This document shows positions 1 through 64,000 of a stretch of DNA of 64,000 nucleotides, one piece after another. The DNA lies in IMG/VR virus record IMGVR_UViG_3300042400_000444. One strand, 5' to 3'. A model generated the notes under the pieces. The model saw only the letters and a list, made by a program, of their open reading frames with translations. It had not been told where the DNA came from and did no database searches. Position 1 is the first letter of the stretch; each line of letters opens with the position of its first letter. A program made the translations under genes and the position numbers. Source of the stretch: a virus. Its lineage: Duplodnaviria > Heunggongvirae > Uroviricota > Caudoviricetes.

Positions 1-57
1 ACCAAGAACCTAAATACCATGTGTATCCAGACCTACGTGAAATTATTATCAAATAGT

Positions 58-86
58 TTGACACGTATAATAATTTCACGTACACT
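58..86 (+). promoter_or_regulatory. sigma70-type promoter upstream of folE
   Basis: TTGACA-N17-TACACT; a TAAATA box also lies at 97-102. Confidence 0.7.
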
Positions 87-161
87 TAATGTAAGATAAA
101 TATTAGTGCTACATAAAGGTAGCAAAATTCACAATTTAAACCATCACAAAGGAAGGTTATC

Positions 162-845
162 ATGTCATACAACAAAACAAAAACAGATCCCGTCTTGGGA
201 CAAGCAGTACACGAACACTTAGTTAAAATGGGAGTAGAAACTCCAACTATTTCAAATGATATTGATCGTAAAGATAAGATTGATAAAATTGAACAGCATT
301 TTACCGCAATTATGCAAACATTAGGGTTAGATTTAACTGATGATAGTTTAGTAGAAACTCCTAAACGTGTTGCTAAAATGTATGTTAACGAAATATTTTG
401 GGGACTCGATTATGAAGCATTTCCAAAGTGCACCACAGTAGAAAACAAAATGAAATACGATGAGATGGTAATTGAACGCAATGTCAATGTCCAATCAAAT
501 TGTGAACATCACTTTGTTGTTATTGATGGGGTGGCTACAGTAGGTTATATTCCGAATCATAAAGTGTTAGGATTAAGTAAAATTAATCGTGTAGTCGAAT
601 ATTTTAGCAAGCGTCCGCAAATACAAGAACGATTAACTGAACAAATTTATCACGCACTACAATACATTCTCGAAACAGATCATATCGGGGTTGTATTAGA
701 TGCACAACATTATTGCGTTAAGTCGCGGGGTGTAGAGGATGTAGGAAGTTCAACAGTTACATCAAAACTTGGCGGTTGTTTTAAAACTGAATCAAGTGTA
801 CGTGCAGAATTTATGAATATTGTCAACAGCTGCAAAGTTCGATAA
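162..845 (+). CDS. folE: GTP cyclohydrolase I
   Basis: ETPKRVAKMY, CEHH, GLSKINR, RPQIQERLT and HYCVKSRGV motifs. Confidence 0.95.
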   Translation: MSYNKTKTDPVLGQAVHEHLVKMGVETPTISNDIDRKDKIDKIEQHFTAIMQTLGLDLTDDSLVETPKRVAKMYVNEIFWGLDYEAFPKCTTVENKMKYDEMVIERNVNVQSNCEHHFVVIDGVATVGYIPNHKVLGLSKINRVVEYFSKRPQIQERLTEQIYHALQYILETDHIGVVLDAQHYCVKSRGVEDVGSSTVTSKLGGCFKTESSVRAEFMNIVNSCKVR

Positions 846-855
846 AGGAATAGAT

Positions 856-1197
856 ATGTTAAAAAGATGGTTAATACGTTTAGCACATAAATGGCAATAC
901 GAATTAGAAGATGAGGCGGTGGCAGAACCCACACAAGTTAGATCTCGAAAAAGATGGTCTAGTGGTGGGGGCGGCAATAGTAGCCCAATTACTAAGCAAC
1001 AACGTGTATCACATAACTACGATGATGAAAATGTTATTTCATTTAAGGTGTACGGGGCGAATGGCGGCAAGATTGTTGAAGCTGGTCGCTACAATGACAA
1101 GCACGATCAAGAACGCATCAAGCTGTACATCATCGACGAGAACGCAGACTTTGCTGAATCATTAAGCAGAATTGTTACAATGGAATATCTGCGATGA
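856..1197 (+). CDS. hypothetical protein
   Basis: ORF with AAGGA SD before ATG 856; stop overlaps the next ATG (ATGA). Confidence 0.7.
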   Translation: MLKRWLIRLAHKWQYELEDEAVAEPTQVRSRKRWSSGGGGNSSPITKQQRVSHNYDDENVISFKVYGANGGKIVEAGRYNDKHDQERIKLYIIDENADFAESLSRIVTMEYLR

Positions 1198-1688
1198 ATA
1201 ATATAGAAAAAGTGTACTATGATGACGTACACATTAAAGAAATGATTGGTAATATCACTATGCAAATGCATCGCGACAATTGGAAGCCCGATTACATTGT
1301 TGGGTTAACACGTGGTGGGTTAATTCCGGCAGTGTATCTAAGTCACTATCTTAATGTTCCAATGGAAACGTTAAAAGTAAGTTTGCGCGATAATGCCGAT
1401 ACTGAAACTAATTGTTGGATGAGCGAGGATGCGTTCAATGGTAAAAATATTCTTATTGTAGACGACATTAACGATACTGGTGCTACATTAGACTGGATTA
1501 TTAATGACTGGCAAAGCAGTTGCTTACCAGATGACCCACATTGGGAACATGTGTGGGGAAATGATGTTAGGATAGCTGTATTAGTTGATAATTTAAGCAG
1601 TAATTTTAGTCGTAAAGTAGACTATTGTGCTAAAGAGATTAACAAAGCAGAAAAAGATGTATGGATTGTTTACCCATGGGAAAGATAG
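1194..1688 (+). CDS. type I purine phosphoribosyltransferase (Gpt/xanthine-guanine PRT-like)
   Basis: IVGLTRGGLIPA, PRPP-binding loop ILIVDDINDTGATL, C-terminal WIVYPWE. Confidence 0.9.
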   Translation: MNNIEKVYYDDVHIKEMIGNITMQMHRDNWKPDYIVGLTRGGLIPAVYLSHYLNVPMETLKVSLRDNADTETNCWMSEDAFNGKNILIVDDINDTGATLDWIINDWQSSCLPDDPHWEHVWGNDVRIAVLVDNLSSNFSRKVDYCAKEINKAEKDVWIVYPWER

Positions 1689-1694
1689 GTTAAT

Positions 1695-2543
1695 ATGAAA
1701 CTTAAAGTTAGTGAGATATTTTATAGTGCGCAAGGTGAAGGACGCTTTATTGGCGTCCCATCGTTGTTTCTGCGTACATTCGGTTGCAACTTTACTTGCG
1801 GTGGCTTTGGTATGCCACGCGGTACAGTTAGTACAGAGCGCAATGTAATTAAAGTAGAACAGTATAAGACGTATAATGACTTACCACTTGTTAATACAGG
1901 GTGCGACAGTTATGCAAGCTGGGATCCCCGATTCAAAAGTTTAAGTCCATTGTTATCCGTAGACGAAACAGTTAAGCAAATGCTTGATGTTGTTCCAAAT
2001 AACAATTGGCAACAAACAAATGGTAATAACGTGCATTTAGTTATTACAGGTGGTGAGCCACTATTAGGTTGGCAACGTGCATTTCCTAAGTTGTTAGCAC
2101 ACGACGATATGTTTAACTTGCTTAACTTAACATTTGAAACAAACGGCACACAAGCATTACATAATGACTTTGCGGCATACTTGAAGTTATGGAAAAGACA
2201 AGCACGTGAGATTACATTTAGTGTAAGTCCAAAGTTAAGTGCGTCTGGTGAATCATGGGAAGATGCTATTAAGCCCGAGATTGTAGCAAGTTATGAGAAG
2301 GTTGGTACAACATATCTCAAGTTTGTTATTGAAACACCGCATGACTTTGATGAAGTTGATCGTGCTGTAATTGCATACAGAAGTGCAGGCTTTACAGGTA
2401 TGGTTTATGTTATGCCAGTTGGTGGTGTTGTTAGCGTATATGATGGTAATAAGTTCCATATCGCAGATGAAGCAATGAAACGTGGTTATTATTACAGTCC
2501 TAGATTACATGTTGATCTGTGGGGCAATTCTTGGGGGAAATGA
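1695..2543 (+). CDS. queE: 7-carboxy-7-deazaguanine synthase (radical SAM)
   Basis: SEIFYSAQGEG, FLRTFGCNFTC...CDS, VITGGEPL, FETNGT, SVSPKL, SPRLHVDLWG; folE and queD nearby. Confidence 0.88.
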   Translation: MKLKVSEIFYSAQGEGRFIGVPSLFLRTFGCNFTCGGFGMPRGTVSTERNVIKVEQYKTYNDLPLVNTGCDSYASWDPRFKSLSPLLSVDETVKQMLDVVPNNNWQQTNGNNVHLVITGGEPLLGWQRAFPKLLAHDDMFNLLNLTFETNGTQALHNDFAAYLKLWKRQAREITFSVSPKLSASGESWEDAIKPEIVASYEKVGTTYLKFVIETPHDFDEVDRAVIAYRSAGFTGMVYVMPVGGVVSVYDGNKFHIADEAMKRGYYYSPRLHVDLWGNSWGK

Positions 2544-2680
2544 TGTTTAAACGATTTATAGCATGGATGAAATATTGGCATGAGACGTTAAGTGATCCAA
2601 CAAATTGGGATGATAGCAACGATCCTTGCCCGTATAAATGTAATTGTGATAAGGACAAAAATAATGTGGAAAAAAATTAA
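2540..2680 (+). CDS. small Cys-containing hypothetical protein (46 aa, absent from ORF track)
   Basis: Read from sequence: MMFKRFIAWMKYWHETLSDPTNWDDSNDPCPYKCNCDKDKNNVEKN; ATGA overlap with the queE stop. Confidence 0.5.
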   Translation: MMFKRFIAWMKYWHETLSDPTNWDDSNDPCPYKCNCDKDKNNVEKN

Positions 2681-3098
2681 AGCAACACTAGGTTTAAACA
2701 AAGCAGAGCTAGCAGAAGCCAAAGCATTGGCCGCAAGCGAAGCAAGAACCAAACGTGCAGAAGCAAAAGCAGATAAAGCGAAAGCAAAAGTTAAGGTGCT
2801 ATCTGCTAAAGATGAAGCAACTAATAAAGGCGAGCCATGGGTAGAAATTATTGGCATGGAGATCGATGAAAAGGACCCAGGGCAAGGTGCGTTTGAACTT
2901 GATTGGAATGATATATTCATTGCCAAGTTGGTTCGTGCAGGCTATCAAGGCAAAACAGATCAAGACATTGTTGATAATTGGTTTAAAACAGTATGCCGCA
3001 ATGTAGTAACCGAAACATACGAACAAGACCAAGCCGACCCAGAGAAACGTGCAAGTCGCAGACGTGACTTAGGTGATGGCAGAACGGAAGTGTCTTAA
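2664..3098 (+). CDS. hypothetical protein (Ala/Lys-rich N-terminus)
   Basis: ORF; likely start MWKKIK at 2664. Confidence 0.7.
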   Translation: MWKKIKATLGLNKAELAEAKALAASEARTKRAEAKADKAKAKVKVLSAKDEATNKGEPWVEIIGMEIDEKDPGQGAFELDWNDIFIAKLVRAGYQGKTDQDIVDNWFKTVCRNVVTETYEQDQADPEKRASRRRDLGDGRTEVS

Positions 3099-3127
3099 TT
3101 GCACTGTAACATTAGAATCGTTATAAT

Positions 3128-3157
3128 GCAAAGAGCATGTTACAATGCTCTTTTTGC
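3128..3157 (+). terminator. intrinsic terminator hairpin
   Basis: AAAGAGCAT-gttaca-ATGCTCTTT followed by a T run. Confidence 0.6.
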
Positions 3158-3186
3158 TTGACAAACATATTAAAAGAAAGTATAAT
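3158..3186 (+). promoter_or_regulatory. consensus sigma70 promoter
   Basis: TTGACA-N17-TATAAT. Confidence 0.85.
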
Positions 3187-3192
3187 TACCAT

Positions 3193-4215
3193 ATGAGATA
3201 CTTAATCGTAGATGCAGCAAACACATTCTTCAGAGCCAGACACAGTGCGCACAGACAAAGTGACACGTGGGATAAACTAGGCTTTGCTATTCATGTTACA
3301 CTAGCAAGTATTAACAAAGCATGGCGTGATCAAAAAGCCGATCATGTTATTGTTTGTTTAGAAGGGCGCAGTTGGCGCAAATCCTTTTATACTCCGTACA
3401 AAGCAAATCGTGCTGTAGCACGTGCCGCTAAGACAGAAGCGGAGCAAGAGGAAGAACAATTATTTTGGGACGCATTTGATGCCTTACAAACTTTCATTAA
3501 AGATAAAACAAATTGTACAGTTCTGCAACACAGTGAGCTTGAAGCAGATGATTTGGTGGCTGGTTGGATTCAATCTCACCCTACAGATCATCATACTATT
3601 GTTTCTAGTGACACTGACTTTTACCAACTATTAAGCGACAATGTTAATCAGTACAATGGTATCAGTGATGAGTTACATACTCTTACCGGTATATACGATA
3701 AGAAAGGTAAGTTAGTTTTAGATAAGAAAACTAAGGAACCTAAAAAGATTCCGGACCCTAAGTTCATTCTGTTTGAAAAATGTGTACGCGGTGACCCAAC
3801 CGATAACATCTTTAGTGCATATCCTGGGGTACGTACTAAAGGTACAAAGAATAAAGTTGGATTAGAAGAAGCATATGGTGATAAAGATAAACAAGGGTAT
3901 GCTTGGAATAACTTAATGCTACAACGCTGGACTGATCATAATGGCACAGAACATAGAGTGTTAGATGATTACAATCGTAATGTTACGTTAGTAGACTTAA
4001 CTGCACAACCATCGATGTATAAACTTTTTATCGAAACAACTATTAAAGCCAATGCAGTTGCACTAAATCGTCCAATGGTAGGGGCACAATTCTTAAAGTT
4101 TTGTGGTAAGTATGACCTAATCAAACTAAGCGAAAATGCTTCTAATATGGCAGAATGGTTGTGTGCTGGTTATCCAGCCGAAGCAGTAACAATGTATCAT
4201 TTAATTAACTCTTAG
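3193..4215 (+). CDS. RNase H / 5'-3' flap exonuclease (T4 rnh-like)
   Basis: YLIVDAAN, SWRK..Y..YKANR, LEADD, IVSSDTDF, GDPTDNI. Confidence 0.9.
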   Translation: MRYLIVDAANTFFRARHSAHRQSDTWDKLGFAIHVTLASINKAWRDQKADHVIVCLEGRSWRKSFYTPYKANRAVARAAKTEAEQEEEQLFWDAFDALQTFIKDKTNCTVLQHSELEADDLVAGWIQSHPTDHHTIVSSDTDFYQLLSDNVNQYNGISDELHTLTGIYDKKGKLVLDKKTKEPKKIPDPKFILFEKCVRGDPTDNIFSAYPGVRTKGTKNKVGLEEAYGDKDKQGYAWNNLMLQRWTDHNGTEHRVLDDYNRNVTLVDLTAQPSMYKLFIETTIKANAVALNRPMVGAQFLKFCGKYDLIKLSENASNMAEWLCAGYPAEAVTMYHLINS

Positions 4216-4225
4216 AAAGTATATT

Positions 4226-4810
4226 TTGATAGAAAAATCACAGAAGTTTTTAGCGTTAGACTTAGAATTAAACCAACCGAGTGGTAAGATCATTCAGGTT
4301 GGTATTGCCATTGGTAGTGCAAATGATAAGTTTGAAAATTACATCATTAAGAAGTGGTATATTGACCCAAAAGAACCAATTAGTGACTTCATTATTGGGT
4401 TAACGGGCATTACTGACCATGACATTAGATTAAATTGCGTAAGTCACGAAACAGTTGCACGTGAGCTTAGTGAGTTGATTAAACAGCACAACACGTGGAT
4501 TAATCCAATCACTTGGGGTGGTGGAGATAGTAGAGAATTGTTAGACGAGTTTTGTAAAAACTATGCAGACTTCCCACACTTTGGTAGACGTTGGATTGAT
4601 ACAAAGACTTGGTATACGTTTATGATGTTTGCACGTGGTAAGAACCCAAGTGGTGGACTATCAAGTGCTATGGGTGCGTTTAAACTGCACTTTAGGGGCA
4701 CTGCACACAGAGCAGATATCGACGCAGTTAATACACTTGCCTTGTTCTTTAAGTTCCTTGAGCGACAACGTGGGCTCGAAAACTTACTACACGATGCAAA
4801 AAGTATATAA
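4226..4810 (+). CDS. DEDDh 3'-5' exonuclease
   Basis: LALDLE, LTGIT, WIDTK, HRADIDA motifs. Confidence 0.85.
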   Translation: MIEKSQKFLALDLELNQPSGKIIQVGIAIGSANDKFENYIIKKWYIDPKEPISDFIIGLTGITDHDIRLNCVSHETVARELSELIKQHNTWINPITWGGGDSRELLDEFCKNYADFPHFGRRWIDTKTWYTFMMFARGKNPSGGLSSAMGAFKLHFRGTAHRADIDAVNTLALFFKFLERQRGLENLLHDAKSI

Positions 4811-5568
4811 TGAAAACTATCTTTGACATTGGAGTCGCCGGCGGATTAGATACATATTTCTATCTGAATAAAGGATTCAATGTAGTTGCAGTCGAAGCAG
4901 ACCCGGATCAAGTTGATGTATTATCAAAACAGTTCGCCACAGAACTTCGAGTCGAGACTTTACAATTAATAAATGCTGTTGCAAGTGATACATTAGGTCA
5001 AGAAATTTCATTCTACAAAGACCCTGTATTTCAATTACAGAGCTCCATTAACCCATTACCAAATTCTGAACGTATAAGCGGACTTACTATAAATTATAGT
5101 GAACTAATTAGTAGGTATTCTGTTCCATATTATTGTAAAATAGATATCGAATCGGCAGATATTATATTTTTAAAATCGATGAAGGGTTTACAATTACCAA
5201 CTTATATTTCAGCAGAAATAGATCATATTAATATCATCGATTCGATGTACGAGTTAGGTTATCGTAAATTCAAATTAATTAATCAATACTATAGCGGCAC
5301 CTTACACATGCAGTATGAATATTATGCAAGATTTGATATAGGTAATAACAATTTCGTTTGTGAAGGAACTCCATTTAATGGGAAATTACCATTATGGTTA
5401 AACGAACATAATCTATTAGAATGGTCTGGATTGTTTGGAACGGAGTTGCCGGGAGAGTGGTTGAATTATAAAGAAATTACACAAATGTATAAACTAATTT
5501 CGTTATTGCAACACAAATTACCACCACATGTTATGGTCGGACATTATGATTGCCATGCTACTGTATAA
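4810..5568 (+). CDS. FkbM-family SAM-dependent methyltransferase
   Basis: IFDIG..G, VVAVEADP, YCKIDIES. Confidence 0.75.
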   Translation: MKTIFDIGVAGGLDTYFYLNKGFNVVAVEADPDQVDVLSKQFATELRVETLQLINAVASDTLGQEISFYKDPVFQLQSSINPLPNSERISGLTINYSELISRYSVPYYCKIDIESADIIFLKSMKGLQLPTYISAEIDHINIIDSMYELGYRKFKLINQYYSGTLHMQYEYYARFDIGNNNFVCEGTPFNGKLPLWLNEHNLLEWSGLFGTELPGEWLNYKEITQMYKLISLLQHKLPPHVMVGHYDCHATV

Positions 5569-5580
5569 ATTAAAATATGC

Positions 5581-5609
5581 TTGACTTTTTCACAAAACCT
5601 AAATATACT
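5581..5609 (+). promoter_or_regulatory. sigma70 promoter
   Basis: TTGACT-N17-TATACT. Confidence 0.75.
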
Positions 5610-5616
5610 ATATATT

Positions 5617-6018
5617 ATGACACGAATTAATTCAAACGTAGATCCAAAAACACTAAAGCGTATGCACTTACTTGCAGAGTTACGCGAGATTACTATGGTA
5701 CCGGCATCACTTAGACGCAGTTTACGCACTAAGTCTAAAGAAGCTGTATTAAAAAGTGTGCCAGCTAACTTTACATTAAATAAAGGTCATGTTACATTCT
5801 TCTACGATAAGCTGGGATTTTTGGAATTGCGATTTATATCACTTGTAGATGAAATGGCTCGTAGAGGATACACCGCCGACTTTAACCGTATTGACGCATT
5901 TGCAGGATTTGACGAAGAATTTTATGGAAATTGGACTGCTACTGATGTAGACAATGCTATTGTACAAGAACGCATTAACTTTCGTATTTCACAAAAACCA
6001 CATTTATATAAGGACTAA
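5617..6018 (+). CDS. denV: pyrimidine-dimer DNA glycosylase / endonuclease V
   Basis: MTRIN start, HLLAELRE, FTLNKGHVTFFYDKL, EMARRGY, ERI..RISQKP. Confidence 0.92.
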   Translation: MTRINSNVDPKTLKRMHLLAELREITMVPASLRRSLRTKSKEAVLKSVPANFTLNKGHVTFFYDKLGFLELRFISLVDEMARRGYTADFNRIDAFAGFDEEFYGNWTATDVDNAIVQERINFRISQKPHLYKD

Positions 6019-6019
6019 C

Positions 6020-6571
6020 ATGGCACACGTAATTGATAAAACATTTGAATTCTGTTATGGACACAGAGTACACACACAAAAACTAAATGGCGAGTATGCG
6101 GCAGACTTAAAGTGTGCCTGCCGTCATTTACACGGACACGAAGGCAAGATGCAAGTGTTCTTAAAAAGCCCAACTAATACATTAGATGCAACTGGTATGG
6201 TTACTGACTTCAGGCATTTGGAATGGTTGAAGAAATGGATTAACGAGTATATCGACCATCAGTTTATGCTTGATGTTAATGACCCGTTGTTTAATCAGCT
6301 TATCGGTAATCGTGTTATGATTCCAGTATACATTCCAGAAACAGATCAGTACGCTGGTAGCATTTTAGATTTAACTGACTTAGAACCAAACACTCCGGAG
6401 TACGAATACTTCGAAGGCTTCTTCATTGTAGACTTTGTTCCTACTAGTGAAAACTTATCGAGTTGGATGGCAGAGTTAGTAGATGCTAAGATGAAGAAAC
6501 TAAATGTAACAGTAGACCGCATTGACTGGTGGGAAACTCCTAAGTCACGCAGTACTTTTATTAGAGGTTAA
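6020..6571 (+). CDS. queD: 6-carboxy-5,6,7,8-tetrahydropterin synthase
   Basis: FCYGHR, C.HLHGH, GMVTDF, DHQ, PTSENL, WETPKS. Confidence 0.88.
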   Translation: MAHVIDKTFEFCYGHRVHTQKLNGEYAADLKCACRHLHGHEGKMQVFLKSPTNTLDATGMVTDFRHLEWLKKWINEYIDHQFMLDVNDPLFNQLIGNRVMIPVYIPETDQYAGSILDLTDLEPNTPEYEYFEGFFIVDFVPTSENLSSWMAELVDAKMKKLNVTVDRIDWWETPKSRSTFIRG

Positions 6572-6572
6572 T

Positions 6573-6935
6573 ATGACTGCAACAGTCTTTATCTTACTAG
6601 CACTATTTGGCGTTAAGCATTTTATTGCTGACTTTTTAATGCAATCTGAATACATGTTACGTGAAAAAGGTACATACGGTGCAGATGGTGGTATACATCA
6701 TGCGGCGTTACATGCTACATTTACTTTATGGATTCTAGTGTTTGTAATAGGAGATGCAAATCTTGCTATTATGTTATCACTAGCAGATGGAGTTATTCAT
6801 TATCATATTGATTGGGCAAAACAACAACTAAATAAAGGTATGAGCCCTGCCGATCGTATGTTTTGGGTTTGGATGGGTGCTGATCAAGGGTTGCATTATT
6901 TGACTTACATTGGAATTATCTATGCAGTTACGTAA
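6573..6935 (+). CDS. DUF3307-like membrane protein
   Basis: HFIADF.MQ, H..LH, HYHIDW.K, DQ.LH in a hydrophobic sequence. Confidence 0.7.
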   Translation: MTATVFILLALFGVKHFIADFLMQSEYMLREKGTYGADGGIHHAALHATFTLWILVFVIGDANLAIMLSLADGVIHYHIDWAKQQLNKGMSPADRMFWVWMGADQGLHYLTYIGIIYAVT

Positions 6936-7671
6936 CTTCTTATATGAGTGGAAGTTTGCATTATTCAATACGCTGATTTATTCACTGTTCATTACAAGTC
7001 TGTTCTATGTAACAGGCAGTCAGGTAGCATGGTTGCTTGCGTGGGGCTGGTTGTGCAGTACATTAGGTAATAGTGTACTGTTACATAGATATTACACCCA
7101 TAAACAATTTAAATTAAACAAAATAACAGAATATATGTTATTACCATTTGCCATTATAATTGGTATCGGTAGTCCAATCATGTATGCTATTTTACATCGA
7201 CAGCATCATAACCTGTGTGATGAGGTAGGTGACCCGCATAGTCCAACTAAGTTAGGTATGTTTACTGTAGTATTTGGATTGTGGGAGTTCTTTCCGACCA
7301 GTTACTTTTTAAAACTTAATCCACCTATGCCCAGAGATCTTGTAACAAAGCCAATGCATCGTTTTATACATGATAATTATTACCTAATTTGGATTAGTGC
7401 GCTAAGTGTATGTGCAGTTATTAATTGGCATGTTGCTATCGCATTGTTTAGTTGGGCGGCTATATACCAAAAAGTGTGGGAAAATACAGTCGTAAATGGC
7501 ATTTGTCATCCCGGACCAGATATCAAAGACTGGAAAATCTTCGGGTTTGTTACCGGTGGAGAAAGTATGCAGAAGTTTCATCATGAATATCAAACAGAAG
7601 TAAAGTTATCAGACAGTTGGTTAGTTGACCCTGGTTATCCAATAGTACAATTAATTAAAGATAGAGACTAA
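6922..7671 (+). CDS. membrane fatty-acid desaturase-like protein
   Basis: HRYYTH, HRQHH...DPHSP, N.ICH, GGES.QKFHH; TM segments. Confidence 0.8.
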   Translation: MQLRNFLYEWKFALFNTLIYSLFITSLFYVTGSQVAWLLAWGWLCSTLGNSVLLHRYYTHKQFKLNKITEYMLLPFAIIIGIGSPIMYAILHRQHHNLCDEVGDPHSPTKLGMFTVVFGLWEFFPTSYFLKLNPPMPRDLVTKPMHRFIHDNYYLIWISALSVCAVINWHVAIALFSWAAIYQKVWENTVVNGICHPGPDIKDWKIFGFVTGGESMQKFHHEYQTEVKLSDSWLVDPGYPIVQLIKDRD

Positions 7672-7672
7672 T

Positions 7673-8239
7673 ATGACAGAACAATATAAAAGATTTTGCC
7701 AATATCAAAAAACATGTAGTGGAGCCAAAACTTGTGAAGGTCCAATACTTAATTTGCTAGCACGAACTATTGTAAAGAATAAGTGCTGGGTTGTTGAGAA
7801 CGATGGCACCAAAGTTGCTACTATTCTCGCTAATGGCAGCGGCAACGGAGTTACGTTAGTACACGGCGATGGTGAACAAAGAGAACGGTTTGGTAGTTTA
7901 AAATTGCTTAGTGATCGTTACAATATTGTTATTGATAAGACTAAAGTAGCCAAAGTAGCCAAAGAATCACATGACGTATATGGTTATCCTTGCGAGAATA
8001 AACCACAAAATGCGCTGTGGGACGTACAGCATAAACTACCTGTGTTTACTAAAGGTAGCAAAAGCAAAAGTTTCTTCTGTGCCGGCTATTATATTGTACA
8101 ATTCAATAATGGGTGGGTTAAAAGCTATTGTCCTAAGTTGATTACCCTGAATCGTTATCCTTATCAAGGCCCATATAAAACCCAGGAAGAAAGAAATATT
8201 CAATTGAAGATAGCAAATGGAGGTCATGATGAAAGTTAA
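7673..8239 (+). CDS. hypothetical phage protein
   Basis: 188-aa ORF in operon. Confidence 0.7.
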   Translation: MTEQYKRFCQYQKTCSGAKTCEGPILNLLARTIVKNKCWVVENDGTKVATILANGSGNGVTLVHGDGEQRERFGSLKLLSDRYNIVIDKTKVAKVAKESHDVYGYPCENKPQNALWDVQHKLPVFTKGSKSKSFFCAGYYIVQFNNGWVKSYCPKLITLNRYPYQGPYKTQEERNIQLKIANGGHDES

Positions 8240-8513
8240 TTTAATTCAAGAACATAGTACCAATTCAGAATCTGAAATTAAATTTGTCTATAAATTAGGT
8301 TCGTTATGGGAAAGAGAACATTGTATAAAACCCAACAAAGGTATAATGTTTTTATTTGCAGATAGCGAAGGTAATACAGTATTCTGCAAGTGGATGGCAT
8401 CAAAGGGGATTACTGCCCAAATTAATAATTACGGAGATGTCGGTTCCCGAATCGGGAGTGTGGTGACCATAGATGATTCTCCCGAATTAACTAAATTACT
8501 ATTGGAATCGTAA
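8226..8513 (+). CDS. hypothetical protein
   Basis: ORF with GGAGG SD; TAATG coupling to the next gene. Confidence 0.6.
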   Translation: MMKVNLIQEHSTNSESEIKFVYKLGSLWEREHCIKPNKGIMFLFADSEGNTVFCKWMASKGITAQINNYGDVGSRIGSVVTIDDSPELTKLLLES

Positions 8514-8731
8514 TGGAGAATCAACTTAGTCTGCATCTAAAAGCATTTAACAATCGTGTTAAGGTAATGAATCAAACTAACAGTAAAGACTTAACATTGT
8601 CTGCGTTAGATGTACGCAATTTACATAATGATATATTTGAATTACTTGCACAGATTGCAGCATTAACTGCAATTAAAGAAGCAGAAGAAAATGATATAAT
8701 AAAAATTGAAATGGATGGTGGCGGTTTTTAG
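8513..8731 (+). CDS. hypothetical protein
   Basis: 72-aa ORF coupled to upstream stop. Confidence 0.65.
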   Translation: MENQLSLHLKAFNNRVKVMNQTNSKDLTLSALDVRNLHNDIFELLAQIAALTAIKEAEENDIIKIEMDGGGF

Positions 8732-8756
8732 CAATTATATATGTAGTTAATTGGCA

Positions 8757-8762
8757 TAAATA
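8757..8762 (+). promoter_or_regulatory. putative late promoter (TAAATA box)
   Basis: ATAAATA in an intergenic gap, followed by SD and ATG 8782; resembles the T4-type late box TATAAATA. Confidence 0.45.
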
Positions 8763-8781
8763 AACATAGTAAGGATACTTT

Positions 8782-9069
8782 ATGTCAAGACCAAAGCCAG
8801 TTGTACTATTAGAGCACGTTAACAAAACAAATTATAAAAGTGATCAGATTCTGAATTCAGAAGGTATCTGGGCAGTATACTTTGACAACCAACCAATCAA
8901 TCTAAAAACACAAAACATACTTGTAGCCTATCCTGGCCCAAAGTATAAGAAAGTTTCGTTTAGTAATCCCGGTCACGCAATCAATCTCGCTAAGAAACTT
9001 AATGCACTGTTTAAGTCAGACAAGTTTTCAGTTGTATTACTTAAAGCAGGCGAAACTATCTATCCATAA
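8782..9069 (+). CDS. hypothetical phage protein
   Basis: 95-aa ORF with AAGGA SD. Confidence 0.7.
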   Translation: MSRPKPVVLLEHVNKTNYKSDQILNSEGIWAVYFDNQPINLKTQNILVAYPGPKYKKVSFSNPGHAINLAKKLNALFKSDKFSVVLLKAGETIYP

Positions 9070-9071
9070 TC

Positions 9072-9416
9072 ATGTCACGTGCCGAATCACCGCAGTCAAT
9101 TTGGCAGGATAAGTTTTATCAACTAACACCATATGCGGTGAACCCGAGTATGTGGTGGTATAACCCAACTAATCATAATAGCTTACGTCTTACACAAAAC
9201 GCATACCTTGAGATACGTGACCACGTTAAGTTCTATAAGTTCAAGTTATTGCATGAAATAAGACCAAAGACCTTTGTACAATTAGAACGCCACTTTGCAG
9301 AGCCTTACTATGTACAAAATCACAAAACCTTACACATTGTTAGCGACCGCGATGCAATGATGATAGGGCTACATGCAAACAATCTACAGCAATACTTGGA
9401 TAACCAAAGCCTATAA
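9072..9416 (+). CDS. hypothetical protein
   Basis: 114-aa ORF. Confidence 0.65.
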   Translation: MSRAESPQSIWQDKFYQLTPYAVNPSMWWYNPTNHNSLRLTQNAYLEIRDHVKFYKFKLLHEIRPKTFVQLERHFAEPYYVQNHKTLHIVSDRDAMMIGLHANNLQQYLDNQSL

Positions 9417-11327
9417 TTACCAAGTACCCGTACCGTTCCAAGTATACTCAAAACTGTAATCATCCCACGTGTAACCTTCGTTGTCTGGATGTTGTACAAA
9501 TTTATAATAGTGTGTTGCTGACCAATTGCCCATTGCGTCAATTTTAAATTTATGATTAGCTGTATAGTCGCATGCAAGCCTATCGCTCCACTCACGTAAA
9601 TCTGCTTCAGGGTCATAAACTATTTCAATTTCATACTCGCCCAATGCTCTCCATAATGAACGCAACAATGGCCAGATTTCATTCACAATACTATCGGCAA
9701 ATTTATTAATGTTAGGTGTAATTATATTGTAATTAAATTCTTCATATGGAATTTGTTGAGGTTGTATATTTTTTTGATCATACTTAATATTGTATAACTT
9801 TAATAATTCAGGTCTTTCTGCACCAAAGAATGGAGTCGTTGAATGCAGGTGTTGAAGGAAAATTAAGAATGATTTTTGTCTAATTAATCGATGAAGTTTA
9901 GTATTAACTAAGTCATTTGTAGTCCATGCTTTTTGAAATCTATGTGGGAATATATTAAACTTTTCACCGTACATAGTAACTTCGGCACCGGGGCTTAACA
10001 TCATAGTAATACCAGGGCTAACATTAAACAGATTATAGTTACGTATGCGCCACACTAATGTTAATGTATCTGCAAAGCCTTGTGGGTCTTCACTAGGAAA
10101 CCCAATAATCCATGTCGTTGAATGTTCTAGACCTACTTCACTTCCGTGTCGTAAGTTATCCTCAATTTCTGTTACATTAACACCTTTCTTCATATCATCG
10201 AGTACACGTTGGCTACCTGATTCAACTCCATAATTAAGTTGATGACAGCCACTTGCTTTTAGGTCTTTAAGATATTCAAAGTCCATTCTGCCATCGCATC
10301 GTGCATATCCTTGCCACTTGATTTTTAGATTACGTTCCACTACACCTAATGCAAATGCACGTAATTCTTTAAGATTGCCATTTACGAGACTATCAATGAA
10401 CCATACAAAATCAATGCCATAAGTTTGGTATTGTATTTCTATTTCGTTTAATACAGATCCTGCCATGCGTCCACGATACTTCCAGAAATGTACTTCTGTA
10501 CAGAACACACACTTAGCAACACAGCCGCGGCTTAACTCACTGCTAATACCGTTAGACATTTCGTAATCAGTCAAGTCATACTGACTGTAATCCGGAAAAG
10601 GTAAACTATCTAAATCTAATCGTGTTTTTGGTGCTACTAAAAATTTATCCATTATAGGTTGGTTATTTTCTATACTGTCTAGTAGGTTTAATAGTATCTG
10701 CTCGCCTTCACCTTGTACTAAATGATCATAAAACTTTTCTGTATACCTAGACGGAGAACCTGCTTGTGGGCCACCGGCAATTATTTTAGCATTAGGTAAC
10801 AGTTGTCGCAGTTTAAGTGCCATCCAATTTGCAGGGACTTCGTTTGTATAGTATAAACAAAATCCTACTACATCAGGTTTACTAGCGGCTATACTTTCTA
10901 CATACTCTTGTAGTATTGGCTCGAGATATTGATGAATTTCTCTCATATATTCTTTGCCAGCCCACATCCACTCTCGACTAGGATGCCAATAATCCAATGG
11001 TGCTATTTCTTTAAGTCGTTTCCACGATTTAACATTTACATCTAATACAGTAGTATCGTAACCTGCCGCACGTGTTACACCGGCTAAGCGTGATAAGTTG
11101 TATGGCGGAAAATATACACCCCATTCCGGAACCATTACTAATGTTAATTTAGTATTTCTAGTTACTTCATCTAATTCAATTGGTATAAGATTGTGCTGTG
11201 GTGTTTTTCTAGCCATAGACATCATTGATTTGATCATTACCCAATCTTTACTTTCTGGGTCGTTGGATGGTAGTTCTTCGGCTAAGTTATTAAACTTACT
11301 GTCTGGGAGGATTGGGATGATTGCCAT
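9417..11327 (-). CDS. cobalamin-binding radical SAM enzyme (class B methyltransferase-like)
   Basis: B12-domain motifs PPYNLSRLAG, DVVGF, IIAGGPQ, GEGE, LDSLPFPDY; SRGCVAKCVFC; YGVESGSQRVLDDMKKG; IIGFPSE; start placed at MAIIP after a TAAATA box. Confidence 0.88.
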   Translation of the reverse strand: MAIIPILPDSKFNNLAEELPSNDPESKDWVMIKSMMSMARKTPQHNLIPIELDEVTRNTKLTLVMVPEWGVYFPPYNLSRLAGVTRAAGYDTTVLDVNVKSWKRLKEIAPLDYWHPSREWMWAGKEYMREIHQYLEPILQEYVESIAASKPDVVGFCLYYTNEVPANWMALKLRQLLPNAKIIAGGPQAGSPSRYTEKFYDHLVQGEGEQILLNLLDSIENNQPIMDKFLVAPKTRLDLDSLPFPDYSQYDLTDYEMSNGISSELSRGCVAKCVFCTEVHFWKYRGRMAGSVLNEIEIQYQTYGIDFVWFIDSLVNGNLKELRAFALGVVERNLKIKWQGYARCDGRMDFEYLKDLKASGCHQLNYGVESGSQRVLDDMKKGVNVTEIEDNLRHGSEVGLEHSTTWIIGFPSEDPQGFADTLTLVWRIRNYNLFNVSPGITMMLSPGAEVTMYGEKFNIFPHRFQKAWTTNDLVNTKLHRLIRQKSFLIFLQHLHSTTPFFGAERPELLKLYNIKYDQKNIQPQQIPYEEFNYNIITPNINKFADSIVNEIWPLLRSLWRALGEYEIEIVYDPEADLREWSDRLACDYTANHKFKIDAMGNWSATHYYKFVQHPDNEGYTWDDYSFEYTWNGTGTW

Positions 11328-11332
11328 ATACA

Positions 11333-11338
11333 TATTTA
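11333..11338 (-). promoter_or_regulatory. putative late promoter (TAAATA)
   Basis: TAAATA on the - strand, 5 nt before ATG 11327. Confidence 0.5.
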
Positions 11339-11373
11339 CGCTATACATAGCGCCAGCATAAATTTTATAATGA

Positions 11374-11402
11374 TTGACTTTTACATATAATTGTGTTATA
11401 CT
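11374..11402 (+). promoter_or_regulatory. sigma70 promoter with extended -10
   Basis: TTGACT-N17-TATACT with TG upstream of the -10 box. Confidence 0.75.
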
Positions 11403-11436
11403 GGTTGTGTAATAAATAAAATTCAAGGAGTAAGAC

Positions 11437-11730
11437 ATGAAGAAGCTATTACTAGCAACACTGTTATTATCACTTAGCACTACTGCAGCCGCAGATGGCT
11501 ATCACAATCGAAACTATCATGGCAACGGTAATGACGTGTTACTCCCGTTAATTGTTGGCGGCACACTTGGTTATATCATAGCCCAACCTCGCACAGTGGT
11601 AGTACAACAACCACAATACACACTGCTACCGAGCTATGTGCCTGCTAACAACGAACCAATCTATCAATATCAGAACATATATGACGGTAATTGTGCTTGT
11701 TATCATCGAGTTTTAGTTCAAATCAACTAA
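11437..11730 (+). CDS. small exported/membrane protein
   Basis: Signal peptide MKKLLLATLLLSLSTTAAA, a second hydrophobic segment, AGGAG SD. Confidence 0.75.
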   Translation: MKKLLLATLLLSLSTTAAADGYHNRNYHGNGNDVLLPLIVGGTLGYIIAQPRTVVVQQPQYTLLPSYVPANNEPIYQYQNIYDGNCACYHRVLVQIN

Positions 11731-11742
11731 GAAAGGATCTAT

Positions 11743-11853
11743 ATGCGGTATCTTATTGCAATGGCAGTAGTAGTTGCAGTTCTCAGTGGTTGTGCAAAAA
11801 TTAATACATGTTTTAACTGTCGACACGCCTCCTCATATAATAATCCAAATTAA
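11743..11853 (+). CDS. small predicted lipoprotein (36 aa, absent from ORF track)
   Basis: MRYLIAMAVVVAVLSGCAKINTCFNCRHASSYNNPN; lipobox LSGC; AAGGA SD. Confidence 0.6.
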   Translation: MRYLIAMAVVVAVLSGCAKINTCFNCRHASSYNNPN

Positions 11854-11856
11854 CGA

Positions 11857-11885
11857 TTGACTTTTACCTATTAAGAGTGTATAAT
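11857..11885 (+). promoter_or_regulatory. sigma70 promoter
   Basis: TTGACT-N17-TATAAT. Confidence 0.8.
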
Positions 11886-11910
11886 GGCACTTAATAGTTA
11901 GGAGTCAAAC

Positions 11911-12438
11911 ATGTCATCATTAGTAAGCAGAGCAAGAGCATTTGCTGCACATGCGCATCGCGCAATCGATCATAAAAGAAAATACACAGGTGAAGACTAC
12001 ATTGTTCACCCTGCCGAAGTTGTGGCAATTGTTGCCACTGTTCCCCACACAGATGAAATGCTAGCGGCCGCGTGGTTGCATGACACAGTAGAAGATACTG
12101 GTGTTACTATCGAAACTATCCGTGCGGAGTTTGGTACAATCGTAGCAGACTTGGTTGCTGACTTGACTGATATTAGCACACCGGACCTTGGCAACAGAGC
12201 AGTGCGCAAAGCCATTGACTTAGCGCATACTGCTACAGCCAGCCCAAATGCAAAAACAATTAAACTTGCCGACTTGTTGTCAAACACTGCTAGTATTGTC
12301 GAGCATGATCCAGGCTTTGCCCGTGTATACCTTAAAGAAAAAACAGCCTTGCTTAAAGTATTAACGGAAGGTGATGCAACTTTGTTGGCTCGCGCCACTG
12401 ATACATTGTCTAAATCACTTGACAAATTGGTAAAATGA
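11911..12438 (+). CDS. HD-domain hydrolase of the Mesh1/SpoT small alarmone hydrolase type
   Basis: H....RKYTGEDYIVHP, AAWLHDTVEDT, V..LTD, IKLADLLSN. Confidence 0.85.
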   Translation: MSSLVSRARAFAAHAHRAIDHKRKYTGEDYIVHPAEVVAIVATVPHTDEMLAAAWLHDTVEDTGVTIETIRAEFGTIVADLVADLTDISTPDLGNRAVRKAIDLAHTATASPNAKTIKLADLLSNTASIVEHDPGFARVYLKEKTALLKVLTEGDATLLARATDTLSKSLDKLVK

Positions 12439-12447
12439 CTGTATAAT
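12419..12447 (+). promoter_or_regulatory. consensus sigma70 promoter
   Basis: TTGACA-N17-TATAAT. Confidence 0.85.
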
Positions 12448-12480
12448 GTTACACATACACTAACAACACAGGAGCAATAA

Positions 12481-12885
12481 ATGGCTTATATTAATGCACA
12501 AGATGTTAAGGCAATACGTGACGAACTTAAAGCAACTTTTCCTAAATTCAAATTTGGTGTACGTAAAGGTTATGCGGGTAGTTCAGTCGACGTAACTATT
12601 AAACAAGGTCCAGTTGACTTTGCTGAAGTGTTTGACGATGGTCATTTGCCTACTAAACGTAAATATGTTCAAATCAACGAATATCATTTATATAACTACG
12701 GCAAGTATCAAACGTTCTTTGAACAAGTGTTAGAAATTATCAAGTGTGCCCCGGCTCGTGCTGGTGGTCGTGCTTGGTTCGATAAAAGTGATTCGCAAAT
12801 AGATTATTTCCATATTGCCTATTACATTCATTTAAACGTGGGTGAGTGGGATGAGCCATACGCTTGCACTAAGGAGTTTGCATAA
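12481..12885 (+). CDS. hypothetical protein, LPD29-like domain
   Basis: KAIRDELKATFPKFKFGVR...GSSVDVTIKQGP resembles large-polyvalent-protein-associated domain 29 (from memory). Confidence 0.55.
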   Translation: MAYINAQDVKAIRDELKATFPKFKFGVRKGYAGSSVDVTIKQGPVDFAEVFDDGHLPTKRKYVQINEYHLYNYGKYQTFFEQVLEIIKCAPARAGGRAWFDKSDSQIDYFHIAYYIHLNVGEWDEPYACTKEFA

Positions 12886-13061
12886 TGTCATCAGCTTACT
12901 TTGTAAATTATCACAAGGCTTGGATAAAGGAATTATCCGCCGACGAGCTTGAGGAGTCATTCGAAACATATAAAACATTACAAGCACGTTCGGTTAACGA
13001 TGAGATTGTTACTGAATTGCTTGCCCAAGAATTAGACAACAGAGAAAAGGAATTATTATAA
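12885..13061 (+). CDS. small acidic hypothetical protein (58 aa, absent from ORF track)
   Basis: MSSAYFVNYHKAWIKELSADELEESF...REKELL; AAGGAG SD; TAATG coupling at both ends. Confidence 0.65.
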   Translation: MSSAYFVNYHKAWIKELSADELEESFETYKTLQARSVNDEIVTELLAQELDNREKELL

Positions 13062-13225
13062 TGAATTTAAGAACAAAACAAGTGGTTCTCGCAGTTTTAT
13101 TAATCATCGGTTACATTGCAATCGGTGAATGTGGCGAGGTTGGTAAGATGATTAATGGTCTACTTGGTAACTTTGCAGTAGGTTGGTTGGTTATGGACAT
13201 TGCAAAAGCAATCATTAAAGATTAA
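13061..13225 (+). CDS. small membrane protein (54 aa, absent from ORF track)
   Basis: MNLRTKQVVLAVLLIIGYIAIG...GNFAVGWLVMDIAKAIIKD; two hydrophobic segments. Confidence 0.6.
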   Translation: MNLRTKQVVLAVLLIIGYIAIGECGEVGKMINGLLGNFAVGWLVMDIAKAIIKD

Positions 13226-13232
13226 AAAGTAG

Positions 13233-13261
13233 TTGACAAGAACATATTTTGGTAGTATAAT
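13233..13261 (+). promoter_or_regulatory. consensus sigma70 promoter
   Basis: TTGACA-N17-TATAAT. Confidence 0.85.
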
Positions 13262-13305
13262 ATGTTTTGTTACGTTAAGTTAATAATTAATTAGGAGTTA
13301 CACAA

Positions 13306-14403
13306 ATGGCATCAATTACTGAAAATAGAACTGTTACTGCAACAGAAGCAAAGGCGGCAATTTTACGTTGCTTTACAAAACAACGCCCACTATTTTTATG
13401 GGGTCCCCCAGGTATTGGCAAAAGTGAATTAGTAGAAGGCATTACTAAAGACATGGGCGGGTTGATGATTGACTTGCGTTTGGCACAAATGGACCCGACG
13501 GACATACGTGGTATTCCTTACTTTAACAAAGACTTGGGCGTGATGGATTGGGCTCCGCCAATTGATTTGCCCACAGAAGAAATGGCTGCACAATATCCGA
13601 TTGTGGTGTTGTTTTTAGATGAGATGAACAGTGCAGCGCCAAGTGTGCAGGCAGTTGCTTATCAACTTGTATTGAACAGACGTGTGGGCAAGTATAAACT
13701 ACCTGATAACGTTGTGTTGGTAGCGGCAGGTAACAGGGACGGTGACAAAGGTGTTAGCTACAGAATGCCAAGTCCACTTGCTAACAGGTTTGTGCATTTG
13801 GAAATGCGTGTAGACTTTGATAGCTGGTTACAATGGGCTACTGAAAATCGCATTAACAAAGACGTTATTGGTTACATTAGTTTTGCTAAACAAGATTTGT
13901 ATGACTTTGATCCAAAAAGTTCAAGTCGTAGTTTTGCAACACCTCGTAGCTGGACGTTTGTTAGTGAGTTGTTAGACGACGGCATGGCAGACGGCACTAC
14001 TACAGATATTGTAGCAGGTACTATTGGTGAAGGTACTGCTGTTAAGTTTATGGCACATAGAAAAATTTCTGCTAAAATGCCTAACCCAACAGACATTTTA
14101 AACGGTAAGGTTACAGAACTTGCTGTTAAAGAAATTAGTGCTATGTACAGTTTGACAATGAGTATGTGTTACGAGTTGAAAGATGCGTACACTAAGATTG
14201 GCAAGGAAGACAATGCTAAATGGCACACTATGGCAGATTACTTCTTTAAGTTTATGATGGAAAACTTTACAACAGAAGTTACTGTTATGGGCGCACGTGT
14301 AGCGTTAACAACTTTTAACTTGCCTTTTGTGCCTAACAAGTTGAAAAACTTTGATGAGTTTCATCGTCGCTTCGGAAAATATGTCGTAGCGGCAGTTGCA
14401 TAA
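13306..14403 (+). CDS. MoxR-like AAA+ ATPase
   Basis: Walker A GPPGIGKS, Walker B LFLDEMN, AAGNR, LANRF, TPRSW. Confidence 0.9.
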   Translation: MASITENRTVTATEAKAAILRCFTKQRPLFLWGPPGIGKSELVEGITKDMGGLMIDLRLAQMDPTDIRGIPYFNKDLGVMDWAPPIDLPTEEMAAQYPIVVLFLDEMNSAAPSVQAVAYQLVLNRRVGKYKLPDNVVLVAAGNRDGDKGVSYRMPSPLANRFVHLEMRVDFDSWLQWATENRINKDVIGYISFAKQDLYDFDPKSSSRSFATPRSWTFVSELLDDGMADGTTTDIVAGTIGEGTAVKFMAHRKISAKMPNPTDILNGKVTELAVKEISAMYSLTMSMCYELKDAYTKIGKEDNAKWHTMADYFFKFMMENFTTEVTVMGARVALTTFNLPFVPNKLKNFDEFHRRFGKYVVAAVA

Positions 14404-14417
14404 TTAACTAACAAAGG

Positions 14418-14446
14418 AAAAGGGCCGAAAGGCTCTTTTTTGTTTT
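14418..14446 (+). terminator. intrinsic terminator
   Basis: AAAAGGGCC-GAAA-GGCTCTTTT plus a T tract. Confidence 0.8.
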
Positions 14447-14752
14447 ATGGCAGAATTTAAAATTAAGAAGATGGATGCAAGGTATAATGGCAGTGGATAC
14501 TTTACTCACGTAATAGACTACGGTGGTAAGTATGGTACAAGTTTAACATTTCAACAGCATCGAGTTTGGTTCTGGGAATCGTTTGGTCCAAGTTGCGAGA
14601 TTGAGGCGTTTATGCGGCTTGGAAAGAACAATCATTCTCAACCAGATTGCATTAGTGGTAATTGGGCATGGAATACAGAGTTCGGTAATAGAAAACTTTA
14701 CGTAAGAGATGATGCAATGCTTGCGTTCTTTACACTGAAATTTTCCACTTAG
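14447..14752 (+). CDS. hypothetical protein
   Basis: 101-aa ORF. Confidence 0.6.
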   Translation: MAEFKIKKMDARYNGSGYFTHVIDYGGKYGTSLTFQQHRVWFWESFGPSCEIEAFMRLGKNNHSQPDCISGNWAWNTEFGNRKLYVRDDAMLAFFTLKFST

Positions 14753-15722
14753 TAGCAGAAGCTAATATAGATTCTAAATCGCCACAAATGCCACAGTTTG
14801 AATCTTGTTTAATCTCAGTTAATGCATTAATTAAAAAATTAATATCAACGTTAGGGTTATCTGTCAAGCGATTGGATTGCCACCAAGCATCAGTCATATG
14901 TGGGAATCTACCGATAGCTTGCATACCACTAAATGCTACTCCTAATTCTTTACCTAACGTTACATAGTCCAAAATTTCTAAATAATTTCTTTGTTGCACT
15001 ACATTTTGAGTACTAACATTAACTCCTAAATCAAGTAACTGTTTAACGCCTGCGATGACTAAGTCAAAGTTTCCGCCGCGGATTTCTTTGTATGTTTCTG
15101 CTGTTGCCGCATCAAAACTAACAACCACATCACTAAGCTGGCCTTTCTCTTTAAGAGATTTTAATAAATCTATATTTTTAGATATTAAGTTACCATTGGT
15201 AGTAAAACAAAATTTAAAACATTTAGGTAATCTGTCATTACGCATAAATTGTTGATAGGCGACACTCGCAAATATATCACCGAGCCCGTCACAGTATAAT
15301 AACACTGGTTTTGAAAAGTTTTGATATTCTTCTGTTATCTTAGATAAAATCTGTTCAACTGTAGGATCTGCTTGTGCAGAATAGATATTACCGGTCCGGC
15401 AACTAGCACACCGTAAATTACAGTTTTTGTCTATCTGTAAATATATTGTGGTTGGTAAGGTTGGTGTATTGGTTGGAAAAGATTCAACTTGATCTAAGTG
15501 CCATAGTTTGCCACACATTGAATTGCAGTATTTAAATGATTGGTCTATTATACTATTTCTAAAATCATTAACAGAATGAGATTTAAATATATCATTTAAT
15601 GAATTATGTAATATATTACCCATCGGGCCTTTATTATTCCACCCGGGACATAAACATAATCCGACGCCACCATCTTCATTAATATATATAGTATCCCATG
15701 GGGCTGAACAAAATTTAAGCAT
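14730..15722 (-). CDS. radical SAM protein with N-terminal twitch-like Cys domain
   Basis: FCSAPW...CLCP...YCNSMC, CNLRCASC, TTNG, SFDAAT.ETY; start at MLKFC after TATAAATA. Confidence 0.85.
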   Translation of the reverse strand: MLKFCSAPWDTIYINEDGGVGLCLCPGWNNKGPMGNILHNSLNDIFKSHSVNDFRNSIIDQSFKYCNSMCGKLWHLDQVESFPTNTPTLPTTIYLQIDKNCNLRCASCRTGNIYSAQADPTVEQILSKITEEYQNFSKPVLLYCDGLGDIFASVAYQQFMRNDRLPKCFKFCFTTNGNLISKNIDLLKSLKEKGQLSDVVVSFDAATAETYKEIRGGNFDLVIAGVKQLLDLGVNVSTQNVVQQRNYLEILDYVTLGKELGVAFSGMQAIGRFPHMTDAWWQSNRLTDNPNVDINFLINALTEIKQDSNCGICGDLESILASATKWKISV

Positions 15723-15726
15723 ACAG

Positions 15727-15734
15727 TATTTATA
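15727..15734 (-). promoter_or_regulatory. T4-type late promoter box TATAAATA
   Basis: TATAAATA on the - strand, 4 nt before ATG 15722. Confidence 0.55.
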
Positions 15735-15748
15735 AGTGAATATTCCGC

Positions 15749-15777
15749 TTGACAAATTAGACAATCGGTAGTATAAT
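15749..15777 (+). promoter_or_regulatory. consensus sigma70 promoter
   Basis: TTGACA-N17-TATAAT. Confidence 0.85.
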
Positions 15778-15808
15778 AGTTTTTATAGTAAACGATTAGG
15801 AGTAGTAA

Positions 15809-17089
15809 ATGTCTACAGCAACAGCAACAACTAGCGCAGAAAAGAAAAAAGTTGTAACAGTAACAGATGCACGTATTGATGCAAATGTACGTGAAAAACT
15901 TATTACTGCACGTATTGCGCTATTACTTAAAGCGCCGTTTTTCGGTAACTTAGCGACACGTTTAAAATTAGTAAACGCAGATGAGTGGTTAAGCACAGCG
16001 GCTACAGACGGGCGTAACTTTTACTACAACAGTGAATTTGTAAACAAACTGCCTCAAAAACAAGTGGAGTTTTTAGTTGGGCATGAAGTGTTACACGTAG
16101 TTTACGATCACATGGGACGTAGACAAGATAGAGATGGGCAGTTGTATAACATTGCGGCAGATTACTGCGTAAATGCTGACTTAATTGATAGCAGAATTGG
16201 TGAAAAAATTACAAGTGTGCCTATTTTGTTTGATAAGAAATATGCAGGTATGAGCTCAGAAGAAGTGTATGACTTGCTATACGAAAATGCTGAGAAAATT
16301 GACATTAGCGAATTGCTTAAACAAATGTTAGATGAACATTTAGATGATGGCGACGAAGATGGTGAAGATGGTGAAGATGGGGACAAAGAAGGTAAAGGTG
16401 GTCGCCCAGGTAAAATGACTGCTGAAGAAAAGAAAGCATTGCGTGACGAAATACGCGAAGCTGTATTGCAAGCGGCAGAAGCGGCGGGTGCAGGTAACTT
16501 GCCAGCTGGTGTTAAACGTATGATTAATACGCTTACAAACCCACAGTTAAACTGGCGTGAATTGATTCGTCAACAAGTACAAAGTTTAGTAAGAGCTGAC
16601 TTTACTTGGGCACGTATGAATCGTAAAGGTCAACACTTAGATGCGATTTTGCCTGGTAATAACTTTGCAGAAACAATTGACGTTAGTGTTAGTATTGATG
16701 CGTCGGGTAGTATGAGCGATAGTATGTTGCGTGATATTTTAAGTGAAGTTAAAGGTATTATGGAAGCGTTTGACGACTTTAAACTTGATGTATGGACATT
16801 TGATACTAAAGTTTACGGATACGAAAAATACACGCCAGATAACATCGACGATATTGACACTTACGAATTACAAGGTGGTGGCGGTACTGACTTTGAATGT
16901 AATTGGGAATTTATGCGTGAAAATGAACTTACGCCAAAATTGTTTATTATGTTTACAGATGGTTATCCAAATGGCGGTTGGGGTGATGAGAATTACGTAG
17001 ATACATTGTTTGTAATTCACGGCACTACAAGTATCGAAGCACCATTTGGTATTACAGCGTATTATGATTTATCGAAAGGAACTAACTAA
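15809..17089 (+). CDS. DUF2201-type metallopeptidase-like + vWA domain protein (MoxR partner)
   Basis: TAATDG, HEVLH, acidic linker, MIDAS DASGSM, GGGTDF, FTDGY. Confidence 0.88.
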   Translation: MSTATATTSAEKKKVVTVTDARIDANVREKLITARIALLLKAPFFGNLATRLKLVNADEWLSTAATDGRNFYYNSEFVNKLPQKQVEFLVGHEVLHVVYDHMGRRQDRDGQLYNIAADYCVNADLIDSRIGEKITSVPILFDKKYAGMSSEEVYDLLYENAEKIDISELLKQMLDEHLDDGDEDGEDGEDGDKEGKGGRPGKMTAEEKKALRDEIREAVLQAAEAAGAGNLPAGVKRMINTLTNPQLNWRELIRQQVQSLVRADFTWARMNRKGQHLDAILPGNNFAETIDVSVSIDASGSMSDSMLRDILSEVKGIMEAFDDFKLDVWTFDTKVYGYEKYTPDNIDDIDTYELQGGGGTDFECNWEFMRENELTPKLFIMFTDGYPNGGWGDENYVDTLFVIHGTTSIEAPFGITAYYDLSKGTN

Positions 17090-17424
17090 TGTCAGTATAT
17101 CAAAGTTTTAGTTATAGTCCTACAGAGTTAGCGGCACAGATGTCTAGCGCAACACACGACACACTTGCTTATCTGTGGAAGAACAAGTACATCACCACTG
17201 AACAGTATAACGAACTGTCAGGTAAAATAATGGTTATGGCTGTACCAAACAGCAAAGGGTTTGGTAAGAAACTGTTAGAATACTTCTTCGGTGATAAAGC
17301 AGAGGAAAATTCTTGGGTGTTTCCTATTGTAGAAGTAGCTACACACTACAAATCTGCTACTCCAGAAAAGCCAAAGAATGTAACTCGACTTAAAACCAAA
17401 CCAAAGTTAGAGGTGGTTGAGTAA
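17089..17424 (+). CDS. hypothetical protein
   Basis: coupled ORF, 111 aa. Confidence 0.7.
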   Translation: MSVYQSFSYSPTELAAQMSSATHDTLAYLWKNKYITTEQYNELSGKIMVMAVPNSKGFGKKLLEYFFGDKAEENSWVFPIVEVATHYKSATPEKPKNVTRLKTKPKLEVVE

Positions 17425-17771
17425 TGAGTACTAATGCTTACATTTTTGCGTGGGACAATACAGGCATCGAAAGCATTGTTCCTATTACACAGTATGAGCA
17501 TTATGATCGAGATAACACAATGCGTATATTAAGTAATGAGCCAACTGTTCGCAGTCCTTTAACTAGCATTTTACAGATGATGGTAATACGTGCTAAGGCA
17601 AACCCACAACGTTGTTATGAAATATACAGTGTAGATTGTTCAGATGAAATGAGCGAGGACTTTTGGCGAGAAGAGTGGGCAACTAATCCGCAAGGGTGTG
17701 CTGACTTAGTACGTGAACGTGGTATTAAATTGTACAGTGATAGACAAACGTCTAAGCCCGTAATTAGTTAA
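17424..17771 (+). CDS. hypothetical protein
   Basis: coupled ORF, 115 aa. Confidence 0.7.
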   Translation: MSTNAYIFAWDNTGIESIVPITQYEHYDRDNTMRILSNEPTVRSPLTSILQMMVIRAKANPQRCYEIYSVDCSDEMSEDFWREEWATNPQGCADLVRERGIKLYSDRQTSKPVIS

Positions 17772-17779
17772 GGAATAAT

Positions 17780-18238
17780 ATGAGTACTGGTAGAGAGAAA
17801 GATCAAAAAGACTACGATCTTGAACAGATTGTTAGCGTTATTGATTCTGCACTAGAGTCAGACGATCAACGCATTAAGGACGCCTTACGTGCGCTTATGA
17901 CTATAACTGTGCTGTGTACTGCAGAACATCCTGATCAAACTTTACGCAACGGCCCTCTAGCACGTGTGTTTGAGGATATGCGCAATCTTAATCAGCGTTT
18001 AGGTCGTTTAGAAGATGACCTAAACAAGATTAAATGGGAGCAACAGAAGAAGCAAGTTGAACCGTTTACTCCGCCATACAATCCGGGCAGTCCGTTTGGT
18101 CCGATTGGTACACCAACTACTTCTAAACCAACTCCTATGTGGGGGCCAAGTTGGAGTGCCGGTGATGATCCTAACTATAAAGGCGCAAGTTCCGGTATGC
18201 TTGCTGAAGACTTCATAAAAGAATTGGAGAAACGATAA
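17780..18238 (+). CDS. hypothetical protein (coiled coil and Pro-rich tail)
   Basis: 152-aa ORF with SD. Confidence 0.7.
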   Translation: MSTGREKDQKDYDLEQIVSVIDSALESDDQRIKDALRALMTITVLCTAEHPDQTLRNGPLARVFEDMRNLNQRLGRLEDDLNKIKWEQQKKQVEPFTPPYNPGSPFGPIGTPTTSKPTPMWGPSWSAGDDPNYKGASSGMLAEDFIKELEKR

Positions 18239-18468
18239 TGCCATATATAACCGTTGAAGAAGAAGTTTGGGTTGACTTAGATGATTTTGAAACTGAAGAT
18301 CTAATAGAAGAACTCAAGTCACGTAAAGCCACTACTAGTAGTAACTGGACTGGGCCAAGTGGTAACGAATTAGTTCATGAAATTTACATGGCCAAGCACG
18401 TGCGCAAGCAAGATTATTCAAAATTAATAGATGAACTAATTTACACTGTAACAGGGAAGATAGTATAA
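18238..18468 (+). CDS. hypothetical protein
   Basis: coupled ORF, 76 aa. Confidence 0.7.
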   Translation: MPYITVEEEVWVDLDDFETEDLIEELKSRKATTSSNWTGPSGNELVHEIYMAKHVRKQDYSKLIDELIYTVTGKIV

Positions 18469-18917
18469 TGGCCTTAGGTTGGGAAGATCTACAGCGTATG
18501 AAACGTGTAGAAGAACGTGCTAACAACATGGGCTTTGTACTATCGTCAGGCGCATATACCTACGGATATGATTCGGCTACTGCCGGTACATTGATTTACT
18601 TAAGGCCCAAAGATGATTGTTTTCCGCACTATAGTCGTGACGCTGACATATTCTGTGGGTCTATTGAATCAATTGACACTTGGCTAACTGGTGTTGAATG
18701 GGCTCGTGGCTACGAAGAATTGCTTAAACTTAGTAGCAATAAAAAACGTAGTGAAAAAGAACAAGTTGAGCGCAATCGACAATTACTGCGCACCATTAAA
18801 ACTGGACGTAAAGTTGAAGGCACTGTTGGCGCAACCAGTGTCGACGAATGGCGAATACAATTAGAAGAAGAGTACGATATCGACGACGAAGTTGATTACC
18901 GTGAAATACCATTTTAG
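18468..18917 (+). CDS. hypothetical protein
   Basis: coupled ORF, 149 aa. Confidence 0.7.
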   Translation: MALGWEDLQRMKRVEERANNMGFVLSSGAYTYGYDSATAGTLIYLRPKDDCFPHYSRDADIFCGSIESIDTWLTGVEWARGYEELLKLSSNKKRSEKEQVERNRQLLRTIKTGRKVEGTVGATSVDEWRIQLEEEYDIDDEVDYREIPF

Positions 18918-18925
18918 GAAATATA

Positions 18926-19399
18926 ATGACAAAAGTAATGACTATGACAAAAATAATTGAATCCTTGCCTTATGAATTAAGCGAGTGTACACCAGAACAA
19001 GCACCATGGACTACCCTAGTAGAAGAAGACTTTCACATTGCTATTTTTAAAGATGGCTTTCCTGTCAGTTACGGGCACCTGCTGTTTGTGCCTAAGTATA
19101 ATACCGTAGATGTACTAGCTGATGCAGTAGCTGATGCCATTGCGCAAGGACAACGTATGGTTGCTGAAGGTAACTGTGATGGATATAACATTGGTATCAA
19201 TGTTGGTGAAGCGGCTGGACAAACAGTTGCTTGGCCACATGTACATATGATTCCTCGACGCATAGGTGATGTCTCTGATCCACGCGGTGGCGTGCGAAAT
19301 GTTATTCCACATTTAGGTAATTACAAAAGCAAAGGAATCGGCGACGCCTACGATGAAGTAAATAAATGGTACAGTGACTTTGGTGATGCTAGAGATTAA
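18926..19399 (+). CDS. HIT-family nucleotide hydrolase
   Basis: FPVSYGHLLFVPK, NIGIN.GEAAGQTV.WPHVHMIPR. Confidence 0.85.
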   Translation: MTKVMTMTKIIESLPYELSECTPEQAPWTTLVEEDFHIAIFKDGFPVSYGHLLFVPKYNTVDVLADAVADAIAQGQRMVAEGNCDGYNIGINVGEAAGQTVAWPHVHMIPRRIGDVSDPRGGVRNVIPHLGNYKSKGIGDAYDEVNKWYSDFGDARD

Positions 19400-19920
19400 T
19401 GGAGAATAAAATGAACTTAAAAGATTTTATGGAAGTAATTGATTACAAAATCACAGAAGGTAGTGAGTACCAGTGGTCATGCTTTGGCAATAACGCATAC
19501 ACATTAGATAGTTGGAATGGCGAACAAGAAGGGCATACTGTATCAACAGTATTTGATACCAAAGATCAAACGGTATATGCAGTAATGGCATATGATTACA
19601 TTGCAAATCGTGCATATCGTTGGATGAATCCAGAGTTTGTTGCATTTCACAAAACAGAATGTGAAGGCAGAAACTGCAACGATGAAGCGTGGGAAGGTGT
19701 TGAGTACACTGACTTAGAAGTTGAAGAAGATTTTTTGAAGAAAGCACTTGCAATTGTTTCGGGTGTAGAGTACGATACACGTATTCAAATTCCGTTAGAC
19801 TTTGACAAAGAAACAACATTTCAACTTATGCAACTTGCGCACGAAGCAGACTTAACGCTTAATCAATATGTTGAACAAATTATTCGTGATATGTTAGGAG
19901 AACAATATGAATCCAGATAA
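19399..19920 (+). CDS. hypothetical protein (possible C-terminal ribbon-helix-helix)
   Basis: 173-aa ORF; C-terminal LAHEADLTLNQYVEQII. Confidence 0.65.
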   Translation: MENKMNLKDFMEVIDYKITEGSEYQWSCFGNNAYTLDSWNGEQEGHTVSTVFDTKDQTVYAVMAYDYIANRAYRWMNPEFVAFHKTECEGRNCNDEAWEGVEYTDLEVEEDFLKKALAIVSGVEYDTRIQIPLDFDKETTFQLMQLAHEADLTLNQYVEQIIRDMLGEQYESR

Positions 19921-20071
19921 AAATGAATGGGGTGTATGGAAGATTATGTACAAGCATAGCATGACCCCGAGCTTTATTAACATGAAAAATGATACTATCG
20001 AAGAACAGCTAAAGACAAGTAACTACGTCGAAGCCAATGCTGAACTTTCTCGCATTATGAAGTTGAAGTAA
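19907..20071 (+). CDS. small hypothetical protein (54 aa, absent from ORF track)
   Basis: MNPDKNEWGVWKIMY...IMKLK; AGGAG SD; TAATG coupling to the next gene. Confidence 0.55.
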   Translation: MNPDKNEWGVWKIMYKHSMTPSFINMKNDTIEEQLKTSNYVEANAELSRIMKLK

Positions 20072-20364
20072 TGTTAAAACACAATGAGCCAAACCCGTTA
20101 AACATACACGGGTTACGACAAGTTAATCATTGTCCGCCACACTTCACGCCGGTGTTGTTTGATCTTGAAGTACAAGAGAAAGACTTAATTGACTGGCTAT
20201 ATGAACATTTAGAAGGACGGTTTTACTCTGGCCCCGTTGATAGTAAGACTGGATCTGGCAAACATACACGTCAACAATGTATTGCTTTTGAAAACGCATC
20301 AGAGGCAAGTTACTTCGCAATGTTCCTCACCCAAATTAATTCAGTAAAATACCTTTCTTTCTAG
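20071..20364 (+). CDS. hypothetical protein
   Basis: 97-aa ORF. Confidence 0.7.
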   Translation: MLKHNEPNPLNIHGLRQVNHCPPHFTPVLFDLEVQEKDLIDWLYEHLEGRFYSGPVDSKTGSGKHTRQQCIAFENASEASYFAMFLTQINSVKYLSF

Positions 20365-20423
20365 AAAATATTTCCACCTGTTAAACCATTGGTAAATAAA
20401 GTTGTCCCAAGGAGAACTTTTTA

Positions 20424-20699
20424 ATGGCTAATACAGAAACAACCGTAGTAGAAGAACCAACATCTGCAACATCTACAGTAGAACAATCACCAGCAACGGC
20501 AGGCTTAACTATACAAGATTTAATTGTAGTCACTAAACTTGTCCAACTCGGTAGCGAGCGTAGTGCATTTACTCCTGAAGAGATGCCGGATGTCGTAACC
20601 GTATATAATAAATTAATTGCATTTTTATCCAGCGTTGGTGCAATTGGCGAGCAACCTGTTCCACAAGAAACTGCTGAAACGGAGAAACAAGATGATTAA
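20424..20699 (+). CDS. hypothetical protein
   Basis: AAGGAG SD; TAAATA box at 20393-20398. Confidence 0.7.
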   Translation: MANTETTVVEEPTSATSTVEQSPATAGLTIQDLIVVTKLVQLGSERSAFTPEEMPDVVTVYNKLIAFLSSVGAIGEQPVPQETAETEKQDD

Positions 20700-21393
20700 G
20701 CACGTAGGCAGACATAACAACAAACGAGTTGTTATTGCATATAAGCAAGTCCCTGATGAAGATCATATGTGTTTGGTAATTTATAGTGAATCATTACCAA
20801 TGCGTATTCATGATGAAGTAATGAAAGTATTAGAAAGTGAAATTGGTCAACAAGCAAATGACTTTGCCGATGCACTATTCCGTCATACTATGGCAGATGG
20901 TGTTAATTGCTTAAATGCAATTCACCGTGGCGGGTTGTTATCTAAAGTACCAACTAACCAAGTTATCGTAACACCAACTTCAGCTAGTTCAGTACGCTTA
21001 GATGAGTTAAACACAATCTTAGCAGAGATTGCTAAAGGTGAAGAAGCAACTAAGAAATTAGCAAATGCAGATGCAGGTCAAAGATGGGAAGGCAGAGAGT
21101 TAGGCGAACCAGCCAAAGCCGCAAGTGTAAATACTACATCCGCTAGCATTAATACAGATGGCGTATTATCTGACGCAGACATTGCAAATCAACGTTTGGC
21201 ACAAGCTACGAAAATGGAAGCTGAAGCTAAGAGTTTATTAGCAGAAGCAAAACGTTTAAAAGACGAAGCAAACGCACTGGCACCGAAGGTAACTAAGGCA
21301 AAAGTAACTAAAGCAAAAGCAACTACAACTACAACAACTGCGAAGAAAACAAATGCCAGAAAACCTACCACAACCAAAAAAGCCGCGGCGTAA
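20692..21393 (+). CDS. hypothetical protein with Lys/Ala/Thr-rich C-terminal tail
   Basis: Start MIKHVGRH with GGAG SD; tail KVTKAKVTKAKATTTTTTAKK...KKAAA. Confidence 0.75.
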   Translation: MIKHVGRHNNKRVVIAYKQVPDEDHMCLVIYSESLPMRIHDEVMKVLESEIGQQANDFADALFRHTMADGVNCLNAIHRGGLLSKVPTNQVIVTPTSASSVRLDELNTILAEIAKGEEATKKLANADAGQRWEGRELGEPAKAASVNTTSASINTDGVLSDADIANQRLAQATKMEAEAKSLLAEAKRLKDEANALAPKVTKAKVTKAKATTTTTTAKKTNARKPTTTKKAAA

Positions 21394-21709
21394 GGCTAGT
21401 CCTGGTAAGAAACTTAACATGAGTGTTAAGAAACGTTGGCAAGATATTGTTAGAGATGTTGATAAAAAGGAAGTACCTGTTACCGTGCTACAACGTATTG
21501 TTGTTAAGCTCATCGATGGCACGGATCTTTCTATTGATGTTAAACAATTACTCGACGATGGACAACACCCAGACGAGATCGAAGAATTGCTTAATGCTAA
21601 GTTTCAAGACTTAGATGAGTATATCGAAACCGTAGACTTCTTTATTGATATAGATAAAGTAGTTGGTGCTGTTCAACCCGAGACAGACAAGGTACTAAAG
21701 AATCTATGA
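21353..21709 (+). CDS. hypothetical protein (start may be 21419)
   Basis: ORF with ATGA overlap to DHFR. Confidence 0.65.
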   Translation: MPENLPQPKKPRRKASPGKKLNMSVKKRWQDIVRDVDKKEVPVTVLQRIVVKLIDGTDLSIDVKQLLDDGQHPDEIEELLNAKFQDLDEYIETVDFFIDIDKVVGAVQPETDKVLKNL

Positions 21710-22209
21710 TTATATCAATTTTAGCTTCTACCAGTACCGGCGGTATTGGGAATCGTGGTACCTTACCATGGCCCAAGCATTCTGAAGATATGAAATGGTT
21801 TGCGCAACATACTACAGGTCAAATTGTAGTTATGGGGCGCAACACATGGGATGATCCTAAGATGCCTAAGCCATTACCTAATCGTGAAAATTATGTTGTT
21901 AGTAGTAGACATGTAGCACAACAATATCAACATTTAGTAAAGTGGATTCCGAGTAGCCCTGTAGAGAATATACTACAGTTACAAAAGGATAACCCATCTA
22001 AAGATGTGTATGTTATCGGTGGTCGACAACTATACGAAGCAACAGAAAGTATTGTTGATAGAGTATTGCTGACACGTATCAAAGGTGCTTGGTTTACTGA
22101 CACACGTATTCAGTTGGAAAGTATGTTGGCATGCTTTCAAATCAAATCAGTTAAACCCGGCGATAACTGTACCTACGAAACGTGGAATCGCATAATGTTT
22201 TTTAAGTAG
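21706..22209 (+). CDS. folA: dihydrofolate reductase
   Basis: IGNRGTLPW, DMKWF, VVMGRNTW, PLPNREN, VIGG. Confidence 0.92.
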   Translation: MIISILASTSTGGIGNRGTLPWPKHSEDMKWFAQHTTGQIVVMGRNTWDDPKMPKPLPNRENYVVSSRHVAQQYQHLVKWIPSSPVENILQLQKDNPSKDVYVIGGRQLYEATESIVDRVLLTRIKGAWFTDTRIQLESMLACFQIKSVKPGDNCTYETWNRIMFFK

Positions 22210-22238
22210 TTGACTTATAGAACTATCTCTGTTATACT
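22210..22238 (+). promoter_or_regulatory. sigma70 promoter with extended -10
   Basis: TTGACT-N17-TATACT. Confidence 0.75.
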
Positions 22239-22244
22239 AATAAT

Positions 22245-23093
22245 ATGAAAACATATCTTGATTCTTTAAAATTTGTCTTAGACAATGGTACAATAAGACC
22301 AGACCGCACATCAACAGGTACAATTGGTGTGTTTGGTATGCAACAACGCTACGATTTAAGTAAGGGCTTTCCAGCTGTTACCACAAAAAAACTAGCATGG
22401 AAGGCTGTTGTCTCTGAACTACTTTGGTTCATTGAAGGTAGCGGTGATGAACGTAGGCTTGCAGAAATACTGCATGGCACACGTGATAGTGGTAAGCGTA
22501 CTATCTGGACAGACAATGCAACATCTCCATATTGGCTACTTAAATCTACATTCGAAGGCGACTTAGGTCGAGTGTATGGTGTACAGTGGCGACATTGGAA
22601 AACACCAGATGGAACGGAAGTGGACCAACTAGCAGAACTTATCCACAATATTAAAACAGACCCACACGGACGACGACATATACTAACAGCGTGGAACCCC
22701 GGAGAATTAAGCTCTATGGCTCTGCCACCGTGTCACTGTTTTGCACAGTTTTATGTCAGTGCTGACAATAAGTTGTCGTGTCAATTATACCAGCGATCAT
22801 GCGATATGTTTTTGGGAAATCCTTTTAACATAGCATCCTACAGCCTGCTAACGCATATGGTAGCCCAAGTGTGTGGCCTTGGGGTAGGCGAATTCGTTCA
22901 CGTACTCGGTGATGCTCACATATATTTGAATCATGTAGATCAGGTAAACGAACAATTGAAACGCGAACCATTACCTGCACCACAACTTTGGATCAACCCA
23001 GATGTTCGAGACATCACTAAATTTACCATGGAAGACTTTAAATTAAATGGCTATGAATCATACGCAAGCATTAAAGCACCAATGGCAGTCTAA
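22245..23093 (+). CDS. thyA: thymidylate synthase
   Basis: DRTSTGT, ELLWF, VYGVQWR, LPPCH, YQRSCD.FLG.PFNIASY, HIYLNH, APMAV. Confidence 0.96.
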   Translation: MKTYLDSLKFVLDNGTIRPDRTSTGTIGVFGMQQRYDLSKGFPAVTTKKLAWKAVVSELLWFIEGSGDERRLAEILHGTRDSGKRTIWTDNATSPYWLLKSTFEGDLGRVYGVQWRHWKTPDGTEVDQLAELIHNIKTDPHGRRHILTAWNPGELSSMALPPCHCFAQFYVSADNKLSCQLYQRSCDMFLGNPFNIASYSLLTHMVAQVCGLGVGEFVHVLGDAHIYLNHVDQVNEQLKREPLPAPQLWINPDVRDITKFTMEDFKLNGYESYASIKAPMAV

Positions 23094-23367
23094 GAAACCC
23101 GATACCCATCGTGTAAGATTCTTTACCAGCACATTTACCGATGATGTTGACACACAAATGTCTGACAGATTTTGGCGGATTGCTGAAGAATTTAAATTGA
23201 CTCCACAGGCAGAATGGGTAAAAGATAATGATATTACTCTGGCGTGGATGGAAGATGACATATACTATTCCTTTGGCAAGATGTGTATTATATACGGTGA
23301 CTTAACTGAAAGACAATATGTAGATTATAGTTTACGATTCTTTCAACACCAATCGGATTGGAAATGA
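23047..23367 (+). CDS. hypothetical protein
   Basis: 106-aa ORF filling the gap; exact start uncertain. Confidence 0.55.
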   Translation: MAMNHTQALKHQWQSKKPDTHRVRFFTSTFTDDVDTQMSDRFWRIAEEFKLTPQAEWVKDNDITLAWMEDDIYYSFGKMCIIYGDLTERQYVDYSLRFFQHQSDWK

Positions 23368-24350
23368 AAATAATAATCACTGGCGGCGCAGGGTTCATCG
23401 GACATAATGTAACTCGCATATTAGAAGAACAAGGGCACGAGTGCATCGTCGTTGATACTACAACAGACTATGGCTTTATACCAAAAAAGGAATTGAATTA
23501 TCTTAAATCTTCACGTAAAGAACGTTTTAACTCACGTGTCATACATACTGATATATGTAGCGTTAATCATATCGACAGTATTTTTAGCGCAGTACGTCCA
23601 GAGTTAGTAATACATCTCGCTAGCTTTCCGCGACAAAATGTAGTAAGCCAAAATCCAATACTAGGGTCAGAAGTAATGACTACTGGCCTAATCAATTTAC
23701 TCGAAGCAAGCACACGTTATAACATTAAGAAGTTTGTGTACATTAGCAGTTCAATGGTATATGGTGACTTTAAAGATGGCTTGTTCGATGGTGTCGACGA
23801 GTATGTTGATTGTAATCCAATTGGGCAATACGGCATTATGAAGTATATGGGCGAGAAACTTGTAGCTGATTATACTCGCCGTGGCTGCTTTGCGCATACT
23901 ATCATTCGCCCAAGTGCTGTATACGGTCCGTGGGATATCGAAGATAGAGTTGTTAGTAAGTTTATGCTTGCGGCAATGCGTGACGAAGTATTAAAAGTTA
24001 AAGGTGCTAATGAGGTGCTAGACTTTACATACGTCGAAGATACTGCAATGGGTATTGCTCAAGCCGCATTAAGCGATAATGCTAACAATAGAATTTACAA
24101 TATTACACGTTCATCAGAAGCAGAATATACATTGCTCGATGCCGCTAAACTTGCTGTAAGTATTGCGGGCAAAGGGAGTATTCAAGTTGCAGAACGTGAT
24201 TTAGCATTTCCAACACGTGGTAGATTAAGCATTACTAGTGCAGTCGCGGACTTTGGGTACAATCCAACAGTTAACGTAGAAGAAGGATTTGCTCGTTATC
24301 ATGAGTGGTTTAAATTCTCTCCTTACTGGCGTGACCAACTTCCGTTATGA
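23364..24350 (+). CDS. NAD-dependent NDP-sugar epimerase/dehydratase (extended SDR)
   Basis: TGGAGFIG, HLAS, SSSMVYG, YGIMK, VYGP, DFTYVED. Confidence 0.92.
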   Translation: MKIIITGGAGFIGHNVTRILEEQGHECIVVDTTTDYGFIPKKELNYLKSSRKERFNSRVIHTDICSVNHIDSIFSAVRPELVIHLASFPRQNVVSQNPILGSEVMTTGLINLLEASTRYNIKKFVYISSSMVYGDFKDGLFDGVDEYVDCNPIGQYGIMKYMGEKLVADYTRRGCFAHTIIRPSAVYGPWDIEDRVVSKFMLAAMRDEVLKVKGANEVLDFTYVEDTAMGIAQAALSDNANNRIYNITRSSEAEYTLLDAAKLAVSIAGKGSIQVAERDLAFPTRGRLSITSAVADFGYNPTVNVEEGFARYHEWFKFSPYWRDQLPL

Positions 24351-25438
24351 TTTCATTCTTTGGCATAGACCGACAATACAAAACAATCCGCGAAGAGATA
24401 CTTGAGGTCACTGACATAGTATATTCAAGCGGACAAGTATTAGATGGGCAATACACTAAAACGTTTGAACAGACTATTGCTAAGATGACAGAACGTAAAT
24501 ATGCTGTCGCTGTTAATAGTTGTACTCAAGCACTCGTCTTTGCGCTAAGAGCTGTTGACTTCTATTCTTTATTCCACAAAAATAAAGTACTAATCCCTTC
24601 ACAAAGTTTTGCCGCTACAGTCAATGTTGTATTCGAAGCTGGGTTTGAGCCCGTGTTCTGTGATGTCGATCCAATAACAGGATTAATTGATCTCGATGCT
24701 ATCCCAGTTGAGCCAGATGAAATTGCGGCTGTTATGTACGTTAACTTGTTTGGTAATATTATTGACTATGATAAGTTACAGACGTATGTTACGTTCTTTA
24801 ATAGTCATCGCATACCCGTAATCGAAGATGCGGCACAATCGTTTGGTGCATACTATCGCGGAGTACCAAGTGGCAAGTTAGGCGACATTAGTTGTTTAAG
24901 TTTTGACCCGACTAAGAATTTTCCAAACTATGGCAGTGGCGGAATGATACTAACTGATGATGCCGAGTTCGCTGAACTATGTCTTAATATGCGTGATAAT
25001 GGTAAGGTATCGGAACATTACACTGTTGGTACTAACAGCAAAATGAGCGAAGTTGATTGTGCTCAGATGTTAGTTAAGTTACGGCATTTTGATGCGTGGC
25101 AACAGCGTCGTAAGAACATTGCAGAATACTACACAGAAGAATTAGATGGGCCAGTGCAGATGATTCCTATACATCATAATGTCGAACATGCTTGGCATAA
25201 GTTTGTTATACACTATCCAGAACGTTCACGCTTATTCTCAGATTTACATGCAATGGGCATAGAAACTAAGATACATTATACTGCACCATTACACATGATG
25301 GGCGTAATTGGCGGACACGAAGTATTAGTTGGAGCAGAACAGTTTAGTAAAACGTGTTTGAGTTTACCAATCTATCCAGAAATGACTGATGCAGAAGTTG
25401 AAGCAGTTGTTGATGCTATTAAAGAGTGTACTTGGTAG
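24347..25438 (+). CDS. DegT/DnrJ/EryC1/StrS PLP-dependent sugar aminotransferase
   Basis: VNSCTQAL, IEDAAQSFGA, SFDPTKN..YGSGG, GTNSKM, SLPIYP. Confidence 0.92.
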   Translation: MISFFGIDRQYKTIREEILEVTDIVYSSGQVLDGQYTKTFEQTIAKMTERKYAVAVNSCTQALVFALRAVDFYSLFHKNKVLIPSQSFAATVNVVFEAGFEPVFCDVDPITGLIDLDAIPVEPDEIAAVMYVNLFGNIIDYDKLQTYVTFFNSHRIPVIEDAAQSFGAYYRGVPSGKLGDISCLSFDPTKNFPNYGSGGMILTDDAEFAELCLNMRDNGKVSEHYTVGTNSKMSEVDCAQMLVKLRHFDAWQQRRKNIAEYYTEELDGPVQMIPIHHNVEHAWHKFVIHYPERSRLFSDLHAMGIETKIHYTAPLHMMGVIGGHEVLVGAEQFSKTCLSLPIYPEMTDAEVEAVVDAIKECTW

Positions 25439-28238
25439 CGTAATACTGTTTTAGCCAATCCCATTCAAACGTCAGCATTAGTCGATCCATATCACCATCA
25501 ACTTCATCGTAGTACATAATTGCATCTTCTGCGCCCTTAATGCTCCATTCTGCATTAGCACCTTCTGCTTTATGTAACCACTCATCAAGTCTGTAATCAC
25601 TCTCAACTCCGGCAACTTTACGTACATCATCACGTAGTTTAATACACTCTCTAAACGCAGTACGCCATGTTAGCTCTGGTGTAGTGTTATAATGCGCTAC
25701 AGCACTTAATACAGGTACTACAGCGTGTGCTTTGCTTAGTGTAAAGTCAAGTCCACTATCGTTTGTTTCAAGTACTAAACGCTTGTTATACGCAATTACA
25801 CCCATGTGTCCGTACTCTAATCCGTTTACTGGATTTTTAGCATGGAATATGTAGTGCTTAGGACCTTGCAAGTAGTCCGGTTGCCAATTCCAATCAAAGT
25901 TTTCAACAACTTCTAACTTAGCAAACACAGCAAAGAACCATGGCGTTGTACTAAGTTCAGCGGCCGCTTTGTATGCGTTGGCTCGCCCATTGACATTTTG
26001 TACACGTCTAACTGATCTACGTGTTTGATCTACTGTACTAATTAAATGTTCATACCAACGTTCTGCATCTGGTTCGCCATTGCTGATATAGATAATATCT
26101 AGCGCATGTTCATCAAACATAGGCATTTTAGTAATATATGGATAATCGTATGCTTGTGTATTGATAACAGATTTGGCGTCTCTAGGCACCAAAACATAGC
26201 TATTTCCGGCTGAAAAACCAACGATTTGACGGTCTTTTGCATACCAAATGCTCGGGTTATACACTACACCCAGCTTGTAGTTATAAAACCATGTAAACGG
26301 ATGGTTAAATTCATGCGACTTAATTACTTCAATTAAGTTGTCGCCACTGTATTCAACTACAGGAATAGGTAGACGTGGTACACGTTGTTCTTTACAGTAG
26401 TTAATAACATTAAACCAATCTAATAGTTCAAGTTCGACCATCTGTAATTTAAAACTTTCTACGTGTATATAGAATGTATCACCGCGTTCCTGATTGTTAC
26501 TTGGAAATACATGTATCATTTCTTTCTGCCACGGTTCGGGTTGCCAGCTAAAGTCAAAGCGAGCATAATCACATAAGCTACTAATTATCCACACATGTTC
26601 TGTTGTTGCAGTTGACATAATACGTTTAAAGGTATCGAGGTAGTTGTCAACATAGCGAGTTGTTTTAATGTTAGCATGTTTCTTTTGTAGTTGCTCGAGT
26701 TGATCGTTTTCGTTACCGTGATCTACAAAGTAAATATCATGTAAGTCATCTGGGATTACAATACTTTGATCTTGCACAAAGTTAAGGTTTGGAAATTCCT
26801 CTAAGCTATTTGCCCATGCAGTTGTACGTTCAAATTCCCATTTATTAATTAAGTATGTGTCACTCCACTTCTGATGTTGTGAACCAAATACATGTGTCAT
26901 ATAACTTTGCCACGGTTGCGCATGCCACGCAAAGTTAAAATCATCGTAGATATTTTCACTACTAATAACCCAAAACTTACTTGTCTTTGTACGTACGATA
27001 CAACGTTTAATTGTATCAATCATCGAATTAACGTAGCGCACACGTTGTACATGTGGGTATTGATCAACTAACTTTTCATAACGTGTGGCAGAACTAATAT
27101 TGCTCCGGTCAATAAAGAATATATCAAGGACTTGTAACACTGGATTATCGTGTTGTCCTAATTCCGGGATAGGTCCTGCAAACTTAACCTCAGTTGCACC
27201 AGGAACAGTATAAGTCAATCCAATACTAGATTGAAACTCTGTGCCAAAATGATATATGTAAGGAGGATCTTGTGGATGCGGTACCCAACTAAAATCTACA
27301 GTATCTGCATTAACTTCTTCTGGGATAGTCCATAGTGTACGATCCGGCAATGTACGTGCTACTAATACATCGATATACTTTTCTTTTGTAGCACCGGGTA
27401 CGCGATATTCTGGACCGCCGACTGCATTCCATACTGTTGGAAATTTATATATGTAAGGTTCTTCTGCTGGGTGAGGCGCCCAGCTAAAATCAAATGATTC
27501 TTTATCAATGTTAGTAGGTACGTACCACATAGACATGTCGCTACGGGTGCGGGCATAAAAATCATCCAAAAACTTAATTTCAGATGCACCAGGTACGCGA
27601 TATTCTGGACCTCCGATTTTATCCCAGCCCCACTTAACAGGAAACTGATAAATCATCGGTGGATCAGCAGGATTGGGACACCATGTATAATCTATACTGT
27701 CGGGATCAATATGGTCGGGAATATACCAATAATCTTTATTGCCCTTTGTATCTGCAATTATAATATCGATATACTTTTCTTGTGTTGCACCAGGCACTCT
27801 ATATTCGACACCGCCTACATTAGCCCACCCCCACTTAACTGGAAAGTGATATATGTAAGGAGGATCTATTGGATTTGGATGCCATGAATAATCCACTGTG
27901 TTTGCATCAATATTATCAGGTATGTACCAATTAGCTGTTGACGCTAACCGATTTACAGGATTAATATTTTTAAAATGCCATTGCTCAGAATCTACTGTAT
28001 ACTTATTTGCAAAATATGTACTGCCATTTTGTTGCCATTGACTTGGCCAAACGTGTACAAAGGTTTCTTCCCAAGGTACTGCACGATAACTAAAATCAAA
28101 TCCTTTATAGTTATTCTGCCCATCGATGAACCAAAAGAACTTAGTACGACTTAAACTTGCAGCTTCTTCTAATGTATCAGCGGGCAGTTCAAAAGGGAAT
28201 AGGTTAGGCTTTGAGCCTTGATAAAACACATCAAACAT
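25419..28238 (-). CDS. 939-aa multi-repeat glycosyltransferase-like protein
   Basis: C-terminal domain resembles the 42036-42932 protein (YIS..EP, KAAA..S.T, WR..FRE..K); several degenerate GT-A-like modules and tandem repeats. Confidence 0.6.
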   Translation of the reverse strand: MFDVFYQGSKPNLFPFELPADTLEEAASLSRTKFFWFIDGQNNYKGFDFSYRAVPWEETFVHVWPSQWQQNGSTYFANKYTVDSEQWHFKNINPVNRLASTANWYIPDNIDANTVDYSWHPNPIDPPYIYHFPVKWGWANVGGVEYRVPGATQEKYIDIIIADTKGNKDYWYIPDHIDPDSIDYTWCPNPADPPMIYQFPVKWGWDKIGGPEYRVPGASEIKFLDDFYARTRSDMSMWYVPTNIDKESFDFSWAPHPAEEPYIYKFPTVWNAVGGPEYRVPGATKEKYIDVLVARTLPDRTLWTIPEEVNADTVDFSWVPHPQDPPYIYHFGTEFQSSIGLTYTVPGATEVKFAGPIPELGQHDNPVLQVLDIFFIDRSNISSATRYEKLVDQYPHVQRVRYVNSMIDTIKRCIVRTKTSKFWVISSENIYDDFNFAWHAQPWQSYMTHVFGSQHQKWSDTYLINKWEFERTTAWANSLEEFPNLNFVQDQSIVIPDDLHDIYFVDHGNENDQLEQLQKKHANIKTTRYVDNYLDTFKRIMSTATTEHVWIISSLCDYARFDFSWQPEPWQKEMIHVFPSNNQERGDTFYIHVESFKLQMVELELLDWFNVINYCKEQRVPRLPIPVVEYSGDNLIEVIKSHEFNHPFTWFYNYKLGVVYNPSIWYAKDRQIVGFSAGNSYVLVPRDAKSVINTQAYDYPYITKMPMFDEHALDIIYISNGEPDAERWYEHLISTVDQTRRSVRRVQNVNGRANAYKAAAELSTTPWFFAVFAKLEVVENFDWNWQPDYLQGPKHYIFHAKNPVNGLEYGHMGVIAYNKRLVLETNDSGLDFTLSKAHAVVPVLSAVAHYNTTPELTWRTAFRECIKLRDDVRKVAGVESDYRLDEWLHKAEGANAEWSIKGAEDAIMYYDEVDGDMDRLMLTFEWDWLKQYYATKYTL
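27170..27935 (-). repeat. four tandem ~65-aa protein repeats
   Basis: W-x-[IV]-P..[IV][DN]....D[YF][ST]W.P.P...P.IY.F......G..Y.VPGA..K four times; DNA 16-mer acgcgatattctggac recurs near 27400 and 27595. Confidence 0.85.
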
Positions 28239-28749
28239 GTACTTGTTCTACTGTCAATCCACATTTAATTAAAAAATCAGCGCCTATTGTATCGCGATAT
28301 GATTGTGCATAATACACTTCTGTAATGCCAGCTTGATAAATTGTTTTTGCACAATCTAAACATGGGCAATGTGTAATAAAGATTGCTGAGCCTTGTGCTC
28401 CACCATTGAGTTTAGCAAGTTTCGAAATTGCATTTGACTCTGCGTGAAGTACAGTTGATTTTGTTTTCAATCTGTATCGACCAATGTAAGAATCATCTAA
28501 CTCCGACACTTCAACAAACGGCCATTTCTCATCTATCTCTTCAGGGTCAAGCCAACCACCAGCATCACTCGACATGTATTCTCGTTCTTCACATACGTTA
28601 TCCCATCCGCTGGGTTGTCCATTGTACCCAATAGAGATAATTGCATCATCTTTAACAATGATTGACCCAACTTGTAAGCGTACAGCACTCGAACATGCCG
28701 CATAATTAAATGCAGTGCGCATGTGTGCTAGTTTCATTTTATGCTTCAT
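28231..28749 (-). CDS. dCMP deaminase
   Basis: QVGSIIV, GYNG, HAESNAI, PCLDCAK. Confidence 0.9.
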   Translation of the reverse strand: MKHKMKLAHMRTAFNYAACSSAVRLQVGSIIVKDDAIISIGYNGQPSGWDNVCEEREYMSSDAGGWLDPEEIDEKWPFVEVSELDDSYIGRYRLKTKSTVLHAESNAISKLAKLNGGAQGSAIFITHCPCLDCAKTIYQAGITEVYYAQSYRDTIGADFLIKCGLTVEQVHV

Positions 28750-30236
28750 GATAACACCTTTACTCCGTATAGTTCTTCGAATCGATCTGCATCAGCACGA
28801 TCATTTATCATTGGTTCACCGCGTACATTTAAACTTGTATTAAGCAACATCGGACAACCTGTCCATGTATACCATAAACACAATAGTTCACGTATGCCAC
28901 TGTTATCACGTGGAACAGTCTGTACTCGACTTGTACCGTCTATATGTATTATAGCAGGAAATTCGTCAGGACGCAAGCACTTTGCAGTCGTTTGCATGTA
29001 CGGACTTGTTTTAAATCCATTGGGCATTTCAAAATACTCATCAACAAACTCCTCCAGTATTATAGGAGCAAATGGTCTAAACTGTTGTCTACGTTTGATT
29101 AAGTTTACAGCATCTTTAATATCAGGTCCACGTGGGTCAGCTAGTAAACTTCTGTTACCCAATGCTCTTGGTCCAAATTCTGCACGACCGTTAGCAACGC
29201 CAACAATCTTGTTTGTCATTAATTCAGACACAACATCGGCACAAGGATAAGGACCAGGAATATTGTGCCCGAGAAACGCATCTACCCAATTAAGTTTGCC
29301 TCCATGCGCAAGCGCCGCTGCCCCAAGACTGCTACCAGCATCACCAGGATTGGGCATAATCCAAATGTTATCAAAATATTCTCCCAAATCTCTATTAGCA
29401 CTACAGTTAAGCGCAACGCCGCCGGAGTATACTAAGTTACTACTAGGTGCTAATGTTTTTGCTTTATACATTATATTGTGTATTAATTGTTCTGTTAATG
29501 TCTGAGCCGCATTGGCTATTTCAAAATCATTCCATTTTGCTTTTATATCATTGTCGGGTAGACCGATATGTAAGTTATGTTTTAATGTTAGCTCAAACTC
29601 GTGGTCAACTAACCAATTTGAAAGTTGGTCACTTAAACGTGTTGTGTCTTGTTTTGCCCAACCCGCCATGCCCATTAAAATGTATTCTTCATCTAGCGGA
29701 CGCAAGCCAACTTCTTTAGTAAATGCACTGTACATTAAGCCGATGCTGTGTGGGTATAGTTGACGCCACACTCTTGTATATTGTGCCTTACCATTGACAT
29801 ATTTTGCAGACCATATGCTAATAGTATCCCACTCGCCAATTGCATCAATTACAACAACTGTTGCATCATCAAACGGGCTAGTTTGAAAGCCAGCGGCCGC
29901 ATGTGATAGGTGATGATTGTATGTTTTAATTGGAGTAGAACTTAACCACGGAGCGACTTTGTGTATCATGTTACGTACACTCCATCCTTTAGTTAGTTCA
30001 CTGTATTGTCCGGCGTAAAGTTGACGGGTCTTCTTAACCCACGGTCTTTCGTAGTATGCAATTAAATCGGGTTCGCCATAATTGAATACACAATCTCTAA
30101 GCATTTCAGCGTTTAAGTTTGGGTCGTGTTTAATTTTGCTATAACGTTCAGCATGACCTGCAAAGACAATATCGTCGCCTTTGATTAATGTAATTGCTGC
30201 ATCATGAAACCCAGCTGATATTCCTAATATATTCAT
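28746..30236 (-). CDS. O-carbamoyltransferase (NodU/CmcH/TobZ family)
   Basis: GISAGFHDAA, ERYSKIKHD, HHLSHAA, DAIGE, GGVALNC, PGDAG, EFGPRALGNRSLLADP, RPFAP, DGTSRVQTV, LNTSLN..GEP. Confidence 0.95.
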   Translation of the reverse strand: MNILGISAGFHDAAITLIKGDDIVFAGHAERYSKIKHDPNLNAEMLRDCVFNYGEPDLIAYYERPWVKKTRQLYAGQYSELTKGWSVRNMIHKVAPWLSSTPIKTYNHHLSHAAAGFQTSPFDDATVVVIDAIGEWDTISIWSAKYVNGKAQYTRVWRQLYPHSIGLMYSAFTKEVGLRPLDEEYILMGMAGWAKQDTTRLSDQLSNWLVDHEFELTLKHNLHIGLPDNDIKAKWNDFEIANAAQTLTEQLIHNIMYKAKTLAPSSNLVYSGGVALNCSANRDLGEYFDNIWIMPNPGDAGSSLGAAALAHGGKLNWVDAFLGHNIPGPYPCADVVSELMTNKIVGVANGRAEFGPRALGNRSLLADPRGPDIKDAVNLIKRRQQFRPFAPIILEEFVDEYFEMPNGFKTSPYMQTTAKCLRPDEFPAIIHIDGTSRVQTVPRDNSGIRELLCLWYTWTGCPMLLNTSLNVRGEPMINDRADADRFEELYGVKVLS

Positions 30237-30334
30237 TTATAAATAAATGGGTCACGTTTGCGCATTTCTTTTAATTTCTTACGATAGCGTAATTCCATCT
30301 TAATACGATTAATTATGTTTAAAAACCATTTCAT
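30233..30334 (-). CDS. 33-aa basic peptide ending in DPFIYK (absent from ORF track)
   Basis: MKWFLNIINRIKMELRYRKKLKEMRKRDPFIYK; ATGA overlaps with both neighbours. Confidence 0.75.
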   Translation of the reverse strand: MKWFLNIINRIKMELRYRKKLKEMRKRDPFIYK

Positions 30335-31557
30335 TGAAGTTCCCCTTTTTCAGTCTGCATTTTTCGACTACTAAAATCATATCCAGGTTGCATTGAGTCT
30401 ATTTGGTGTTGTTTATAATCAGAATCCGACCAACAATAATCAAACGTATGTTCGACTCCGTCTACTTCGATTTTATAAATATCTAAATGATTACTCAATT
30501 GATCCCATATTTCAAATGAATCAGTGGTACCAAAACTTTCCATTAATTCAACTTCGCCAATCGGCAAGTAGCCTAAACTCAATTTTTTATTAGTAGAGTC
30601 GATGCCATTGGATTCAAGCCATGCATAAAATTGAGTTAGTTCATCAACATGCCACCAATATTTTTCTTTATTGTATGTTACATCGTTGCCCCACTCGATA
30701 TCAAATTCACCGCTATAAAACTTCAATGAATTAATTGCATCGCAAGTGGCACCAGTATTCATACTAATATCTGTTGGGTCATTCCCTACAGTTAATTTTG
30801 GAGCATGCTCGTCGCGCCAGACTTCAAACAAGGTTTTTCCAATTTGAGTCCAATGCATATACACATGACCAAATTTTCTATCATACCCATTTGTAGTAAA
30901 TAGTTCTCTGTGTTCATCTGTTAATTCATGTCGTTTAGCATGAAGAAATGTAGTAATCTGACTAGGACGAATCCACTCGGGCATTACTGCTAACTTACGT
31001 TGACTTAATAGAATGTTTTCCATTTCGTGACATATAATATTTAATTGTCTAATAGCGTACTTAGTTTCATAATCTGCTAATTTGTAGTATGAACTTAAAT
31101 TCCATACTGTTCCTTGTAACAATTCAAAGTGATTATGTAATCTATTTAAAATTTCATGCTTTGGACTTAGTCCTATTTCAATATCGGGTCTGCCTCTGAG
31201 TGTGACGGGGTATGTGTCTGGGAAGCGTACAGTATTCGGGTGGAACCATTCTTCGATAATATACGATTGAAGACCGGCATCTTGCCAAGTATATGTTTGA
31301 TTAAATAAATTTATTGTCTCTATAGATTTGTTTAGTTCATCGCACAAGTATTCGACTGTCCTGGCAGACTTAGGAAATCCCAAAAAACAAAAGTTTTTCT
31401 CAAGTCGATCTTTAGATTGCAATATTTGTTTAAGTGCAACAACCCAATCTTTTGCAAGCGGATTATCGTATACTTTAATAGTGTATTCAAGTTGATCTGC
31501 AAAATCTAGCGGGTTGCGTAGTGTTACAGTTACTTTAGATTGATTGATACCATTCAT
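30331..31557 (-). CDS. hypothetical protein of the radical SAM cluster
   Basis: 408 aa, no CxxxCxxC; LNRLHNHFE and LNIICHEME motifs. Confidence 0.8.
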   Translation of the reverse strand: MNGINQSKVTVTLRNPLDFADQLEYTIKVYDNPLAKDWVVALKQILQSKDRLEKNFCFLGFPKSARTVEYLCDELNKSIETINLFNQTYTWQDAGLQSYIIEEWFHPNTVRFPDTYPVTLRGRPDIEIGLSPKHEILNRLHNHFELLQGTVWNLSSYYKLADYETKYAIRQLNIICHEMENILLSQRKLAVMPEWIRPSQITTFLHAKRHELTDEHRELFTTNGYDRKFGHVYMHWTQIGKTLFEVWRDEHAPKLTVGNDPTDISMNTGATCDAINSLKFYSGEFDIEWGNDVTYNKEKYWWHVDELTQFYAWLESNGIDSTNKKLSLGYLPIGEVELMESFGTTDSFEIWDQLSNHLDIYKIEVDGVEHTFDYCWSDSDYKQHQIDSMQPGYDFSSRKMQTEKGELQ

Positions 31558-32821
31558 ATACTGCCGGTCTCTCTTTTAATATGTCTGCTAGCGTATAGGT
31601 ATCTTTACGTATACTTTCTAATTGTAGCACACGTTGCTTACCTTTGTCAAGCTCTTTCTTATATGTATCAGGCCATTGCTCGTCGAACGTTGGTCGTGAT
31701 TTTAACTGTACAAGTATATCCTGCATAGCGCCAGAAGTTTGTGGAATTAGTTCATCTAACCATGGATGTAATATGTGGCGTGGTAGTGCAAGTGGACTAA
31801 GGATAATATCAGGGCTAAAGCTAAAAACAACTTTAGCCAGTATGTCTACGTTTTCTTCTTTAGCAAGCTGCATGATTTGTTTAACTTCAAACATGCCCGG
31901 CAGAGTGAGGGTGAAATCAATTCGCATTTGTCTTCGATTAGTTGCAATTCTAACTCCTTCACGGAAATTTTCAAGCCATTGATTATAATCAAGTCCTGTT
32001 CTAATATATTCTCCAATTGCGCCAGTTCCGTCGAGACTGGCACAGATTTGCCAATCGCGTAGCCCAGATAAAATGTCCCTATAGAGATTGACACCGCGAT
32101 AATTGACGCGGCTAAGATTAGTATTGTACCGTGCGTAAGCATGTTTGCCATCTCCTAAATCAATAATGCGTTTCATATAACGCCAGTGTTGTTCGTACAT
32201 TAGTGGCTCACCGCCGACCCAATATACTTCTTCAACTTGATGATTCTCGACTGCTTGAGCAAACTCCTGTTCTATTTGACTATCTTGAAATTTTGATATT
32301 TCTTCTCTTACGTCTGGCTTCATCCAATTGTTCTTTGGGTTATGCCAGTTAATCATATTATGTTGACGTTGCTCAGTTTCCCAAGCACTGCTTAACATAT
32401 CACCACACATACGACATTTAAAGTTACATAAGTTACTAAATCTATAATCCCAACTAACTGGGCGCATAGTTGTGTAACCCGTTGAATCTGTTGTGTCTGT
32501 TACTTGTAAATATTTATTACCAAACATCTGATCAAAATAACTACGGTAAACTGATGTATTCAACAGCTTATCATTACATACCTCACACTCTGGGAGGGTT
32601 TCCCCAGCAATCATGCGACGACGGACCGACCGCATGTGCTCGCTATTCCAGTGTTCATCTAGAGTTATTGGTATATAACGCCCTGTACCCGCCGAGACGT
32701 CGATATACTGTTGAAAGTTTTGTGCAGGTTCACGTGACGCACAGCACATACGTCTTTCAGTTTGTGGTGAAAGATATGTATGTACCCACGGTGCCAAACA
32801 TAATGTACTAGGCTTCGACAT
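31535..32821 (-). CDS. N-terminal twitch-domain radical SAM protein
   Basis: CLAPW, MCC, CEVC, then CNFKCRMC, GGEPL, YNTN, SLDG. Confidence 0.9.
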   Translation of the reverse strand: MSKPSTLCLAPWVHTYLSPQTERRMCCASREPAQNFQQYIDVSAGTGRYIPITLDEHWNSEHMRSVRRRMIAGETLPECEVCNDKLLNTSVYRSYFDQMFGNKYLQVTDTTDSTGYTTMRPVSWDYRFSNLCNFKCRMCGDMLSSAWETEQRQHNMINWHNPKNNWMKPDVREEISKFQDSQIEQEFAQAVENHQVEEVYWVGGEPLMYEQHWRYMKRIIDLGDGKHAYARYNTNLSRVNYRGVNLYRDILSGLRDWQICASLDGTGAIGEYIRTGLDYNQWLENFREGVRIATNRRQMRIDFTLTLPGMFEVKQIMQLAKEENVDILAKVVFSFSPDIILSPLALPRHILHPWLDELIPQTSGAMQDILVQLKSRPTFDEQWPDTYKKELDKGKQRVLQLESIRKDTYTLADILKERPAVYEWYQSI

Positions 32822-34025
32822 AACCCATTGCTAGTGCAATTTCTTTATGCGTAGTTAAGAAACTTTCATTACGATATGTATCTGTCGTTTGCATTTTGCG
32901 CATGAATTCCTGCCCGTTACTGCTGTTTCCATTTTCGATAAATTTAATAATACGAATTATTTCAGCTTTATGTCTAGGTGAAAAAGCATACTCTGACAGA
33001 CGTTGGATAACTAACTTATTTGCCGCAGGAGTCATATTGTTAATGTTCATGTGATTTGGATCATGCAACATATTAAAATATGTATGGTCAAATGTTTGTG
33101 TATTAATCCATTCACATAATTCTGGCAGATAGTACACGTTTTGTATATTGATAGTTAAACATATCTGTGTAGTAATTATATCATTGCGCATTGCATTGAA
33201 CTTAGCTATGTTTGTTTGTACTTCATCCCAGATTGCGCCATACCGTTCGTACTCAAATCGTGCGCCGACATTATCAATACTAAATGCAACTTCTACACGT
33301 TTAAATTGATTCCACAGTTCCGCTGCTTCCTCAGGAAATACTGTACCGTTTGTGTTGTAGTGTATTTCAATATCTCTACTATACCCATGCTCAACTGCAT
33401 AGCGCAATAGTTCAAAATGCTGTTCGATTAAGAATGGTTCACCACCAGTAAATTCAAAGTATTTGATGTTTGATAATAGTGATTTTAAGTTCTCCCAAAA
33501 ATCAACACTTTCTCTCGGCCATGCACCATCTGTTAAAAATTTATATGCCAAGTGTTGCTTGCGATCTGTTAACCCCACTACATAATCAATCTCTTCTTTA
33601 ACCCATTTACTACTAGACCAACTACCACATATACGACATTTTAGATTGCAAATATTACCTAGTTTTAAGTCAATGAACCACAGCTGATTAGGATTGGTAT
33701 TAGTCCAATCAATTTGATCGTAGTACTCTTTAAGACGAATTCTACTGTTTATGCGTTTACTTGCACGACCAGCATCTTCTTCATCCCAGCATCTTTTACA
33801 TGTTTCTGGTTTCTTGCCATCTAAAAACTCTTGACGTAAATTTTGCATATATGGACTATGATAAACTTCTTCTAATGTACTATCTCTAAGACTGTACTTA
33901 GTGCCATTGGGGCGAGTAATTTCGTCTATTGCTAAACAGCAAGGACGGGCAGTACTTATCGGACTAGTTTCAACACTAATCCACGGTATCATACATATAG
34001 TTTTGGGTAATTCGTTATTTGACAT
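32808..34025 (-). CDS. N-terminal twitch-domain radical SAM protein
   Basis: CMIPW, PCC, CKRCW, then CNLKCRIC, GGEPF, YNTNG, SIDN. Confidence 0.9.
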   Translation of the reverse strand: MSNNELPKTICMIPWISVETSPISTARPCCLAIDEITRPNGTKYSLRDSTLEEVYHSPYMQNLRQEFLDGKKPETCKRCWDEEDAGRASKRINSRIRLKEYYDQIDWTNTNPNQLWFIDLKLGNICNLKCRICGSWSSSKWVKEEIDYVVGLTDRKQHLAYKFLTDGAWPRESVDFWENLKSLLSNIKYFEFTGGEPFLIEQHFELLRYAVEHGYSRDIEIHYNTNGTVFPEEAAELWNQFKRVEVAFSIDNVGARFEYERYGAIWDEVQTNIAKFNAMRNDIITTQICLTINIQNVYYLPELCEWINTQTFDHTYFNMLHDPNHMNINNMTPAANKLVIQRLSEYAFSPRHKAEIIRIIKFIENGNSSNGQEFMRKMQTTDTYRNESFLTTHKEIALAMGYVEA

Positions 34026-35349
34026 ATGATCTCAACTCTGCATATTCTGGAAATACTTCTTCGAATGTTTCATTACGGACAACATCCACTTCATCATTGG
34101 CTTTAAAGAATTCTGCAAGGAACTGACTATTATCGGCTTGGTTTAAAAAGTTAATAATACCTTTATAACCACCAGTTGCACGACTAATTTTGTCTTGCGG
34201 TTCAAGCCATTTTATGTGCTCTTCAATTTTCTTAATTGCTTGTTGTTTATATACATCAGGTAATACATCTGCACGAATTCTATCTGGGCTTTGGCAAAGA
34301 TTAATATTCCAGTCCTGTGGTCGTATAAGTCCTTTCTCTGCCCAATCTCTATGAAAGTCCGTAACATGCAACACATTATACAAACTAACTGTGCTACTTA
34401 CATAAAAGTCTACATTTGGACAAACTTCTATCATTCTACGACGATTAGCTTCTGTTTGTGCCCAATCTTGCCCTTTGCGCATGTATTCGCCACGTGCATA
34501 ATTATCATCTAAACTTGCGCCAATGCTTACACTATCAAACAATTTCCAAAGTTCAAATACATCTTGCCCTTTGTATACCATTTCGCTAAAGTTAGTATTA
34601 TATATTAAACGAACGTGGAATAATTTTTGAGCTACCAATTCTTTAAGAATCATGTAATGCTCTTCCATGATAAGTGGTTCGCCACCTGCAAAGTATATTT
34701 GTTCTAAGTTAGGAATATGTTCTTGCATCTGCTCCCACATATCATACTTGTGGCGGCCAGCATATTCGACACTAGACATTTCTTTACCTAGCACTTCGGG
34801 CTTTTTACCATATAACTTAATATGGTCATTATACCAATTACTGCTAAAGATAGGACCACAGCTACGACAACGGAAATTACATAAATTACTAAAACGTACA
34901 TCATAATAACGTAATGTAAAATCATCTAAACTACCATCATCGTTAGTAGCATCACTTAGTTCAATCAAATGACCAAAATCCTTACTAAAGCTATTACGCA
35001 TACTAAAGAAACTATTGTCTTCTAGTTCGTAACACTTAGTACATTCTTTACACGGTTTATCATTTAACATGTTTGTACGCATCGTTCGCATAGGCGCATC
35101 ATTCCATACTTCTTCCATTGTATTTTTGCGCAAGTCACCAATCGGTTGCCACATTTCGCCTAAACAGCAAGGGTATGCTCTTCCGTCTGGAAACGCATGC
35201 ATATGAATCCACGGAAGTATGCAAAATACTTTACTTTCTGTCAATAATTCTTTGTGTTTTGCTGTTAAGTCAGTAGGGTCACAATATAAGGGCATGGTAC
35301 TATTATAATCATAGTTTTTAAAATTACCGTTTGTCTTTTTTATTTTCAT
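34015..35349 (-). CDS. N-terminal twitch-domain radical SAM protein
   Basis: CILPW, PCC, CTKCY, then CNFRCRSC, GGEPL, YNTN. Confidence 0.9.
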   Translation of the reverse strand: MKIKKTNGNFKNYDYNSTMPLYCDPTDLTAKHKELLTESKVFCILPWIHMHAFPDGRAYPCCLGEMWQPIGDLRKNTMEEVWNDAPMRTMRTNMLNDKPCKECTKCYELEDNSFFSMRNSFSKDFGHLIELSDATNDDGSLDDFTLRYYDVRFSNLCNFRCRSCGPIFSSNWYNDHIKLYGKKPEVLGKEMSSVEYAGRHKYDMWEQMQEHIPNLEQIYFAGGEPLIMEEHYMILKELVAQKLFHVRLIYNTNFSEMVYKGQDVFELWKLFDSVSIGASLDDNYARGEYMRKGQDWAQTEANRRRMIEVCPNVDFYVSSTVSLYNVLHVTDFHRDWAEKGLIRPQDWNINLCQSPDRIRADVLPDVYKQQAIKKIEEHIKWLEPQDKISRATGGYKGIINFLNQADNSQFLAEFFKANDEVDVVRNETFEEVFPEYAELRSYVK

Positions 35350-35416
35350 ATTATTCGATTTGTTTGTATGTAGTGTATTTAATGGTATTCAACAGGCCTG
35401 TTGATTTTTAGTAAGA

Positions 35417-36325
35417 TTATAAAGTAGTATTATTCCGAATAGCAATTACTTTTTTTTCTTCAGCATATATTTGATCACCAATATATACTTCTGGACAAAA
35501 TTTGCATTGCGGAATGGATCGGTTAAGGTTTTCTAAAAATTCTTTCTTAATTTCATATGTATCATCTATGCTTAACGGCACGTATGAATGCATTAATTCG
35601 GAATCTTCTGGCGACAACTGAATTGTGTGTTGCTTTGCAAATTTCGGCAAGATAGCAATAACTCCGCATTTATAAAGTTTACCATCAGAAAAAGTATGAC
35701 ACAATTTCATAGAACAATTATCGTGTGCTTTTTTTTCATCACTTTGGTACAATGTAAAATTATCTGCCTCAATATTTTGTATGAGAGTGCCCTGGTGGAA
35801 CCACCAGTTATGTTCTACTTTAAGTATGACCTTATTTGAATCGGTTAGCATCATATTTTCTTGATATTTGTTGCTGTAATCAAAATTATATGATATTTTT
35901 CCCTTTAAAAAACTCCTAACATTTTCCATTATTTGTGTTTTAAATCGTTTATTGTGAATACCTACGTGTATCTGTGTGTTAAATCTGTGTCTTAATAAGA
36001 ATTCATATAATCCAGCAACCTTAGTTAGTCTATATCCATTGGTAACTACACTCAGTGATGATCGAGGCCATAATGCGCGAATGTTACTAAACCAACTCAT
36101 AAACCCAGGGTGCAATAATGGTTCCCCGCCTAATATACCTATTGTTCCTATTTGTAATTCTGCAGCCCATTGTGTGTATATAATCTTATATTCGTCCCAT
36201 TGTTGTTGGCCTGTAAATTTAAAATTATTAAATCTGTTACACCCAGTACATGCTAAATTACAAACATTAGTGATATAAAATTCAACAGACAACAATTTGA
36301 GTTTAGGATTGTTAAGTGGAATCAT
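35417..36325 (-). CDS. radical SAM protein with C-terminal Cys cluster
   Basis: ITNVCNLACTGC, GGEPL, TNG; C-terminal CSMKLC, KLYKC, CKFCP. Confidence 0.88.
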   Translation of the reverse strand: MIPLNNPKLKLLSVEFYITNVCNLACTGCNRFNNFKFTGQQQWDEYKIIYTQWAAELQIGTIGILGGEPLLHPGFMSWFSNIRALWPRSSLSVVTNGYRLTKVAGLYEFLLRHRFNTQIHVGIHNKRFKTQIMENVRSFLKGKISYNFDYSNKYQENMMLTDSNKVILKVEHNWWFHQGTLIQNIEADNFTLYQSDEKKAHDNCSMKLCHTFSDGKLYKCGVIAILPKFAKQHTIQLSPEDSELMHSYVPLSIDDTYEIKKEFLENLNRSIPQCKFCPEVYIGDQIYAEEKKVIAIRNNTTL

Positions 36326-37656
36326 AGTGTTTCGTACCAGTTAGTTAATTGCTTAAACGTGTATTTAAAGTCTTTACCACGACGTTGGTCATATTGCTGA
36401 TAAAAGTTTTTAAAGTCGTATAATAAATTATCATCAACTTGGGTGTCTTGCTGTAAGTATTCAACTAAACGTTTAATATGTTCATGTTCATGTTCGTGTA
36501 ATGCTTCATTCTTGCTATTGTTAAATAGAAATTCACTAAGCTCTTTGCTATACGTTGCACGTAGCTCGACGGGTAATATCATTGGACTTTGAAAGCTAGG
36601 AAAGCGCAATATGTTTAACGTAAACGACAATGCTTCGCGACCATACTTCTCTTTTAGCTTCATCATGTTGTATAAGAATTCACTAAGGCTCGGCAAACAC
36701 AGCGCATTGATTGTACACATGACATGTATGCCACGTACTTTTTTAGTTTCAAGTAAGAATACTAAATTACCAACCCATTGTTTCCATTCTAATCCATCAC
36801 GTATATATTCGGCGTGTGTGCCCATTGCCTCATTGCTAGTGTAGATGTCAAGTTCAATACCCTGTGTGCTATCAAGCAAGCGTTCAAGTATATCGCGTTT
36901 AAACCCGAGATTACTGTTAATTGCAAGACGTGTTTTACTTTCACCTTTGTGTGCTTTGAACCAATCAATTAAACGCCATGTGTTGTCTGACATTAATGGC
37001 TCGCCGCCTGTAATGCGTAACTCTTTTAATGTTTTGTGTAAGTCTGTTTCCCACCATTTGAAGAACGCTTCGACATATGGATTAACTTCATTGAGTTTAA
37101 ACAATTGACTACTATTATGCTCATGAGTAAAGTGATTTCTGCCATCTGAAACCAAATTGGTGTATGCGCCGTTTTGATGTATATCCCTAACCCAACTAGT
37201 GCTAAAAGCAGGATTGCAGTAAGAACAAGCAAACTGACAAGTTCTGTCAAAGGCAATTTCCAAAGTTTGTAAGTTAACATCTTCGCTTGCAGGTAAATTG
37301 TATGCATAATCTAAGTCCTTATCATTATAAATTACAGTTTTGTACACACGGTCACTAACTGCATCTGTGCTCATGTCTTCTATTTTCCAGCAGTAATCAC
37401 AGCCCGCGGGTCGTTCCCCTACTTGCATTTGTCTACGTTGTTCTTTCTTTTGTGGAGTGTTGTGTATTGCACTTGGATTTGTTTTAATTGCTTCTATATC
37501 GATTTGATGTGGTAGCGGATGATGGCAACTTGTAGTCTGCCCTGACCCTAACCATATAGTAGCATTATACCATTTAGCCGCACAGAATGATTCTGACTTA
37601 ATGTCAATTACTCTACGCTTATATTCTAAATCTGTTTCATTATTAATTTTTGGCAT
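36322..37656 (-). CDS. N-terminal twitch-domain radical SAM protein
   Basis: CAAKW, SCHHP, CDYCW, then CQFACSYC, GGEPL. Confidence 0.9.
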   Translation of the reverse strand: MPKINNETDLEYKRRVIDIKSESFCAAKWYNATIWLGSGQTTSCHHPLPHQIDIEAIKTNPSAIHNTPQKKEQRRQMQVGERPAGCDYCWKIEDMSTDAVSDRVYKTVIYNDKDLDYAYNLPASEDVNLQTLEIAFDRTCQFACSYCNPAFSTSWVRDIHQNGAYTNLVSDGRNHFTHEHNSSQLFKLNEVNPYVEAFFKWWETDLHKTLKELRITGGEPLMSDNTWRLIDWFKAHKGESKTRLAINSNLGFKRDILERLLDSTQGIELDIYTSNEAMGTHAEYIRDGLEWKQWVGNLVFLLETKKVRGIHVMCTINALCLPSLSEFLYNMMKLKEKYGREALSFTLNILRFPSFQSPMILPVELRATYSKELSEFLFNNSKNEALHEHEHEHIKRLVEYLQQDTQVDDNLLYDFKNFYQQYDQRRGKDFKYTFKQLTNWYETL

Positions 37657-37695
37657 TAAATTTATTTAACCTGTTAGTTGTACCGACGTTTAAAA

Positions 37696-38826
37696 TCAAT
37701 ATACGGATTGGTGCACTATTTTATCGGCAGTATAGTTGCATAGTATGTCAATCAGCAAGTTATGTTCTGGATGAGTTGTATCACCTATGTTAAGTTGTCT
37801 AAATTCATCTGTAGGCCATGTACCCCAATTCCACATTTTAGATAAATTGATATTATCAAACCCCAATGATTTTACAATGTCGATATACTGCGGAATTTCT
37901 TTGTAATTGTTGCGTTGTACTACAAAATCGCTTAGTAAGTTAATTTTATGCTCGGACTGACTATCTATTAATTGTCTTATATACTGACAATTTTCTAGTA
38001 ACGTATCCCACTCACCATTTACTCTAATTGTCTTATAAGTTTCGGCTGTTCCGGCATCGAAACTAATACGTAATTGATCGATGTATGGTAAAAAAATTTT
38101 TAATAAAGCTGATCGTTTTGTTAAATAACTTCCGTTGGTTTGAATAATATTTCGTATCTTTGTATTACCCTTGGATATTATGTATTCCCATAATTCTAAA
38201 TATGCATGACTAACAAACGGCTCACCGCCTGCCCATCTAATAGTTAACGGAGTATTTGATTCAACATATCTATCTATTATTAAATGTTTAATTTTTTCTA
38301 CTAATTGTTGATTTATCGATGATCGTGGGCCCATATTATAATTTATAATATCTGTTCTACAAGATGGGCATTTAAAATTGCATGTGTAATCGAAATCAAG
38401 GCAAATTTCCGATGGTAATTTTTTTGTTTTACTTGATGCAGTGAACTGGTCTTCTTCTAGTAAGATAAAATCCGCTGGAGTTGCTTCTTCTATCGAGATT
38501 ATTTTAGTTTTTGATTCAGCCGTCGAAAGGTGGCTACATAGTTTTTGATTGCAGTAAGTATAGCGATTAGATGCAACTTCACTACGAATCGATCTTGCTT
38601 CGTAACTATTAAGTAGATCAAAAATGTCAGTGTAATCAAGAATCGATCCAATACTTTTAGGTAACCAAGCAGGGCTAGCACATATATAAGTTGACCCAGA
38701 TTCATTTATTACTAATCTGCCCCACGGATTCCTGCATCTTTTTACGCCTGTAGCGTGTTTGTCAAATAAGATATGATCATTATTTTTGCGCTGGTGGTAA
38801 TCTTCAATAACTATTATTTCTTTCAT
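37696..38826 (-). CDS. radical SAM protein with N-terminal Cys domain
   Basis: CRNPW, YCNQKLC, then CNFKCPSC, GGEPF, TNG, SFDAGT.ETY. Confidence 0.88.
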   Translation of the reverse strand: MKEIIVIEDYHQRKNNDHILFDKHATGVKRCRNPWGRLVINESGSTYICASPAWLPKSIGSILDYTDIFDLLNSYEARSIRSEVASNRYTYCNQKLCSHLSTAESKTKIISIEEATPADFILLEEDQFTASSKTKKLPSEICLDFDYTCNFKCPSCRTDIINYNMGPRSSINQQLVEKIKHLIIDRYVESNTPLTIRWAGGEPFVSHAYLELWEYIISKGNTKIRNIIQTNGSYLTKRSALLKIFLPYIDQLRISFDAGTAETYKTIRVNGEWDTLLENCQYIRQLIDSQSEHKINLLSDFVVQRNNYKEIPQYIDIVKSLGFDNINLSKMWNWGTWPTDEFRQLNIGDTTHPEHNLLIDILCNYTADKIVHQSVY

Positions 38827-38833
38827 TTATACC

Positions 38834-40222
38834 TTATGTCTCGGCATGGTATTTGCACTCCTGCCAGAACTCTGTCATCTGTGGGAATGTTTCCAAAAAG
38901 TTTAATCCTCTGCGTTTATCGTATTCATTAAAAAATCTATAGAAGTCTGCTCTTTGTATTGTAACATATTCCTTCGAGAGTTCGCAACCTTGTTTCATCC
39001 AATCTACATTGCGTTCCATACGTTGTATCTCATAATCTTTAAATCCTTCAAAGTTATCAGCAGTTTCATCTGCTTGATTTGCTTTCATAAATTCAACAAC
39101 ATCTTCTAATATGCGAACATAACTTGCTGGTAGTATTTGTAAACTTTGATACGTTGGGCTACGTAATAGCGGCGTGTCGAACCATACACGTTGATATGTT
39201 GAGCTGTATTTTTTACGCATCTCTAATATCTGTGTCAATAAAAGTTTTAATCCAAGTATGTTCAAGTTGTTCATTGTAATAATAAACGTTAGGCTATTGC
39301 GGTATGGCACGTCTGTTAGGAAAGCGTTAGAATATCGCATGACTCTGTCCCAGTATAGCCCATCGCGTATATATTCTGCATGTGCAGGAAGCCCAGTATC
39401 TAGACTAACATACTGCATAAAGTGTTCAATGCGTTCGCCTGTGCATAGTTGTTTAACTTTGTCTAAATACTTTTCAAATAATTGTGGCTCGACACTAAAG
39501 TTACTTGTTACATCAACGTGCAAGTCACTCTTAGGCAAGGCGAGTATGTAATCAAATACACGATGTGTATTCTTATCCATAAGCGGTTCGCCACCAGTCA
39601 TTCTAAAGTGTTTTAGCTTAGGATACAGCTCGGGCCACCAAGCCCAAAATGCATCAACATACGGGTTAGCTTCGCGTACCGGAATTGGCTTACGTCGACC
39701 TTGAAAGTGTTCGGGCGCATTGTGCGGAGTGCTTGTTGGATATGCACCCCATCTGTCAATATCTTTGCCCCACTCTGTTGAATACTGTGGACTGCAATAG
39801 CTACATGCTAAGTTACAGCCATGACTGAAGTTTACTTCAACATAACTTGGTACAACGTCTTGGTCCCATGGTGCGTTTACTATTTCTTCATAGTGTTCAG
39901 CCGCCCACGGCTCACCGGAACGATAGTGTCTATCGCTTAGTTGTTTGTTATCTTCTGCACTCCAACAGTAACTACATTCTGCTGGGCGTGTTTGCTCTAG
40001 CATAAGTTTACGTTGCTGTTTCTTGTAATCAGTATTGTGTAGCGCACCCGGATTGAATAGCAACGGAGCACTGTCGATCTCGTGCAATGGCGGATGATAG
40101 CAACTATTTGTTAGTCCGGTTGGTAGATGTAGACTTACTTGTTGCCACTTAGCCAAGCAAAGTGCAGGACCTAATTTGTCCTTCATCTCTTCTGCGGCTG
40201 TTAGGAAATTACTTTTTGTCAT
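38834..40222 (-). CDS. N-terminal twitch-domain radical SAM protein
   Basis: CLAKW, SCYHP, CSYCW, then CNLACSYC, GGEPL; likely start MTKSNF. Confidence 0.9.
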   Translation of the reverse strand: MTKSNFLTAAEEMKDKLGPALCLAKWQQVSLHLPTGLTNSCYHPPLHEIDSAPLLFNPGALHNTDYKKQQRKLMLEQTRPAECSYCWSAEDNKQLSDRHYRSGEPWAAEHYEEIVNAPWDQDVVPSYVEVNFSHGCNLACSYCSPQYSTEWGKDIDRWGAYPTSTPHNAPEHFQGRRKPIPVREANPYVDAFWAWWPELYPKLKHFRMTGGEPLMDKNTHRVFDYILALPKSDLHVDVTSNFSVEPQLFEKYLDKVKQLCTGERIEHFMQYVSLDTGLPAHAEYIRDGLYWDRVMRYSNAFLTDVPYRNSLTFIITMNNLNILGLKLLLTQILEMRKKYSSTYQRVWFDTPLLRSPTYQSLQILPASYVRILEDVVEFMKANQADETADNFEGFKDYEIQRMERNVDWMKQGCELSKEYVTIQRADFYRFFNEYDKRRGLNFLETFPQMTEFWQECKYHAET

Positions 40223-41198
40223 GGGCAAAATATCCAGGATTGTCATTCATAAGTTGGGATTGCTCTTTACTCATTTTGAGTAATAAATTGTAATTATGTT
40301 CTATGTCGGGCTGGCATTTATCTAATATAGCTGCCATCGAATTGTTATCGAGTATATCTTCTAATATCTGAAATACGTCATCGACTCGGGTGAATTCATC
40401 CCATTTATCATAATAATCAGGAATAATATCTTCGAACGTTTTGAATCCGATAGAACGTAATTTCTTTAAATAATTTTTTGCGCCGATTATTAAGAACGGT
40501 CGGCGATAATATATCGGGCGCAATGTCTTCTCTGTAATTAAAAATGAATCTGGATGTACACCTGTTTCACAAACTATTTCTATTGCTATCTGCTCATATA
40601 CAGTGTGCCATAATGGACCAACTGTGTTCAAATTTAACCAAATTGGCGGCTTACGTATAGAATCTATATCGCTGTACGGTCTAATAGAAGTGATATCATT
40701 AATTTTACAATCTGCATATTGACTAACTTTAGCAAGATCGACATTAGTATCGATATCCATAAAATCCTGACTAAAACTAGTTAGCCCCATTTCCTTATAC
40801 GGGCTTCTTCGGTATCGCAATAAACTATAAATGCGTTCTCTACGAGCAAGACCTATAAACATGCCGAATACCTTATTGCCATTCCACGGTATCGGATCTT
40901 TATGTGTAGTAAAATGTACAAAATCAGAATTATAAGTAGCTTTACGTACTGCATATACACTATGTTTTTCTAACCAGTTGTTTGTTTCTATAACGATTTT
41001 AGTCTTATCAAAATTCCAATATTCACAAAGGATGTCTAGTAGATTAAATAATCCATTTTCTTCAAAACTGTTACCTTCATATGTTCGTATAATTATATCA
41101 TCATTTGTTAGCATTGCCCGAATTATTTCAGAACATAGTAATTCTTTATTAAGTAGCTCATAACGAGTATCATACTTGGTAATTTCTATCACAACCAT
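40209..41198 (-). CDS. putative GT-B glycosyltransferase (GT10-like donor-binding motif)
   Basis: IEIVCET...FLITEKTLRPIYYRRPFLIIG resembles the fucosyltransferase E-N/T...Y/F-x-TEK motif. Confidence 0.5.
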   Translation of the reverse strand: MVVIEITKYDTRYELLNKELLCSEIIRAMLTNDDIIIRTYEGNSFEENGLFNLLDILCEYWNFDKTKIVIETNNWLEKHSVYAVRKATYNSDFVHFTTHKDPIPWNGNKVFGMFIGLARRERIYSLLRYRRSPYKEMGLTSFSQDFMDIDTNVDLAKVSQYADCKINDITSIRPYSDIDSIRKPPIWLNLNTVGPLWHTVYEQIAIEIVCETGVHPDSFLITEKTLRPIYYRRPFLIIGAKNYLKKLRSIGFKTFEDIIPDYYDKWDEFTRVDDVFQILEDILDNNSMAAILDKCQPDIEHNYNLLLKMSKEQSQLMNDNPGYFAHDKK

Positions 41199-42043
41199 TT
41201 AATTTTTTTCTCCGAGATGTTGTCCGAATGATTGATAACTGACTCAACATCGTCGAGAGTAGGACACATACTACACATTGCATTGGGCTTACTGAAATTA
41301 TTTAAAAAATCAGTTAACTCATTGTCATTACAATCCACTCCTAAACCAGTTTGCAAGTAAGGAGTCCATTCTGCAATATTAGGATTACCGAATCGTTCAA
41401 GTGTGTCCACTAGTAAACCACTTGTACTGCATTTATAAATCCGACCATTATGCATAAGTGGACAGGTTTTCTGACAGCATGCATCAAATGCACTTGCAGG
41501 ATTGTTCCTGTGCGGCTGCATATTTGCATACGTTCCTTTAAAAGATTTAGTAAACACGGTGGGCCGATTAATTTGAAAACGAAAATTATTCGATGTTTTC
41601 CAACGGTTGATGCCGTATTCTGTAACAGGCTCCCAGGGATAATCATTAAATATACGTTGGATAATCTCTTCTAGTTGTACATCAGGGCGATGCACTGTGA
41701 TTTTAAATACACAATTACCTATATCTGCTAAGGTACTAACTATATTATATTTCTTATGCAATAATAGCCCGTTGGTAGTAAAACGTATTTGTGTATCGGG
41801 CATCAATTCTCTGGCGCCAAATATCCAATCAGTTACTTCAGGATTTATCAACGGCTCACCGCCCATAATTCCAAAATCGGGTATATCTATCTTCTTTTGC
41901 CAAGCAGTTAGCCATTCGCGACCAGTCGACCACGGCACGTAGCCGTCGTGCTGTAAGTCAGAATAGTTAGTACACCCGGTGCAACTCAGATTACACACCT
42001 GAGTTATCATCGTTTCAAGGAAAGGTAATGTCGGTTTACTCAC
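41189..42043 (-). CDS. radical SAM protein with C-terminal Cys cluster
   Basis: ITQVCNLSCTGC, GGEPL, TNG; CCQKTC, RIYKC, CSMCP; likely GTG start at 42043 (ORF extends to 42073). Confidence 0.88.
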   Translation of the reverse strand: MSKPTLPFLETMITQVCNLSCTGCTNYSDLQHDGYVPWSTGREWLTAWQKKIDIPDFGIMGGEPLINPEVTDWIFGARELMPDTQIRFTTNGLLLHKKYNIVSTLADIGNCVFKITVHRPDVQLEEIIQRIFNDYPWEPVTEYGINRWKTSNNFRFQINRPTVFTKSFKGTYANMQPHRNNPASAFDACCQKTCPLMHNGRIYKCSTSGLLVDTLERFGNPNIAEWTPYLQTGLGVDCNDNELTDFLNNFSKPNAMCSMCPTLDDVESVINHSDNISEKKIKWL

Positions 42044-42932
42044 GTGACATAGGGCCTTTATTTTTAAATACACTTTTGTAATGATGCTTAAAGAATTTAC
42101 TTTGGTCTGCTGTTAAATGTGGTGCGGGTAATCCTAATTTTACATTTAATGTATGTGACATTTCATTGCATTCTTCTACTAAGTTTAGTACTTTGTTTTG
42201 ATGCCAAATTTTATCCAATGCATCAAAGTCTTGTACTTCTCTATAATCCCAATCTGTAATCATAGTCATATATGTGCCAAGTTTAGCACCGTACATTGCC
42301 CAGTCGCCATTTTCTACGTCCATGCCTACATTATGCCATATGCTTAAATGATCGTAGTTCCGATCATGTACACGCTTCTCAAAATCTAATAGATTTGGCT
42401 TAGTGCCGCGATCTAAACACATCTTTACGCCTTCTCTAAAACCTGCTCGCCATGCTTGATACGGACTTTGATTTGGGTATGTTGTGCTGTAGCAATCATT
42501 CATTGCCCAATAGCGTGGGTCAAAGCAAAACTCAACGGCAGTATCATCTGCACCATCACTTGCTTCGTGTGTACGCATATTGTTTACAAAGTCTTTAGTC
42601 CAACAACTCATGCCACCGTTGCCATACATAAGTCCGTTGATGTGATTACGTGCTTTCCATCGAAATACTACATCTTTATTGGTATCATCTAATGTAAGTT
42701 GTAAGTTAAAGAATTCTGGATCGGGTAAGTTGTCACCATCAATTAATACAAAGCGGTCGGTATCACTAACAGACGCGGCCGCTTTGTGTGCGGCATCACT
42801 GCCTTTAACTCCATCTACACGTTTAGCCCACGGAACCATATTTTGAATCTTAATCCAAAACTCTTCTTTTTTGGGTTCATCGTAACTTAGGTAAATGCAA
42901 TCTAAGTCTGCAATATCAACGATTTGTGTCAT
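42036..42932 (-). CDS. putative GT-A glycosyltransferase
   Basis: IYLSYDEP, AHKAAA, FVLIDGDN (DxD), YGNGG, WRAGFREGVK. Confidence 0.65.
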   Translation of the reverse strand: MTQIVDIADLDCIYLSYDEPKKEEFWIKIQNMVPWAKRVDGVKGSDAAHKAAASVSDTDRFVLIDGDNLPDPEFFNLQLTLDDTNKDVVFRWKARNHINGLMYGNGGMSCWTKDFVNNMRTHEASDGADDTAVEFCFDPRYWAMNDCYSTTYPNQSPYQAWRAGFREGVKMCLDRGTKPNLLDFEKRVHDRNYDHLSIWHNVGMDVENGDWAMYGAKLGTYMTMITDWDYREVQDFDALDKIWHQNKVLNLVEECNEMSHTLNVKLGLPAPHLTADQSKFFKHHYKSVFKNKGPMSRE

Positions 42933-43272
42933 AGTATTCTATATCCTGATAAGTGTCGGTGTCTTCGAGAACAATTCCAGCATGTCCTTTTACTATTTTA
43001 GTACCTTTTGTGCTTTTTGTCAATGGAAAATAATGCAAATATGTGGGAGTTATGTAAATTATTTTATCATCTACTAATCTTAAATTAGTCCAATTATGTG
43101 TAATATACAATTCTCTGGTTATTGCAACCCAGTTATCGCCAACAGGAAATCCACTGCCTGCAAACCCGGTTACCCAGTTGTTCTCATCGTAATACGCTCG
43201 ATATTCTTCTATAACAATACTAGGAACAAACGAATGCATTGCTTTGAGAAATTCTTCTTCACCTGTAGTCAT
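42916..43272 (-). CDS. hypothetical protein
   Basis: ORF overlapping both neighbours; likely start MTTGEEEF. Confidence 0.65.
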   Translation of the reverse strand: MTTGEEEFLKAMHSFVPSIVIEEYRAYYDENNWVTGFAGSGFPVGDNWVAITRELYITHNWTNLRLVDDKIIYITPTYLHYFPLTKSTKGTKIVKGHAGIVLEDTDTYQDIEYYDTNR

Positions 43273-44074
43273 CAAAATCCTTTTCATAATAATGCACAGG
43301 ACTATATTGATTTATATTATTGATACGTAGCACTGCGCCATGTTGTTCAATATTAACATGATCGGTCCACGGTTGTGTTTCAATCCATCCTTGTATTTGT
43401 GGTTTCATATGTACGAAATTAAAGAAATCTAACGTAGGAATGGTACATTGCTCGATACCCATTAATTTTGTAGTCAATGCAAACACTACATCAGTCGATG
43501 GTTCTTCATCACATTGAATTAGCTGATCTTTTACTGTGTTCCAGTTTGCATATATCAACCGTGCTGTTTTAAAAAACGCTGCAGCTGACTGGCTAAATCT
43601 AAAATAATACATACCACTATAGATATTAGGCAAATCATTAAGTTCAAATAATTTTCTATATGCTGTGTTAGTTATTGTTTGTTGTTGATAATTTTTGCAA
43701 TTATAACTAAAACATACATCGCGCAATCTTAGTGCATGTAACCAATGACTAATATCTCGTGTAAACAATAAATCGCTTTCTAATTTAATTGTTTCTTTAA
43801 ACGGCGTTAGATAAAATACTTGCCATTCATTAGACATTTTCCACTGTTCGTCTACTGCGTAGTCGTGCGGTAACTCGATTATATAATCAAACACTGCTCT
43901 ATGCTCGTCAGTTACTACTGCTAATGTAAAGGCATCAACAATAACTGCATATTGAGAATTGGGGTGCGTTTCTTTAATGTTCTGTGCTTGTATATAAGCA
44001 AGATTAAGATAATCTGTTTGCTCGTTATTCTGCGCAATAGACAAGAATCCAACTTGCGATTTAAATTCGCGCAT
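43259..44074 (-). CDS. putative GT8-like glycosyltransferase
   Basis: TPFKETIKLESDLL, YSGMYYF, STDVVFAL, FVHMK. Confidence 0.6.
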   Translation of the reverse strand: MREFKSQVGFLSIAQNNEQTDYLNLAYIQAQNIKETHPNSQYAVIVDAFTLAVVTDEHRAVFDYIIELPHDYAVDEQWKMSNEWQVFYLTPFKETIKLESDLLFTRDISHWLHALRLRDVCFSYNCKNYQQQTITNTAYRKLFELNDLPNIYSGMYYFRFSQSAAAFFKTARLIYANWNTVKDQLIQCDEEPSTDVVFALTTKLMGIEQCTIPTLDFFNFVHMKPQIQGWIETQPWTDHVNIEQHGAVLRINNINQYSPVHYYEKDFDDYR

Positions 44075-44846
44075 TGATAACTCCTTCTATTAATGTAGTG
44101 CAATCATCTGATAATAAGTATGCCTTGCTCATAACATGTAACGACTGTTGCGGCATTGCCCATGCCTGTGTATCTGATTTAATAAGTAATTTTCCGTCTT
44201 TTAATTTAATCGACTGTACTTTATTGCAAAATGAAACTATAGGCCACGGTAAGTAATTCATTGGGTCTTGACAATATCCGTTGAGAATGTTATCTGCTAT
44301 AGTAAACGCATAATCATTCCTGAAATTTGATTCATTTATGTTATATAATCGTCTATAATAGCCATAATTACGTTCAATTTTGCCAATTAAATCAAACAAT
44401 AACTTAGTACGTGGAGTTTTATTAAACACAACTACTGTGGCCCATAATGTGGGTAAACTGTATGTACCCATTTTATTTGCAGTAGCACCATCTATGTATG
44501 TATTGTGTCTGGCTATAGTATAATCGTCAACTGTATCTAATATTTTTAATAAATTATCATCAAATATTAAGTAATCACTGTCTAATAATATAGTTTGATC
44601 GTATGGACTAAGTGCGTATGCTCTTGCCCGACCTGCATTTCTCCATTGCTCGAATTTCCCTGAGTCAATCGAGTAACGTTGATTCTTACTTTCAATACTT
44701 TCAGTTATAATAGTAACGGGTAATTTTAAATAGTGTGAGATTAATAAGCTGGCACGATTCGCAATAGCTTCATAATCTATTGTGGCTGTGTTAGTCGCAA
44801 ATAAAACAACACCTTTAGATTTTTCTAATTTGTTTAAGTTTGTCAT
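44061..44846 (-). CDS. putative GT8-like glycosyltransferase
   Basis: SPYDQTILLDSDYL (DxD), WATVVVF, FRNDYAF, HVMSK. Confidence 0.65.
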   Translation of the reverse strand: MTNLNKLEKSKGVVLFATNTATIDYEAIANRASLLISHYLKLPVTIITESIESKNQRYSIDSGKFEQWRNAGRARAYALSPYDQTILLDSDYLIFDDNLLKILDTVDDYTIARHNTYIDGATANKMGTYSLPTLWATVVVFNKTPRTKLLFDLIGKIERNYGYYRRLYNINESNFRNDYAFTIADNILNGYCQDPMNYLPWPIVSFCNKVQSIKLKDGKLLIKSDTQAWAMPQQSLHVMSKAYLLSDDCTTLIEGVINARI

Positions 44847-45132
44847 GCTCGATATGCCACAAATTCATTACTGATTGATAGTGCTCACGTGCCACTGTTA
44901 AAAAATCATCACGATTGATACTAATGGGATTAGAATAAACATCCTCTAAGAATAGAATATCTGTTGGCCACGTAGTTACAAATGCTAGTGTCGACGGATT
45001 TATCAAAAATAGGCCGCCAGCATGAACTAAATGTAAGTCTGTTAAAATCTTTTCTTTAAGGGCGTGTTTGTTTTTTTGGTAGTCAGTAGCAATACGAATT
45101 TGTTCTACTAATTGGTCAACTGTTGATGTCAT
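44815..45132 (-). CDS. hypothetical protein, first gene of the modification operon
   Basis: Likely start MTSTVDQL, 5 nt after a TAATTA box (45138-45143). Confidence 0.65.
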   Translation of the reverse strand: MTSTVDQLVEQIRIATDYQKNKHALKEKILTDLHLVHAGGLFLINPSTLAFVTTWPTDILFLEDVYSNPISINRDDFLTVAREHYQSVMNLWHIEHDKLKQIRKI

Positions 45133-45163
45133 ATAAGTAATTATCTTAATAAAATATAGCCAA

Positions 45164-45192
45164 AATAAAAGCACTGAGATAGTGCTTTTATT
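45164..45192 (-). terminator. intrinsic terminator after the tail-fibre genes (possibly bidirectional)
   Basis: Perfect 12-bp inverted repeat AATAAAAGCACT-gagat-AGTGCTTTTATT. Confidence 0.75.
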
Positions 45193-45221
45193 ATAATACA
45201 TTATGTGTTATCTGTCAACTA

Positions 45222-46199
45222 TTAGTTGAGTGCTGTTGCTGGCGTTACTGTGCCCCACGAAGCTGAAAGATTAGTTGTTTCTGGTGGTGTGATTGTTACT
45301 GATGCACCGACTGTCATACTAATGGCATCGAATGCTTGGCCTACTGGTGGTACGCCCAAATCTTGCGTAGTATCAGCTGCACCATCGTAATAATCAATAG
45401 TGAATGTTACTACGTTGCCTTTCCCGCCATTTACACCAGCCGGACCAGTTACTCTACACCATACATCAACATAGTTGGCTGTGTATGCCGCTGTGGTACC
45501 AGTTAATCTAATTAATTTTTGGTCTGTTGTGAGCATGTCCCAGAAACCAAGTGCGCTACCATCTGTTGTTAATGTTCCGCCAGTCCCGGTACGAGTATTT
45601 GTTGTTTGGTCAAAGTTTAATGTTCCTAATGCTGTTGCTATTAATGCAGTCCATGCAGCTTCTTTAGAGTTGTCTGCTCCGTTTATTACACTAAACCCAA
45701 GACTTATTCTGCCGCCTGCATTAAAGAAGTAACGTGCAGAGTCCGAATCAGCAAAAGTCACTGTGCGAACCTGTTGGAATGATGTTGGCGTTGCTGAACT
45801 CCATCCTGCTGTATATGCTGTTGTAGATGCAGACCCACGTGTACTATTAAACAAAAGTCTATTAGTAGTTGCTGTAGTAATGCTTCCAGATAATGAAGAG
45901 ATATATGCAATAGTTGCGCCTGCTGTAGGCAATGTAATACCAGAACCTGCACCACCAGACTGATGAATTAATAAACTGTTAAGTCTTCCGACTAATGTAG
46001 ACCACTGTGTGGCAGTAACAGTTGCACCTGCAGCTACACTTGTTAATGTAGTTGATTGGCCGTACCCTTTATCACCTGATCCCACTCCCCACAGAGTATT
46101 AATATTTGCAACTGCGTGAGTAGCCGTCCCATCGGCTCCGCCTGTTGCAAAAACATTGTAATGATCGTGTAATATTAAATCACTTGCTGCGTATGCCAT
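45222..46199 (-). CDS. virion structural / tail-associated protein
   Basis: Thr/Gly/Ala-rich; GYGQ and ARYFFNAGG motifs; downstream of fibre genes. Confidence 0.65.
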   Translation of the reverse strand: MAYAASDLILHDHYNVFATGGADGTATHAVANINTLWGVGSGDKGYGQSTTLTSVAAGATVTATQWSTLVGRLNSLLIHQSGGAGSGITLPTAGATIAYISSLSGSITTATTNRLLFNSTRGSASTTAYTAGWSSATPTSFQQVRTVTFADSDSARYFFNAGGRISLGFSVINGADNSKEAAWTALIATALGTLNFDQTTNTRTGTGGTLTTDGSALGFWDMLTTDQKLIRLTGTTAAYTANYVDVWCRVTGPAGVNGGKGNVVTFTIDYYDGAADTTQDLGVPPVGQAFDAISMTVGASVTITPPETTNLSASWGTVTPATALN

Positions 46200-46211
46200 T
46201 TTTATTATCCT

Positions 46212-47819
46212 TTAACTATTTAATTTAACTATTGCTTCAACAGTGCCTTCGCCCATTGATATTTTATTTTCTAACGCACGACCGATAACATTAAATGCTG
46301 TCATTTCGCTACGTGTTGCAGCTCGAGCTAGCCCAAGTCCTGCACTTACTAGTCTATCACCTTTTGCTACCTTACCAATTACCCTAACTGGTACACGACC
46401 ATTGACTGCAACAGGCGGATGAGTAACATCAGTACCTGCACTGCCATTTAATAAGAAACCCGGTAATGTACTTATCACTCCAAACACTGCTTCGCTTAGT
46501 TCCTGAATTGCTGTTGTAATTTCTTTAATTCCGCCCAATTCAACAACTGTTCCTGGTAGAAGAGGTACATCTGTTTCAAATCTTTCTGCTAAGTCGGCAT
46601 AGTTAGCCGTCATTGCAGTTCCAGTTACATTACCTGTAAAATGTCCATAATATTCAACAGCAAATACACTGCCAAATCTATTAGCTGCAGAACCAATGTT
46701 ACCAACGGTATCTGCGCCTGATTTAGTAATACTCGGCAATGATGCCGGTGCTGTTGTTGTTACATTACCAACAAAATTGTCAGCATATATATTATTAAAT
46801 TTTAAACTACTTGTACCAATATCGATTGTATTAGTTGTACTTGGAATAATTGTAGTAGATATTCTGGCACTAGTTAAATTAGTCCACCCAGTAACATTTA
46901 AATTACCAGTAACAGCTTGATAACCAGAAACAGCTAAGTTAGTATCTACAGTAACAGCACGAGTAGTACCACTAACATTAAGTGCTCTAAAATCCGAACC
47001 GCCCATGTTAACATGTAAATTAATATCACTGTTATTAACTTGGTTATATAATTTAACTGCGCCGCCAACAACACCAATATTAAAATTGTTGCTACCACCG
47101 ATTGTTAATCCAGTATTATTAAGTACACCAAAAGTTGAGCTTGTTGTTGTATTCTGATCGCTACGTAAAAATTGCGATGATGTAAGTCCCGATAATGCCA
47201 ATGCATTTGATGCATTGCCTGTTAATTGTGCATCGGTGATGGTTGTTGACAAGTTCATACCTGGTTTTAGAGTTGCAAATCCAGTAATCGCTGTTTGTGG
47301 AGTAAATACCGGATCTTTAGTAATAATCATTACTGTAGCGTTGGATACATAGAATCTAACAATAACATGACTTCCGCCAATGTTATCGATAATTGTTTCA
47401 ACTGCTGGGCCCGACGTACCTGTACCCGTAGACGTCAATGGTCCAATTAATACCCATGTGCTTCCACTGTAAGTAAATAGTTGAGCTGATGCTGTGTTCC
47501 ACCATAAGTCGCCTGCAATTGCTCCGTTCGGCGAAGTACTAGATGCCATTGATGTATGGATTGGTTTCCATACACTACCTGTATAAAATTTTAAAAGTGT
47601 TGCACTACTATCGTACCATATTTGCCCAGTCATAGGAGCAGACGGTGCGCTATCATATGCAAAATTTTCTAATAATTTAACATAATTTTCATTTAAGAAA
47701 ATACCGTAACCAGCATAATTTTTACCCACTAATGTTAAACTAGTAGCATTAGAGTTCACTGTTCCGTCTAAGATCGAAACAATAGTAGAACCAGATGTTG
47801 TTACAATATTATATGACAT
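46212..47819 (-). CDS. tail fibre with C-terminal intramolecular-chaperone (Peptidase G2-like) domain
   Basis: N-terminal LVGKNY.GYG...LLENFA...GQIWYD; C-terminal YADLAERF...GRVPVRVIG...GDRLV...IGRALE. Confidence 0.75.
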   Translation of the reverse strand: MSYNIVTTSGSTIVSILDGTVNSNATSLTLVGKNYAGYGIFLNENYVKLLENFAYDSAPSAPMTGQIWYDSSATLLKFYTGSVWKPIHTSMASSTSPNGAIAGDLWWNTASAQLFTYSGSTWVLIGPLTSTGTGTSGPAVETIIDNIGGSHVIVRFYVSNATVMIITKDPVFTPQTAITGFATLKPGMNLSTTITDAQLTGNASNALALSGLTSSQFLRSDQNTTTSSTFGVLNNTGLTIGGSNNFNIGVVGGAVKLYNQVNNSDINLHVNMGGSDFRALNVSGTTRAVTVDTNLAVSGYQAVTGNLNVTGWTNLTSARISTTIIPSTTNTIDIGTSSLKFNNIYADNFVGNVTTTAPASLPSITKSGADTVGNIGSAANRFGSVFAVEYYGHFTGNVTGTAMTANYADLAERFETDVPLLPGTVVELGGIKEITTAIQELSEAVFGVISTLPGFLLNGSAGTDVTHPPVAVNGRVPVRVIGKVAKGDRLVSAGLGLARAATRSEMTAFNVIGRALENKISMGEGTVEAIVKLNS

Positions 47820-47842
47820 TCTATTTTACCTATTATATTAAT

Positions 47843-47848
47843 TATTTA
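47843..47848 (-). promoter_or_regulatory. putative late promoter (ATAAATA)
   Basis: Intergenic box upstream of fibre gene 47819. Confidence 0.45.
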
Positions 47849-47861
47849 TCTAAAAACCGCT

Positions 47862-49208
47862 CTACACCGTGTATTGGAACCAAAAGTCGCCGTCGTTACC
47901 TTGACCGGCATCAGGAGCGTCTGTGCTTACAAATTTAGCACTGCCACCCCACCATTGAGTTGCTGTACGCACATAACTTGTAGTTGCTACTTTGTTGTCA
48001 CCAGTGCTAGTATATGTTTGTGTTTGTGTATTAGCAATACTATTGCTATGTAAATTTACTCCAGAAACAGACGCTGACATAACTGTTACACCATCAACTG
48101 CTAATGTTACACTCCCTGTACCTGCATCAAGTATTTCTAAATAACTATTACCTTCGTAAATTTTATTTTTTAAGAATCCAGAGTTATTAACCACGAATGC
48201 TGTAGTAGCAATTTGTGTGTTGGCTGTACCGTACGATGGTGTCGGTGCTGTTGGCGTTCCTGATAGTACACTGTCAGTAAAACTGTCGTCAACATACCCC
48301 TTTGTTGCAACTCCCATTGTTGTGGTTGGTGCAGATGCCACTTCAACTACGCCATCAGCGCCATTGATATAAAGATAACGTGTATTGTTTGTATATAAAC
48401 CAATATCACCAGCGTTTGAATTATTTGTTATAGCTACGTCCGAACCGCTAACTGATAACGTTAAATCTGCATCAACTCCAACAGTAATACCATTGTCGTT
48501 GACAACACTTAAACTACCTGTACTGCTATTATTGATATCTGTACGTAAATAATGACTTGCTGCTACTCCGCCTAATTGGCTAGCATTTGTTGCAGTGCCT
48601 GCAAACGTACCAAATGATGCCATATTATGGCCTGGGAGTATAGTAGTGAATCCACTTAACGTTGCAGATGGAGTGAACTCATTGTCTCGACTAATAATTG
48701 CGGTACGCACCCCATCTAAATATAAAACAATTACTGTATGTGTTACTGCTGCAATATCGACTATCGTTTCTCGTAATGCACCTGACTTACCAGCAACTTT
48801 GCCCCATACTGGTCCGACCAGTGTCCATCCGCTACTTGCGTACGGTGAAGTGCCGTTGTATATATAAAATTGTTCATTGGTAGTATCCCACCACAAATCT
48901 CCCGCTAATGTAGTTACTGGTGCAATTGCTGTAGCAAGTGCGCTCCCAACTACCTTAAAGGCGGTGTCTGCATAGACTTTTAATAAATTGTTAGTAGTAT
49001 CCCACCATAATTGTCCAGGCAATGGATTGCTTGGTGCTGTTCCGTATGCGAAATTTTCAACCAATGCCACTAAGTTATCGGTCATTATCTGACCGTAGTT
49101 ACTGTAGTTACGCCCAACTAATGTTAAACTAGTTTGTGCTGTGTCGATTGTACCATCTAAGATAGTACCAAGTGTTGTTCCGTTTGTTTTTCTTATTATA
49201 TACGACAT
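47862..49208 (-). CDS. tail fibre protein
   Basis: N-terminal domain paralogous to 46212-47819; GTPTAPT...TQIATTAFV fibre motif. Confidence 0.75.
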   Translation of the reverse strand: MSYIIRKTNGTTLGTILDGTIDTAQTSLTLVGRNYSNYGQIMTDNLVALVENFAYGTAPSNPLPGQLWWDTTNNLLKVYADTAFKVVGSALATAIAPVTTLAGDLWWDTTNEQFYIYNGTSPYASSGWTLVGPVWGKVAGKSGALRETIVDIAAVTHTVIVLYLDGVRTAIISRDNEFTPSATLSGFTTILPGHNMASFGTFAGTATNASQLGGVAASHYLRTDINNSSTGSLSVVNDNGITVGVDADLTLSVSGSDVAITNNSNAGDIGLYTNNTRYLYINGADGVVEVASAPTTTMGVATKGYVDDSFTDSVLSGTPTAPTPSYGTANTQIATTAFVVNNSGFLKNKIYEGNSYLEILDAGTGSVTLAVDGVTVMSASVSGVNLHSNSIANTQTQTYTSTGDNKVATTSYVRTATQWWGGSAKFVSTDAPDAGQGNDGDFWFQYTV

Positions 49209-49221
49209 TTTATTATCCTAG

Positions 49222-49833
49222 TTATGCTGTAGTGCTTAAATTAGTTAAAGTTTGAATACGCACTGTATAATCAATTTGAATTAATCTGTTTAGCGATTTT
49301 TGTACTGGACTAAAAATCACGTGTGTTAATAGTTTACCAAGCCCTTCGCCTGATGTACTAAACCCTTTTAAGCCCAATTCATCAAAAACGAATTGTCCGT
49401 TTAAGTCTTGACTGTTATCAAACACTGCTTGCCCGTTTGGTTCACCGTAATCTAATAAACAACTTACAATAATGTCAGTATATATTTGTCCAGGAATATG
49501 CGTCACTGATATATTATTTCTCAATGGATCGCCATTTGCAGCATTTGTATTATCAACAATTTTATAATATTGCGGACTATACAAGTCAGCATTCTGAACA
49601 TTTGTATTGGTAGGCAAGTATGTAATAACACCAGTTGGGTCAACTGTCGTGCCGCCGTTGCCAAAGTGCATTTCTGTGATAAAACTTAATCCTTTGTTAC
49701 TTAAACTTGTTGCAAGAGCTTCACTCATATTTTCATAATGAATAGCATTGTCTTTATCAACAAATACTTCATTTGTAACAGGATCAAATATCTTTAAGAA
49801 TCCCCTAATACTTAGATTTGACGTTGATAACAT
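49222..49833 (-). CDS. baseplate/tail-attachment structural protein
   Basis: FVFDELGL...LLTHVIFSPVQKS...IDYTVRI; position among tail genes. Confidence 0.6.
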   Translation of the reverse strand: MLSTSNLSIRGFLKIFDPVTNEVFVDKDNAIHYENMSEALATSLSNKGLSFITEMHFGNGGTTVDPTGVITYLPTNTNVQNADLYSPQYYKIVDNTNAANGDPLRNNISVTHIPGQIYTDIIVSCLLDYGEPNGQAVFDNSQDLNGQFVFDELGLKGFSTSGEGLGKLLTHVIFSPVQKSLNRLIQIDYTVRIQTLTNLSTTA

Positions 49834-49979
49834 TATGCTCGCTCCTGTACAAATACTTCTTTAGTCTCAGGATCAAATATTTTAATGTGACTTTGCACAT
49901 CGATTCCGCCACGCTCATCGGGGCGTTTTTCAATTTGAGGCTTACTATTATCTACTGATTGTTGCATTTTATCATCCAT
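49833..49979 (-). CDS. small hypothetical protein (48 aa)
   Basis: Start MDDKMQQ 5 nt after TAAATA (49985-49990); TAATG-coupled to the next gene. Confidence 0.65.
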   Translation of the reverse strand: MDDKMQQSVDNSKPQIEKRPDERGGIDVQSHIKIFDPETKEVFVQERA

Positions 49980-50010
49980 ATTATTATTTATTCTCGCAGC
50001 CGAATACATT

Positions 50011-52422
50011 TTATAGCCTTCCAACAACAACTTCAATTATTCCGTCTGTACCTTCAAAGTCTTCTAACGCTTTGCCTATTACTGCGCCGAACTGCGGAGA
50101 TGTTGTTGCTCTAGCAAATCCATCAGATGCTGCAACCATTAAGTCGCCTTTCTTGATGCTACCAGTAACTCGACACGGTACACGACCAGTCAATGCAAGG
50201 GCAACAACATTGTGCCCTATTAAATTTGTATTCATCAAATGTGCTGGGTTAGTAGATACTATACCAGCAATTCGAGCTGTATTATCAGTGGCCAGTGTAA
50301 CTTCAAATAGTCCGCCAAATTCTAATACTGTGCCCGGTGCGTATTCTGCATCTGCTTGATAGTTTTCTGCTATATCGGCGTATTTTGCAGTAGTCGAAAC
50401 ACCACTGAATGTTGTTGCGTAAACTGTAGCAAATGTCTGGGCGATTTGTCCAATATCTCCCACGCCATTACTGCCCGAATGGGTAATACTTGGTGTAGTC
50501 ACAGACGCTAGCGTAAGCGACGGAACACCCGATAAACTTGCGGCACTACCACTTGTATTTTGATTGAAGGTCGGCCAAACAAATGTACCAGAACTAAAGT
50601 TACCCGATGACGGAGTTCCTAACGCCGGTGCAGTAAATGTAGGAGTGGTGATAGTTGGGCTAGTACTTAGTACTACTGAACCAGTACCGGTGCTTGTTGT
50701 TGTGCCTGTACCACCAGATGCAACTGCCAATGTATCAGACAATCCTGCGGCTGTTCCGCTGGTGTTTTGATTTAATGTTGGGAACGTACAATTAGATAAA
50801 TTACCACTTGCTGGGGTACCTAATACTGGTGTCACTAATGTAGGCGAATTACTTAATACTACTGAGCCTGTCCCTGTGTTAGTTGTTGTGCCTGTGCCGC
50901 CGTATGCTACACTAATAGTTGCGGCATTCCATGTTCCACCTACTAATGTGCCAACTGATGTAATCGCTGTTTGTGCCGGAGTAGTTAATGTACCTTGTAA
51001 TTTAGTAGCAAATACTGTATTAAAAATACCGCTGCTCGATCCAATATTGCCAACCCCACTAGTGCCGCCATTGACTAGTTTAGTGACTGCATCGCTATTG
51101 ATTGTGTGTGCACCAGTCTTAATTGGATCATAAATTGCATTAGTTAGACTTACTTGGCCACCTGCTGGTTCAGCAACATTACTAAACAAATTCCATACAC
51201 CATCAGCGTCATTACGTACAAATCCGGTATGTGCATATACGTTGGCTGGGCCACCAGTAAATGCACTAAAGATACCTATATCATATGAATATGGGTATGG
51301 TGTAGATGCTTCCATATATACCAATGGAGCTGATACAGATAACGTCGAAGTACTAGTAGTAATTAAGTTAGCAGCATAAATGTTTCCGCCTACTCGCATA
51401 TCACCTGCAACTCCAATTCCACCATTTACTACTAGTGCACCAGTTGTTATTGAACTTGTTGCTGTTGTTGCATTAACTGTTAATCCAGTCGACGATAATC
51501 GAGCTCGAAGATTAGATAATTGTGTGCCGCCTGTGTGGAATACAATACTTTTTCCTGAAGTTTGTGTACCCAATGCTAAATTGCCACCGTTAACGTACAT
51601 ATAGCCATCAAGTGCGCCAGCGATACTGTAATCTGGATTAGAATACCCACTTGAGTTAATACCCATATCGATGTATTTGCTAGCATCATCGCCTGTATCA
51701 GCAACTGCAATATAATCCGACGAAGCAGTCGCGCCACTGCTTATATTTTGCATCACAACTTGTTGATAGTTATTAACGCTACTATTGAACTGTGCTACTG
51801 ATTGCGGAAATGATGATGCAACTACATCTGCTCCAACGTGTAGTTGATATGTGCTCGGTATGTGTACATTACCGCTAACGCCGAGTCCGCCTGCTACCAC
51901 TAAAGCGCCAGTTGTTGATGAATCCGAACCAGTTGTTGCTGTGATATTTATAGTGCCACTAGATGTTAATCCAGTTAGTGTGCCAAGTGATGTAATTTGA
52001 TCTTGGACCGGAGTTGCAATATGTCCAGTTAAATTAGTAGCAGTAACATTACCTGCATTAATATTGCCAGTTACACCGACGCCGCCAACTACAGTAAGTG
52101 CACCAGTTGATGTTGATTCCGACACAATTCCAGCATTATTTCTAATTGCACCATCTGTATAAAACGTGCCAGTTGTATACAACTCACCAAATGCTGATCC
52201 AGCAGCTCCTAAATTATACATCGAATCAGTAATCGGAACTAAACTTGAATTAACTGTTAATTGTGCAGTGTTTCCTGTAGTTGCTACATTAGCAAAAAAA
52301 TCTCGTAATACCGATCCATTTATTCTTTTAGTAATATACGGTCCATCGGTATCTACTACTGCCATTAGTGTAGTATTTGTCATGCTAGTCAGCGCCGTTA
52401 ACTGGCTTATTTTAATTGTCAT
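50011..52422 (-). CDS. long tail fibre with C-terminal intramolecular-chaperone (Peptidase G2-like) domain
   Basis: MTIKISQL start; TGAL.V.GG.GV.G repeats; GGTG repeats; YADIAENY...GRVPCRV...IGKALE. Confidence 0.78.
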   Translation of the reverse strand: MTIKISQLTALTSMTNTTLMAVVDTDGPYITKRINGSVLRDFFANVATTGNTAQLTVNSSLVPITDSMYNLGAAGSAFGELYTTGTFYTDGAIRNNAGIVSESTSTGALTVVGGVGVTGNINAGNVTATNLTGHIATPVQDQITSLGTLTGLTSSGTINITATTGSDSSTTGALVVAGGLGVSGNVHIPSTYQLHVGADVVASSFPQSVAQFNSSVNNYQQVVMQNISSGATASSDYIAVADTGDDASKYIDMGINSSGYSNPDYSIAGALDGYMYVNGGNLALGTQTSGKSIVFHTGGTQLSNLRARLSSTGLTVNATTATSSITTGALVVNGGIGVAGDMRVGGNIYAANLITTSTSTLSVSAPLVYMEASTPYPYSYDIGIFSAFTGGPANVYAHTGFVRNDADGVWNLFSNVAEPAGGQVSLTNAIYDPIKTGAHTINSDAVTKLVNGGTSGVGNIGSSSGIFNTVFATKLQGTLTTPAQTAITSVGTLVGGTWNAATISVAYGGTGTTTNTGTGSVVLSNSPTLVTPVLGTPASGNLSNCTFPTLNQNTSGTAAGLSDTLAVASGGTGTTTSTGTGSVVLSTSPTITTPTFTAPALGTPSSGNFSSGTFVWPTFNQNTSGSAASLSGVPSLTLASVTTPSITHSGSNGVGDIGQIAQTFATVYATTFSGVSTTAKYADIAENYQADAEYAPGTVLEFGGLFEVTLATDNTARIAGIVSTNPAHLMNTNLIGHNVVALALTGRVPCRVTGSIKKGDLMVAASDGFARATTSPQFGAVIGKALEDFEGTDGIIEVVVGRL

Positions 52423-52466
52423 TTATGTCTCCAGACACGTTAATCATTTTTTGTTTCATGATGATA

Positions 52467-55400
52467 TTAATTTCCATCAATATCACCGAACTCGCCATAT
52501 ATTTCTATACCCGATTCTGTTACTATATTTACCAACTCCTCATCGCCTATTGCAAAACTCGCTGGATAACCACTTGGCCATTCTTTTAAGAACAATACTT
52601 GAGTTGAATCAGTAAACTGGAATCCTAATCCGTCTGCTGGTGCTACTCCAGGTATAGGTATATACCAAGCATTATCTGTTTTTAACGTTACATTTGCTTT
52701 AACAGTAACATTTCCATTGGCATCTACCGGTCCAGTAACATATCCATTAGTTGAATCACTTGCTGTTAATAAATTCATAGCAAGCGGAGCAATGTCGGAA
52801 CTAATTGTACCATTGATACTTATTTGATTACTTACATTCGCAATATATACCGATGTTGTAGGATGTATACTTGTAACCGTGCCACCATTAATTGCAATGT
52901 TGCTAGTGCCTAATTCAAATATTGTTGTATCAGCATATACCAAACTAACATACATACTATCTGTTACAGATTGTTGCACTGTTGCATTTGCAGTTATATA
53001 AACATTTGGTTCTATTTCATAAGTTTGCGTAATGTAATCGCCACTAGTTACAGTGATATTACTATTTAATCCAACATTTGCAGCTGCATAACTAAACGGT
53101 ATATTGTTATTTTTAATAACAGTAGCACGAGTTACAGCCCTGATACTTGCAGATGTAGGATATGCATTAGCATCCACTCCATTCAAACTAATATTACCCG
53201 ATCCTACAGTAAATTGACCGGCAGTATATACCAATGTTATGTAATTTTTAGTAGAATCGGATTTTGTTACCCGAGCAACTGTACCCGATGAACTTTGAGT
53301 TACAATGTCACCAACTTGTAAAACTGGTAAAATAGCACTTACTTGTATGGTTTCGGCAGTTAAGGTTGATATTGCAGTTACCGTAACATTAGCACCAGTG
53401 CTTGCTTGTGTAATATAATCACCAAACGTTGGTATGATTGCATCAGTAAATGTTAACTCATATGGCGGAGTTGATGTAATAGTGTATGCATGATCCACTG
53501 CATGAGTTACATTACTAGAAACAACATCTGGCATCGTTTGTTCATCGCTTGCATCAATCACTGCTATACCAGACTGGTAATTTATACTTGCAGCTGTTCC
53601 TGCTGTTCCTCTGCGTAGTTGACCCAATGTATTATTAATTAGATCAATTGTATAATAAGTAATGCGCTCAGATTGAATGAATATAACCCCGGGTATCAGG
53701 GCAGCAGCATTTGGTGTTGCAAATACAGACGCATCTTCAACGTGGATTAAACTATCGTTAATATTCAATGGTGCTGTTAATACTGTTGAATGGTGTGATG
53801 AAATTCTTAAATATGTAGGATTATGTAACATATCATGTAATATACGATAGCCCAACACAACTGTACCGCCGAGAATCTTAGTATACACTTGCAGATTTAA
53901 TGTATCAAACACAATGCCAGGAACAAGTTCTTCTGGCGCATGGCTCGAGAATTTGTCAACATACGCACCGCCAACAACATCAATGTCTTCGGGTCGCGTA
54001 CCCAATGCTAAGTCGGCATAGTTACTTTGAATAAGTGCATCTACTGCGTAGTCACTTACCATTGGTAGCCCGTCTAGATCATATTGCACTTGATCGAATA
54101 TATCAAAGTCAAATGTGCCTGCATCTAAGCCCGGTGATTGACTAAACGGTAGCCCCGTTACTTGTACTCCGGGATAATCAATACCGTAAATTAGTTGCGC
54201 TAAGTTTTTCGGCGGTAAATCGACGCCCGGAGCATAGTTTGCCATAATTCTATCGTTGGCATTGTTAAAATTAGCCGACGGGTAAACAGTATAATCAGAT
54301 GCAATAAATTTATTAGGTGAAGTCATGCTTGCATTTACTATATACCCAACTGCATCATAACTCACAATGTCACCTGCTACATATACTGTATTTGGAGCCC
54401 ACTCGGTCACTGTACTAGTATAACTAATTCTATCAAATTTCATGGTTGTGTTAACACTACGTACTAGACTATTATGTAATCTTGCATAAGCAGTTGCTCC
54501 GCTGCCACTACCATTAAGTCGAACTACTACTTGTTTACTATAACCACTTCCCTCAGAGTCCATTACAATCTCCGTAACTTCACCAGTATCGAAGTTAATT
54601 AGCGCATGTGCTGTTGCTCCGGAACCATTGCCATAAATTTCAACAATAGGTGCATCAGTGTACCCTGTACCGGCATTATCTACAGTTATAGAGTGGATAT
54701 GGTAGTGTCTATTAACGTACCATTGATTATACAGTTCAGTTTGCCATAGTGATGAATCTGTTGCAATTTGTTCACCGCTAGGGCTACGGAAAACCCCCGA
54801 GTCGTGGTCGTAATATGCCGGTAAATCAAAGTCAGTTACATTACCACTATATTCATCAGTACTATTGTAGTTAATTAAGTATTCACGTATTTTCGTTGAG
54901 TACGGCTTGACTTCATTTATATACTCTTGATAATATGATTGATTATCTTTGATATAGTTCGGTGGTTGAGTTAATCCACGCAATCTATGTACTACACTAA
55001 TGAAACTAGTTTTAAATATCCAATCAACATAAGTTTGTTCAGTAAATAAGTAATTCATTAATTCAAAGAATAGTTTATTAAAGTCGCCGGCTAAGGTATC
55101 TACAAAAATATCATCGCGTAATGCCATAATAATATTACGAAGTTCTGTATATTGATTCAGTGATACATTAGTCAATTTAGCTTTGTTAAGTTGTATTGTA
55201 CCATTTTGCTTGCCTACAACGATAAACTCGTACGCTGCATTTACTATGACTAATTCCCATATCCCGGCACCAGTATTGGTTATTTTAATAATATCATCGG
55301 GTGCATATGGTAGTTTCAATGCATCAAGTAATGATGTAACTGAAAATGCAGGTTTAGTAGCAGAATCGTAACCTGCTGCATACCAATCCACATAATCCCA

Positions 55401-58400
55401 ATATAAATTAGTTTTATATGATTGAACACGAATCATTTCCCATGTATGCGTGGTAGTCAATCGATGTAAAGTCCATCTACCTTCTTGGGTGGTATTTACT
55501 TTAACTAATACTAAGTAGCCTGCCGGAATATTAGTAATATCAACATATGATAATTCTTGCTCTGTTGTAACTAATAAGTCATATTCGTTTAGTTTTGCAC
55601 TAGGCATTATTTCTTCGGCTAATAACTGAGCAGTGTTGTATGTACTATAATATTGATTAGTAACAAATATATTATTAACATAGTCGATAAGCACGTTTAC
55701 TGCTGCTATTCTATCAACAAACATTGACTGACGTGGTCTAATGGCTATTCCGTAACGGTCAGCAATACTTAGGCTCATATCTGGAACAGTTTCGCCTGCT
55801 AAATCGTGCCCTACCAAACTATCAATTAATTTATCTACAATTCTGCTGGGTAGTTTATTGGCAGAATTATTGTATTGTATTAATTCATATTCACTATGTA
55901 TCATACTTGAATTTCGGATAAGTTCGTAATCTAAATGCAATATAGTATTAGTCGATGACAAATACTCACTAATATTATATACTATTAATGCATTTGCAGA
56001 AACAATAGCCGAATATGCTGTTCCGTTATTTTTTGGGCTTTCTATTAGACCCTGTATAACTTTGATTGGCAATGTTCTATTAGAATTAATAACATCGAGA
56101 GATGTTTTATCTTTAACCCAATAGTAGTATTTTGTACTAATTATATTAGTCATTGGGTCTACAAATATAACTTCTACATACGCACTATTATCAGCATGTT
56201 GTGGTGAACCGTTATTTCCTGCTATAACATATTGACTAGGCAATACATCAGATTCTACCCACTCTAATACTTCAATAGTTGACCCAGGGAATAGTCTTCC
56301 CCAGTTCATGCTTCTGTATGCTAACGAACCTTGCTCGTAATCTATGTAGCGTACTTGGTCTAAATTCCACCATACTCGACCAACTTGTGTTGCGCCCCAG
56401 TACGTATGAGAAGCCGTTGCTTCACTTGATCCGCGATTATAAATTGCAGGGTCATATGATGTTTTATATGTAAGTTCTTGTTCTGCTAGCCCTAGTATTT
56501 TACCAGCAGCTGGATCAATAAATTCTAGATTAACTAAAATAGTATTTGATACTTTGCTATACAAATAAATGCGATTAATAGAATCAATATCAACTGTTGG
56601 CTGTTCGTAACGTAATAAATTCCACCCACGTTGCCCAGTTGGATTACTAAACAGATAAATGCTACCACCATTGGTTATTGTTGCATCATCGTTTGGTGCA
56701 CTTACTACGATATGTCCGCCAATAACATCAATCGCAGCACCAAATCCGTCACCTGGATTTAAATCTGTTGGATCAATTTGTTGACAGAATGCGTAGCGTC
56801 CCGGATGTTCGACTTGATTACGTGGGTCATCATATAACTCGTATGTATATACACTACCGCTTGCTTTTATACTATCGTATATACCAGTAGTTTCGCTATC
56901 AAGTATTGTAGTATCGTTATCAAATGTAGTATATTTTCTTGTTGTTCCACGCTCACTAGCAATCACTAGCATGTATGCATTGCGAGCCAATATAACTTTA
57001 GTACCAAAATATTCGTTGGCATTTTTGTATGGGTTGACAATAATCTGCATGAATGCAAATATCGCTAAGCCAGCATCAGCATACACTGTACCGCCACCTG
57101 ATAGAACACGTAAGCGATTTTTAGCTACAGTTTTATCACTGTTTAATCTTAAGTAGCCTGCTTCGTTTACTGCGGTAATACCTAGTAGATTAGCATCGTT
57201 AATATCTTGTACTAAACTATCTAAACTTGTACCAGTCACAGTAATTTTAAAGTTGTCTAAGCGAATTGTATCGCCTGGGGTGAACGTTGGATTCTGTGTA
57301 GATCCTGTGTTAGTACCGTATAGTGTTCCTCTATTGTGGAATTTCCATACAGCACCAGTGTTATAAATTGTACCACTGTCGTAATACGGAGCACCGATAT
57401 AAAATGCGCAATTGTTTGAACAAATTGTTAACGCCGACCCAAATCGTGCGCCTTCTTGAATTGCAGATAAGCTGCCATCAAGTGAATCAATACCTATTAA
57501 TCTTTCTAATAGAGTAAATTTATTAGTTTCAATTTTTACAATATGGCCTACACCAAGCGGGACATATAATGTTACTTCTTTGGTTCCAGTTACATGATAA
57601 TTAACTGTTTCGATATCATCAACTGTTACTTTATGTACAGTCGCAATCGCTTCTTCTGTTGTATATATTATGTCGTCTGTACTGTTAAACGACTCAATTA
57701 CACGATCGTATACATATACAGCGCCTGCTTGTGCCATCGAAACATCACCTGTTCCAATTACTGTATCGCCAGGTGCGCCAATTCCAAGTTGTGCACCGTT
57801 TAAACTCGAATCAATGCAGAATCCAAACTCACTACCAGCCGGACCATCAATGGTTTCGACTAAAGCATAGTACGGACCTTGTGAAATTGTCAATGTATCG
57901 TTTACGGCTTCATAAAATGTTATCGTTTGTCCGCTTATTTCATAATCTATTAAAGGAATATATGTACGGGTCGCGCTTGTAATTAATATCGAATCAGCAT
58001 CAATAGTAAATGTAGCAACTGTTGCCATAAGGTTAAGATCACGAGTAAATGGCACTGTCAATGATGTCACTGCGCCAGAAGTAGTGACATTTCCTGTCGC
58101 TTCAGTTACAAAGCGTTGTAAGCCGTAGACATAAACTTTTGGAGTTGATTCGTAAGGTGCACCAACATATAACCAGTGACCTAATTCATCAAACGCAAAG
58201 CCATAGCCAAACTGTCCATCGACAGCACTGACATTGCCTGTAATAACCTGTCCTCTATTCCATACAGTTTCGCCTTCTAGTTTGTTGTAGGTATAGATTA
58301 AACCAACATTAGCGGCGCCGCCGGCACCAGAACTTGTTGGTGCGTTAACAGCTAGACGAACCTGTTGGCCATCAACTGCTGTGTCAATATGTGAACCATA

Positions 58401-61400
58401 GGTAAATGTATTGACACCATCCGGTGTTATAGTTGTAGTTCCAACATATACATTATTAGTTATTGTGGTTGGATAAACAGCAACATTAGATCCATTGATT
58501 GCAATATTGCCGTTGTTACTGCCTGTGGTTAATGTTGTAGTTCCATAATAGCTCAATGAGACATTACTAATATTAGCACCACTTGTTAGTACAGTTAAAT
58601 TAGCACCAGTTGATGCTTGCGTTATGTAATCACCAGCTGTTACAGTGACATTCCCACTTAACGCCACTGCCATGACTTTATCAAACACATTTACCGCACC
58701 TGTATTATTTGAAACAGATAAGTTTGCGTATAAAGTAGTACCAACAAAAATATTTTGTTCAGCATTGTCAATCATTTTCAATGCTTGGCCGTAGCCTATA
58801 TCTGCAGAATATTCGCTAGTTGGTTTTACTAAGCGTTGATCCATTTCCCACGGATGAGTTTTTTCGTACACTTTCCATAAGTTGTCGCCGGTGTCGTACG
58901 GTTGACCTTGCGCAACAGTCGTTGCTGCATCGGTATCAATCCAAATCTTTTCGCCAACTTTCCAGCCGTGTGGTGGGAAGTATTCACGAGCAGTTTCCAT
59001 GTAATCAAAACGTAAACTATCTAATGTGAATAATATTCCGTCACCAGTAAAGTTAGTTAATGTTGTTGTATCACCTGTATAGCGAACCATAAAGCTACTT
59101 AAATCTACAATTCTATATACTTCATAGAAGCCATCAAATGCCGCATCAAAATTACGAATCATTACTACATTATCAACCGCCAGTCCGTGATAAACATCTG
59201 TTCTAAATGTTACATAACCATCTAATGCATTTTCTACTTCTACAATAGTGGTATCTGTTTCTGATATTCTGAAAACATTCCAGTCTGATTTAAAATCTTT
59301 TGCGGTCCATATAGTATAACCACTACCCATAGTATATGTTAGACTATTTAAATCGGTATAGTTAGCAAGGTCGAATATAGTAGCATCAATGTCATCAATG
59401 TTTACGTAACCCGCGGTAGGAATGTCATTTGAATAATCAGTTTGGTCATTTCTAATAGATGCTATAGTACCGTCAAATTGATTAGTTGATTTATAAAGAT
59501 CGGCATTAGAAAATATAGTAACCCCGTCGGCTCTGTCAGCATTGCTTTCAGGCACAAATTCAGCAAGTGCAGGATTAACTCCAAATACTTTTTCGTCTAA
59601 CGCTATTTCTACGAATGGGTTAGTATCCAGTGCGCCGTACTCACCTACACGTACTGCCCACTCTTCGTAATAATCAATTGCACTATTTAAATTATTAAAC
59701 TGTGCATTAGTCAATGCTTCGATAGCATTACCTGTACCTTTTTGTGTGATATAACCTTTATAGAATTCAACTTGTGTTGTTTCATTCAAACCCAAATCAT
59801 CCAAATACTGGCGCGGCTTATATCCAATTAAACCGTGACTATATTTAACTTCGTCGGCGTCATTGAAATATCCATACGCATCATAATATGATTGTGAGCG
59901 GACTGCGTTACTTGCAAAGTTTGGTAGTAAGCCTGTTTTAATTTGAGAATAGTCTGCTGTTTTCCACGCAGAAAAATCAAATAATTCAGATGCAATAACA
60001 TTTTGCAAAGCAACATAATATTGATTTTTATATTCAACTAACACGCCTTTAAGGTAATCTTTTCCTTGTACCCACGATTGCACTGTATTAGAATTATATA
60101 TAAATCCAGGGGCACTTAAACTTCCATCCCAGCCGCCGGTTTTCTGGCCTATCAATTTTAATCTAAATTGTCTGTTACCAAGTTCTGGTTTGTAAATAAT
60201 ATCATTAAAAATCGTAGTATTATCGAATACCATTACATGTTCGTATTGTACTAAATCTAACGTTATAAGTCCTATAACTTGGCCGTTAGTTAATTCCACT
60301 TTTAAACTTGTTGGTGTACGTAAAACGTTATAATTATTGTTTTTAATTAGTTTAAAATTTTGATCTAATATTTTTGTTCCGTATTGGCTATCTGAGATAC
60401 CGTCGGTAATTGCACCAGAACTCAATGATGTGATTACATTTACCACAGGAGATAGTACTAAAATACTACCGGTTGCCCAGCCTTGTTGTGCCCAGAATAA
60501 GAATTCTTTGGCCGACAGTTTCCAGTTGCGTATTTCATTTAACTGCCCATCATTATCATTAAATGTAAACCCTTGAGCGTGTAAATAACGTTCGTAACTT
60601 ATTAAGAAATCAACTACTTGTTGTACGCTAGTAAATTCATAACCATATGGGACAGTTAGTTTAACTGGTTGATAATCATTATATACTGCCGCTTCGCTAT
60701 TTAATACTTTAATCTTAGATGCATTAGAGTTAGCAATACTAGGAATGATTATAAAATATGGATTACTTAAATCATATCCACGTACACTAAATCCGTTATT
60801 TGTTTTTTCGATGATAGCTGCACTGTACGTAAGTTTATCAACAGGAATTGATTTAAATAGATGCACATCATAGTTTTCATTTGGAATAATAATACTATCG
60901 TTAGTACTAGATGGTGAACTTTGTTCTGCCAATACTTGTAAATATTTTTTATCGCTGAACCCAGCCATTTTATATGCAAGATTAACTTCATATTTTTTCA
61001 GTAATGGAGTAATTTTACTACTAGGATTAATACCCAAATTAATCAAGTAATCTGCAACCCAATTTAAATAGCCAGCACTTCTGAAAATTGATCCAGCAGT
61101 TGTGTCACCATTGAATGATGTTGATGTTTGTTTTATATGATCATTTGTTAATGTCAAGTACTGACCGGCTGTATCATTGTACAAATAACTATTAACATCC
61201 ATGGACACGCCGAAATAGTTACCTGGTTTTGCTAATGCTAATGCAATTTGTGCAGCGTACGGAAACTCGCTACTGGTACGCCACGCTGATTCCACAGGGC
61301 CTTCATTGCCAACCGCCCAACTAGTGGCTGCATATTTTGAATCAAAATTAGCAGTTAATATTGCAGCTGGGCTTTTTAATATACCGTTTTCGTCCACTGG

Positions 61401-64000
61401 GATAATTGTTGACAAGCCGGGGCGAACAAAGTTTGGGTCTATCCCTGTACGGTTGCCTCCACGAATTATACCTGCCTCTAAGTCATCCCATAATACTTTG
61501 TTTCCACCCGTGTATGGTCCGACACCGTATTCTGTTTCCCACCAGTCTGGAATTGTTGTGAACCCTAACATTTCCCACGGCGCTCGATGTGGACAAATAG
61601 TATCATAAAAATATTGGAAACATGCTTTCCAACTGCCTGGCAATGCCTCACCATTGGTATTATCTATAAAACGGCTGTAGTTCCAGGTAAACGGGTCATT
61701 AGGATTAAATGTGTCATTTATGCTGTAATCTACTTTATTATTTCCAACCCAATTTAGAAAGCTACCAGATATTATTTGATTAATCTCAGTCAACTTATAA
61801 TCGCCATTTCTAAATTTACCGGGATTAACGGCATAAAGATTCTGGTAAATTCCAGTATCAAGTAATTTAATATTATTGTATATACGTTTCTCTAGCTCTA
61901 AGATAAAATCATCTCTGTAGTCACCGAAGGCCGGAGTCAAGCTACCATCGTGTCCACGAATAACATCAATTGGAGTACGATATGTATCGTCATTAAATAT
62001 TTCTGGAATAAACTTAGGATATAAACCTAACTTAGTAGGAGTTTCCGGAATGTAACACCCATCAGTATTTTGATATTCTACAATAGTAATTAAATCATCT
62101 ACTGCCAATGTTAGCGTGTCGGCAAATGTTACTGTTGGACTGTCTGTATTAAATGAATAATCTCTACCTAATATTAATTGTTCACCATTTAAATATACTA
62201 ATATTGCACGATTGCTTAACTCTGCACTATTAAATACAGAAGTAAGTTCATATGTTCTAACTAACGGATCAAAAACAGTGTAACCCGGATCATTGATAAC
62301 ATTTTTCAAAAAGCCGTACGGAACCATATCACTATAGTACCACGGGAATAGTTGACTTTTAATTTTATTAATTTCTGTCAGAATTAAATCAACACTCGCA
62401 GATGGATTAGTTGGTTGTATTCCGTTTAGTGTTGCACTGTATTCAAAGAATTTATTTTTGAATCTTGCATATTCTTGTTGCGCAAAGCGAATCGCATTAA
62501 TAAAGTTAGTATCTTCATTAAGTAAAAATAATGCAGCATGTGGAACAGGCGCACTGTGTTGTAAAATGTTACCGCCTTGTGCAGTTAACTCAATATCTCG
62601 TAGATTGTTCGGGCCAAGAATATTACCAATTAAATCTTTACTATTATGGCTTAACTCAACAACGTGATTTCGAATTTGGCCTAATGTCAATGAATCTATA
62701 TCAATATTCTGCGCATTTAAATCTAAATTTAATGGTACTTGATATTGCCCAAGCGTACTCACTTCTTCACTATAAACTAATATGTCAATTTTATCATTTA
62801 CTACTGGTGCAGTCACTAATGTTATTGTTTTCGTGATAGCATTAAATGTCCATTGGTCTGTTGTTAATAAAGTATTATTTTGGAATACTTTTAGATACGG
62901 AATAGTTGTTTCTACTGCTGGAGTTACATCAATAATGAATAGCGTAGATGCACTAGCATACACATAAGATATTAATTGATATTGTTTACTTTCTTCAACA
63001 ACCGTTGTCCATATAGTAGTAGGAATAGAAGTGTAGCGATCTACAATTTTATGTAACAGTCCAGTAGAACAGTGAACATTTGTATTATCGGTATAACTGA
63101 AGGTATCTATATTATAGTAATTAGAAAATTCAATATCGCCCTGTGTTCCAAAATTTCTATAGCTAAGTGGAAATTGTAAAACTGGGTCGGTACGTCCTGC
63201 TGAATTCTGTTTATAACCAAATACTTTTGTACCAGCGAAATCACTTGCTGGGTATGTTGATAGACTAGCGTCATTCCAGTCAAACATATCAAACAATGGT
63301 TCTTGCTGGTTGCCTGTTTTTAACTGGGCCGCTACCCATCGGTCTCCGTTGAACCACCAAGACGTGCCTTTAAATGTTCCATCTATAATTACAGTAGAAT
63401 CATATTGCTCTACTTCGCCGTCTGCAGCCAATGTTAATGTAATTTGTGGGTCGCCGACTGGCCGTTGAAATTCATCAACTGTTACGTATACTAAACTAAT
63501 TTCGTAAATTTTATTACGTACCAATGGATCTGCATCATTAAGGAATATAACACGGGTACCATTCACAACAGGTGTTCCACGAAATACTGTCTGATATGTT
63601 CCTTCAACATCACCAAACGCATCAGTTGTTAATGTATCTAATATATTAACGGCTTTTTTGCCAATTCTCCCATTATTAAATAATTGTAAATCTGCTTCAA
63701 ATTGTATAATAGGGCGTTGCGCACGTTGTAGTTGATCATATGATGGTGTAGTTGCATTATATTCTGCTGTTTTTGCAATTACATCACGATGGAACCAACG
63801 GTTACTGCGTGACCATGCATTCGAATCTATGCTTGCACGATTGATTGTAATATAGTCAGGAAATACTTGTCCTGGGTAGTTAATGGTTAGTTCGTCATTG
63901 AATGGCTCTGGTGTCACTAACGTAGTAACATCTATTAGACGAATTGCATTGCCAACACCCTCGACATAATAAGTATTATTTTGGTATGCAACAGAAACAT
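52467..64000 (-). CDS. giant baseplate wedge / tail structural protein (at least 3843 aa, 5' end outside the window)
   Basis: Frame stays open from 63917 to the window edge (VSVAYQNNTYYVEGVGNAIRLID); YINEVKPY motif, FG-GAP-like repeats, GTGYT.AP module. Confidence 0.75.
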   Translation of the reverse strand, partial: VSVAYQNNTYYVEGVGNAIRLIDVTTLVTPEPFNDELTINYPGQVFPDYITINRASIDSNAWSRSNRWFHRDVIAKTAEYNATTPSYDQLQRAQRPIIQFEADLQLFNNGRIGKKAVNILDTLTTDAFGDVEGTYQTVFRGTPVVNGTRVIFLNDADPLVRNKIYEISLVYVTVDEFQRPVGDPQITLTLAADGEVEQYDSTVIIDGTFKGTSWWFNGDRWVAAQLKTGNQQEPLFDMFDWNDASLSTYPASDFAGTKVFGYKQNSAGRTDPVLQFPLSYRNFGTQGDIEFSNYYNIDTFSYTDNTNVHCSTGLLHKIVDRYTSIPTTIWTTVVEESKQYQLISYVYASASTLFIIDVTPAVETTIPYLKVFQNNTLLTTDQWTFNAITKTITLVTAPVVNDKIDILVYSEEVSTLGQYQVPLNLDLNAQNIDIDSLTLGQIRNHVVELSHNSKDLIGNILGPNNLRDIELTAQGGNILQHSAPVPHAALFLLNEDTNFINAIRFAQQEYARFKNKFFEYSATLNGIQPTNPSASVDLILTEINKIKSQLFPWYYSDMVPYGFLKNVINDPGYTVFDPLVRTYELTSVFNSAELSNRAILVYLNGEQLILGRDYSFNTDSPTVTFADTLTLAVDDLITIVEYQNTDGCYIPETPTKLGLYPKFIPEIFNDDTYRTPIDVIRGHDGSLTPAFGDYRDDFILELEKRIYNNIKLLDTGIYQNLYAVNPGKFRNGDYKLTEINQIISGSFLNWVGNNKVDYSINDTFNPNDPFTWNYSRFIDNTNGEALPGSWKACFQYFYDTICPHRAPWEMLGFTTIPDWWETEYGVGPYTGGNKVLWDDLEAGIIRGGNRTGIDPNFVRPGLSTIIPVDENGILKSPAAILTANFDSKYAATSWAVGNEGPVESAWRTSSEFPYAAQIALALAKPGNYFGVSMDVNSYLYNDTAGQYLTLTNDHIKQTSTSFNGDTTAGSIFRSAGYLNWVADYLINLGINPSSKITPLLKKYEVNLAYKMAGFSDKKYLQVLAEQSSPSSTNDSIIIPNENYDVHLFKSIPVDKLTYSAAIIEKTNNGFSVRGYDLSNPYFIIIPSIANSNASKIKVLNSEAAVYNDYQPVKLTVPYGYEFTSVQQVVDFLISYERYLHAQGFTFNDNDGQLNEIRNWKLSAKEFLFWAQQGWATGSILVLSPVVNVITSLSSGAITDGISDSQYGTKILDQNFKLIKNNNYNVLRTPTSLKVELTNGQVIGLITLDLVQYEHVMVFDNTTIFNDIIYKPELGNRQFRLKLIGQKTGGWDGSLSAPGFIYNSNTVQSWVQGKDYLKGVLVEYKNQYYVALQNVIASELFDFSAWKTADYSQIKTGLLPNFASNAVRSQSYYDAYGYFNDADEVKYSHGLIGYKPRQYLDDLGLNETTQVEFYKGYITQKGTGNAIEALTNAQFNNLNSAIDYYEEWAVRVGEYGALDTNPFVEIALDEKVFGVNPALAEFVPESNADRADGVTIFSNADLYKSTNQFDGTIASIRNDQTDYSNDIPTAGYVNIDDIDATIFDLANYTDLNSLTYTMGSGYTIWTAKDFKSDWNVFRISETDTTIVEVENALDGYVTFRTDVYHGLAVDNVVMIRNFDAAFDGFYEVYRIVDLSSFMVRYTGDTTTLTNFTGDGILFTLDSLRFDYMETAREYFPPHGWKVGEKIWIDTDAATTVAQGQPYDTGDNLWKVYEKTHPWEMDQRLVKPTSEYSADIGYGQALKMIDNAEQNIFVGTTLYANLSVSNNTGAVNVFDKVMAVALSGNVTVTAGDYITQASTGANLTVLTSGANISNVSLSYYGTTTLTTGSNNGNIAINGSNVAVYPTTITNNVYVGTTTITPDGVNTFTYGSHIDTAVDGQQVRLAVNAPTSSGAGGAANVGLIYTYNKLEGETVWNRGQVITGNVSAVDGQFGYGFAFDELGHWLYVGAPYESTPKVYVYGLQRFVTEATGNVTTSGAVTSLTVPFTRDLNLMATVATFTIDADSILITSATRTYIPLIDYEISGQTITFYEAVNDTLTISQGPYYALVETIDGPAGSEFGFCIDSSLNGAQLGIGAPGDTVIGTGDVSMAQAGAVYVYDRVIESFNSTDDIIYTTEEAIATVHKVTVDDIETVNYHVTGTKEVTLYVPLGVGHIVKIETNKFTLLERLIGIDSLDGSLSAIQEGARFGSALTICSNNCAFYIGAPYYDSGTIYNTGAVWKFHNRGTLYGTNTGSTQNPTFTPGDTIRLDNFKITVTGTSLDSLVQDINDANLLGITAVNEAGYLRLNSDKTVAKNRLRVLSGGGTVYADAGLAIFAFMQIIVNPYKNANEYFGTKVILARNAYMLVIASERGTTRKYTTFDNDTTILDSETTGIYDSIKASGSVYTYELYDDPRNQVEHPGRYAFCQQIDPTDLNPGDGFGAAIDVIGGHIVVSAPNDDATITNGGSIYLFSNPTGQRGWNLLRYEQPTVDIDSINRIYLYSKVSNTILVNLEFIDPAAGKILGLAEQELTYKTSYDPAIYNRGSSEATASHTYWGATQVGRVWWNLDQVRYIDYEQGSLAYRSMNWGRLFPGSTIEVLEWVESDVLPSQYVIAGNNGSPQHADNSAYVEVIFVDPMTNIISTKYYYWVKDKTSLDVINSNRTLPIKVIQGLIESPKNNGTAYSAIVSANALIVYNISEYLSSTNTILHLDYELIRNSSMIHSEYELIQYNNSANKLPSRIVDKLIDSLVGHDLAGETVPDMSLSIADRYGIAIRPRQSMFVDRIAAVNVLIDYVNNIFVTNQYYSTYNTAQLLAEEIMPSAKLNEYDLLVTTEQELSYVDITNIPAGYLVLVKVNTTQEGRWTLHRLTTTHTWEMIRVQSYKTNLYWDYVDWYAAGYDSATKPAFSVTSLLDALKLPYAPDDIIKITNTGAGIWELVIVNAAYEFIVVGKQNGTIQLNKAKLTNVSLNQYTELRNIIMALRDDIFVDTLAGDFNKLFFELMNYLFTEQTYVDWIFKTSFISVVHRLRGLTQPPNYIKDNQSYYQEYINEVKPYSTKIREYLINYNSTDEYSGNVTDFDLPAYYDHDSGVFRSPSGEQIATDSSLWQTELYNQWYVNRHYHIHSITVDNAGTGYTDAPIVEIYGNGSGATAHALINFDTGEVTEIVMDSEGSGYSKQVVVRLNGSGSGATAYARLHNSLVRSVNTTMKFDRISYTSTVTEWAPNTVYVAGDIVSYDAVGYIVNASMTSPNKFIASDYTVYPSANFNNANDRIMANYAPGVDLPPKNLAQLIYGIDYPGVQVTGLPFSQSPGLDAGTFDFDIFDQVQYDLDGLPMVSDYAVDALIQSNYADLALGTRPEDIDVVGGAYVDKFSSHAPEELVPGIVFDTLNLQVYTKILGGTVVLGYRILHDMLHNPTYLRISSHHSTVLTAPLNINDSLIHVEDASVFATPNAAALIPGVIFIQSERITYYTIDLINNTLGQLRRGTAGTAASINYQSGIAVIDASDEQTMPDVVSSNVTHAVDHAYTITSTPPYELTFTDAIIPTFGDYITQASTGANVTVTAISTLTAETIQVSAILPVLQVGDIVTQSSSGTVARVTKSDSTKNYITLVYTAGQFTVGSGNISLNGVDANAYPTSASIRAVTRATVIKNNNIPFSYAAANVGLNSNITVTSGDYITQTYEIEPNVYITANATVQQSVTDSMYVSLVYADTTIFELGTSNIAINGGTVTSIHPTTSVYIANVSNQISINGTISSDIAPLAMNLLTASDSTNGYVTGPVDANGNVTVKANVTLKTDNAWYIPIPGVAPADGLGFQFTDSTQVLFLKEWPSGYPASFAIGDEELVNIVTESGIEIYGEFGDIDGN

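Follow-up and report, generated by a model that had tools for sequence, protein, structure and literature searches.

What do the genes directly behind the tail-fibre genes of this uncultured giant phage make, and where does their product go? The window analysed here is the whole stretch of 64,000 nt. About 20 kb of it is occupied by a cassette of 18 minus-strand genes in the same orientation (25419–45132). An ORF check showed that the genes mostly overlap, at 15/18 gene junctions, in agreement with the overlapping run reported in the preliminary description. No transmembrane window was found in any cassette protein. The best explanation is that the cassette forms an independent operon with its own sigma-70-type promoter and encodes soluble enzymes of the cytoplasm. 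We give about even weight to the proposal that this operon makes and edits an unusual sugar, combining NDP-sugar/glycan building with radical editing.

The signals at the head of the operon are as follows.
45190–45218, minus strand: perfect sigma-70-type promoter (TTGACA, 17 nt, TATAAT) heading the operon
45164–45192, minus strand: terminator-like hairpin with a U-run, abutting the −10 box (MFE −15.8 kcal/mol, z −2.76)

The promoter (45218–45190) begins 3 nt past the tail-fibre stop codon and overlaps the hairpin that follows the last fibre gene. Perfect TTGACA-17-TATAAT sites were found five times in the window against 0.06 expected, and the cassette promoter belongs to the same class as the promoters preceding the DNA-metabolism genes of the window. 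It was kept in relatives, with at least 11 of 12 positions matched in 9/17 upstream regions (background, 0.7%), and equivalent hairpins lie around the −10 box there. The promoter was overlooked in the preliminary description. The terminator claimed at 45164–45192 does fold as a hairpin; it would block read-through from the fibre genes into the cassette, and transcripts initiated at the cassette promoter would be without its 5′ arm. TAAATA/TAATTA boxes had also been described before several of the cassette genes. TATAAATA occurs in 4 places (12 expected) and TTAAATA 32 times (38 expected), so these "late boxes" do not exceed chance frequency. The late expression proposed earlier is therefore not upheld, because the hairpin separates the fibre genes, a perfect early-type promoter is conserved in relatives and the boxes are at chance level. 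Judged from its sequence, the promoter is of the early type and not of the late type. By analogy with T4, the cassette is presumably read by host RNA polymerase in early or mid-infection.

All eight of the radical SAM proteins claimed for the cassette carry the CxxxCxxC and GGEP motifs (motif check and Pfam). Of these, six contain a 4-Cys SPASM/twitch domain at the N-terminus, and five score above the NCBIfam NF033640 cut-off (285–386 bits against 170).
41189–42073, minus strand: rS294, short radical SAM protein with C-terminal Cys clusters, accessory (Radical_SAM 41.6 bits; CxxxCxxC, GGEP)
38834–40246, minus strand: rS470, N-terminal-twitch radical SAM protein, core subfamily (NF033640 284.8 bits, cut-off 170)
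37696–38826, minus strand: rS376, radical SAM protein with N-terminal SPASM, accessory (NF033640 81.6 bits, below cut-off)
36322–37656, minus strand: rS444b, N-terminal-twitch radical SAM protein, core subfamily (NF033640 295.7 bits)
35417–36325, minus strand: rS302, short radical SAM protein, accessory, paralogue of rS294 (Radical_SAM 35.3 bits)
34015–35349, minus strand: rS444a, N-terminal-twitch radical SAM protein, core subfamily, in 27 loci (NF033640 386.2 bits)
32808–34025, minus strand: rS405, N-terminal-twitch radical SAM protein, core subfamily (NF033640 344.8 bits)
31535–32821, minus strand: rS428, N-terminal-twitch radical SAM protein, core subfamily (NF033640 293.3 bits)

rS470 forms a separate clade with a bacterial sister, and rS444b is 51% identical to RsoM2USA gp202. 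rS376 is a paralogue of the gene at 14730–15764 and shares 29.6% identity with rS344. rS294, whose start codon is uncertain, is present in one other locus only, and rS302 was not found in the 27 viral loci. The closest solved radical SAM enzymes are mostly of the nucleotide/sugar type (viperin, MoaA, BlsE and the BtrN twitch), and the similarity to sugar-acting enzymes is remote (E 1e-7 to 0.06). Five cassette genes share the N-terminal 4-Cys twitch, CxxxCxxC and GGEP with NF033640 (N_Twi_rSAM, twitch domain-containing), a catalogued family for which literature and structure searches gave no reaction, substrate or structure. Here it is represented by five old subfamilies that are separately conserved and act as a set.

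The remaining core and small proteins, together with the nucleotide and sugar genes at the far end, are listed below.
44815–45132, minus strand: u128, 105 aa, function not assigned, first gene of the operon, real start ATG at 45132
42916–43287, minus strand: u123, 123 aa, no assigned function, in 20 loci (30–57% identity)
30331–31557, minus strand: u408, core protein, function not assigned (model pLDDT 84.6)
30233–30334, minus strand: pep33, 33-aa basic peptide with C-terminal DPFIYK, translationally coupled to the carbamoyltransferase
28746–30236, minus strand: NodU/CmcH-family carbamoyltransferase (Carbam_trans_N 133.8 bits, Carbam_trans_C 163.9 bits, HxxxH motif)
28231–28749, minus strand: dCMP deaminase within the predicted cassette transcript (dCMP_cyt_deam_1 68.5 bits, cut-off 25)
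24347–25438, plus strand: DegT/PseC-like PLP sugar aminotransferase (DegT_DnrJ_EryC1 292.9 bits, SFxxxK lysine)
23364–24350, plus strand: extended SDR of the NDP-sugar epimerase/dehydrogenase type (Epimerase 139.2 bits, GxxGxxG and YxxxK)

The carbamoyltransferase identification was confirmed by both Pfam halves and the HxxxH motif, and the enzyme is 46% identical to RsoM2USA gp199. The PFIY peptide pep33, noted earlier, is conserved in 19 loci and is 33 aa long in 18 of them; Ser, Thr and Cys are absent from it, a Pfam search assigned it to no family, and it looks like a partner of the carbamoyltransferase. For u408 the model predicts a cyclophilin-like barrel (VIA Z 7–9 to cyclophilins) into which a helical bundle is inserted, and many His, Cys and Glu residues of the protein are invariant. 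Its family comprises 3,529 metagenome clusters, and no homologue was found in cultured phages (50,697 phage records). u128 has an orthologue, about 104 aa long, in 21 loci and no Pfam or PHROG match; family searches with u123 gave no match either. The SDR and DegT genes converge head-on with the cassette, as was claimed, and their family scores (139 and 293 bits) support both assignments. DegT has the same convergent placement in three relatives (L002, L025 and G001). The SDR lacks the TDE dehydratase motif and scores below all NCBIfam equivalog cut-offs. The dCMP deaminase call also holds by its score; the gene is found in only about 10 of the 27 loci and probably serves ordinary dTMP supply and not a pathway step.

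Five proteins were considered as glycosyltransferases (GTs).
44061–44846, minus strand: u261, GT8-like (GT-A) with a DSD motif, in 23 loci
43259–44074, minus strand: u271, GT8-like with ESD replacing DxD, in 23 loci
42036–42932, minus strand: u298, GT-A/GT2-like fold with invariant IDGDN (model pLDDT 79.7)
40209–41198, minus strand: u329, possible GT10-like (GT-B) protein, accessory, in several copies in relatives
25419–28238, minus strand: p939, 939 aa, with a u298-like C-terminal module (708–870) that lacks DxD (DxD-less GT-A)

Pfam and NCBIfam gave no GT assignment for these proteins, and the support comes from weak fold and profile matches. The two GT8-like proteins of the preliminary description are paralogues (hhalign 98.7%); D89-x-D91 is invariant in u261 and the u271 profile matches glycogenin-1 weakly, at E 0.009. 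For u298 the claimed GT-A fold and DxD-type motif were recovered, although at weak E values (Foldseek probability at most 0.94, E 3e-3 to 1e-2, VIA Z about 7). Its fold matches include RmlT, PcManGT, GtrB, BcsA and PBCV-1 A64R, the last among the top ones, and in some metagenome proteins the u298 domain is joined to Glycos_transf_2. The GT10-like call for u329 stands as a lead: the atlas feature score against Glyco_transf_10 is 0.78–0.79, the PDB profiles gave no match, and in other phages u329-like domains are fused to the NDP-sugar enzyme domains Epimerase/GDP_Man_Dehyd. p939, described as a GT-repeat protein, has no Pfam match; hmmsearch showed its C-terminal module to be clearly u298-like (E 1.3e-16), whereas the two other modules are very weak (0.01 and 0.018).

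The phage belongs to a Rak2/PA5oct/Atu_ph07-like jumbo lineage. The core gene order is kept in 27 IMG/VR contigs and in thousands of metagenome proteins. Of the 27 loci, 23 carry the complete set of five core radical SAM subfamilies, and the other four are truncated at contig ends. Immediately behind the fibre genes, u408, pep33, the carbamoyltransferase, u298, u261 and u271 are found together in a constant order, and every relative shows translational coupling of the radical SAM genes with u408, the carbamoyltransferase and the GT genes. Accessory genes within the cassettes of relatives encode UDP-glucose dehydrogenase, DegT, RmlD-like, hexapeptide acyltransferase, cytidylyltransferase, APS kinase and GDSL proteins, which are classic NDP-sugar tailoring enzymes. 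This synteny and gene content bear out the description of a co-conserved, secondary-metabolite-like sugar pathway. A literature search gave no paper describing the cassette and u408 is missing from the phage records; in line with the preliminary description, no characterised phage counterpart was found. In bacteria, a Bacteriovoracaceae chromosome contig carries sister genes of four of the five radical SAM subfamilies; for the fifth it has a close relative. No GT or carbamoyltransferase lies within 10 kb of this array, so the radical SAM set does not need them. Genes next to bacterial homologues encode a carbamoyltransferase together with SxtJ, an SDR, a UbiA-GT4-GDSL fusion, a sulfotransferase and an NTP-transferase. 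The bacterial arrays are also flanked by numerous PhyH dioxygenase genes and by ABC-2 exporters, a setting just as compatible with natural-product or peptide chemistry.

Family membership, motifs, synteny, promoter class and the lack of membrane segments were computed; substrates, step order and acceptor are what we infer. Starting from a host NDP-hexose, the SDR and DegT enzymes would produce an NDP-amino sugar. The five core N-terminal-twitch radical SAM enzymes and the accessory ones may each perform one radical step on the sugar ring, with oxidation, epimerisation, dehydration and C–C chemistry as candidates. A hydroxyl could then be O-carbamoylated by the NodU-family enzyme and its 33-aa PFIY partner, and u298 (GT-A), u261/u271 (GT8-like) and possibly u329 (GT10-like) would move the products to a cytoplasmic acceptor. 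The fibre proteins contain 23–26% Ser+Thr, and a glycan on Ser/Thr-rich virion proteins is a possible target. As acceptor, phage virion (fibre) proteins are the leading candidate, at less than even odds; a host envelope precursor is unlikely, a free metabolite as product quite unlikely and a nucleic acid acceptor very unlikely. Known virion-glycosylation genes, including those of mycobacteriophages, lie in late structural operons. The early-type promoter and the co-transcription with dCMP deaminase differ from this and count against the sugar-operon reading. Also weighing against it are the remote similarity to sugar-acting radical SAM enzymes, the lack of a known reaction for NF033640, the weak GT matches, the PhyH and ABC-2 neighbours of bacterial arrays and the Bacteriovoracaceae array with no GT or carbamoyltransferase nearby.

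Host-envelope remodelling has a low probability in our estimate. Soluble GT8-like and GT-A enzymes would act at the inner membrane face on LPS core or capsule precursors, and an early surface change could give superinfection exclusion or keep progeny from sticking to debris. LPS transferases of the GT8 family are peripheral and lack transmembrane helices, which suits the soluble cassette enzymes, and the early-type promoter suits an early surface change; a Bacteroidota locus unites the radical SAM family with the UbiA-GT4-GDSL fusion. However, the 20 kb contain no flippase, polymerase, ligase, polyprenyl-phosphate transferase or membrane protein, and the position behind the fibre genes is strict. 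In its favour, published work on pelagimyophages and cyanomyophages assigns their comparable GT8, radical SAM and "Nol-like carbamoyltransferase" genes to LPS modification (PMC7029224), a reading that is itself putative. It is improbable that the radical SAM array instead matures a protein or peptide by crosslinks, epimerisation or the like, with a phage protein such as a fibre as substrate and the sugar genes as a separate neighbouring function. The SPASM/twitch domains, a usual feature of peptide maturases, weak NCBIfam matches to many such maturases, and the Bacteriovoracaceae array covering the five phage subfamilies without GTs point this way, as do one bacterial array adjoining an ABC-2 exporter and another enclosing a small Cys-rich secreted protein. 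Neither a precursor-like gene nor a RiPP recognition element was seen, however; the composition of pep33 and its resemblance to a carbamoyltransferase partner, and the translational coupling in all relatives, also argue against a maturase set.

Aminoglycoside pathways use twitch radical SAM enzymes (BtrN type), DegT aminotransferases, TobZ-type carbamoyltransferases and GTs. The cassette enzymes, with a B12 radical SAM gene that lies in another part of the window, seem to mirror this set. With soluble enzymes throughout, an early-type promoter and PhyH (KanJ-type) dioxygenases among the bacterial neighbours, a free aminoglycoside-like or nucleoside-like molecule acting on the host or on competing phages can be imagined. 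We regard it as poorly probable: neither a cyclitol synthase nor an exporter or resistance gene turned up, and the placement behind the fibre genes is left without explanation. DNA or nucleotide hypermodification, in which a modified base would be glycosylated or carbamoylated, had been offered as an alternative and is now weakened. The early-type promoter, the dCMP deaminase in the same transcript, thyA adjoining the cassette and 7-deazaguanine genes elsewhere in the window favour it, and the glycosyltransferases with which phages modify DNA are soluble, of GT-A or GT-B type (Pyle et al. 2024, as cited in PMC12619734). But ThyA is canonical (374 bits against the thymidylate synthase equivalog cut-off of 327), and in the 97%-complete relative G001 a single ThyA homologue and no TGT/DpdA were found. 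None of the known entry steps (hydroxymethyl-pyrimidine or base exchange) is therefore seen, and most relatives' cassettes are without dCMP deaminase, so hypermodification is highly improbable.

The sugar-operon reading was compared with known systems. The pelagimyophage host-recognition cluster and the "LPS gene" clusters of T4-like cyanophages (P-SSM2 nol; PMC7029224) also bring GT8-type GTs, radical SAM cassettes and Nol-like carbamoyltransferases beside tail-fibre genes in large aquatic myophages. Those regions are hypervariable and share only 27–34% carbamoyltransferase identity, whereas the cassette has a fixed core order with u408 and pep33 in its jumbo lineage. PBCV-1 A64R, one of the top u298 fold matches, and the mycobacteriophage system that glycosylates capsid and tail tube (Freeman et al. 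2023, as cited in PMC12619734) likewise use virus-encoded soluble GT-A enzymes on structural proteins, but without radical SAM enzymes or a carbamoyltransferase. Aminoglycoside and amino-sugar tailoring (BtrN, HygY, TobZ, DegT-family) draws on the same enzyme superfamilies. The N-terminal twitch of the cassette enzymes aligns weakly with the BtrN twitch (E 0.06), which is C-terminal in BtrN-type enzymes, and identity is too low for orthology. The cassette carbamoyltransferase has the two-domain build of TobZ/NodU but scores only 145 bits against the NodU equivalog cut-off of 1000. The pep33/carbamoyltransferase pair was also compared with the bacterial trio of carbamoyltransferase, SxtJ and DUF5989/SxtK-like small protein. 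In Bacteroidota (L056, L075 and L078), a 49-aa ORF ending in APFIYSLF, followed by an SxtJ-like protein and a carbamoyltransferase, adjoins N_Twi radical SAM genes. The cassette lacks SxtJ and pep33 lacks the hydrophobic middle/transmembrane helix of the 49-aa membrane ORF, but both small proteins have a W/K-rich N-terminal start and a PFIY tail.

The window is a piece of the genome of an uncultured jumbo myophage. When 15 kb of the window was compared by megablast with 50,697 phage records, no near-identical DNA from cultured phages was found. For the MoxR-type ATPase and a baseplate-region protein, the closest sequences were those of PA5oct, Phosso, Atu_ph07 and Rak2-like giant phages (45-54% identity). 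On the minus strand, a giant ORF (3,816 aa or more) was followed by five fibre-like genes and then by 18 co-oriented genes running from 45132 to 25419, here called the cassette, in which 15 of 18 gene junctions overlapped. The giant ORF (52467-63998, minus strand), located upstream of the fibre genes, exits the end of the window and probably encodes a giant virion or fibre protein.

All eight radical SAM proteins of the cassette contained both the CxxxCxxC and the GGEP motif, and in six of them a four-cysteine SPASM/twitch domain preceded the radical SAM core. Pfam placed SPASM ahead of Radical_SAM, that is, as an N-terminal auxiliary domain, which is the arrangement required by the NCBIfam family NF033640 (N_Twi_rSAM). 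A protein counts as a member of this family when its whole-protein score reaches the curated cut-off of 170 bits. The five core proteins rS428 (293.3 bits), rS405 (344.8), rS444a (386.2), rS444b (295.7) and rS470 (284.8) were all above it. At 81.6 bits rS376 was a non-member; its paralogue is located 22 kb away, at 14730-15764. Both short proteins, rS302 and rS294, carried C-terminal Cys clusters. An alignment of 21 sequences showed invariant C43, C62, C103 and C106, then C157, C161 and C164, and then GGEP. The closest solved structures were all remote, namely an unnamed radical SAM protein, viperin, SkfB, MoaA, BlsE and the BtrN twitch domain. No RiPP precursor-like ORF was seen adjoining the radical SAM genes.

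Both halves of the carbamoyltransferase passed their Pfam gathering scores, Carbam_trans_N (Kae1-like) with 133.8 against 24 bits and Carbam_trans_C (YrdC-like) with 163.9 against 27 bits, and its HxxxH motif was HHLSH at residues 108-112. The NodU equivalog NF041651 was not reached (145.3 bits, cut-off 1000). The protein is therefore a member of the NodU/CmcH family and not a NodU orthologue. Next to it lies pep33, a 33-aa PFIY peptide conserved in 19 loci. An ORF of 49 aa that begins in the same way and has APFIYSLF as its tail lies ahead of an SxtJ-like protein and a carbamoyltransferase in three Bacteroidota loci (L056, L075 and L078). From this likeness pep33 is best read as a helix-less form of the bacterial PFIY partner of the carbamoyltransferase. 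We rejected pep33 as a substrate for modification, because it contains no Ser, Thr or Cys and both of its ends resemble the bacterial ORF.

The assignments of the dCMP deaminase, the extended SDR (23364-24350, plus strand) and the DegT aminotransferase (24347-25438, plus strand), the last two converging head-on with the cassette, are solid. The DegT protein matched DegT_DnrJ_EryC1 of Pfam with 292.9 bits and has its PLP lysine in SFDPTK (residues 185-190). Its best NCBIfam match, PseC, reached 197 bits where the cut-off is 423, and the protein is therefore not an equivalog. The SDR contained GxxGxxG, SSxxVYG and YGIMK. No TDE motif was found before YxxxK, and the protein is thus of the epimerase or dehydrogenase type and not a 4,6-dehydratase. 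The dCMP deaminase was judged unlikely to be a pathway step, since it is variably present in relatives and ThyA is canonical, passing the thymidylate synthase equivalog cut-off. The thyA gene is located upstream of the SDR and DegT genes and has its own sigma-70-like promoter.

Pfam, PHROG and NCBIfam gave nothing usable for u408, u298, u261, u271, u329, u123, u128, pep33 or the 939-aa protein p939, and PDB profile searches with u408, u298, u261 and u329 returned chance-level rows only. The model of u298, a protein with no Pfam match, was built on 21 orthologues and suggested a GT-A fold (pLDDT 79.7). Every Foldseek match examined was either a GT-A glycosyltransferase or a nucleotidyltransferase sharing this fold, among them RmlT, PcManGT, PBCV-1 A64R, GtrB and ArnC; the matches were weak (E 3e-3 to 8e-2, VIA Z at most 7.5). 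The motif IDGDN was invariant in 21 u298 sequences, and the u298 domain is sometimes fused to Pfam Glycos_transf_2 in marine metagenomes. One clear u298-like module, which has no DxD, was found in p939 (residues 708-870, E 1.3e-16), together with two very weak ones. The candidate GT8-like proteins u261 and u271 are paralogous (hhalign 98.7%) and had no Pfam match at E <= 0.01. Glycogenin-1 was matched by the u271 profile over residues 4-110 (E 0.009), and the u261 profile search returned nothing. A DxD after a beta strand was present in u261 only (invariant D89-x-D91, LLDSDYL); the corresponding residues of u271 are ESD. For u329, with no match in Pfam, NCBIfam or PDB profiles, the Atlas feature score against Glyco_transf_10 was 0.78-0.79, below the 0.9 level. 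It has a conserved E-T...FPTEK stretch, which we take to resemble the GT10 motif. In other phages the u329 domain occurs as a fusion with NDP-sugar epimerases. For this protein GT10 is no more than a lead.

The u408 model (pLDDT 84.6) showed a barrel with a helical insert. Foldseek gave no match to it, and comparison with cyclophilin-like barrels gave VIA Z values of 7-9, inside the stated noise band of the tool. A cyclophilin-like barrel is the candidate for the predicted fold, and our claim is limited to the fold. No homologue of u408 was found in cultured phages, and no fused forms were found, which is weak evidence. Its family comprised 3,529 metagenome clusters at 90% identity, all unnamed; by this count the cassette occurs very widely in metagenomes from lakes and oceans.

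When IMG/VR was scanned with one radical SAM protein as query, 27 loci were obtained. Their common order was fibre genes, u128, u261, u271, u123, u298, (u329), rS470, rS444b, rS444a, rS405, rS428, u408, pep33, carbamoyltransferase, (dCMP deaminase) and (p939), with variable genes in parentheses. The five core radical SAM subfamilies were complete in 23 of the 27 loci, and contig ends cut the remaining four; rS302, rS294, rS376 and u329 were accessory. The relative G001, a 338.5-kb contig rated 97% complete, contained eight N_Twi genes above the cut-off, five of them in the cassette, and had DegT and ThyA in the same convergent position as the window. Genes inserted into the cassettes of relatives encode UDP-glucose dehydrogenase, DegT, an RmlD-like protein, hexapeptide acyltransferases, cytidylyltransferases, APS kinases, a GDSL protein and an Fe-S assembly protein. 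This accessory set is a nucleotide-sugar tailoring repertoire. Between u408, pep33 and the carbamoyltransferase, 19 of the 27 loci also carried a family with no Pfam match (33 copies, e.g. L027:14808-15845 and L001:16000-17270), which is missing from the window.

Genomes were scanned with a two-subfamily alignment, because the five-subfamily alignment was too divergent. The scan returned 250 relatives, chiefly from Bacteroidota and Bdellovibrionota; L028-L033 were phage contigs binned into MAGs. L028, L029, L030 and L031/L032 (NZ_JBBAKG010000001/3, 'Haliscomenobacter sp.' MAG) are 148-183-kb contigs with the entire cassette and the fibre genes, deposited inside bacterial MAGs, and are probably mis-binned phage DNA. 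Host assignment from MAG binning was dropped, because the phage contigs occurred inconsistently in Polynucleobacter, Haliscomenobacter, Verrucomicrobia and Betaproteobacteria MAGs.

Among 134 neighbour genes from 12 bacterial loci, radical SAM/SPASM proteins, PhyH dioxygenases, carbamoyltransferases and epimerases were enriched. The 15 PhyH dioxygenases, with WelO5-like halogenases, lay beside N_Twi genes (L043, L051-L053, L056, L066, L075, L078, L081, L098, L101 and L104). The order in L056 was SDR, carbamoyltransferase, SxtJ, PFIY ORF, a UbiA-GT4-GDSL fusion, N_Twi, N-SPASM radical SAM, sulfotransferase, GDSL, N_Twi and PhyH. A quick maximum-likelihood tree recovered all five phage subfamilies as supported clades (SH-aLRT 96-100). 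A single Bacteriovoracaceae contig (L041, UBA6144) holds sister genes for four of the five, and its gene at 9995-11224 shared a broad clade with the fifth, rS444a. The L041 array, in a stretch of bacterial chromosome, adjoins rplU, rpmA and obg and lies beside an NTP-transferase. Since no glycosyltransferase or carbamoyltransferase was found within 10 kb of it, the radical SAM set seems to be an independent module. Eight radical SAM-like ORFs are present at L041:6049-18045, of which six were placed in the tree, and a small, Cys-rich, Sel1-like ORF with a signal peptide (12364-12795) lies in the middle of the array.

The preliminary description had reported TAAATA/TAATTA boxes, like those before structural genes, ahead of several of the genes and had read the cassette as expressed late. 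These boxes carry no signal beyond chance: TATAAATA, the T4 late box, occurred at 4 sites in the window against 12 expected, none of them heading the block, and TTAAATA occurred 32 times against 38 expected. Perfect TTGACA-N17-TATAAT sites numbered five in the 64 kb, against 0.06 expected:

45218-45190, minus strand, perfect TTGACA-17-TATAAT, 3 nt beyond the stop codon of the final fibre gene
3158-3186, plus strand, perfect site
12419-12447, plus strand, perfect site
13233-13261, plus strand, perfect site
15749-15777, plus strand, perfect site

The genes behind the four plus-strand sites encode an exonuclease, a small protein, the MoxR ATPase and its partner. Non-structural genes follow all five, and the sites look like the early promoter class of the phage. 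By analogy with T4, we infer that the block would be read by unmodified host polymerase, early or mid infection. The terminator hairpin described earlier (45164-45192) abuts the -10 box. It can halt transcripts of the fibre genes; a transcript started from the promoter at 45218-45190 would not contain its 5' arm. At the equivalent junction relatives had a near-consensus promoter, with at least 11 of 12 positions matched in 9 of 17 distinct regions against 0.7% of random segments, and in several of them the -10 box itself lies within the inverted repeat. Throughout the lineage, this compact arrangement of late stop and early start has been conserved. The overlap of hairpin and consensus promoter at 45164-45218 has counterparts at the same junction in L002, L010, L014, L016 and L026.

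We class the cassette among phage sugar-tailoring clusters, and adopt, at about even odds, the building of an NDP-sugar or glycan combined with radical editing as its function. The acceptor is left open, with virion proteins as the first candidate. They are favoured by the position of the block behind fibre proteins with 23-26% Ser+Thr and by the A64R-like fold of u298; the promoter class does not favour them. Modification of the host envelope had been named as an alternative. No membrane-spanning window was found in any cassette protein, and the cassette contains no flippase, polymerase or lipid-carrier transferase, so that the cassette does not amount to a complete pathway for an envelope glycan; the enzymes might still act peripherally on the LPS core. 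For DNA hypermodification, the other alternative, the known entry steps (a ThyA-like hydroxymethylase or a DpdA/TGT base-exchange enzyme) were not found: ThyA of the window is canonical, and the relative G001, a contig rated 97% complete, has one ThyA and no TGT/DpdA (PF00303 matched once, PF01702 not at all).

A bolder reading, which we regard as improbable though worth stating, starts from the radical SAM set. The five N_Twi subfamilies would form a self-contained, ancient editing module of aquatic jumbo phages and predatory Bdellovibrionota, each enzyme carrying out its own, hitherto undescribed radical step on a common scaffold, a nucleotide-sugar or something nucleoside-like. The product, made early in infection, would then be a new kind of weapon or cloak: a free metabolite resembling aminoglycosides, or else a type of glycan with no known counterpart.

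Sugar genes beside phage tail fibres have been known for twenty years (the cyanophage 'LPS genes' and the pelagimyophage cluster) and, to our knowledge, none has a known product. The cassette is a cleaner case than these earlier clusters, with its fixed core and its five paralogues from a radical SAM family to which no chemistry has been assigned. Solving it would give new radical SAM reactions and would tell virion glycosylation, host-surface repainting and a metabolite apart in giant aquatic phages; the early-type promoter narrows the experiments. Full-text searches of the literature turned up no paper on the cassette. Closest to it in print come the host-recognition cluster of pelagimyophages, which contains uncharacterised radical SAM and GT8 genes (PMC7029224), and an uncharacterised 'Nol-like carbamoyltransferase' of cyanomyophages.

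Among cultured phages, close parts of the cassette were found only in the Ralstonia phage RsoM2USA (L106, MG752970.1). It could offer a laboratory entry point, since it carries orthologues of the radical SAM subfamily rS444b (gp202, 51% identity), of the carbamoyltransferase (gp199, 46%) and of the GT-A-like u298 (40%). The homologues are located at 123.4-128.3 kb and 218.7-219.7 kb, that of u298 in the latter stretch, and are all annotated as hypothetical.

Follow-up and report, generated by a model that had tools for sequence, protein, structure and literature searches.

Eight adjacent, intact and uninterrupted radical SAM (rSAM) ORFs lie on the minus strand of an uncultured giant phage, between positions 31535 and 42073 of the 64-kb stretch of DNA analysed here (the window), and they are not equivalent: five (31535, 32808, 34015, 36322 and 38834; rS1, rS2, rS3, rS5 and rS7) form a fixed core, into which three swappable accessory rSAM genes (35417, 37696 and 41189; rS4, rS6 and rS8) and a non-rSAM gene, 40209, are inserted. 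This refines the preliminary description of the region as eight rSAM paralogues in four motif groups; all eight ORFs are indeed intact, and the groups were recovered by BLASTP. As the function of the array we favour, with a probability of about 0.55, the cytoplasmic radical tailoring of a glycan made by the phage, probably one on a virion protein.

Each of the eight ORFs carries one CX3CX2C motif (at residue 22 in rS4). Group A comprises rS1 (31535..32821, 428 aa), rS2 (32808..34025, 405 aa) and rS3 (34015..35349, 444 aa), with pairwise identities of 21-28%; group B, rS5 (36322..37656, 444 aa) and rS7 (38834..40246, 470 aa) (33% identity, E 2e-71); group C, rS6 (37696..38826, 376 aa) and its distant satellite paralogue 14730 (14730..15764, also on the minus strand) (30% identity, E 2e-27); and group D, the short rS4 (35417..36325, 302 aa) and rS8 (41189..42073, 294 aa) (25% identity, E 1e-24). 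Alignments A4 and A7 show every motif previously quoted for these groups. Group A holds as a similarity group but is not a clade in our tree, where rS1 is placed weakly with group B (SH-aLRT 81). The auxiliary domain had been described as mostly N-terminal, and a CX9-15GX4C...CX2C module does precede the rSAM core in six of the eight array genes; in group D a twitch-like Cys module is C-terminal to the core, and the C204, C209, G215-x4-C220 and C274xxC277 of rS4 are invariant across rS8 and the homologue of rS8 in locus L005 (alignment A7). This homologue (58% identity) was found in L005 only, and an rS8 of 284 aa, starting from the in-frame GTG at 42043 as first proposed, fits it better. The window has 11 rSAM genes in total, the number given before: the eight of the array, QueE, a B12-rSAM gene at 9417, and 14730.

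The N-terminal-twitch rSAM family invoked in the preliminary description exists as NCBIfam NF033640 (N_Twi_rSAM), catalogued without an assigned function, in which the twitch Cys module comes first and CX3CX2C follows, as in the five core genes of the phage. All five pass this model end to end, with 285-386 bits (rS1, 293; rS2, 345; rS3, 386; rS5, 296; rS7, 285) against a cut-off of 170 bits; rS6 (81.6 bits) and 14730 are below the cut-off, and rS4 and rS8 are non-members. What distinguishes the phage from the catalogued family is its fixed set of five paralogues with swappable extras. A literature search found no paper on the NF033640 family. Pfam SPASM was matched by rS2 (residues 11-80, with Radical_SAM at 122-293), rS3 (residues 43-106, 42.7 bits), rS6 (residues 31-93, with Radical_SAM at 46.7 bits) and 14730 (residues 19-84, 37.9 bits, also with Radical_SAM). 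No solved structure belongs to the family; the nearest PDB chains aligned with the phage rSAMs over the generic core alone (18-38 bits). Orthology to the cofactor-biosynthesis enzymes MoaA, PqqE or anSME, named earlier as an outcome that would count against the interpretation of the array, was rejected, with scores of 20-45 bits against cut-offs of 284-381.

The whole phage group has the five core genes; the order 42036-rS7-rS5-rS3-rS2-rS1-30331 is constant in related phage contigs from IMG/VR, at least 24 in number, and in most relatives rS7 stands directly after the 42036 orthologue. Each of the five core genes forms a separate orthologue clade on a long stem (SH-aLRT 100 for rS1 and for rS2), the rS7 clade being the sister of the rS5 clade (SH-aLRT 99). 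The cluster Cys residues of each core gene are 100% conserved across 22-25 orthologues; in rS1 these are Cys 8, 26, 27, 79 and 82, together with the CX3CX2C motif at residue 132 (22 orthologues). Core dN/dS values are about 0.056-0.114, at dS 0.3-0.45 (rS1, 0.114 against L001; rS2, 0.104; rS3, 0.058; rS5, 0.095; rS7, 0.056). The data support an ancient origin of the array paralogues, which remain intact and evolve under purifying selection, and the earlier claim that they are diverged and intact stands. In IMG/VR, rS3 has 27 orthologues (52-96% identity); rS5 shares 51% identity with a gene of RsoM2USA, a Ralstonia phage available as an isolate, and has more than 8000 homologues in metagenomes (E<1e-10). 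Among the accessory genes, neither the 27 related loci nor a pattern scan yielded an orthologue of rS4, and rS6 was found in only two of the 27, yet has 21 IMG/VR relatives (41-61% identity). The inserted 40209 (40209..41198, minus strand, 329 aa), a candidate transferase, matched nothing in Pfam, PHROG or NCBIfam, and 20 relatives of it fall in no meaningful Pfam family; its family is present in one to three copies in relatives, occupying variable array slots, and one relative cluster, P0489, is fused to a DegT aminotransferase. Pieces of DegT and a hexapeptide acyltransferase also occupy accessory slots in relatives.

On either side of the core, and likewise on the minus strand, are GT-A-like glycosyltransferases (42036, 43259 and 44061) and a NodU/CmcH-type carbamoyltransferase. 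The gene heading the core, 42036 (42036..42932, 298 aa; dN/dS 0.067), has orthologues in 24 loci, with an invariant D65-G-D67 (DxD); its AF2 model (pLDDT 80) matched GT-A and nucleotidyltransferase folds over residues 3-145 (Z 6-8.2), and viral GT-A proteins were hit as well. As the structural scores are moderate (Z up to 8.2) and the Pfam GT2 matches stay below threshold, the protein is predicted to be GT-A-like; relatives of it are either duplicated in tandem or placed behind GT-B glycosyltransferases in fusions. Next, at 43259..44846, come two GT8-like (GT-A) candidates that are paralogues of each other (43259-44074 and 44061-44846). An hhalign comparison pairs their families (probability 98.2%, E 4e-14), the profile of 43259 has a weak match to glycogenin-1 (E 0.012) across the nucleotide-sugar and DxD region, and both genes are retained in RsoM2USA. 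At the other end, the 408-aa partner that closes the core, 30331 (30331..31557, minus strand), has an orthologue in 24 loci, but is only 66% identical to its L001 counterpart whereas the adjoining genes are 92-98% identical; its model (pLDDT 85) gave no clear fold match, the nearest being a cyclophilin-like barrel (Z 7-8) with a helical insert. The carbamoyltransferase (28746..30236; Pfam Carbam_trans_N and Carbam_trans_C) is kept after the core in 21 loci, and homologues of it adjoin N_Twi rSAMs in RsoM2USA as well as in three Bdellovibrionota loci. On the plus strand, at 23358..25438, an NDP-sugar epimerase/dehydratase and a DegT aminotransferase (Pfam Epimerase, 1.9e-40; DegT_DnrJ_EryC1, 4.9e-87) probably supply sugars. 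The paper describing RsoM2USA does not mention these genes.

Bacteria rarely carry the family, which turned up in 2 of 401 Pseudomonadota genomes, and the 76 loci recovered are spread over many phyla, with tandem copies in 38. Of the 49 longer loci, no more than 16 have a polysaccharide marker gene beside the family; the neighbours, in a tally without background control, include GT2, WbsX, TylF, sulfotransferases and Wzm/Wzt. The family also occurs fused in single ORFs to the O-antigen exporter ATPase Wzt (854 aa), a WbsX glycosyltransferase (1206 aa) and a methyltransferase (899 aa).

Because the family is linked to sugar-transferring enzymes in bacteria as well as in this phage, the editing of a sugar chain, a predicted chemistry, is the most likely function of the array. 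The earlier interpretation is partly supported: a glycan is the best-supported substrate, given the GT-A-like neighbours in the phage and the bacterial loci and fusions. Beyond the observed gene content, family membership, conservation, selection and linkage to glycosyltransferase and polysaccharide loci, we infer the class of substrate, the type of reaction and the acceptor as follows. The stretch would be the radical-enzyme section of a glycan-building island in a Rak2/Atu_ph07-like giant phage, which would be cytoplasmic because no hydrophobic or membrane segment was predicted in the enzymes from 23358 to 42932. The transferases 44061, 43259 and 42036 would build the chain from sugars supplied by the epimerase/dehydratase and the DegT aminotransferase; in each of the five fixed rSAMs and the swappable extras, a 5'-deoxyadenosyl radical would take hydrogen from a particular sugar position, with the front [4Fe-4S] cluster as redox partner, resulting in epimerisation, oxidation, deoxygenation or a similar edit. 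The carbamoyltransferase would add a carbamoyl group, and the acceptor would probably be a virion protein, for example a fibre, whose gene lies immediately upstream, although we know of no glycosylated virion protein in this phage group.

Known pathways of phage DNA hypermodification draw on a radical SAM enzyme besides glycosyltransferases and PLP enzymes, and the array might instead tailor sugars or side chains on phage DNA bases, shielding the genome from host nucleases. Every enzyme is soluble and cytoplasmic, the window also encodes thymidylate synthase and the 7-deazaguanine genes FolE, QueE and QueD, and a dCMP deaminase lies within the operon, so that a DNA-linked sugar is possible. 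This reading is nevertheless unlikely: the deaminase is at this spot in some relatives only, neither a base-hydroxymethylase nor a DNA kinase or DpdA was detected within the island, which comes after tail-fibre genes in all relatives, and the bacterial homologues reside in exported-polysaccharide loci, fused to Wzt or WbsX rather than to DNA enzymes. We find it harder to believe that the rSAMs are RiPP-like protein or peptide maturases that would cross-link or epimerise residues in either a small peptide of the phage or one of its virion proteins. SPASM/twitch rSAMs are best known for peptide maturation, many such NCBIfam models match weakly, and structural genes adjoin the array; anSME, SkfB (the best PDB match, 37.9 bits), PqqE and the sactipeptide/ranthipeptide synthases share the superfamily and the auxiliary-cluster logic of the phage enzymes. 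The latter, however, are far below every family cut-off (RiPP maturase models, 15-57 bits against 265-850), their domain order is reversed, with a twitch module rather than a peptide-recognition domain at the N-terminus, the related loci show no conserved precursor gene, Cys-rich or repeated, beside the core, and the phage and bacterial neighbours are sugar enzymes, without peptidases or precursor peptides.

A DegT aminotransferase, an NDP-sugar dehydratase, a TobZ-like carbamoyltransferase and several twitch-type rSAMs recall aminoglycoside gene clusters; with all enzymes soluble and no acceptor identified, the product of the island could be a soluble small molecule, either an unusual sugar nucleotide or a sugar compound resembling an aminoglycoside or a nucleoside, that acts on the host or on competitors instead of decorating the virion. 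The carbohydrate-acting twitch enzymes BtrN, SpeY, HygY, NeoN, AprD4 and BlsE (the last among the nearest solved chains, 27 bits) likewise have a radical SAM core, one auxiliary [4Fe-4S] module and sugar substrates, as proposed for the phage, but their twitch is C-terminal and they act on small molecules in antibiotic pathways; the likeness is confined to the generic core, and their reaction types cannot be transferred. Three to four GT-A-like transferases and multi-module GT-B-fused relatives point to a polymer or glycoconjugate, and this, the tie of bacterial homologues to an O-antigen exporter and the constant place beside fibre genes make a small-molecule product about as improbable as peptide maturation. 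Least probable is a remodelling of the host's surface polysaccharide in the course of infection, which might for instance prevent superinfection. The Wzm/Wzt ABC-transporter pathway does tailor O-polysaccharides, as in terminal methylation, and bacterial homologues sit in such O-antigen-type loci, among Wzm/Wzt, TylF-type O-methyltransferases and WbsX transferases, one being fused to Wzt; to our knowledge, no radical SAM step has been described there. The phage island, by contrast, encodes neither a flippase nor a polymerase, an ABC exporter or any other membrane protein, and RsoM2USA, an isolated relative, has been described as lytic and would therefore gain little from seroconversion.

For glycan tailoring on the virion, the closest parallels are the virus-encoded glycosylation systems of chloroviruses (A64R), the mimivirus fibril glycans and the mycobacteriophage glycosyltransferases. 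These viruses, like this phage, have their own cytoplasmic GT-A transferases and sugar-nucleotide enzymes; we know of none with a radical SAM array. In the GT-A comparison, the weak structural matches included PBCV-1 A64R and the mycobacteriophage Che8 glycosyltransferase.

Every gene from 25419 to 63917 lies on the minus strand, and within this stretch nine tightly packed ORFs (31535-42073 (-)), with overlaps mostly of 4-38 nt, form an array in which eight of the nine genes carry one CX3CX2C motif each. The eight are the radical SAM (rSAM) genes 31535, 32808, 34015, 35417, 36322, 37696, 38834 and 41189, named, as all genes here, by their left coordinate; the ninth ORF is 40209. The preliminary description had sorted the eight, together with the distant gene 14730, into four groups (A, 31535/32808/34015; B, 36322/38834; C, 37696/14730; D, 35417/41189), and both these groups and all the motifs quoted for them were reproduced by BLASTP and alignments. 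Its count of 11 rSAM genes in the window was likewise recovered, made up of the eight array genes, QueE, a B12-rSAM gene at 9417 and 14730. The Pfam domain Radical_SAM (PF04055) scored above its cut-off in five of the eight array genes and just under it in 31535, 34015 and 36322. Pfam also placed a SPASM-type domain N-terminal to the core in 31535, 32808, 34015 and 37696, and, as judged by Cys positions in the alignment, a module of the form CX9-15GX4C...CX2C precedes the CX3CX2C core in the genes with an N-terminal module. The SAM-binding motif aligns as G-GEP in the six array genes with this module and reads GGEP in 35417 and 41189, which encode short enzymes with five invariant Cys after the core (CX4C...GX4C...CX2C), the usual C-terminal arrangement. 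The seven-Cys full SPASM motif, which corresponds to two auxiliary clusters, is absent from the N-terminal modules; with no more than four (B type) to six Cys, they fit a single-cluster twitch module.

Family membership was assessed with NF033640 (N_Twi_rSAM, "twitch domain-containing radical SAM protein"), a whole-protein HMM with a curated cut-off of 170 bits. Five array genes passed it: 31535 (293.3 bits), 32808 (344.8 bits), 34015 (386.2 bits), 36322 (295.7 bits) and 38834 (284.8 bits). On these scores the five, hereafter the core genes, belong to a catalogued family that carries no assigned function. Under the cut-off were 37696 (81.6 bits) and 14730 (49.7 bits), in which the N-terminal SPASM-type module and the domain order are those of the core genes, as well as 35417 (23.2 bits) and 41189 (25.2 bits). 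Orthology to known enzymes of cofactor biosynthesis, which the preliminary description had set against its own proposal, failed on scores: 22-42 bits for MoaA against an equivalog cut-off of 284, at most 29.4 bits for PqqE against 381 and 25.4 bits for anSME against 349. Every model for RiPP radical SAM/SPASM maturases gave 15-57 bits against cut-offs of 265-850, and no small Cys-rich gene conserved beside the core was found in the related phage loci. Nor did we find a solved structure for NF033640, the top PDB match being SkfB (37.9 bits, core only), or publications on the family or on an rSAM step in Wzt-type O-antigen synthesis. The carbohydrate-acting twitch enzymes of the BtrN/BlsE type have their twitch domain at the C-terminus, whereas this order is reversed in six of the array genes, and the similarity of BlsE to the array enzymes is confined to the core (27 bits). 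The array enzymes with an N-terminal module may nevertheless work as BtrN/BlsE-type enzymes do.

The window derives from a giant phage of the Rak2/Atu_ph07 type; a baseplate-type protein encoded at 49222 shares 50-54% identity with proteins from both Atu_ph07 and Sinorhizobium phage Phosso, and tail-fibre-like genes and a gene for a 3816-aa protein lie just upstream of the array. Orthologues of 34015 were found in 27 IMG/VR contigs (52-96% identity), and across these relatives the gene order 42036 - 38834 - 36322 - 34015 - 32808 - 31535 - 30331 - carbamoyltransferase (28746-30236 in the window) is retained. The remaining genes of the array are accessory: 35417 is present in none of the 27 contigs, 41189 has one homologue and 37696 two, and neither 35417 nor 41189 had relatives in pattern scans of IMG/VR. 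In the related contigs, the positions between core genes are instead taken by 40209-family copies, additional rSAM genes, a B12-rSAM gene, a hexapeptide acyltransferase or DegT pieces. In the closest relative, L001, the core genes are 92-97% identical, yet the accessory genes differ. A 338-kb relative that is 97% complete has eight NF033640 members above the cut-off, and for one paralogue the metagenomes contain over 8000 homologues. Among sequenced isolates, matches were limited to RsoM2USA (two copies), a cultured relative whose host is Ralstonia and whose published description makes no mention of its rSAM or partner genes, and to three Vibrio phages. In one isolate, Vibrio phage K566 (255 kb), three of five consecutive ORFs (OZ196521.1, 161548-165950) are annotated as rSAM genes, and one of the three is a tblastn match to 34015 with 24.5% identity. 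Separately, a 2.5-kb contig (CAYVBV010000193.1) binned with an uncultured Polynucleobacter MAG carries a 34015 orthologue (58% identity), and either is phage DNA carried over in binning or gives a clue to the group of the host.

A tree of 98 sequences put every core gene in a separate clade (SH-aLRT 99-100) that has a long stem and a single member from each phage contig. It follows that the duplications behind the core genes are older than this phage group. Within the tree, 36322 groups with 38834 as its sister, 31535 attaches to this pair only with weak support, and the backbone toward the bacterial sequences is unresolved. The cluster Cys residues are 100% invariant in the 22-25 orthologues of each core gene, and dN/dS against L001 is 0.056-0.114 with dS unsaturated. 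These two observations rule out relaxed selection or pseudogenisation, and the paralogues are, as first described, diverged and intact.

The genes that accompany the core bear on its function. The product of 42036 has no family match, but residues 3-145 of its AF2 model (pLDDT 80) match GT-A glycosyltransferases and nucleotidyltransferases at Z 6-8.2, the fold is also matched by Foldseek (E 5e-3), viral GT-A proteins are among the matches, and the D65-G-D67 motif of the protein is invariant. Among 1.8 billion representative proteins, searched with a profile, there were 1419 related clusters, many with tandem duplications or in fusions of about 740 aa behind a GT-B glycosyltransferase, the GT-B part of which scored above cut-off for EryCIII_C, UDPGT or GT28_C; Pfam GT2 was matched by two relatives only, both under the cut-off. 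The genes 43259 and 44061 are paralogous (hhalign 98.2%) candidates for GT8-like enzymes, and 43259 weakly matches the GT8 enzyme glycogenin (E 0.012). RsoM2USA retains this local arrangement, with a pair of GT8-like genes, one 42036 homologue, one rSAM gene of the B type and a further 42036-like gene. The flanks of the island encode a NodU/CmcH-type carbamoyltransferase, an NDP-sugar epimerase/dehydratase and a DegT aminotransferase. When the 42036, 30331, 40209 and 44061 families were run as profiles against the PDB, no significant match emerged, and the ESM Atlas yielded nothing usable for 42036 or 30331. The model of 30331, which closes the core, is confident; Foldseek found no match for it, and a wide structural search returned only cyclophilin-like barrels in the noise range (Z 7-8). 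Among 20 members of the 40209 family there was no meaningful Pfam family, save a lone, chance-level match to DUF3592 in one (E 0.01), and the 120 listed homologues have no Pfam domains, bar one DegT fusion. A motif of the family (TEK...KP) may be GT10-like. A metagenomic relative of 40209 (P0489, 623 aa) is fused to a DegT/DnrJ aminotransferase domain, the sole functional clue for the family.

Bacterial members of NF033640 are rare: of 401 Pseudomonadota genomes sampled, only 2 contained them, and 14 control genomes had none. In a Zetaproteobacteria MAG, which is one of these two genomes, four rSAM copies stand in tandem, flanked on one side by RmlD and Wzm and on the other by a TylF O-methyltransferase, another methyltransferase and a WbsX glycosyltransferase; a single 854-aa ORF joins the first of the four copies to Wzt, the ATPase of the O-antigen exporter. 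A Wzm-Wzt-rSAM-TylF-WbsX cassette is also present in Methylocystis rosea SV97, which can be cultured. A profile scan of species-representative genomes recovered 76 loci from many phyla, with Bdellovibrionota prominent, and half of them (38/76) have two to six rSAM copies. In a raw tally of 125 neighbours at 22 loci, the commonest were further Radical_SAM proteins, GT2, SAM methyltransferases, WbsX, sulfotransferases, TylF, GT1/GT4 and parts of Wzm/Wzt; with genes called by a simple ORF rule, polysaccharide marker genes were present in only 16 of the 49 longer loci. Further fusions join the rSAM enzyme to a WbsX transferase (1206 aa, Acidobacteria) and to a methyltransferase (899 aa, Polaromonas MAG), and in three Bdellovibrionota loci it is paired with a carbamoyltransferase, as in the phage. 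In a Desulfobacterales MAG, a 1124-aa ORF (L049:14471-17845) combines a TylF O-methyltransferase with a WbsX glycosyltransferase and another methyltransferase, and an N_Twi rSAM gene is 3 kb away.

The permuted domain order, the fixed set of five paralogues in the phages and the links to glycosyltransferases set the array apart from known systems, and we regard it as a novel form of the carbohydrate type of twitch rSAM chemistry. The most economical reading is radical tailoring of the sugars of a glycan or glycoconjugate built by the phage in the cytoplasm; the island enzymes have no hydrophobic segment. Each conserved paralogue would then have its own site or step on the glycan, and variation of the product would come from the accessory cassettes. 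The acceptor would probably be a virion protein such as a fibre, as the position next to the fibre genes suggests, and the type of reaction would resemble the action of other twitch enzymes on carbohydrates. Hypermodification of DNA with sugars is a rival explanation, in favour of which a dCMP deaminase lies in the operon, and is ranked lower than glycan tailoring. So are a soluble sugar metabolite as the end product, remodelling of the polysaccharide of the host, and maturation of a protein by the rSAM enzymes.

Tailoring of phage-built glycans can be taken one step further, in a proposal to which we assign a probability of roughly 0.3: NF033640 would represent a class of radical enzymes, so far undescribed, that edit glycans by acting on sugars already in a chain, and giant phages would use a fixed five, with swappable extras, to make a heavily edited, variable sugar coat on the fibres. 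If so, determinants of specificity or of an arms race would lie in the accessory cassettes and in 30331 as a mosaic partner. Along 30331-31557, identity to L001:14827-15999 is only 66%, against 92-98% for the flanking genes, a pattern that suggests a swapped cassette or a specificity determinant that evolves fast. Radical SAM enzymes carry out reactions that are difficult to achieve by other means, and NF033640 is catalogued and abundant, yet we found no assay, structure or paper for it. Since bacterial members are fused to Wzt, a WbsX glycosyltransferase or a methyltransferase and the phage genes have GT-A-like partners, sugar substrates are a sensible first test. RsoM2USA has a minimal version of the system in an isolated Ralstonia phage and is therefore a workable experimental model. 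Confirmation would add radical editing to the known virus-made glycans, and would explain why a large environmental group of giant phages keeps at least five costly Fe-S enzymes.

Signals for expression were also surveyed. The motif TAAATA-N3-8-ATG was rejected as an enriched signature, with 9 matches window-wide against 16 expected from shuffles, and within the array it precedes 36322 only. Promoter-like and terminator-like sites occur at chance level in the region; a perfect sigma-70 consensus (TTGACA, 17 nt, TATAAT) at 45190-45218 (-) overlaps the start of a 128-aa gene (44815-45201). In the 939-aa product of 25419-28238 (-), residues 713-904 are homologous to 42036 (26% identity, E 9e-12), with the DGD motif replaced. 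A 33-codon ORF ending in DPFIYK (30233-30334 (-)) occupies precisely the space that separates 30331 from the carbamoyltransferase gene. Finally, alternative-frame ORFs lie inside 31535 (31846-32151 (-), about 101 aa) and 36322 (37026-37307 (-), about 93 aa); many related loci have match-less ORFs of similar length at the equivalent positions, and those within 31535 and 36322 are probably a by-product of codon usage.
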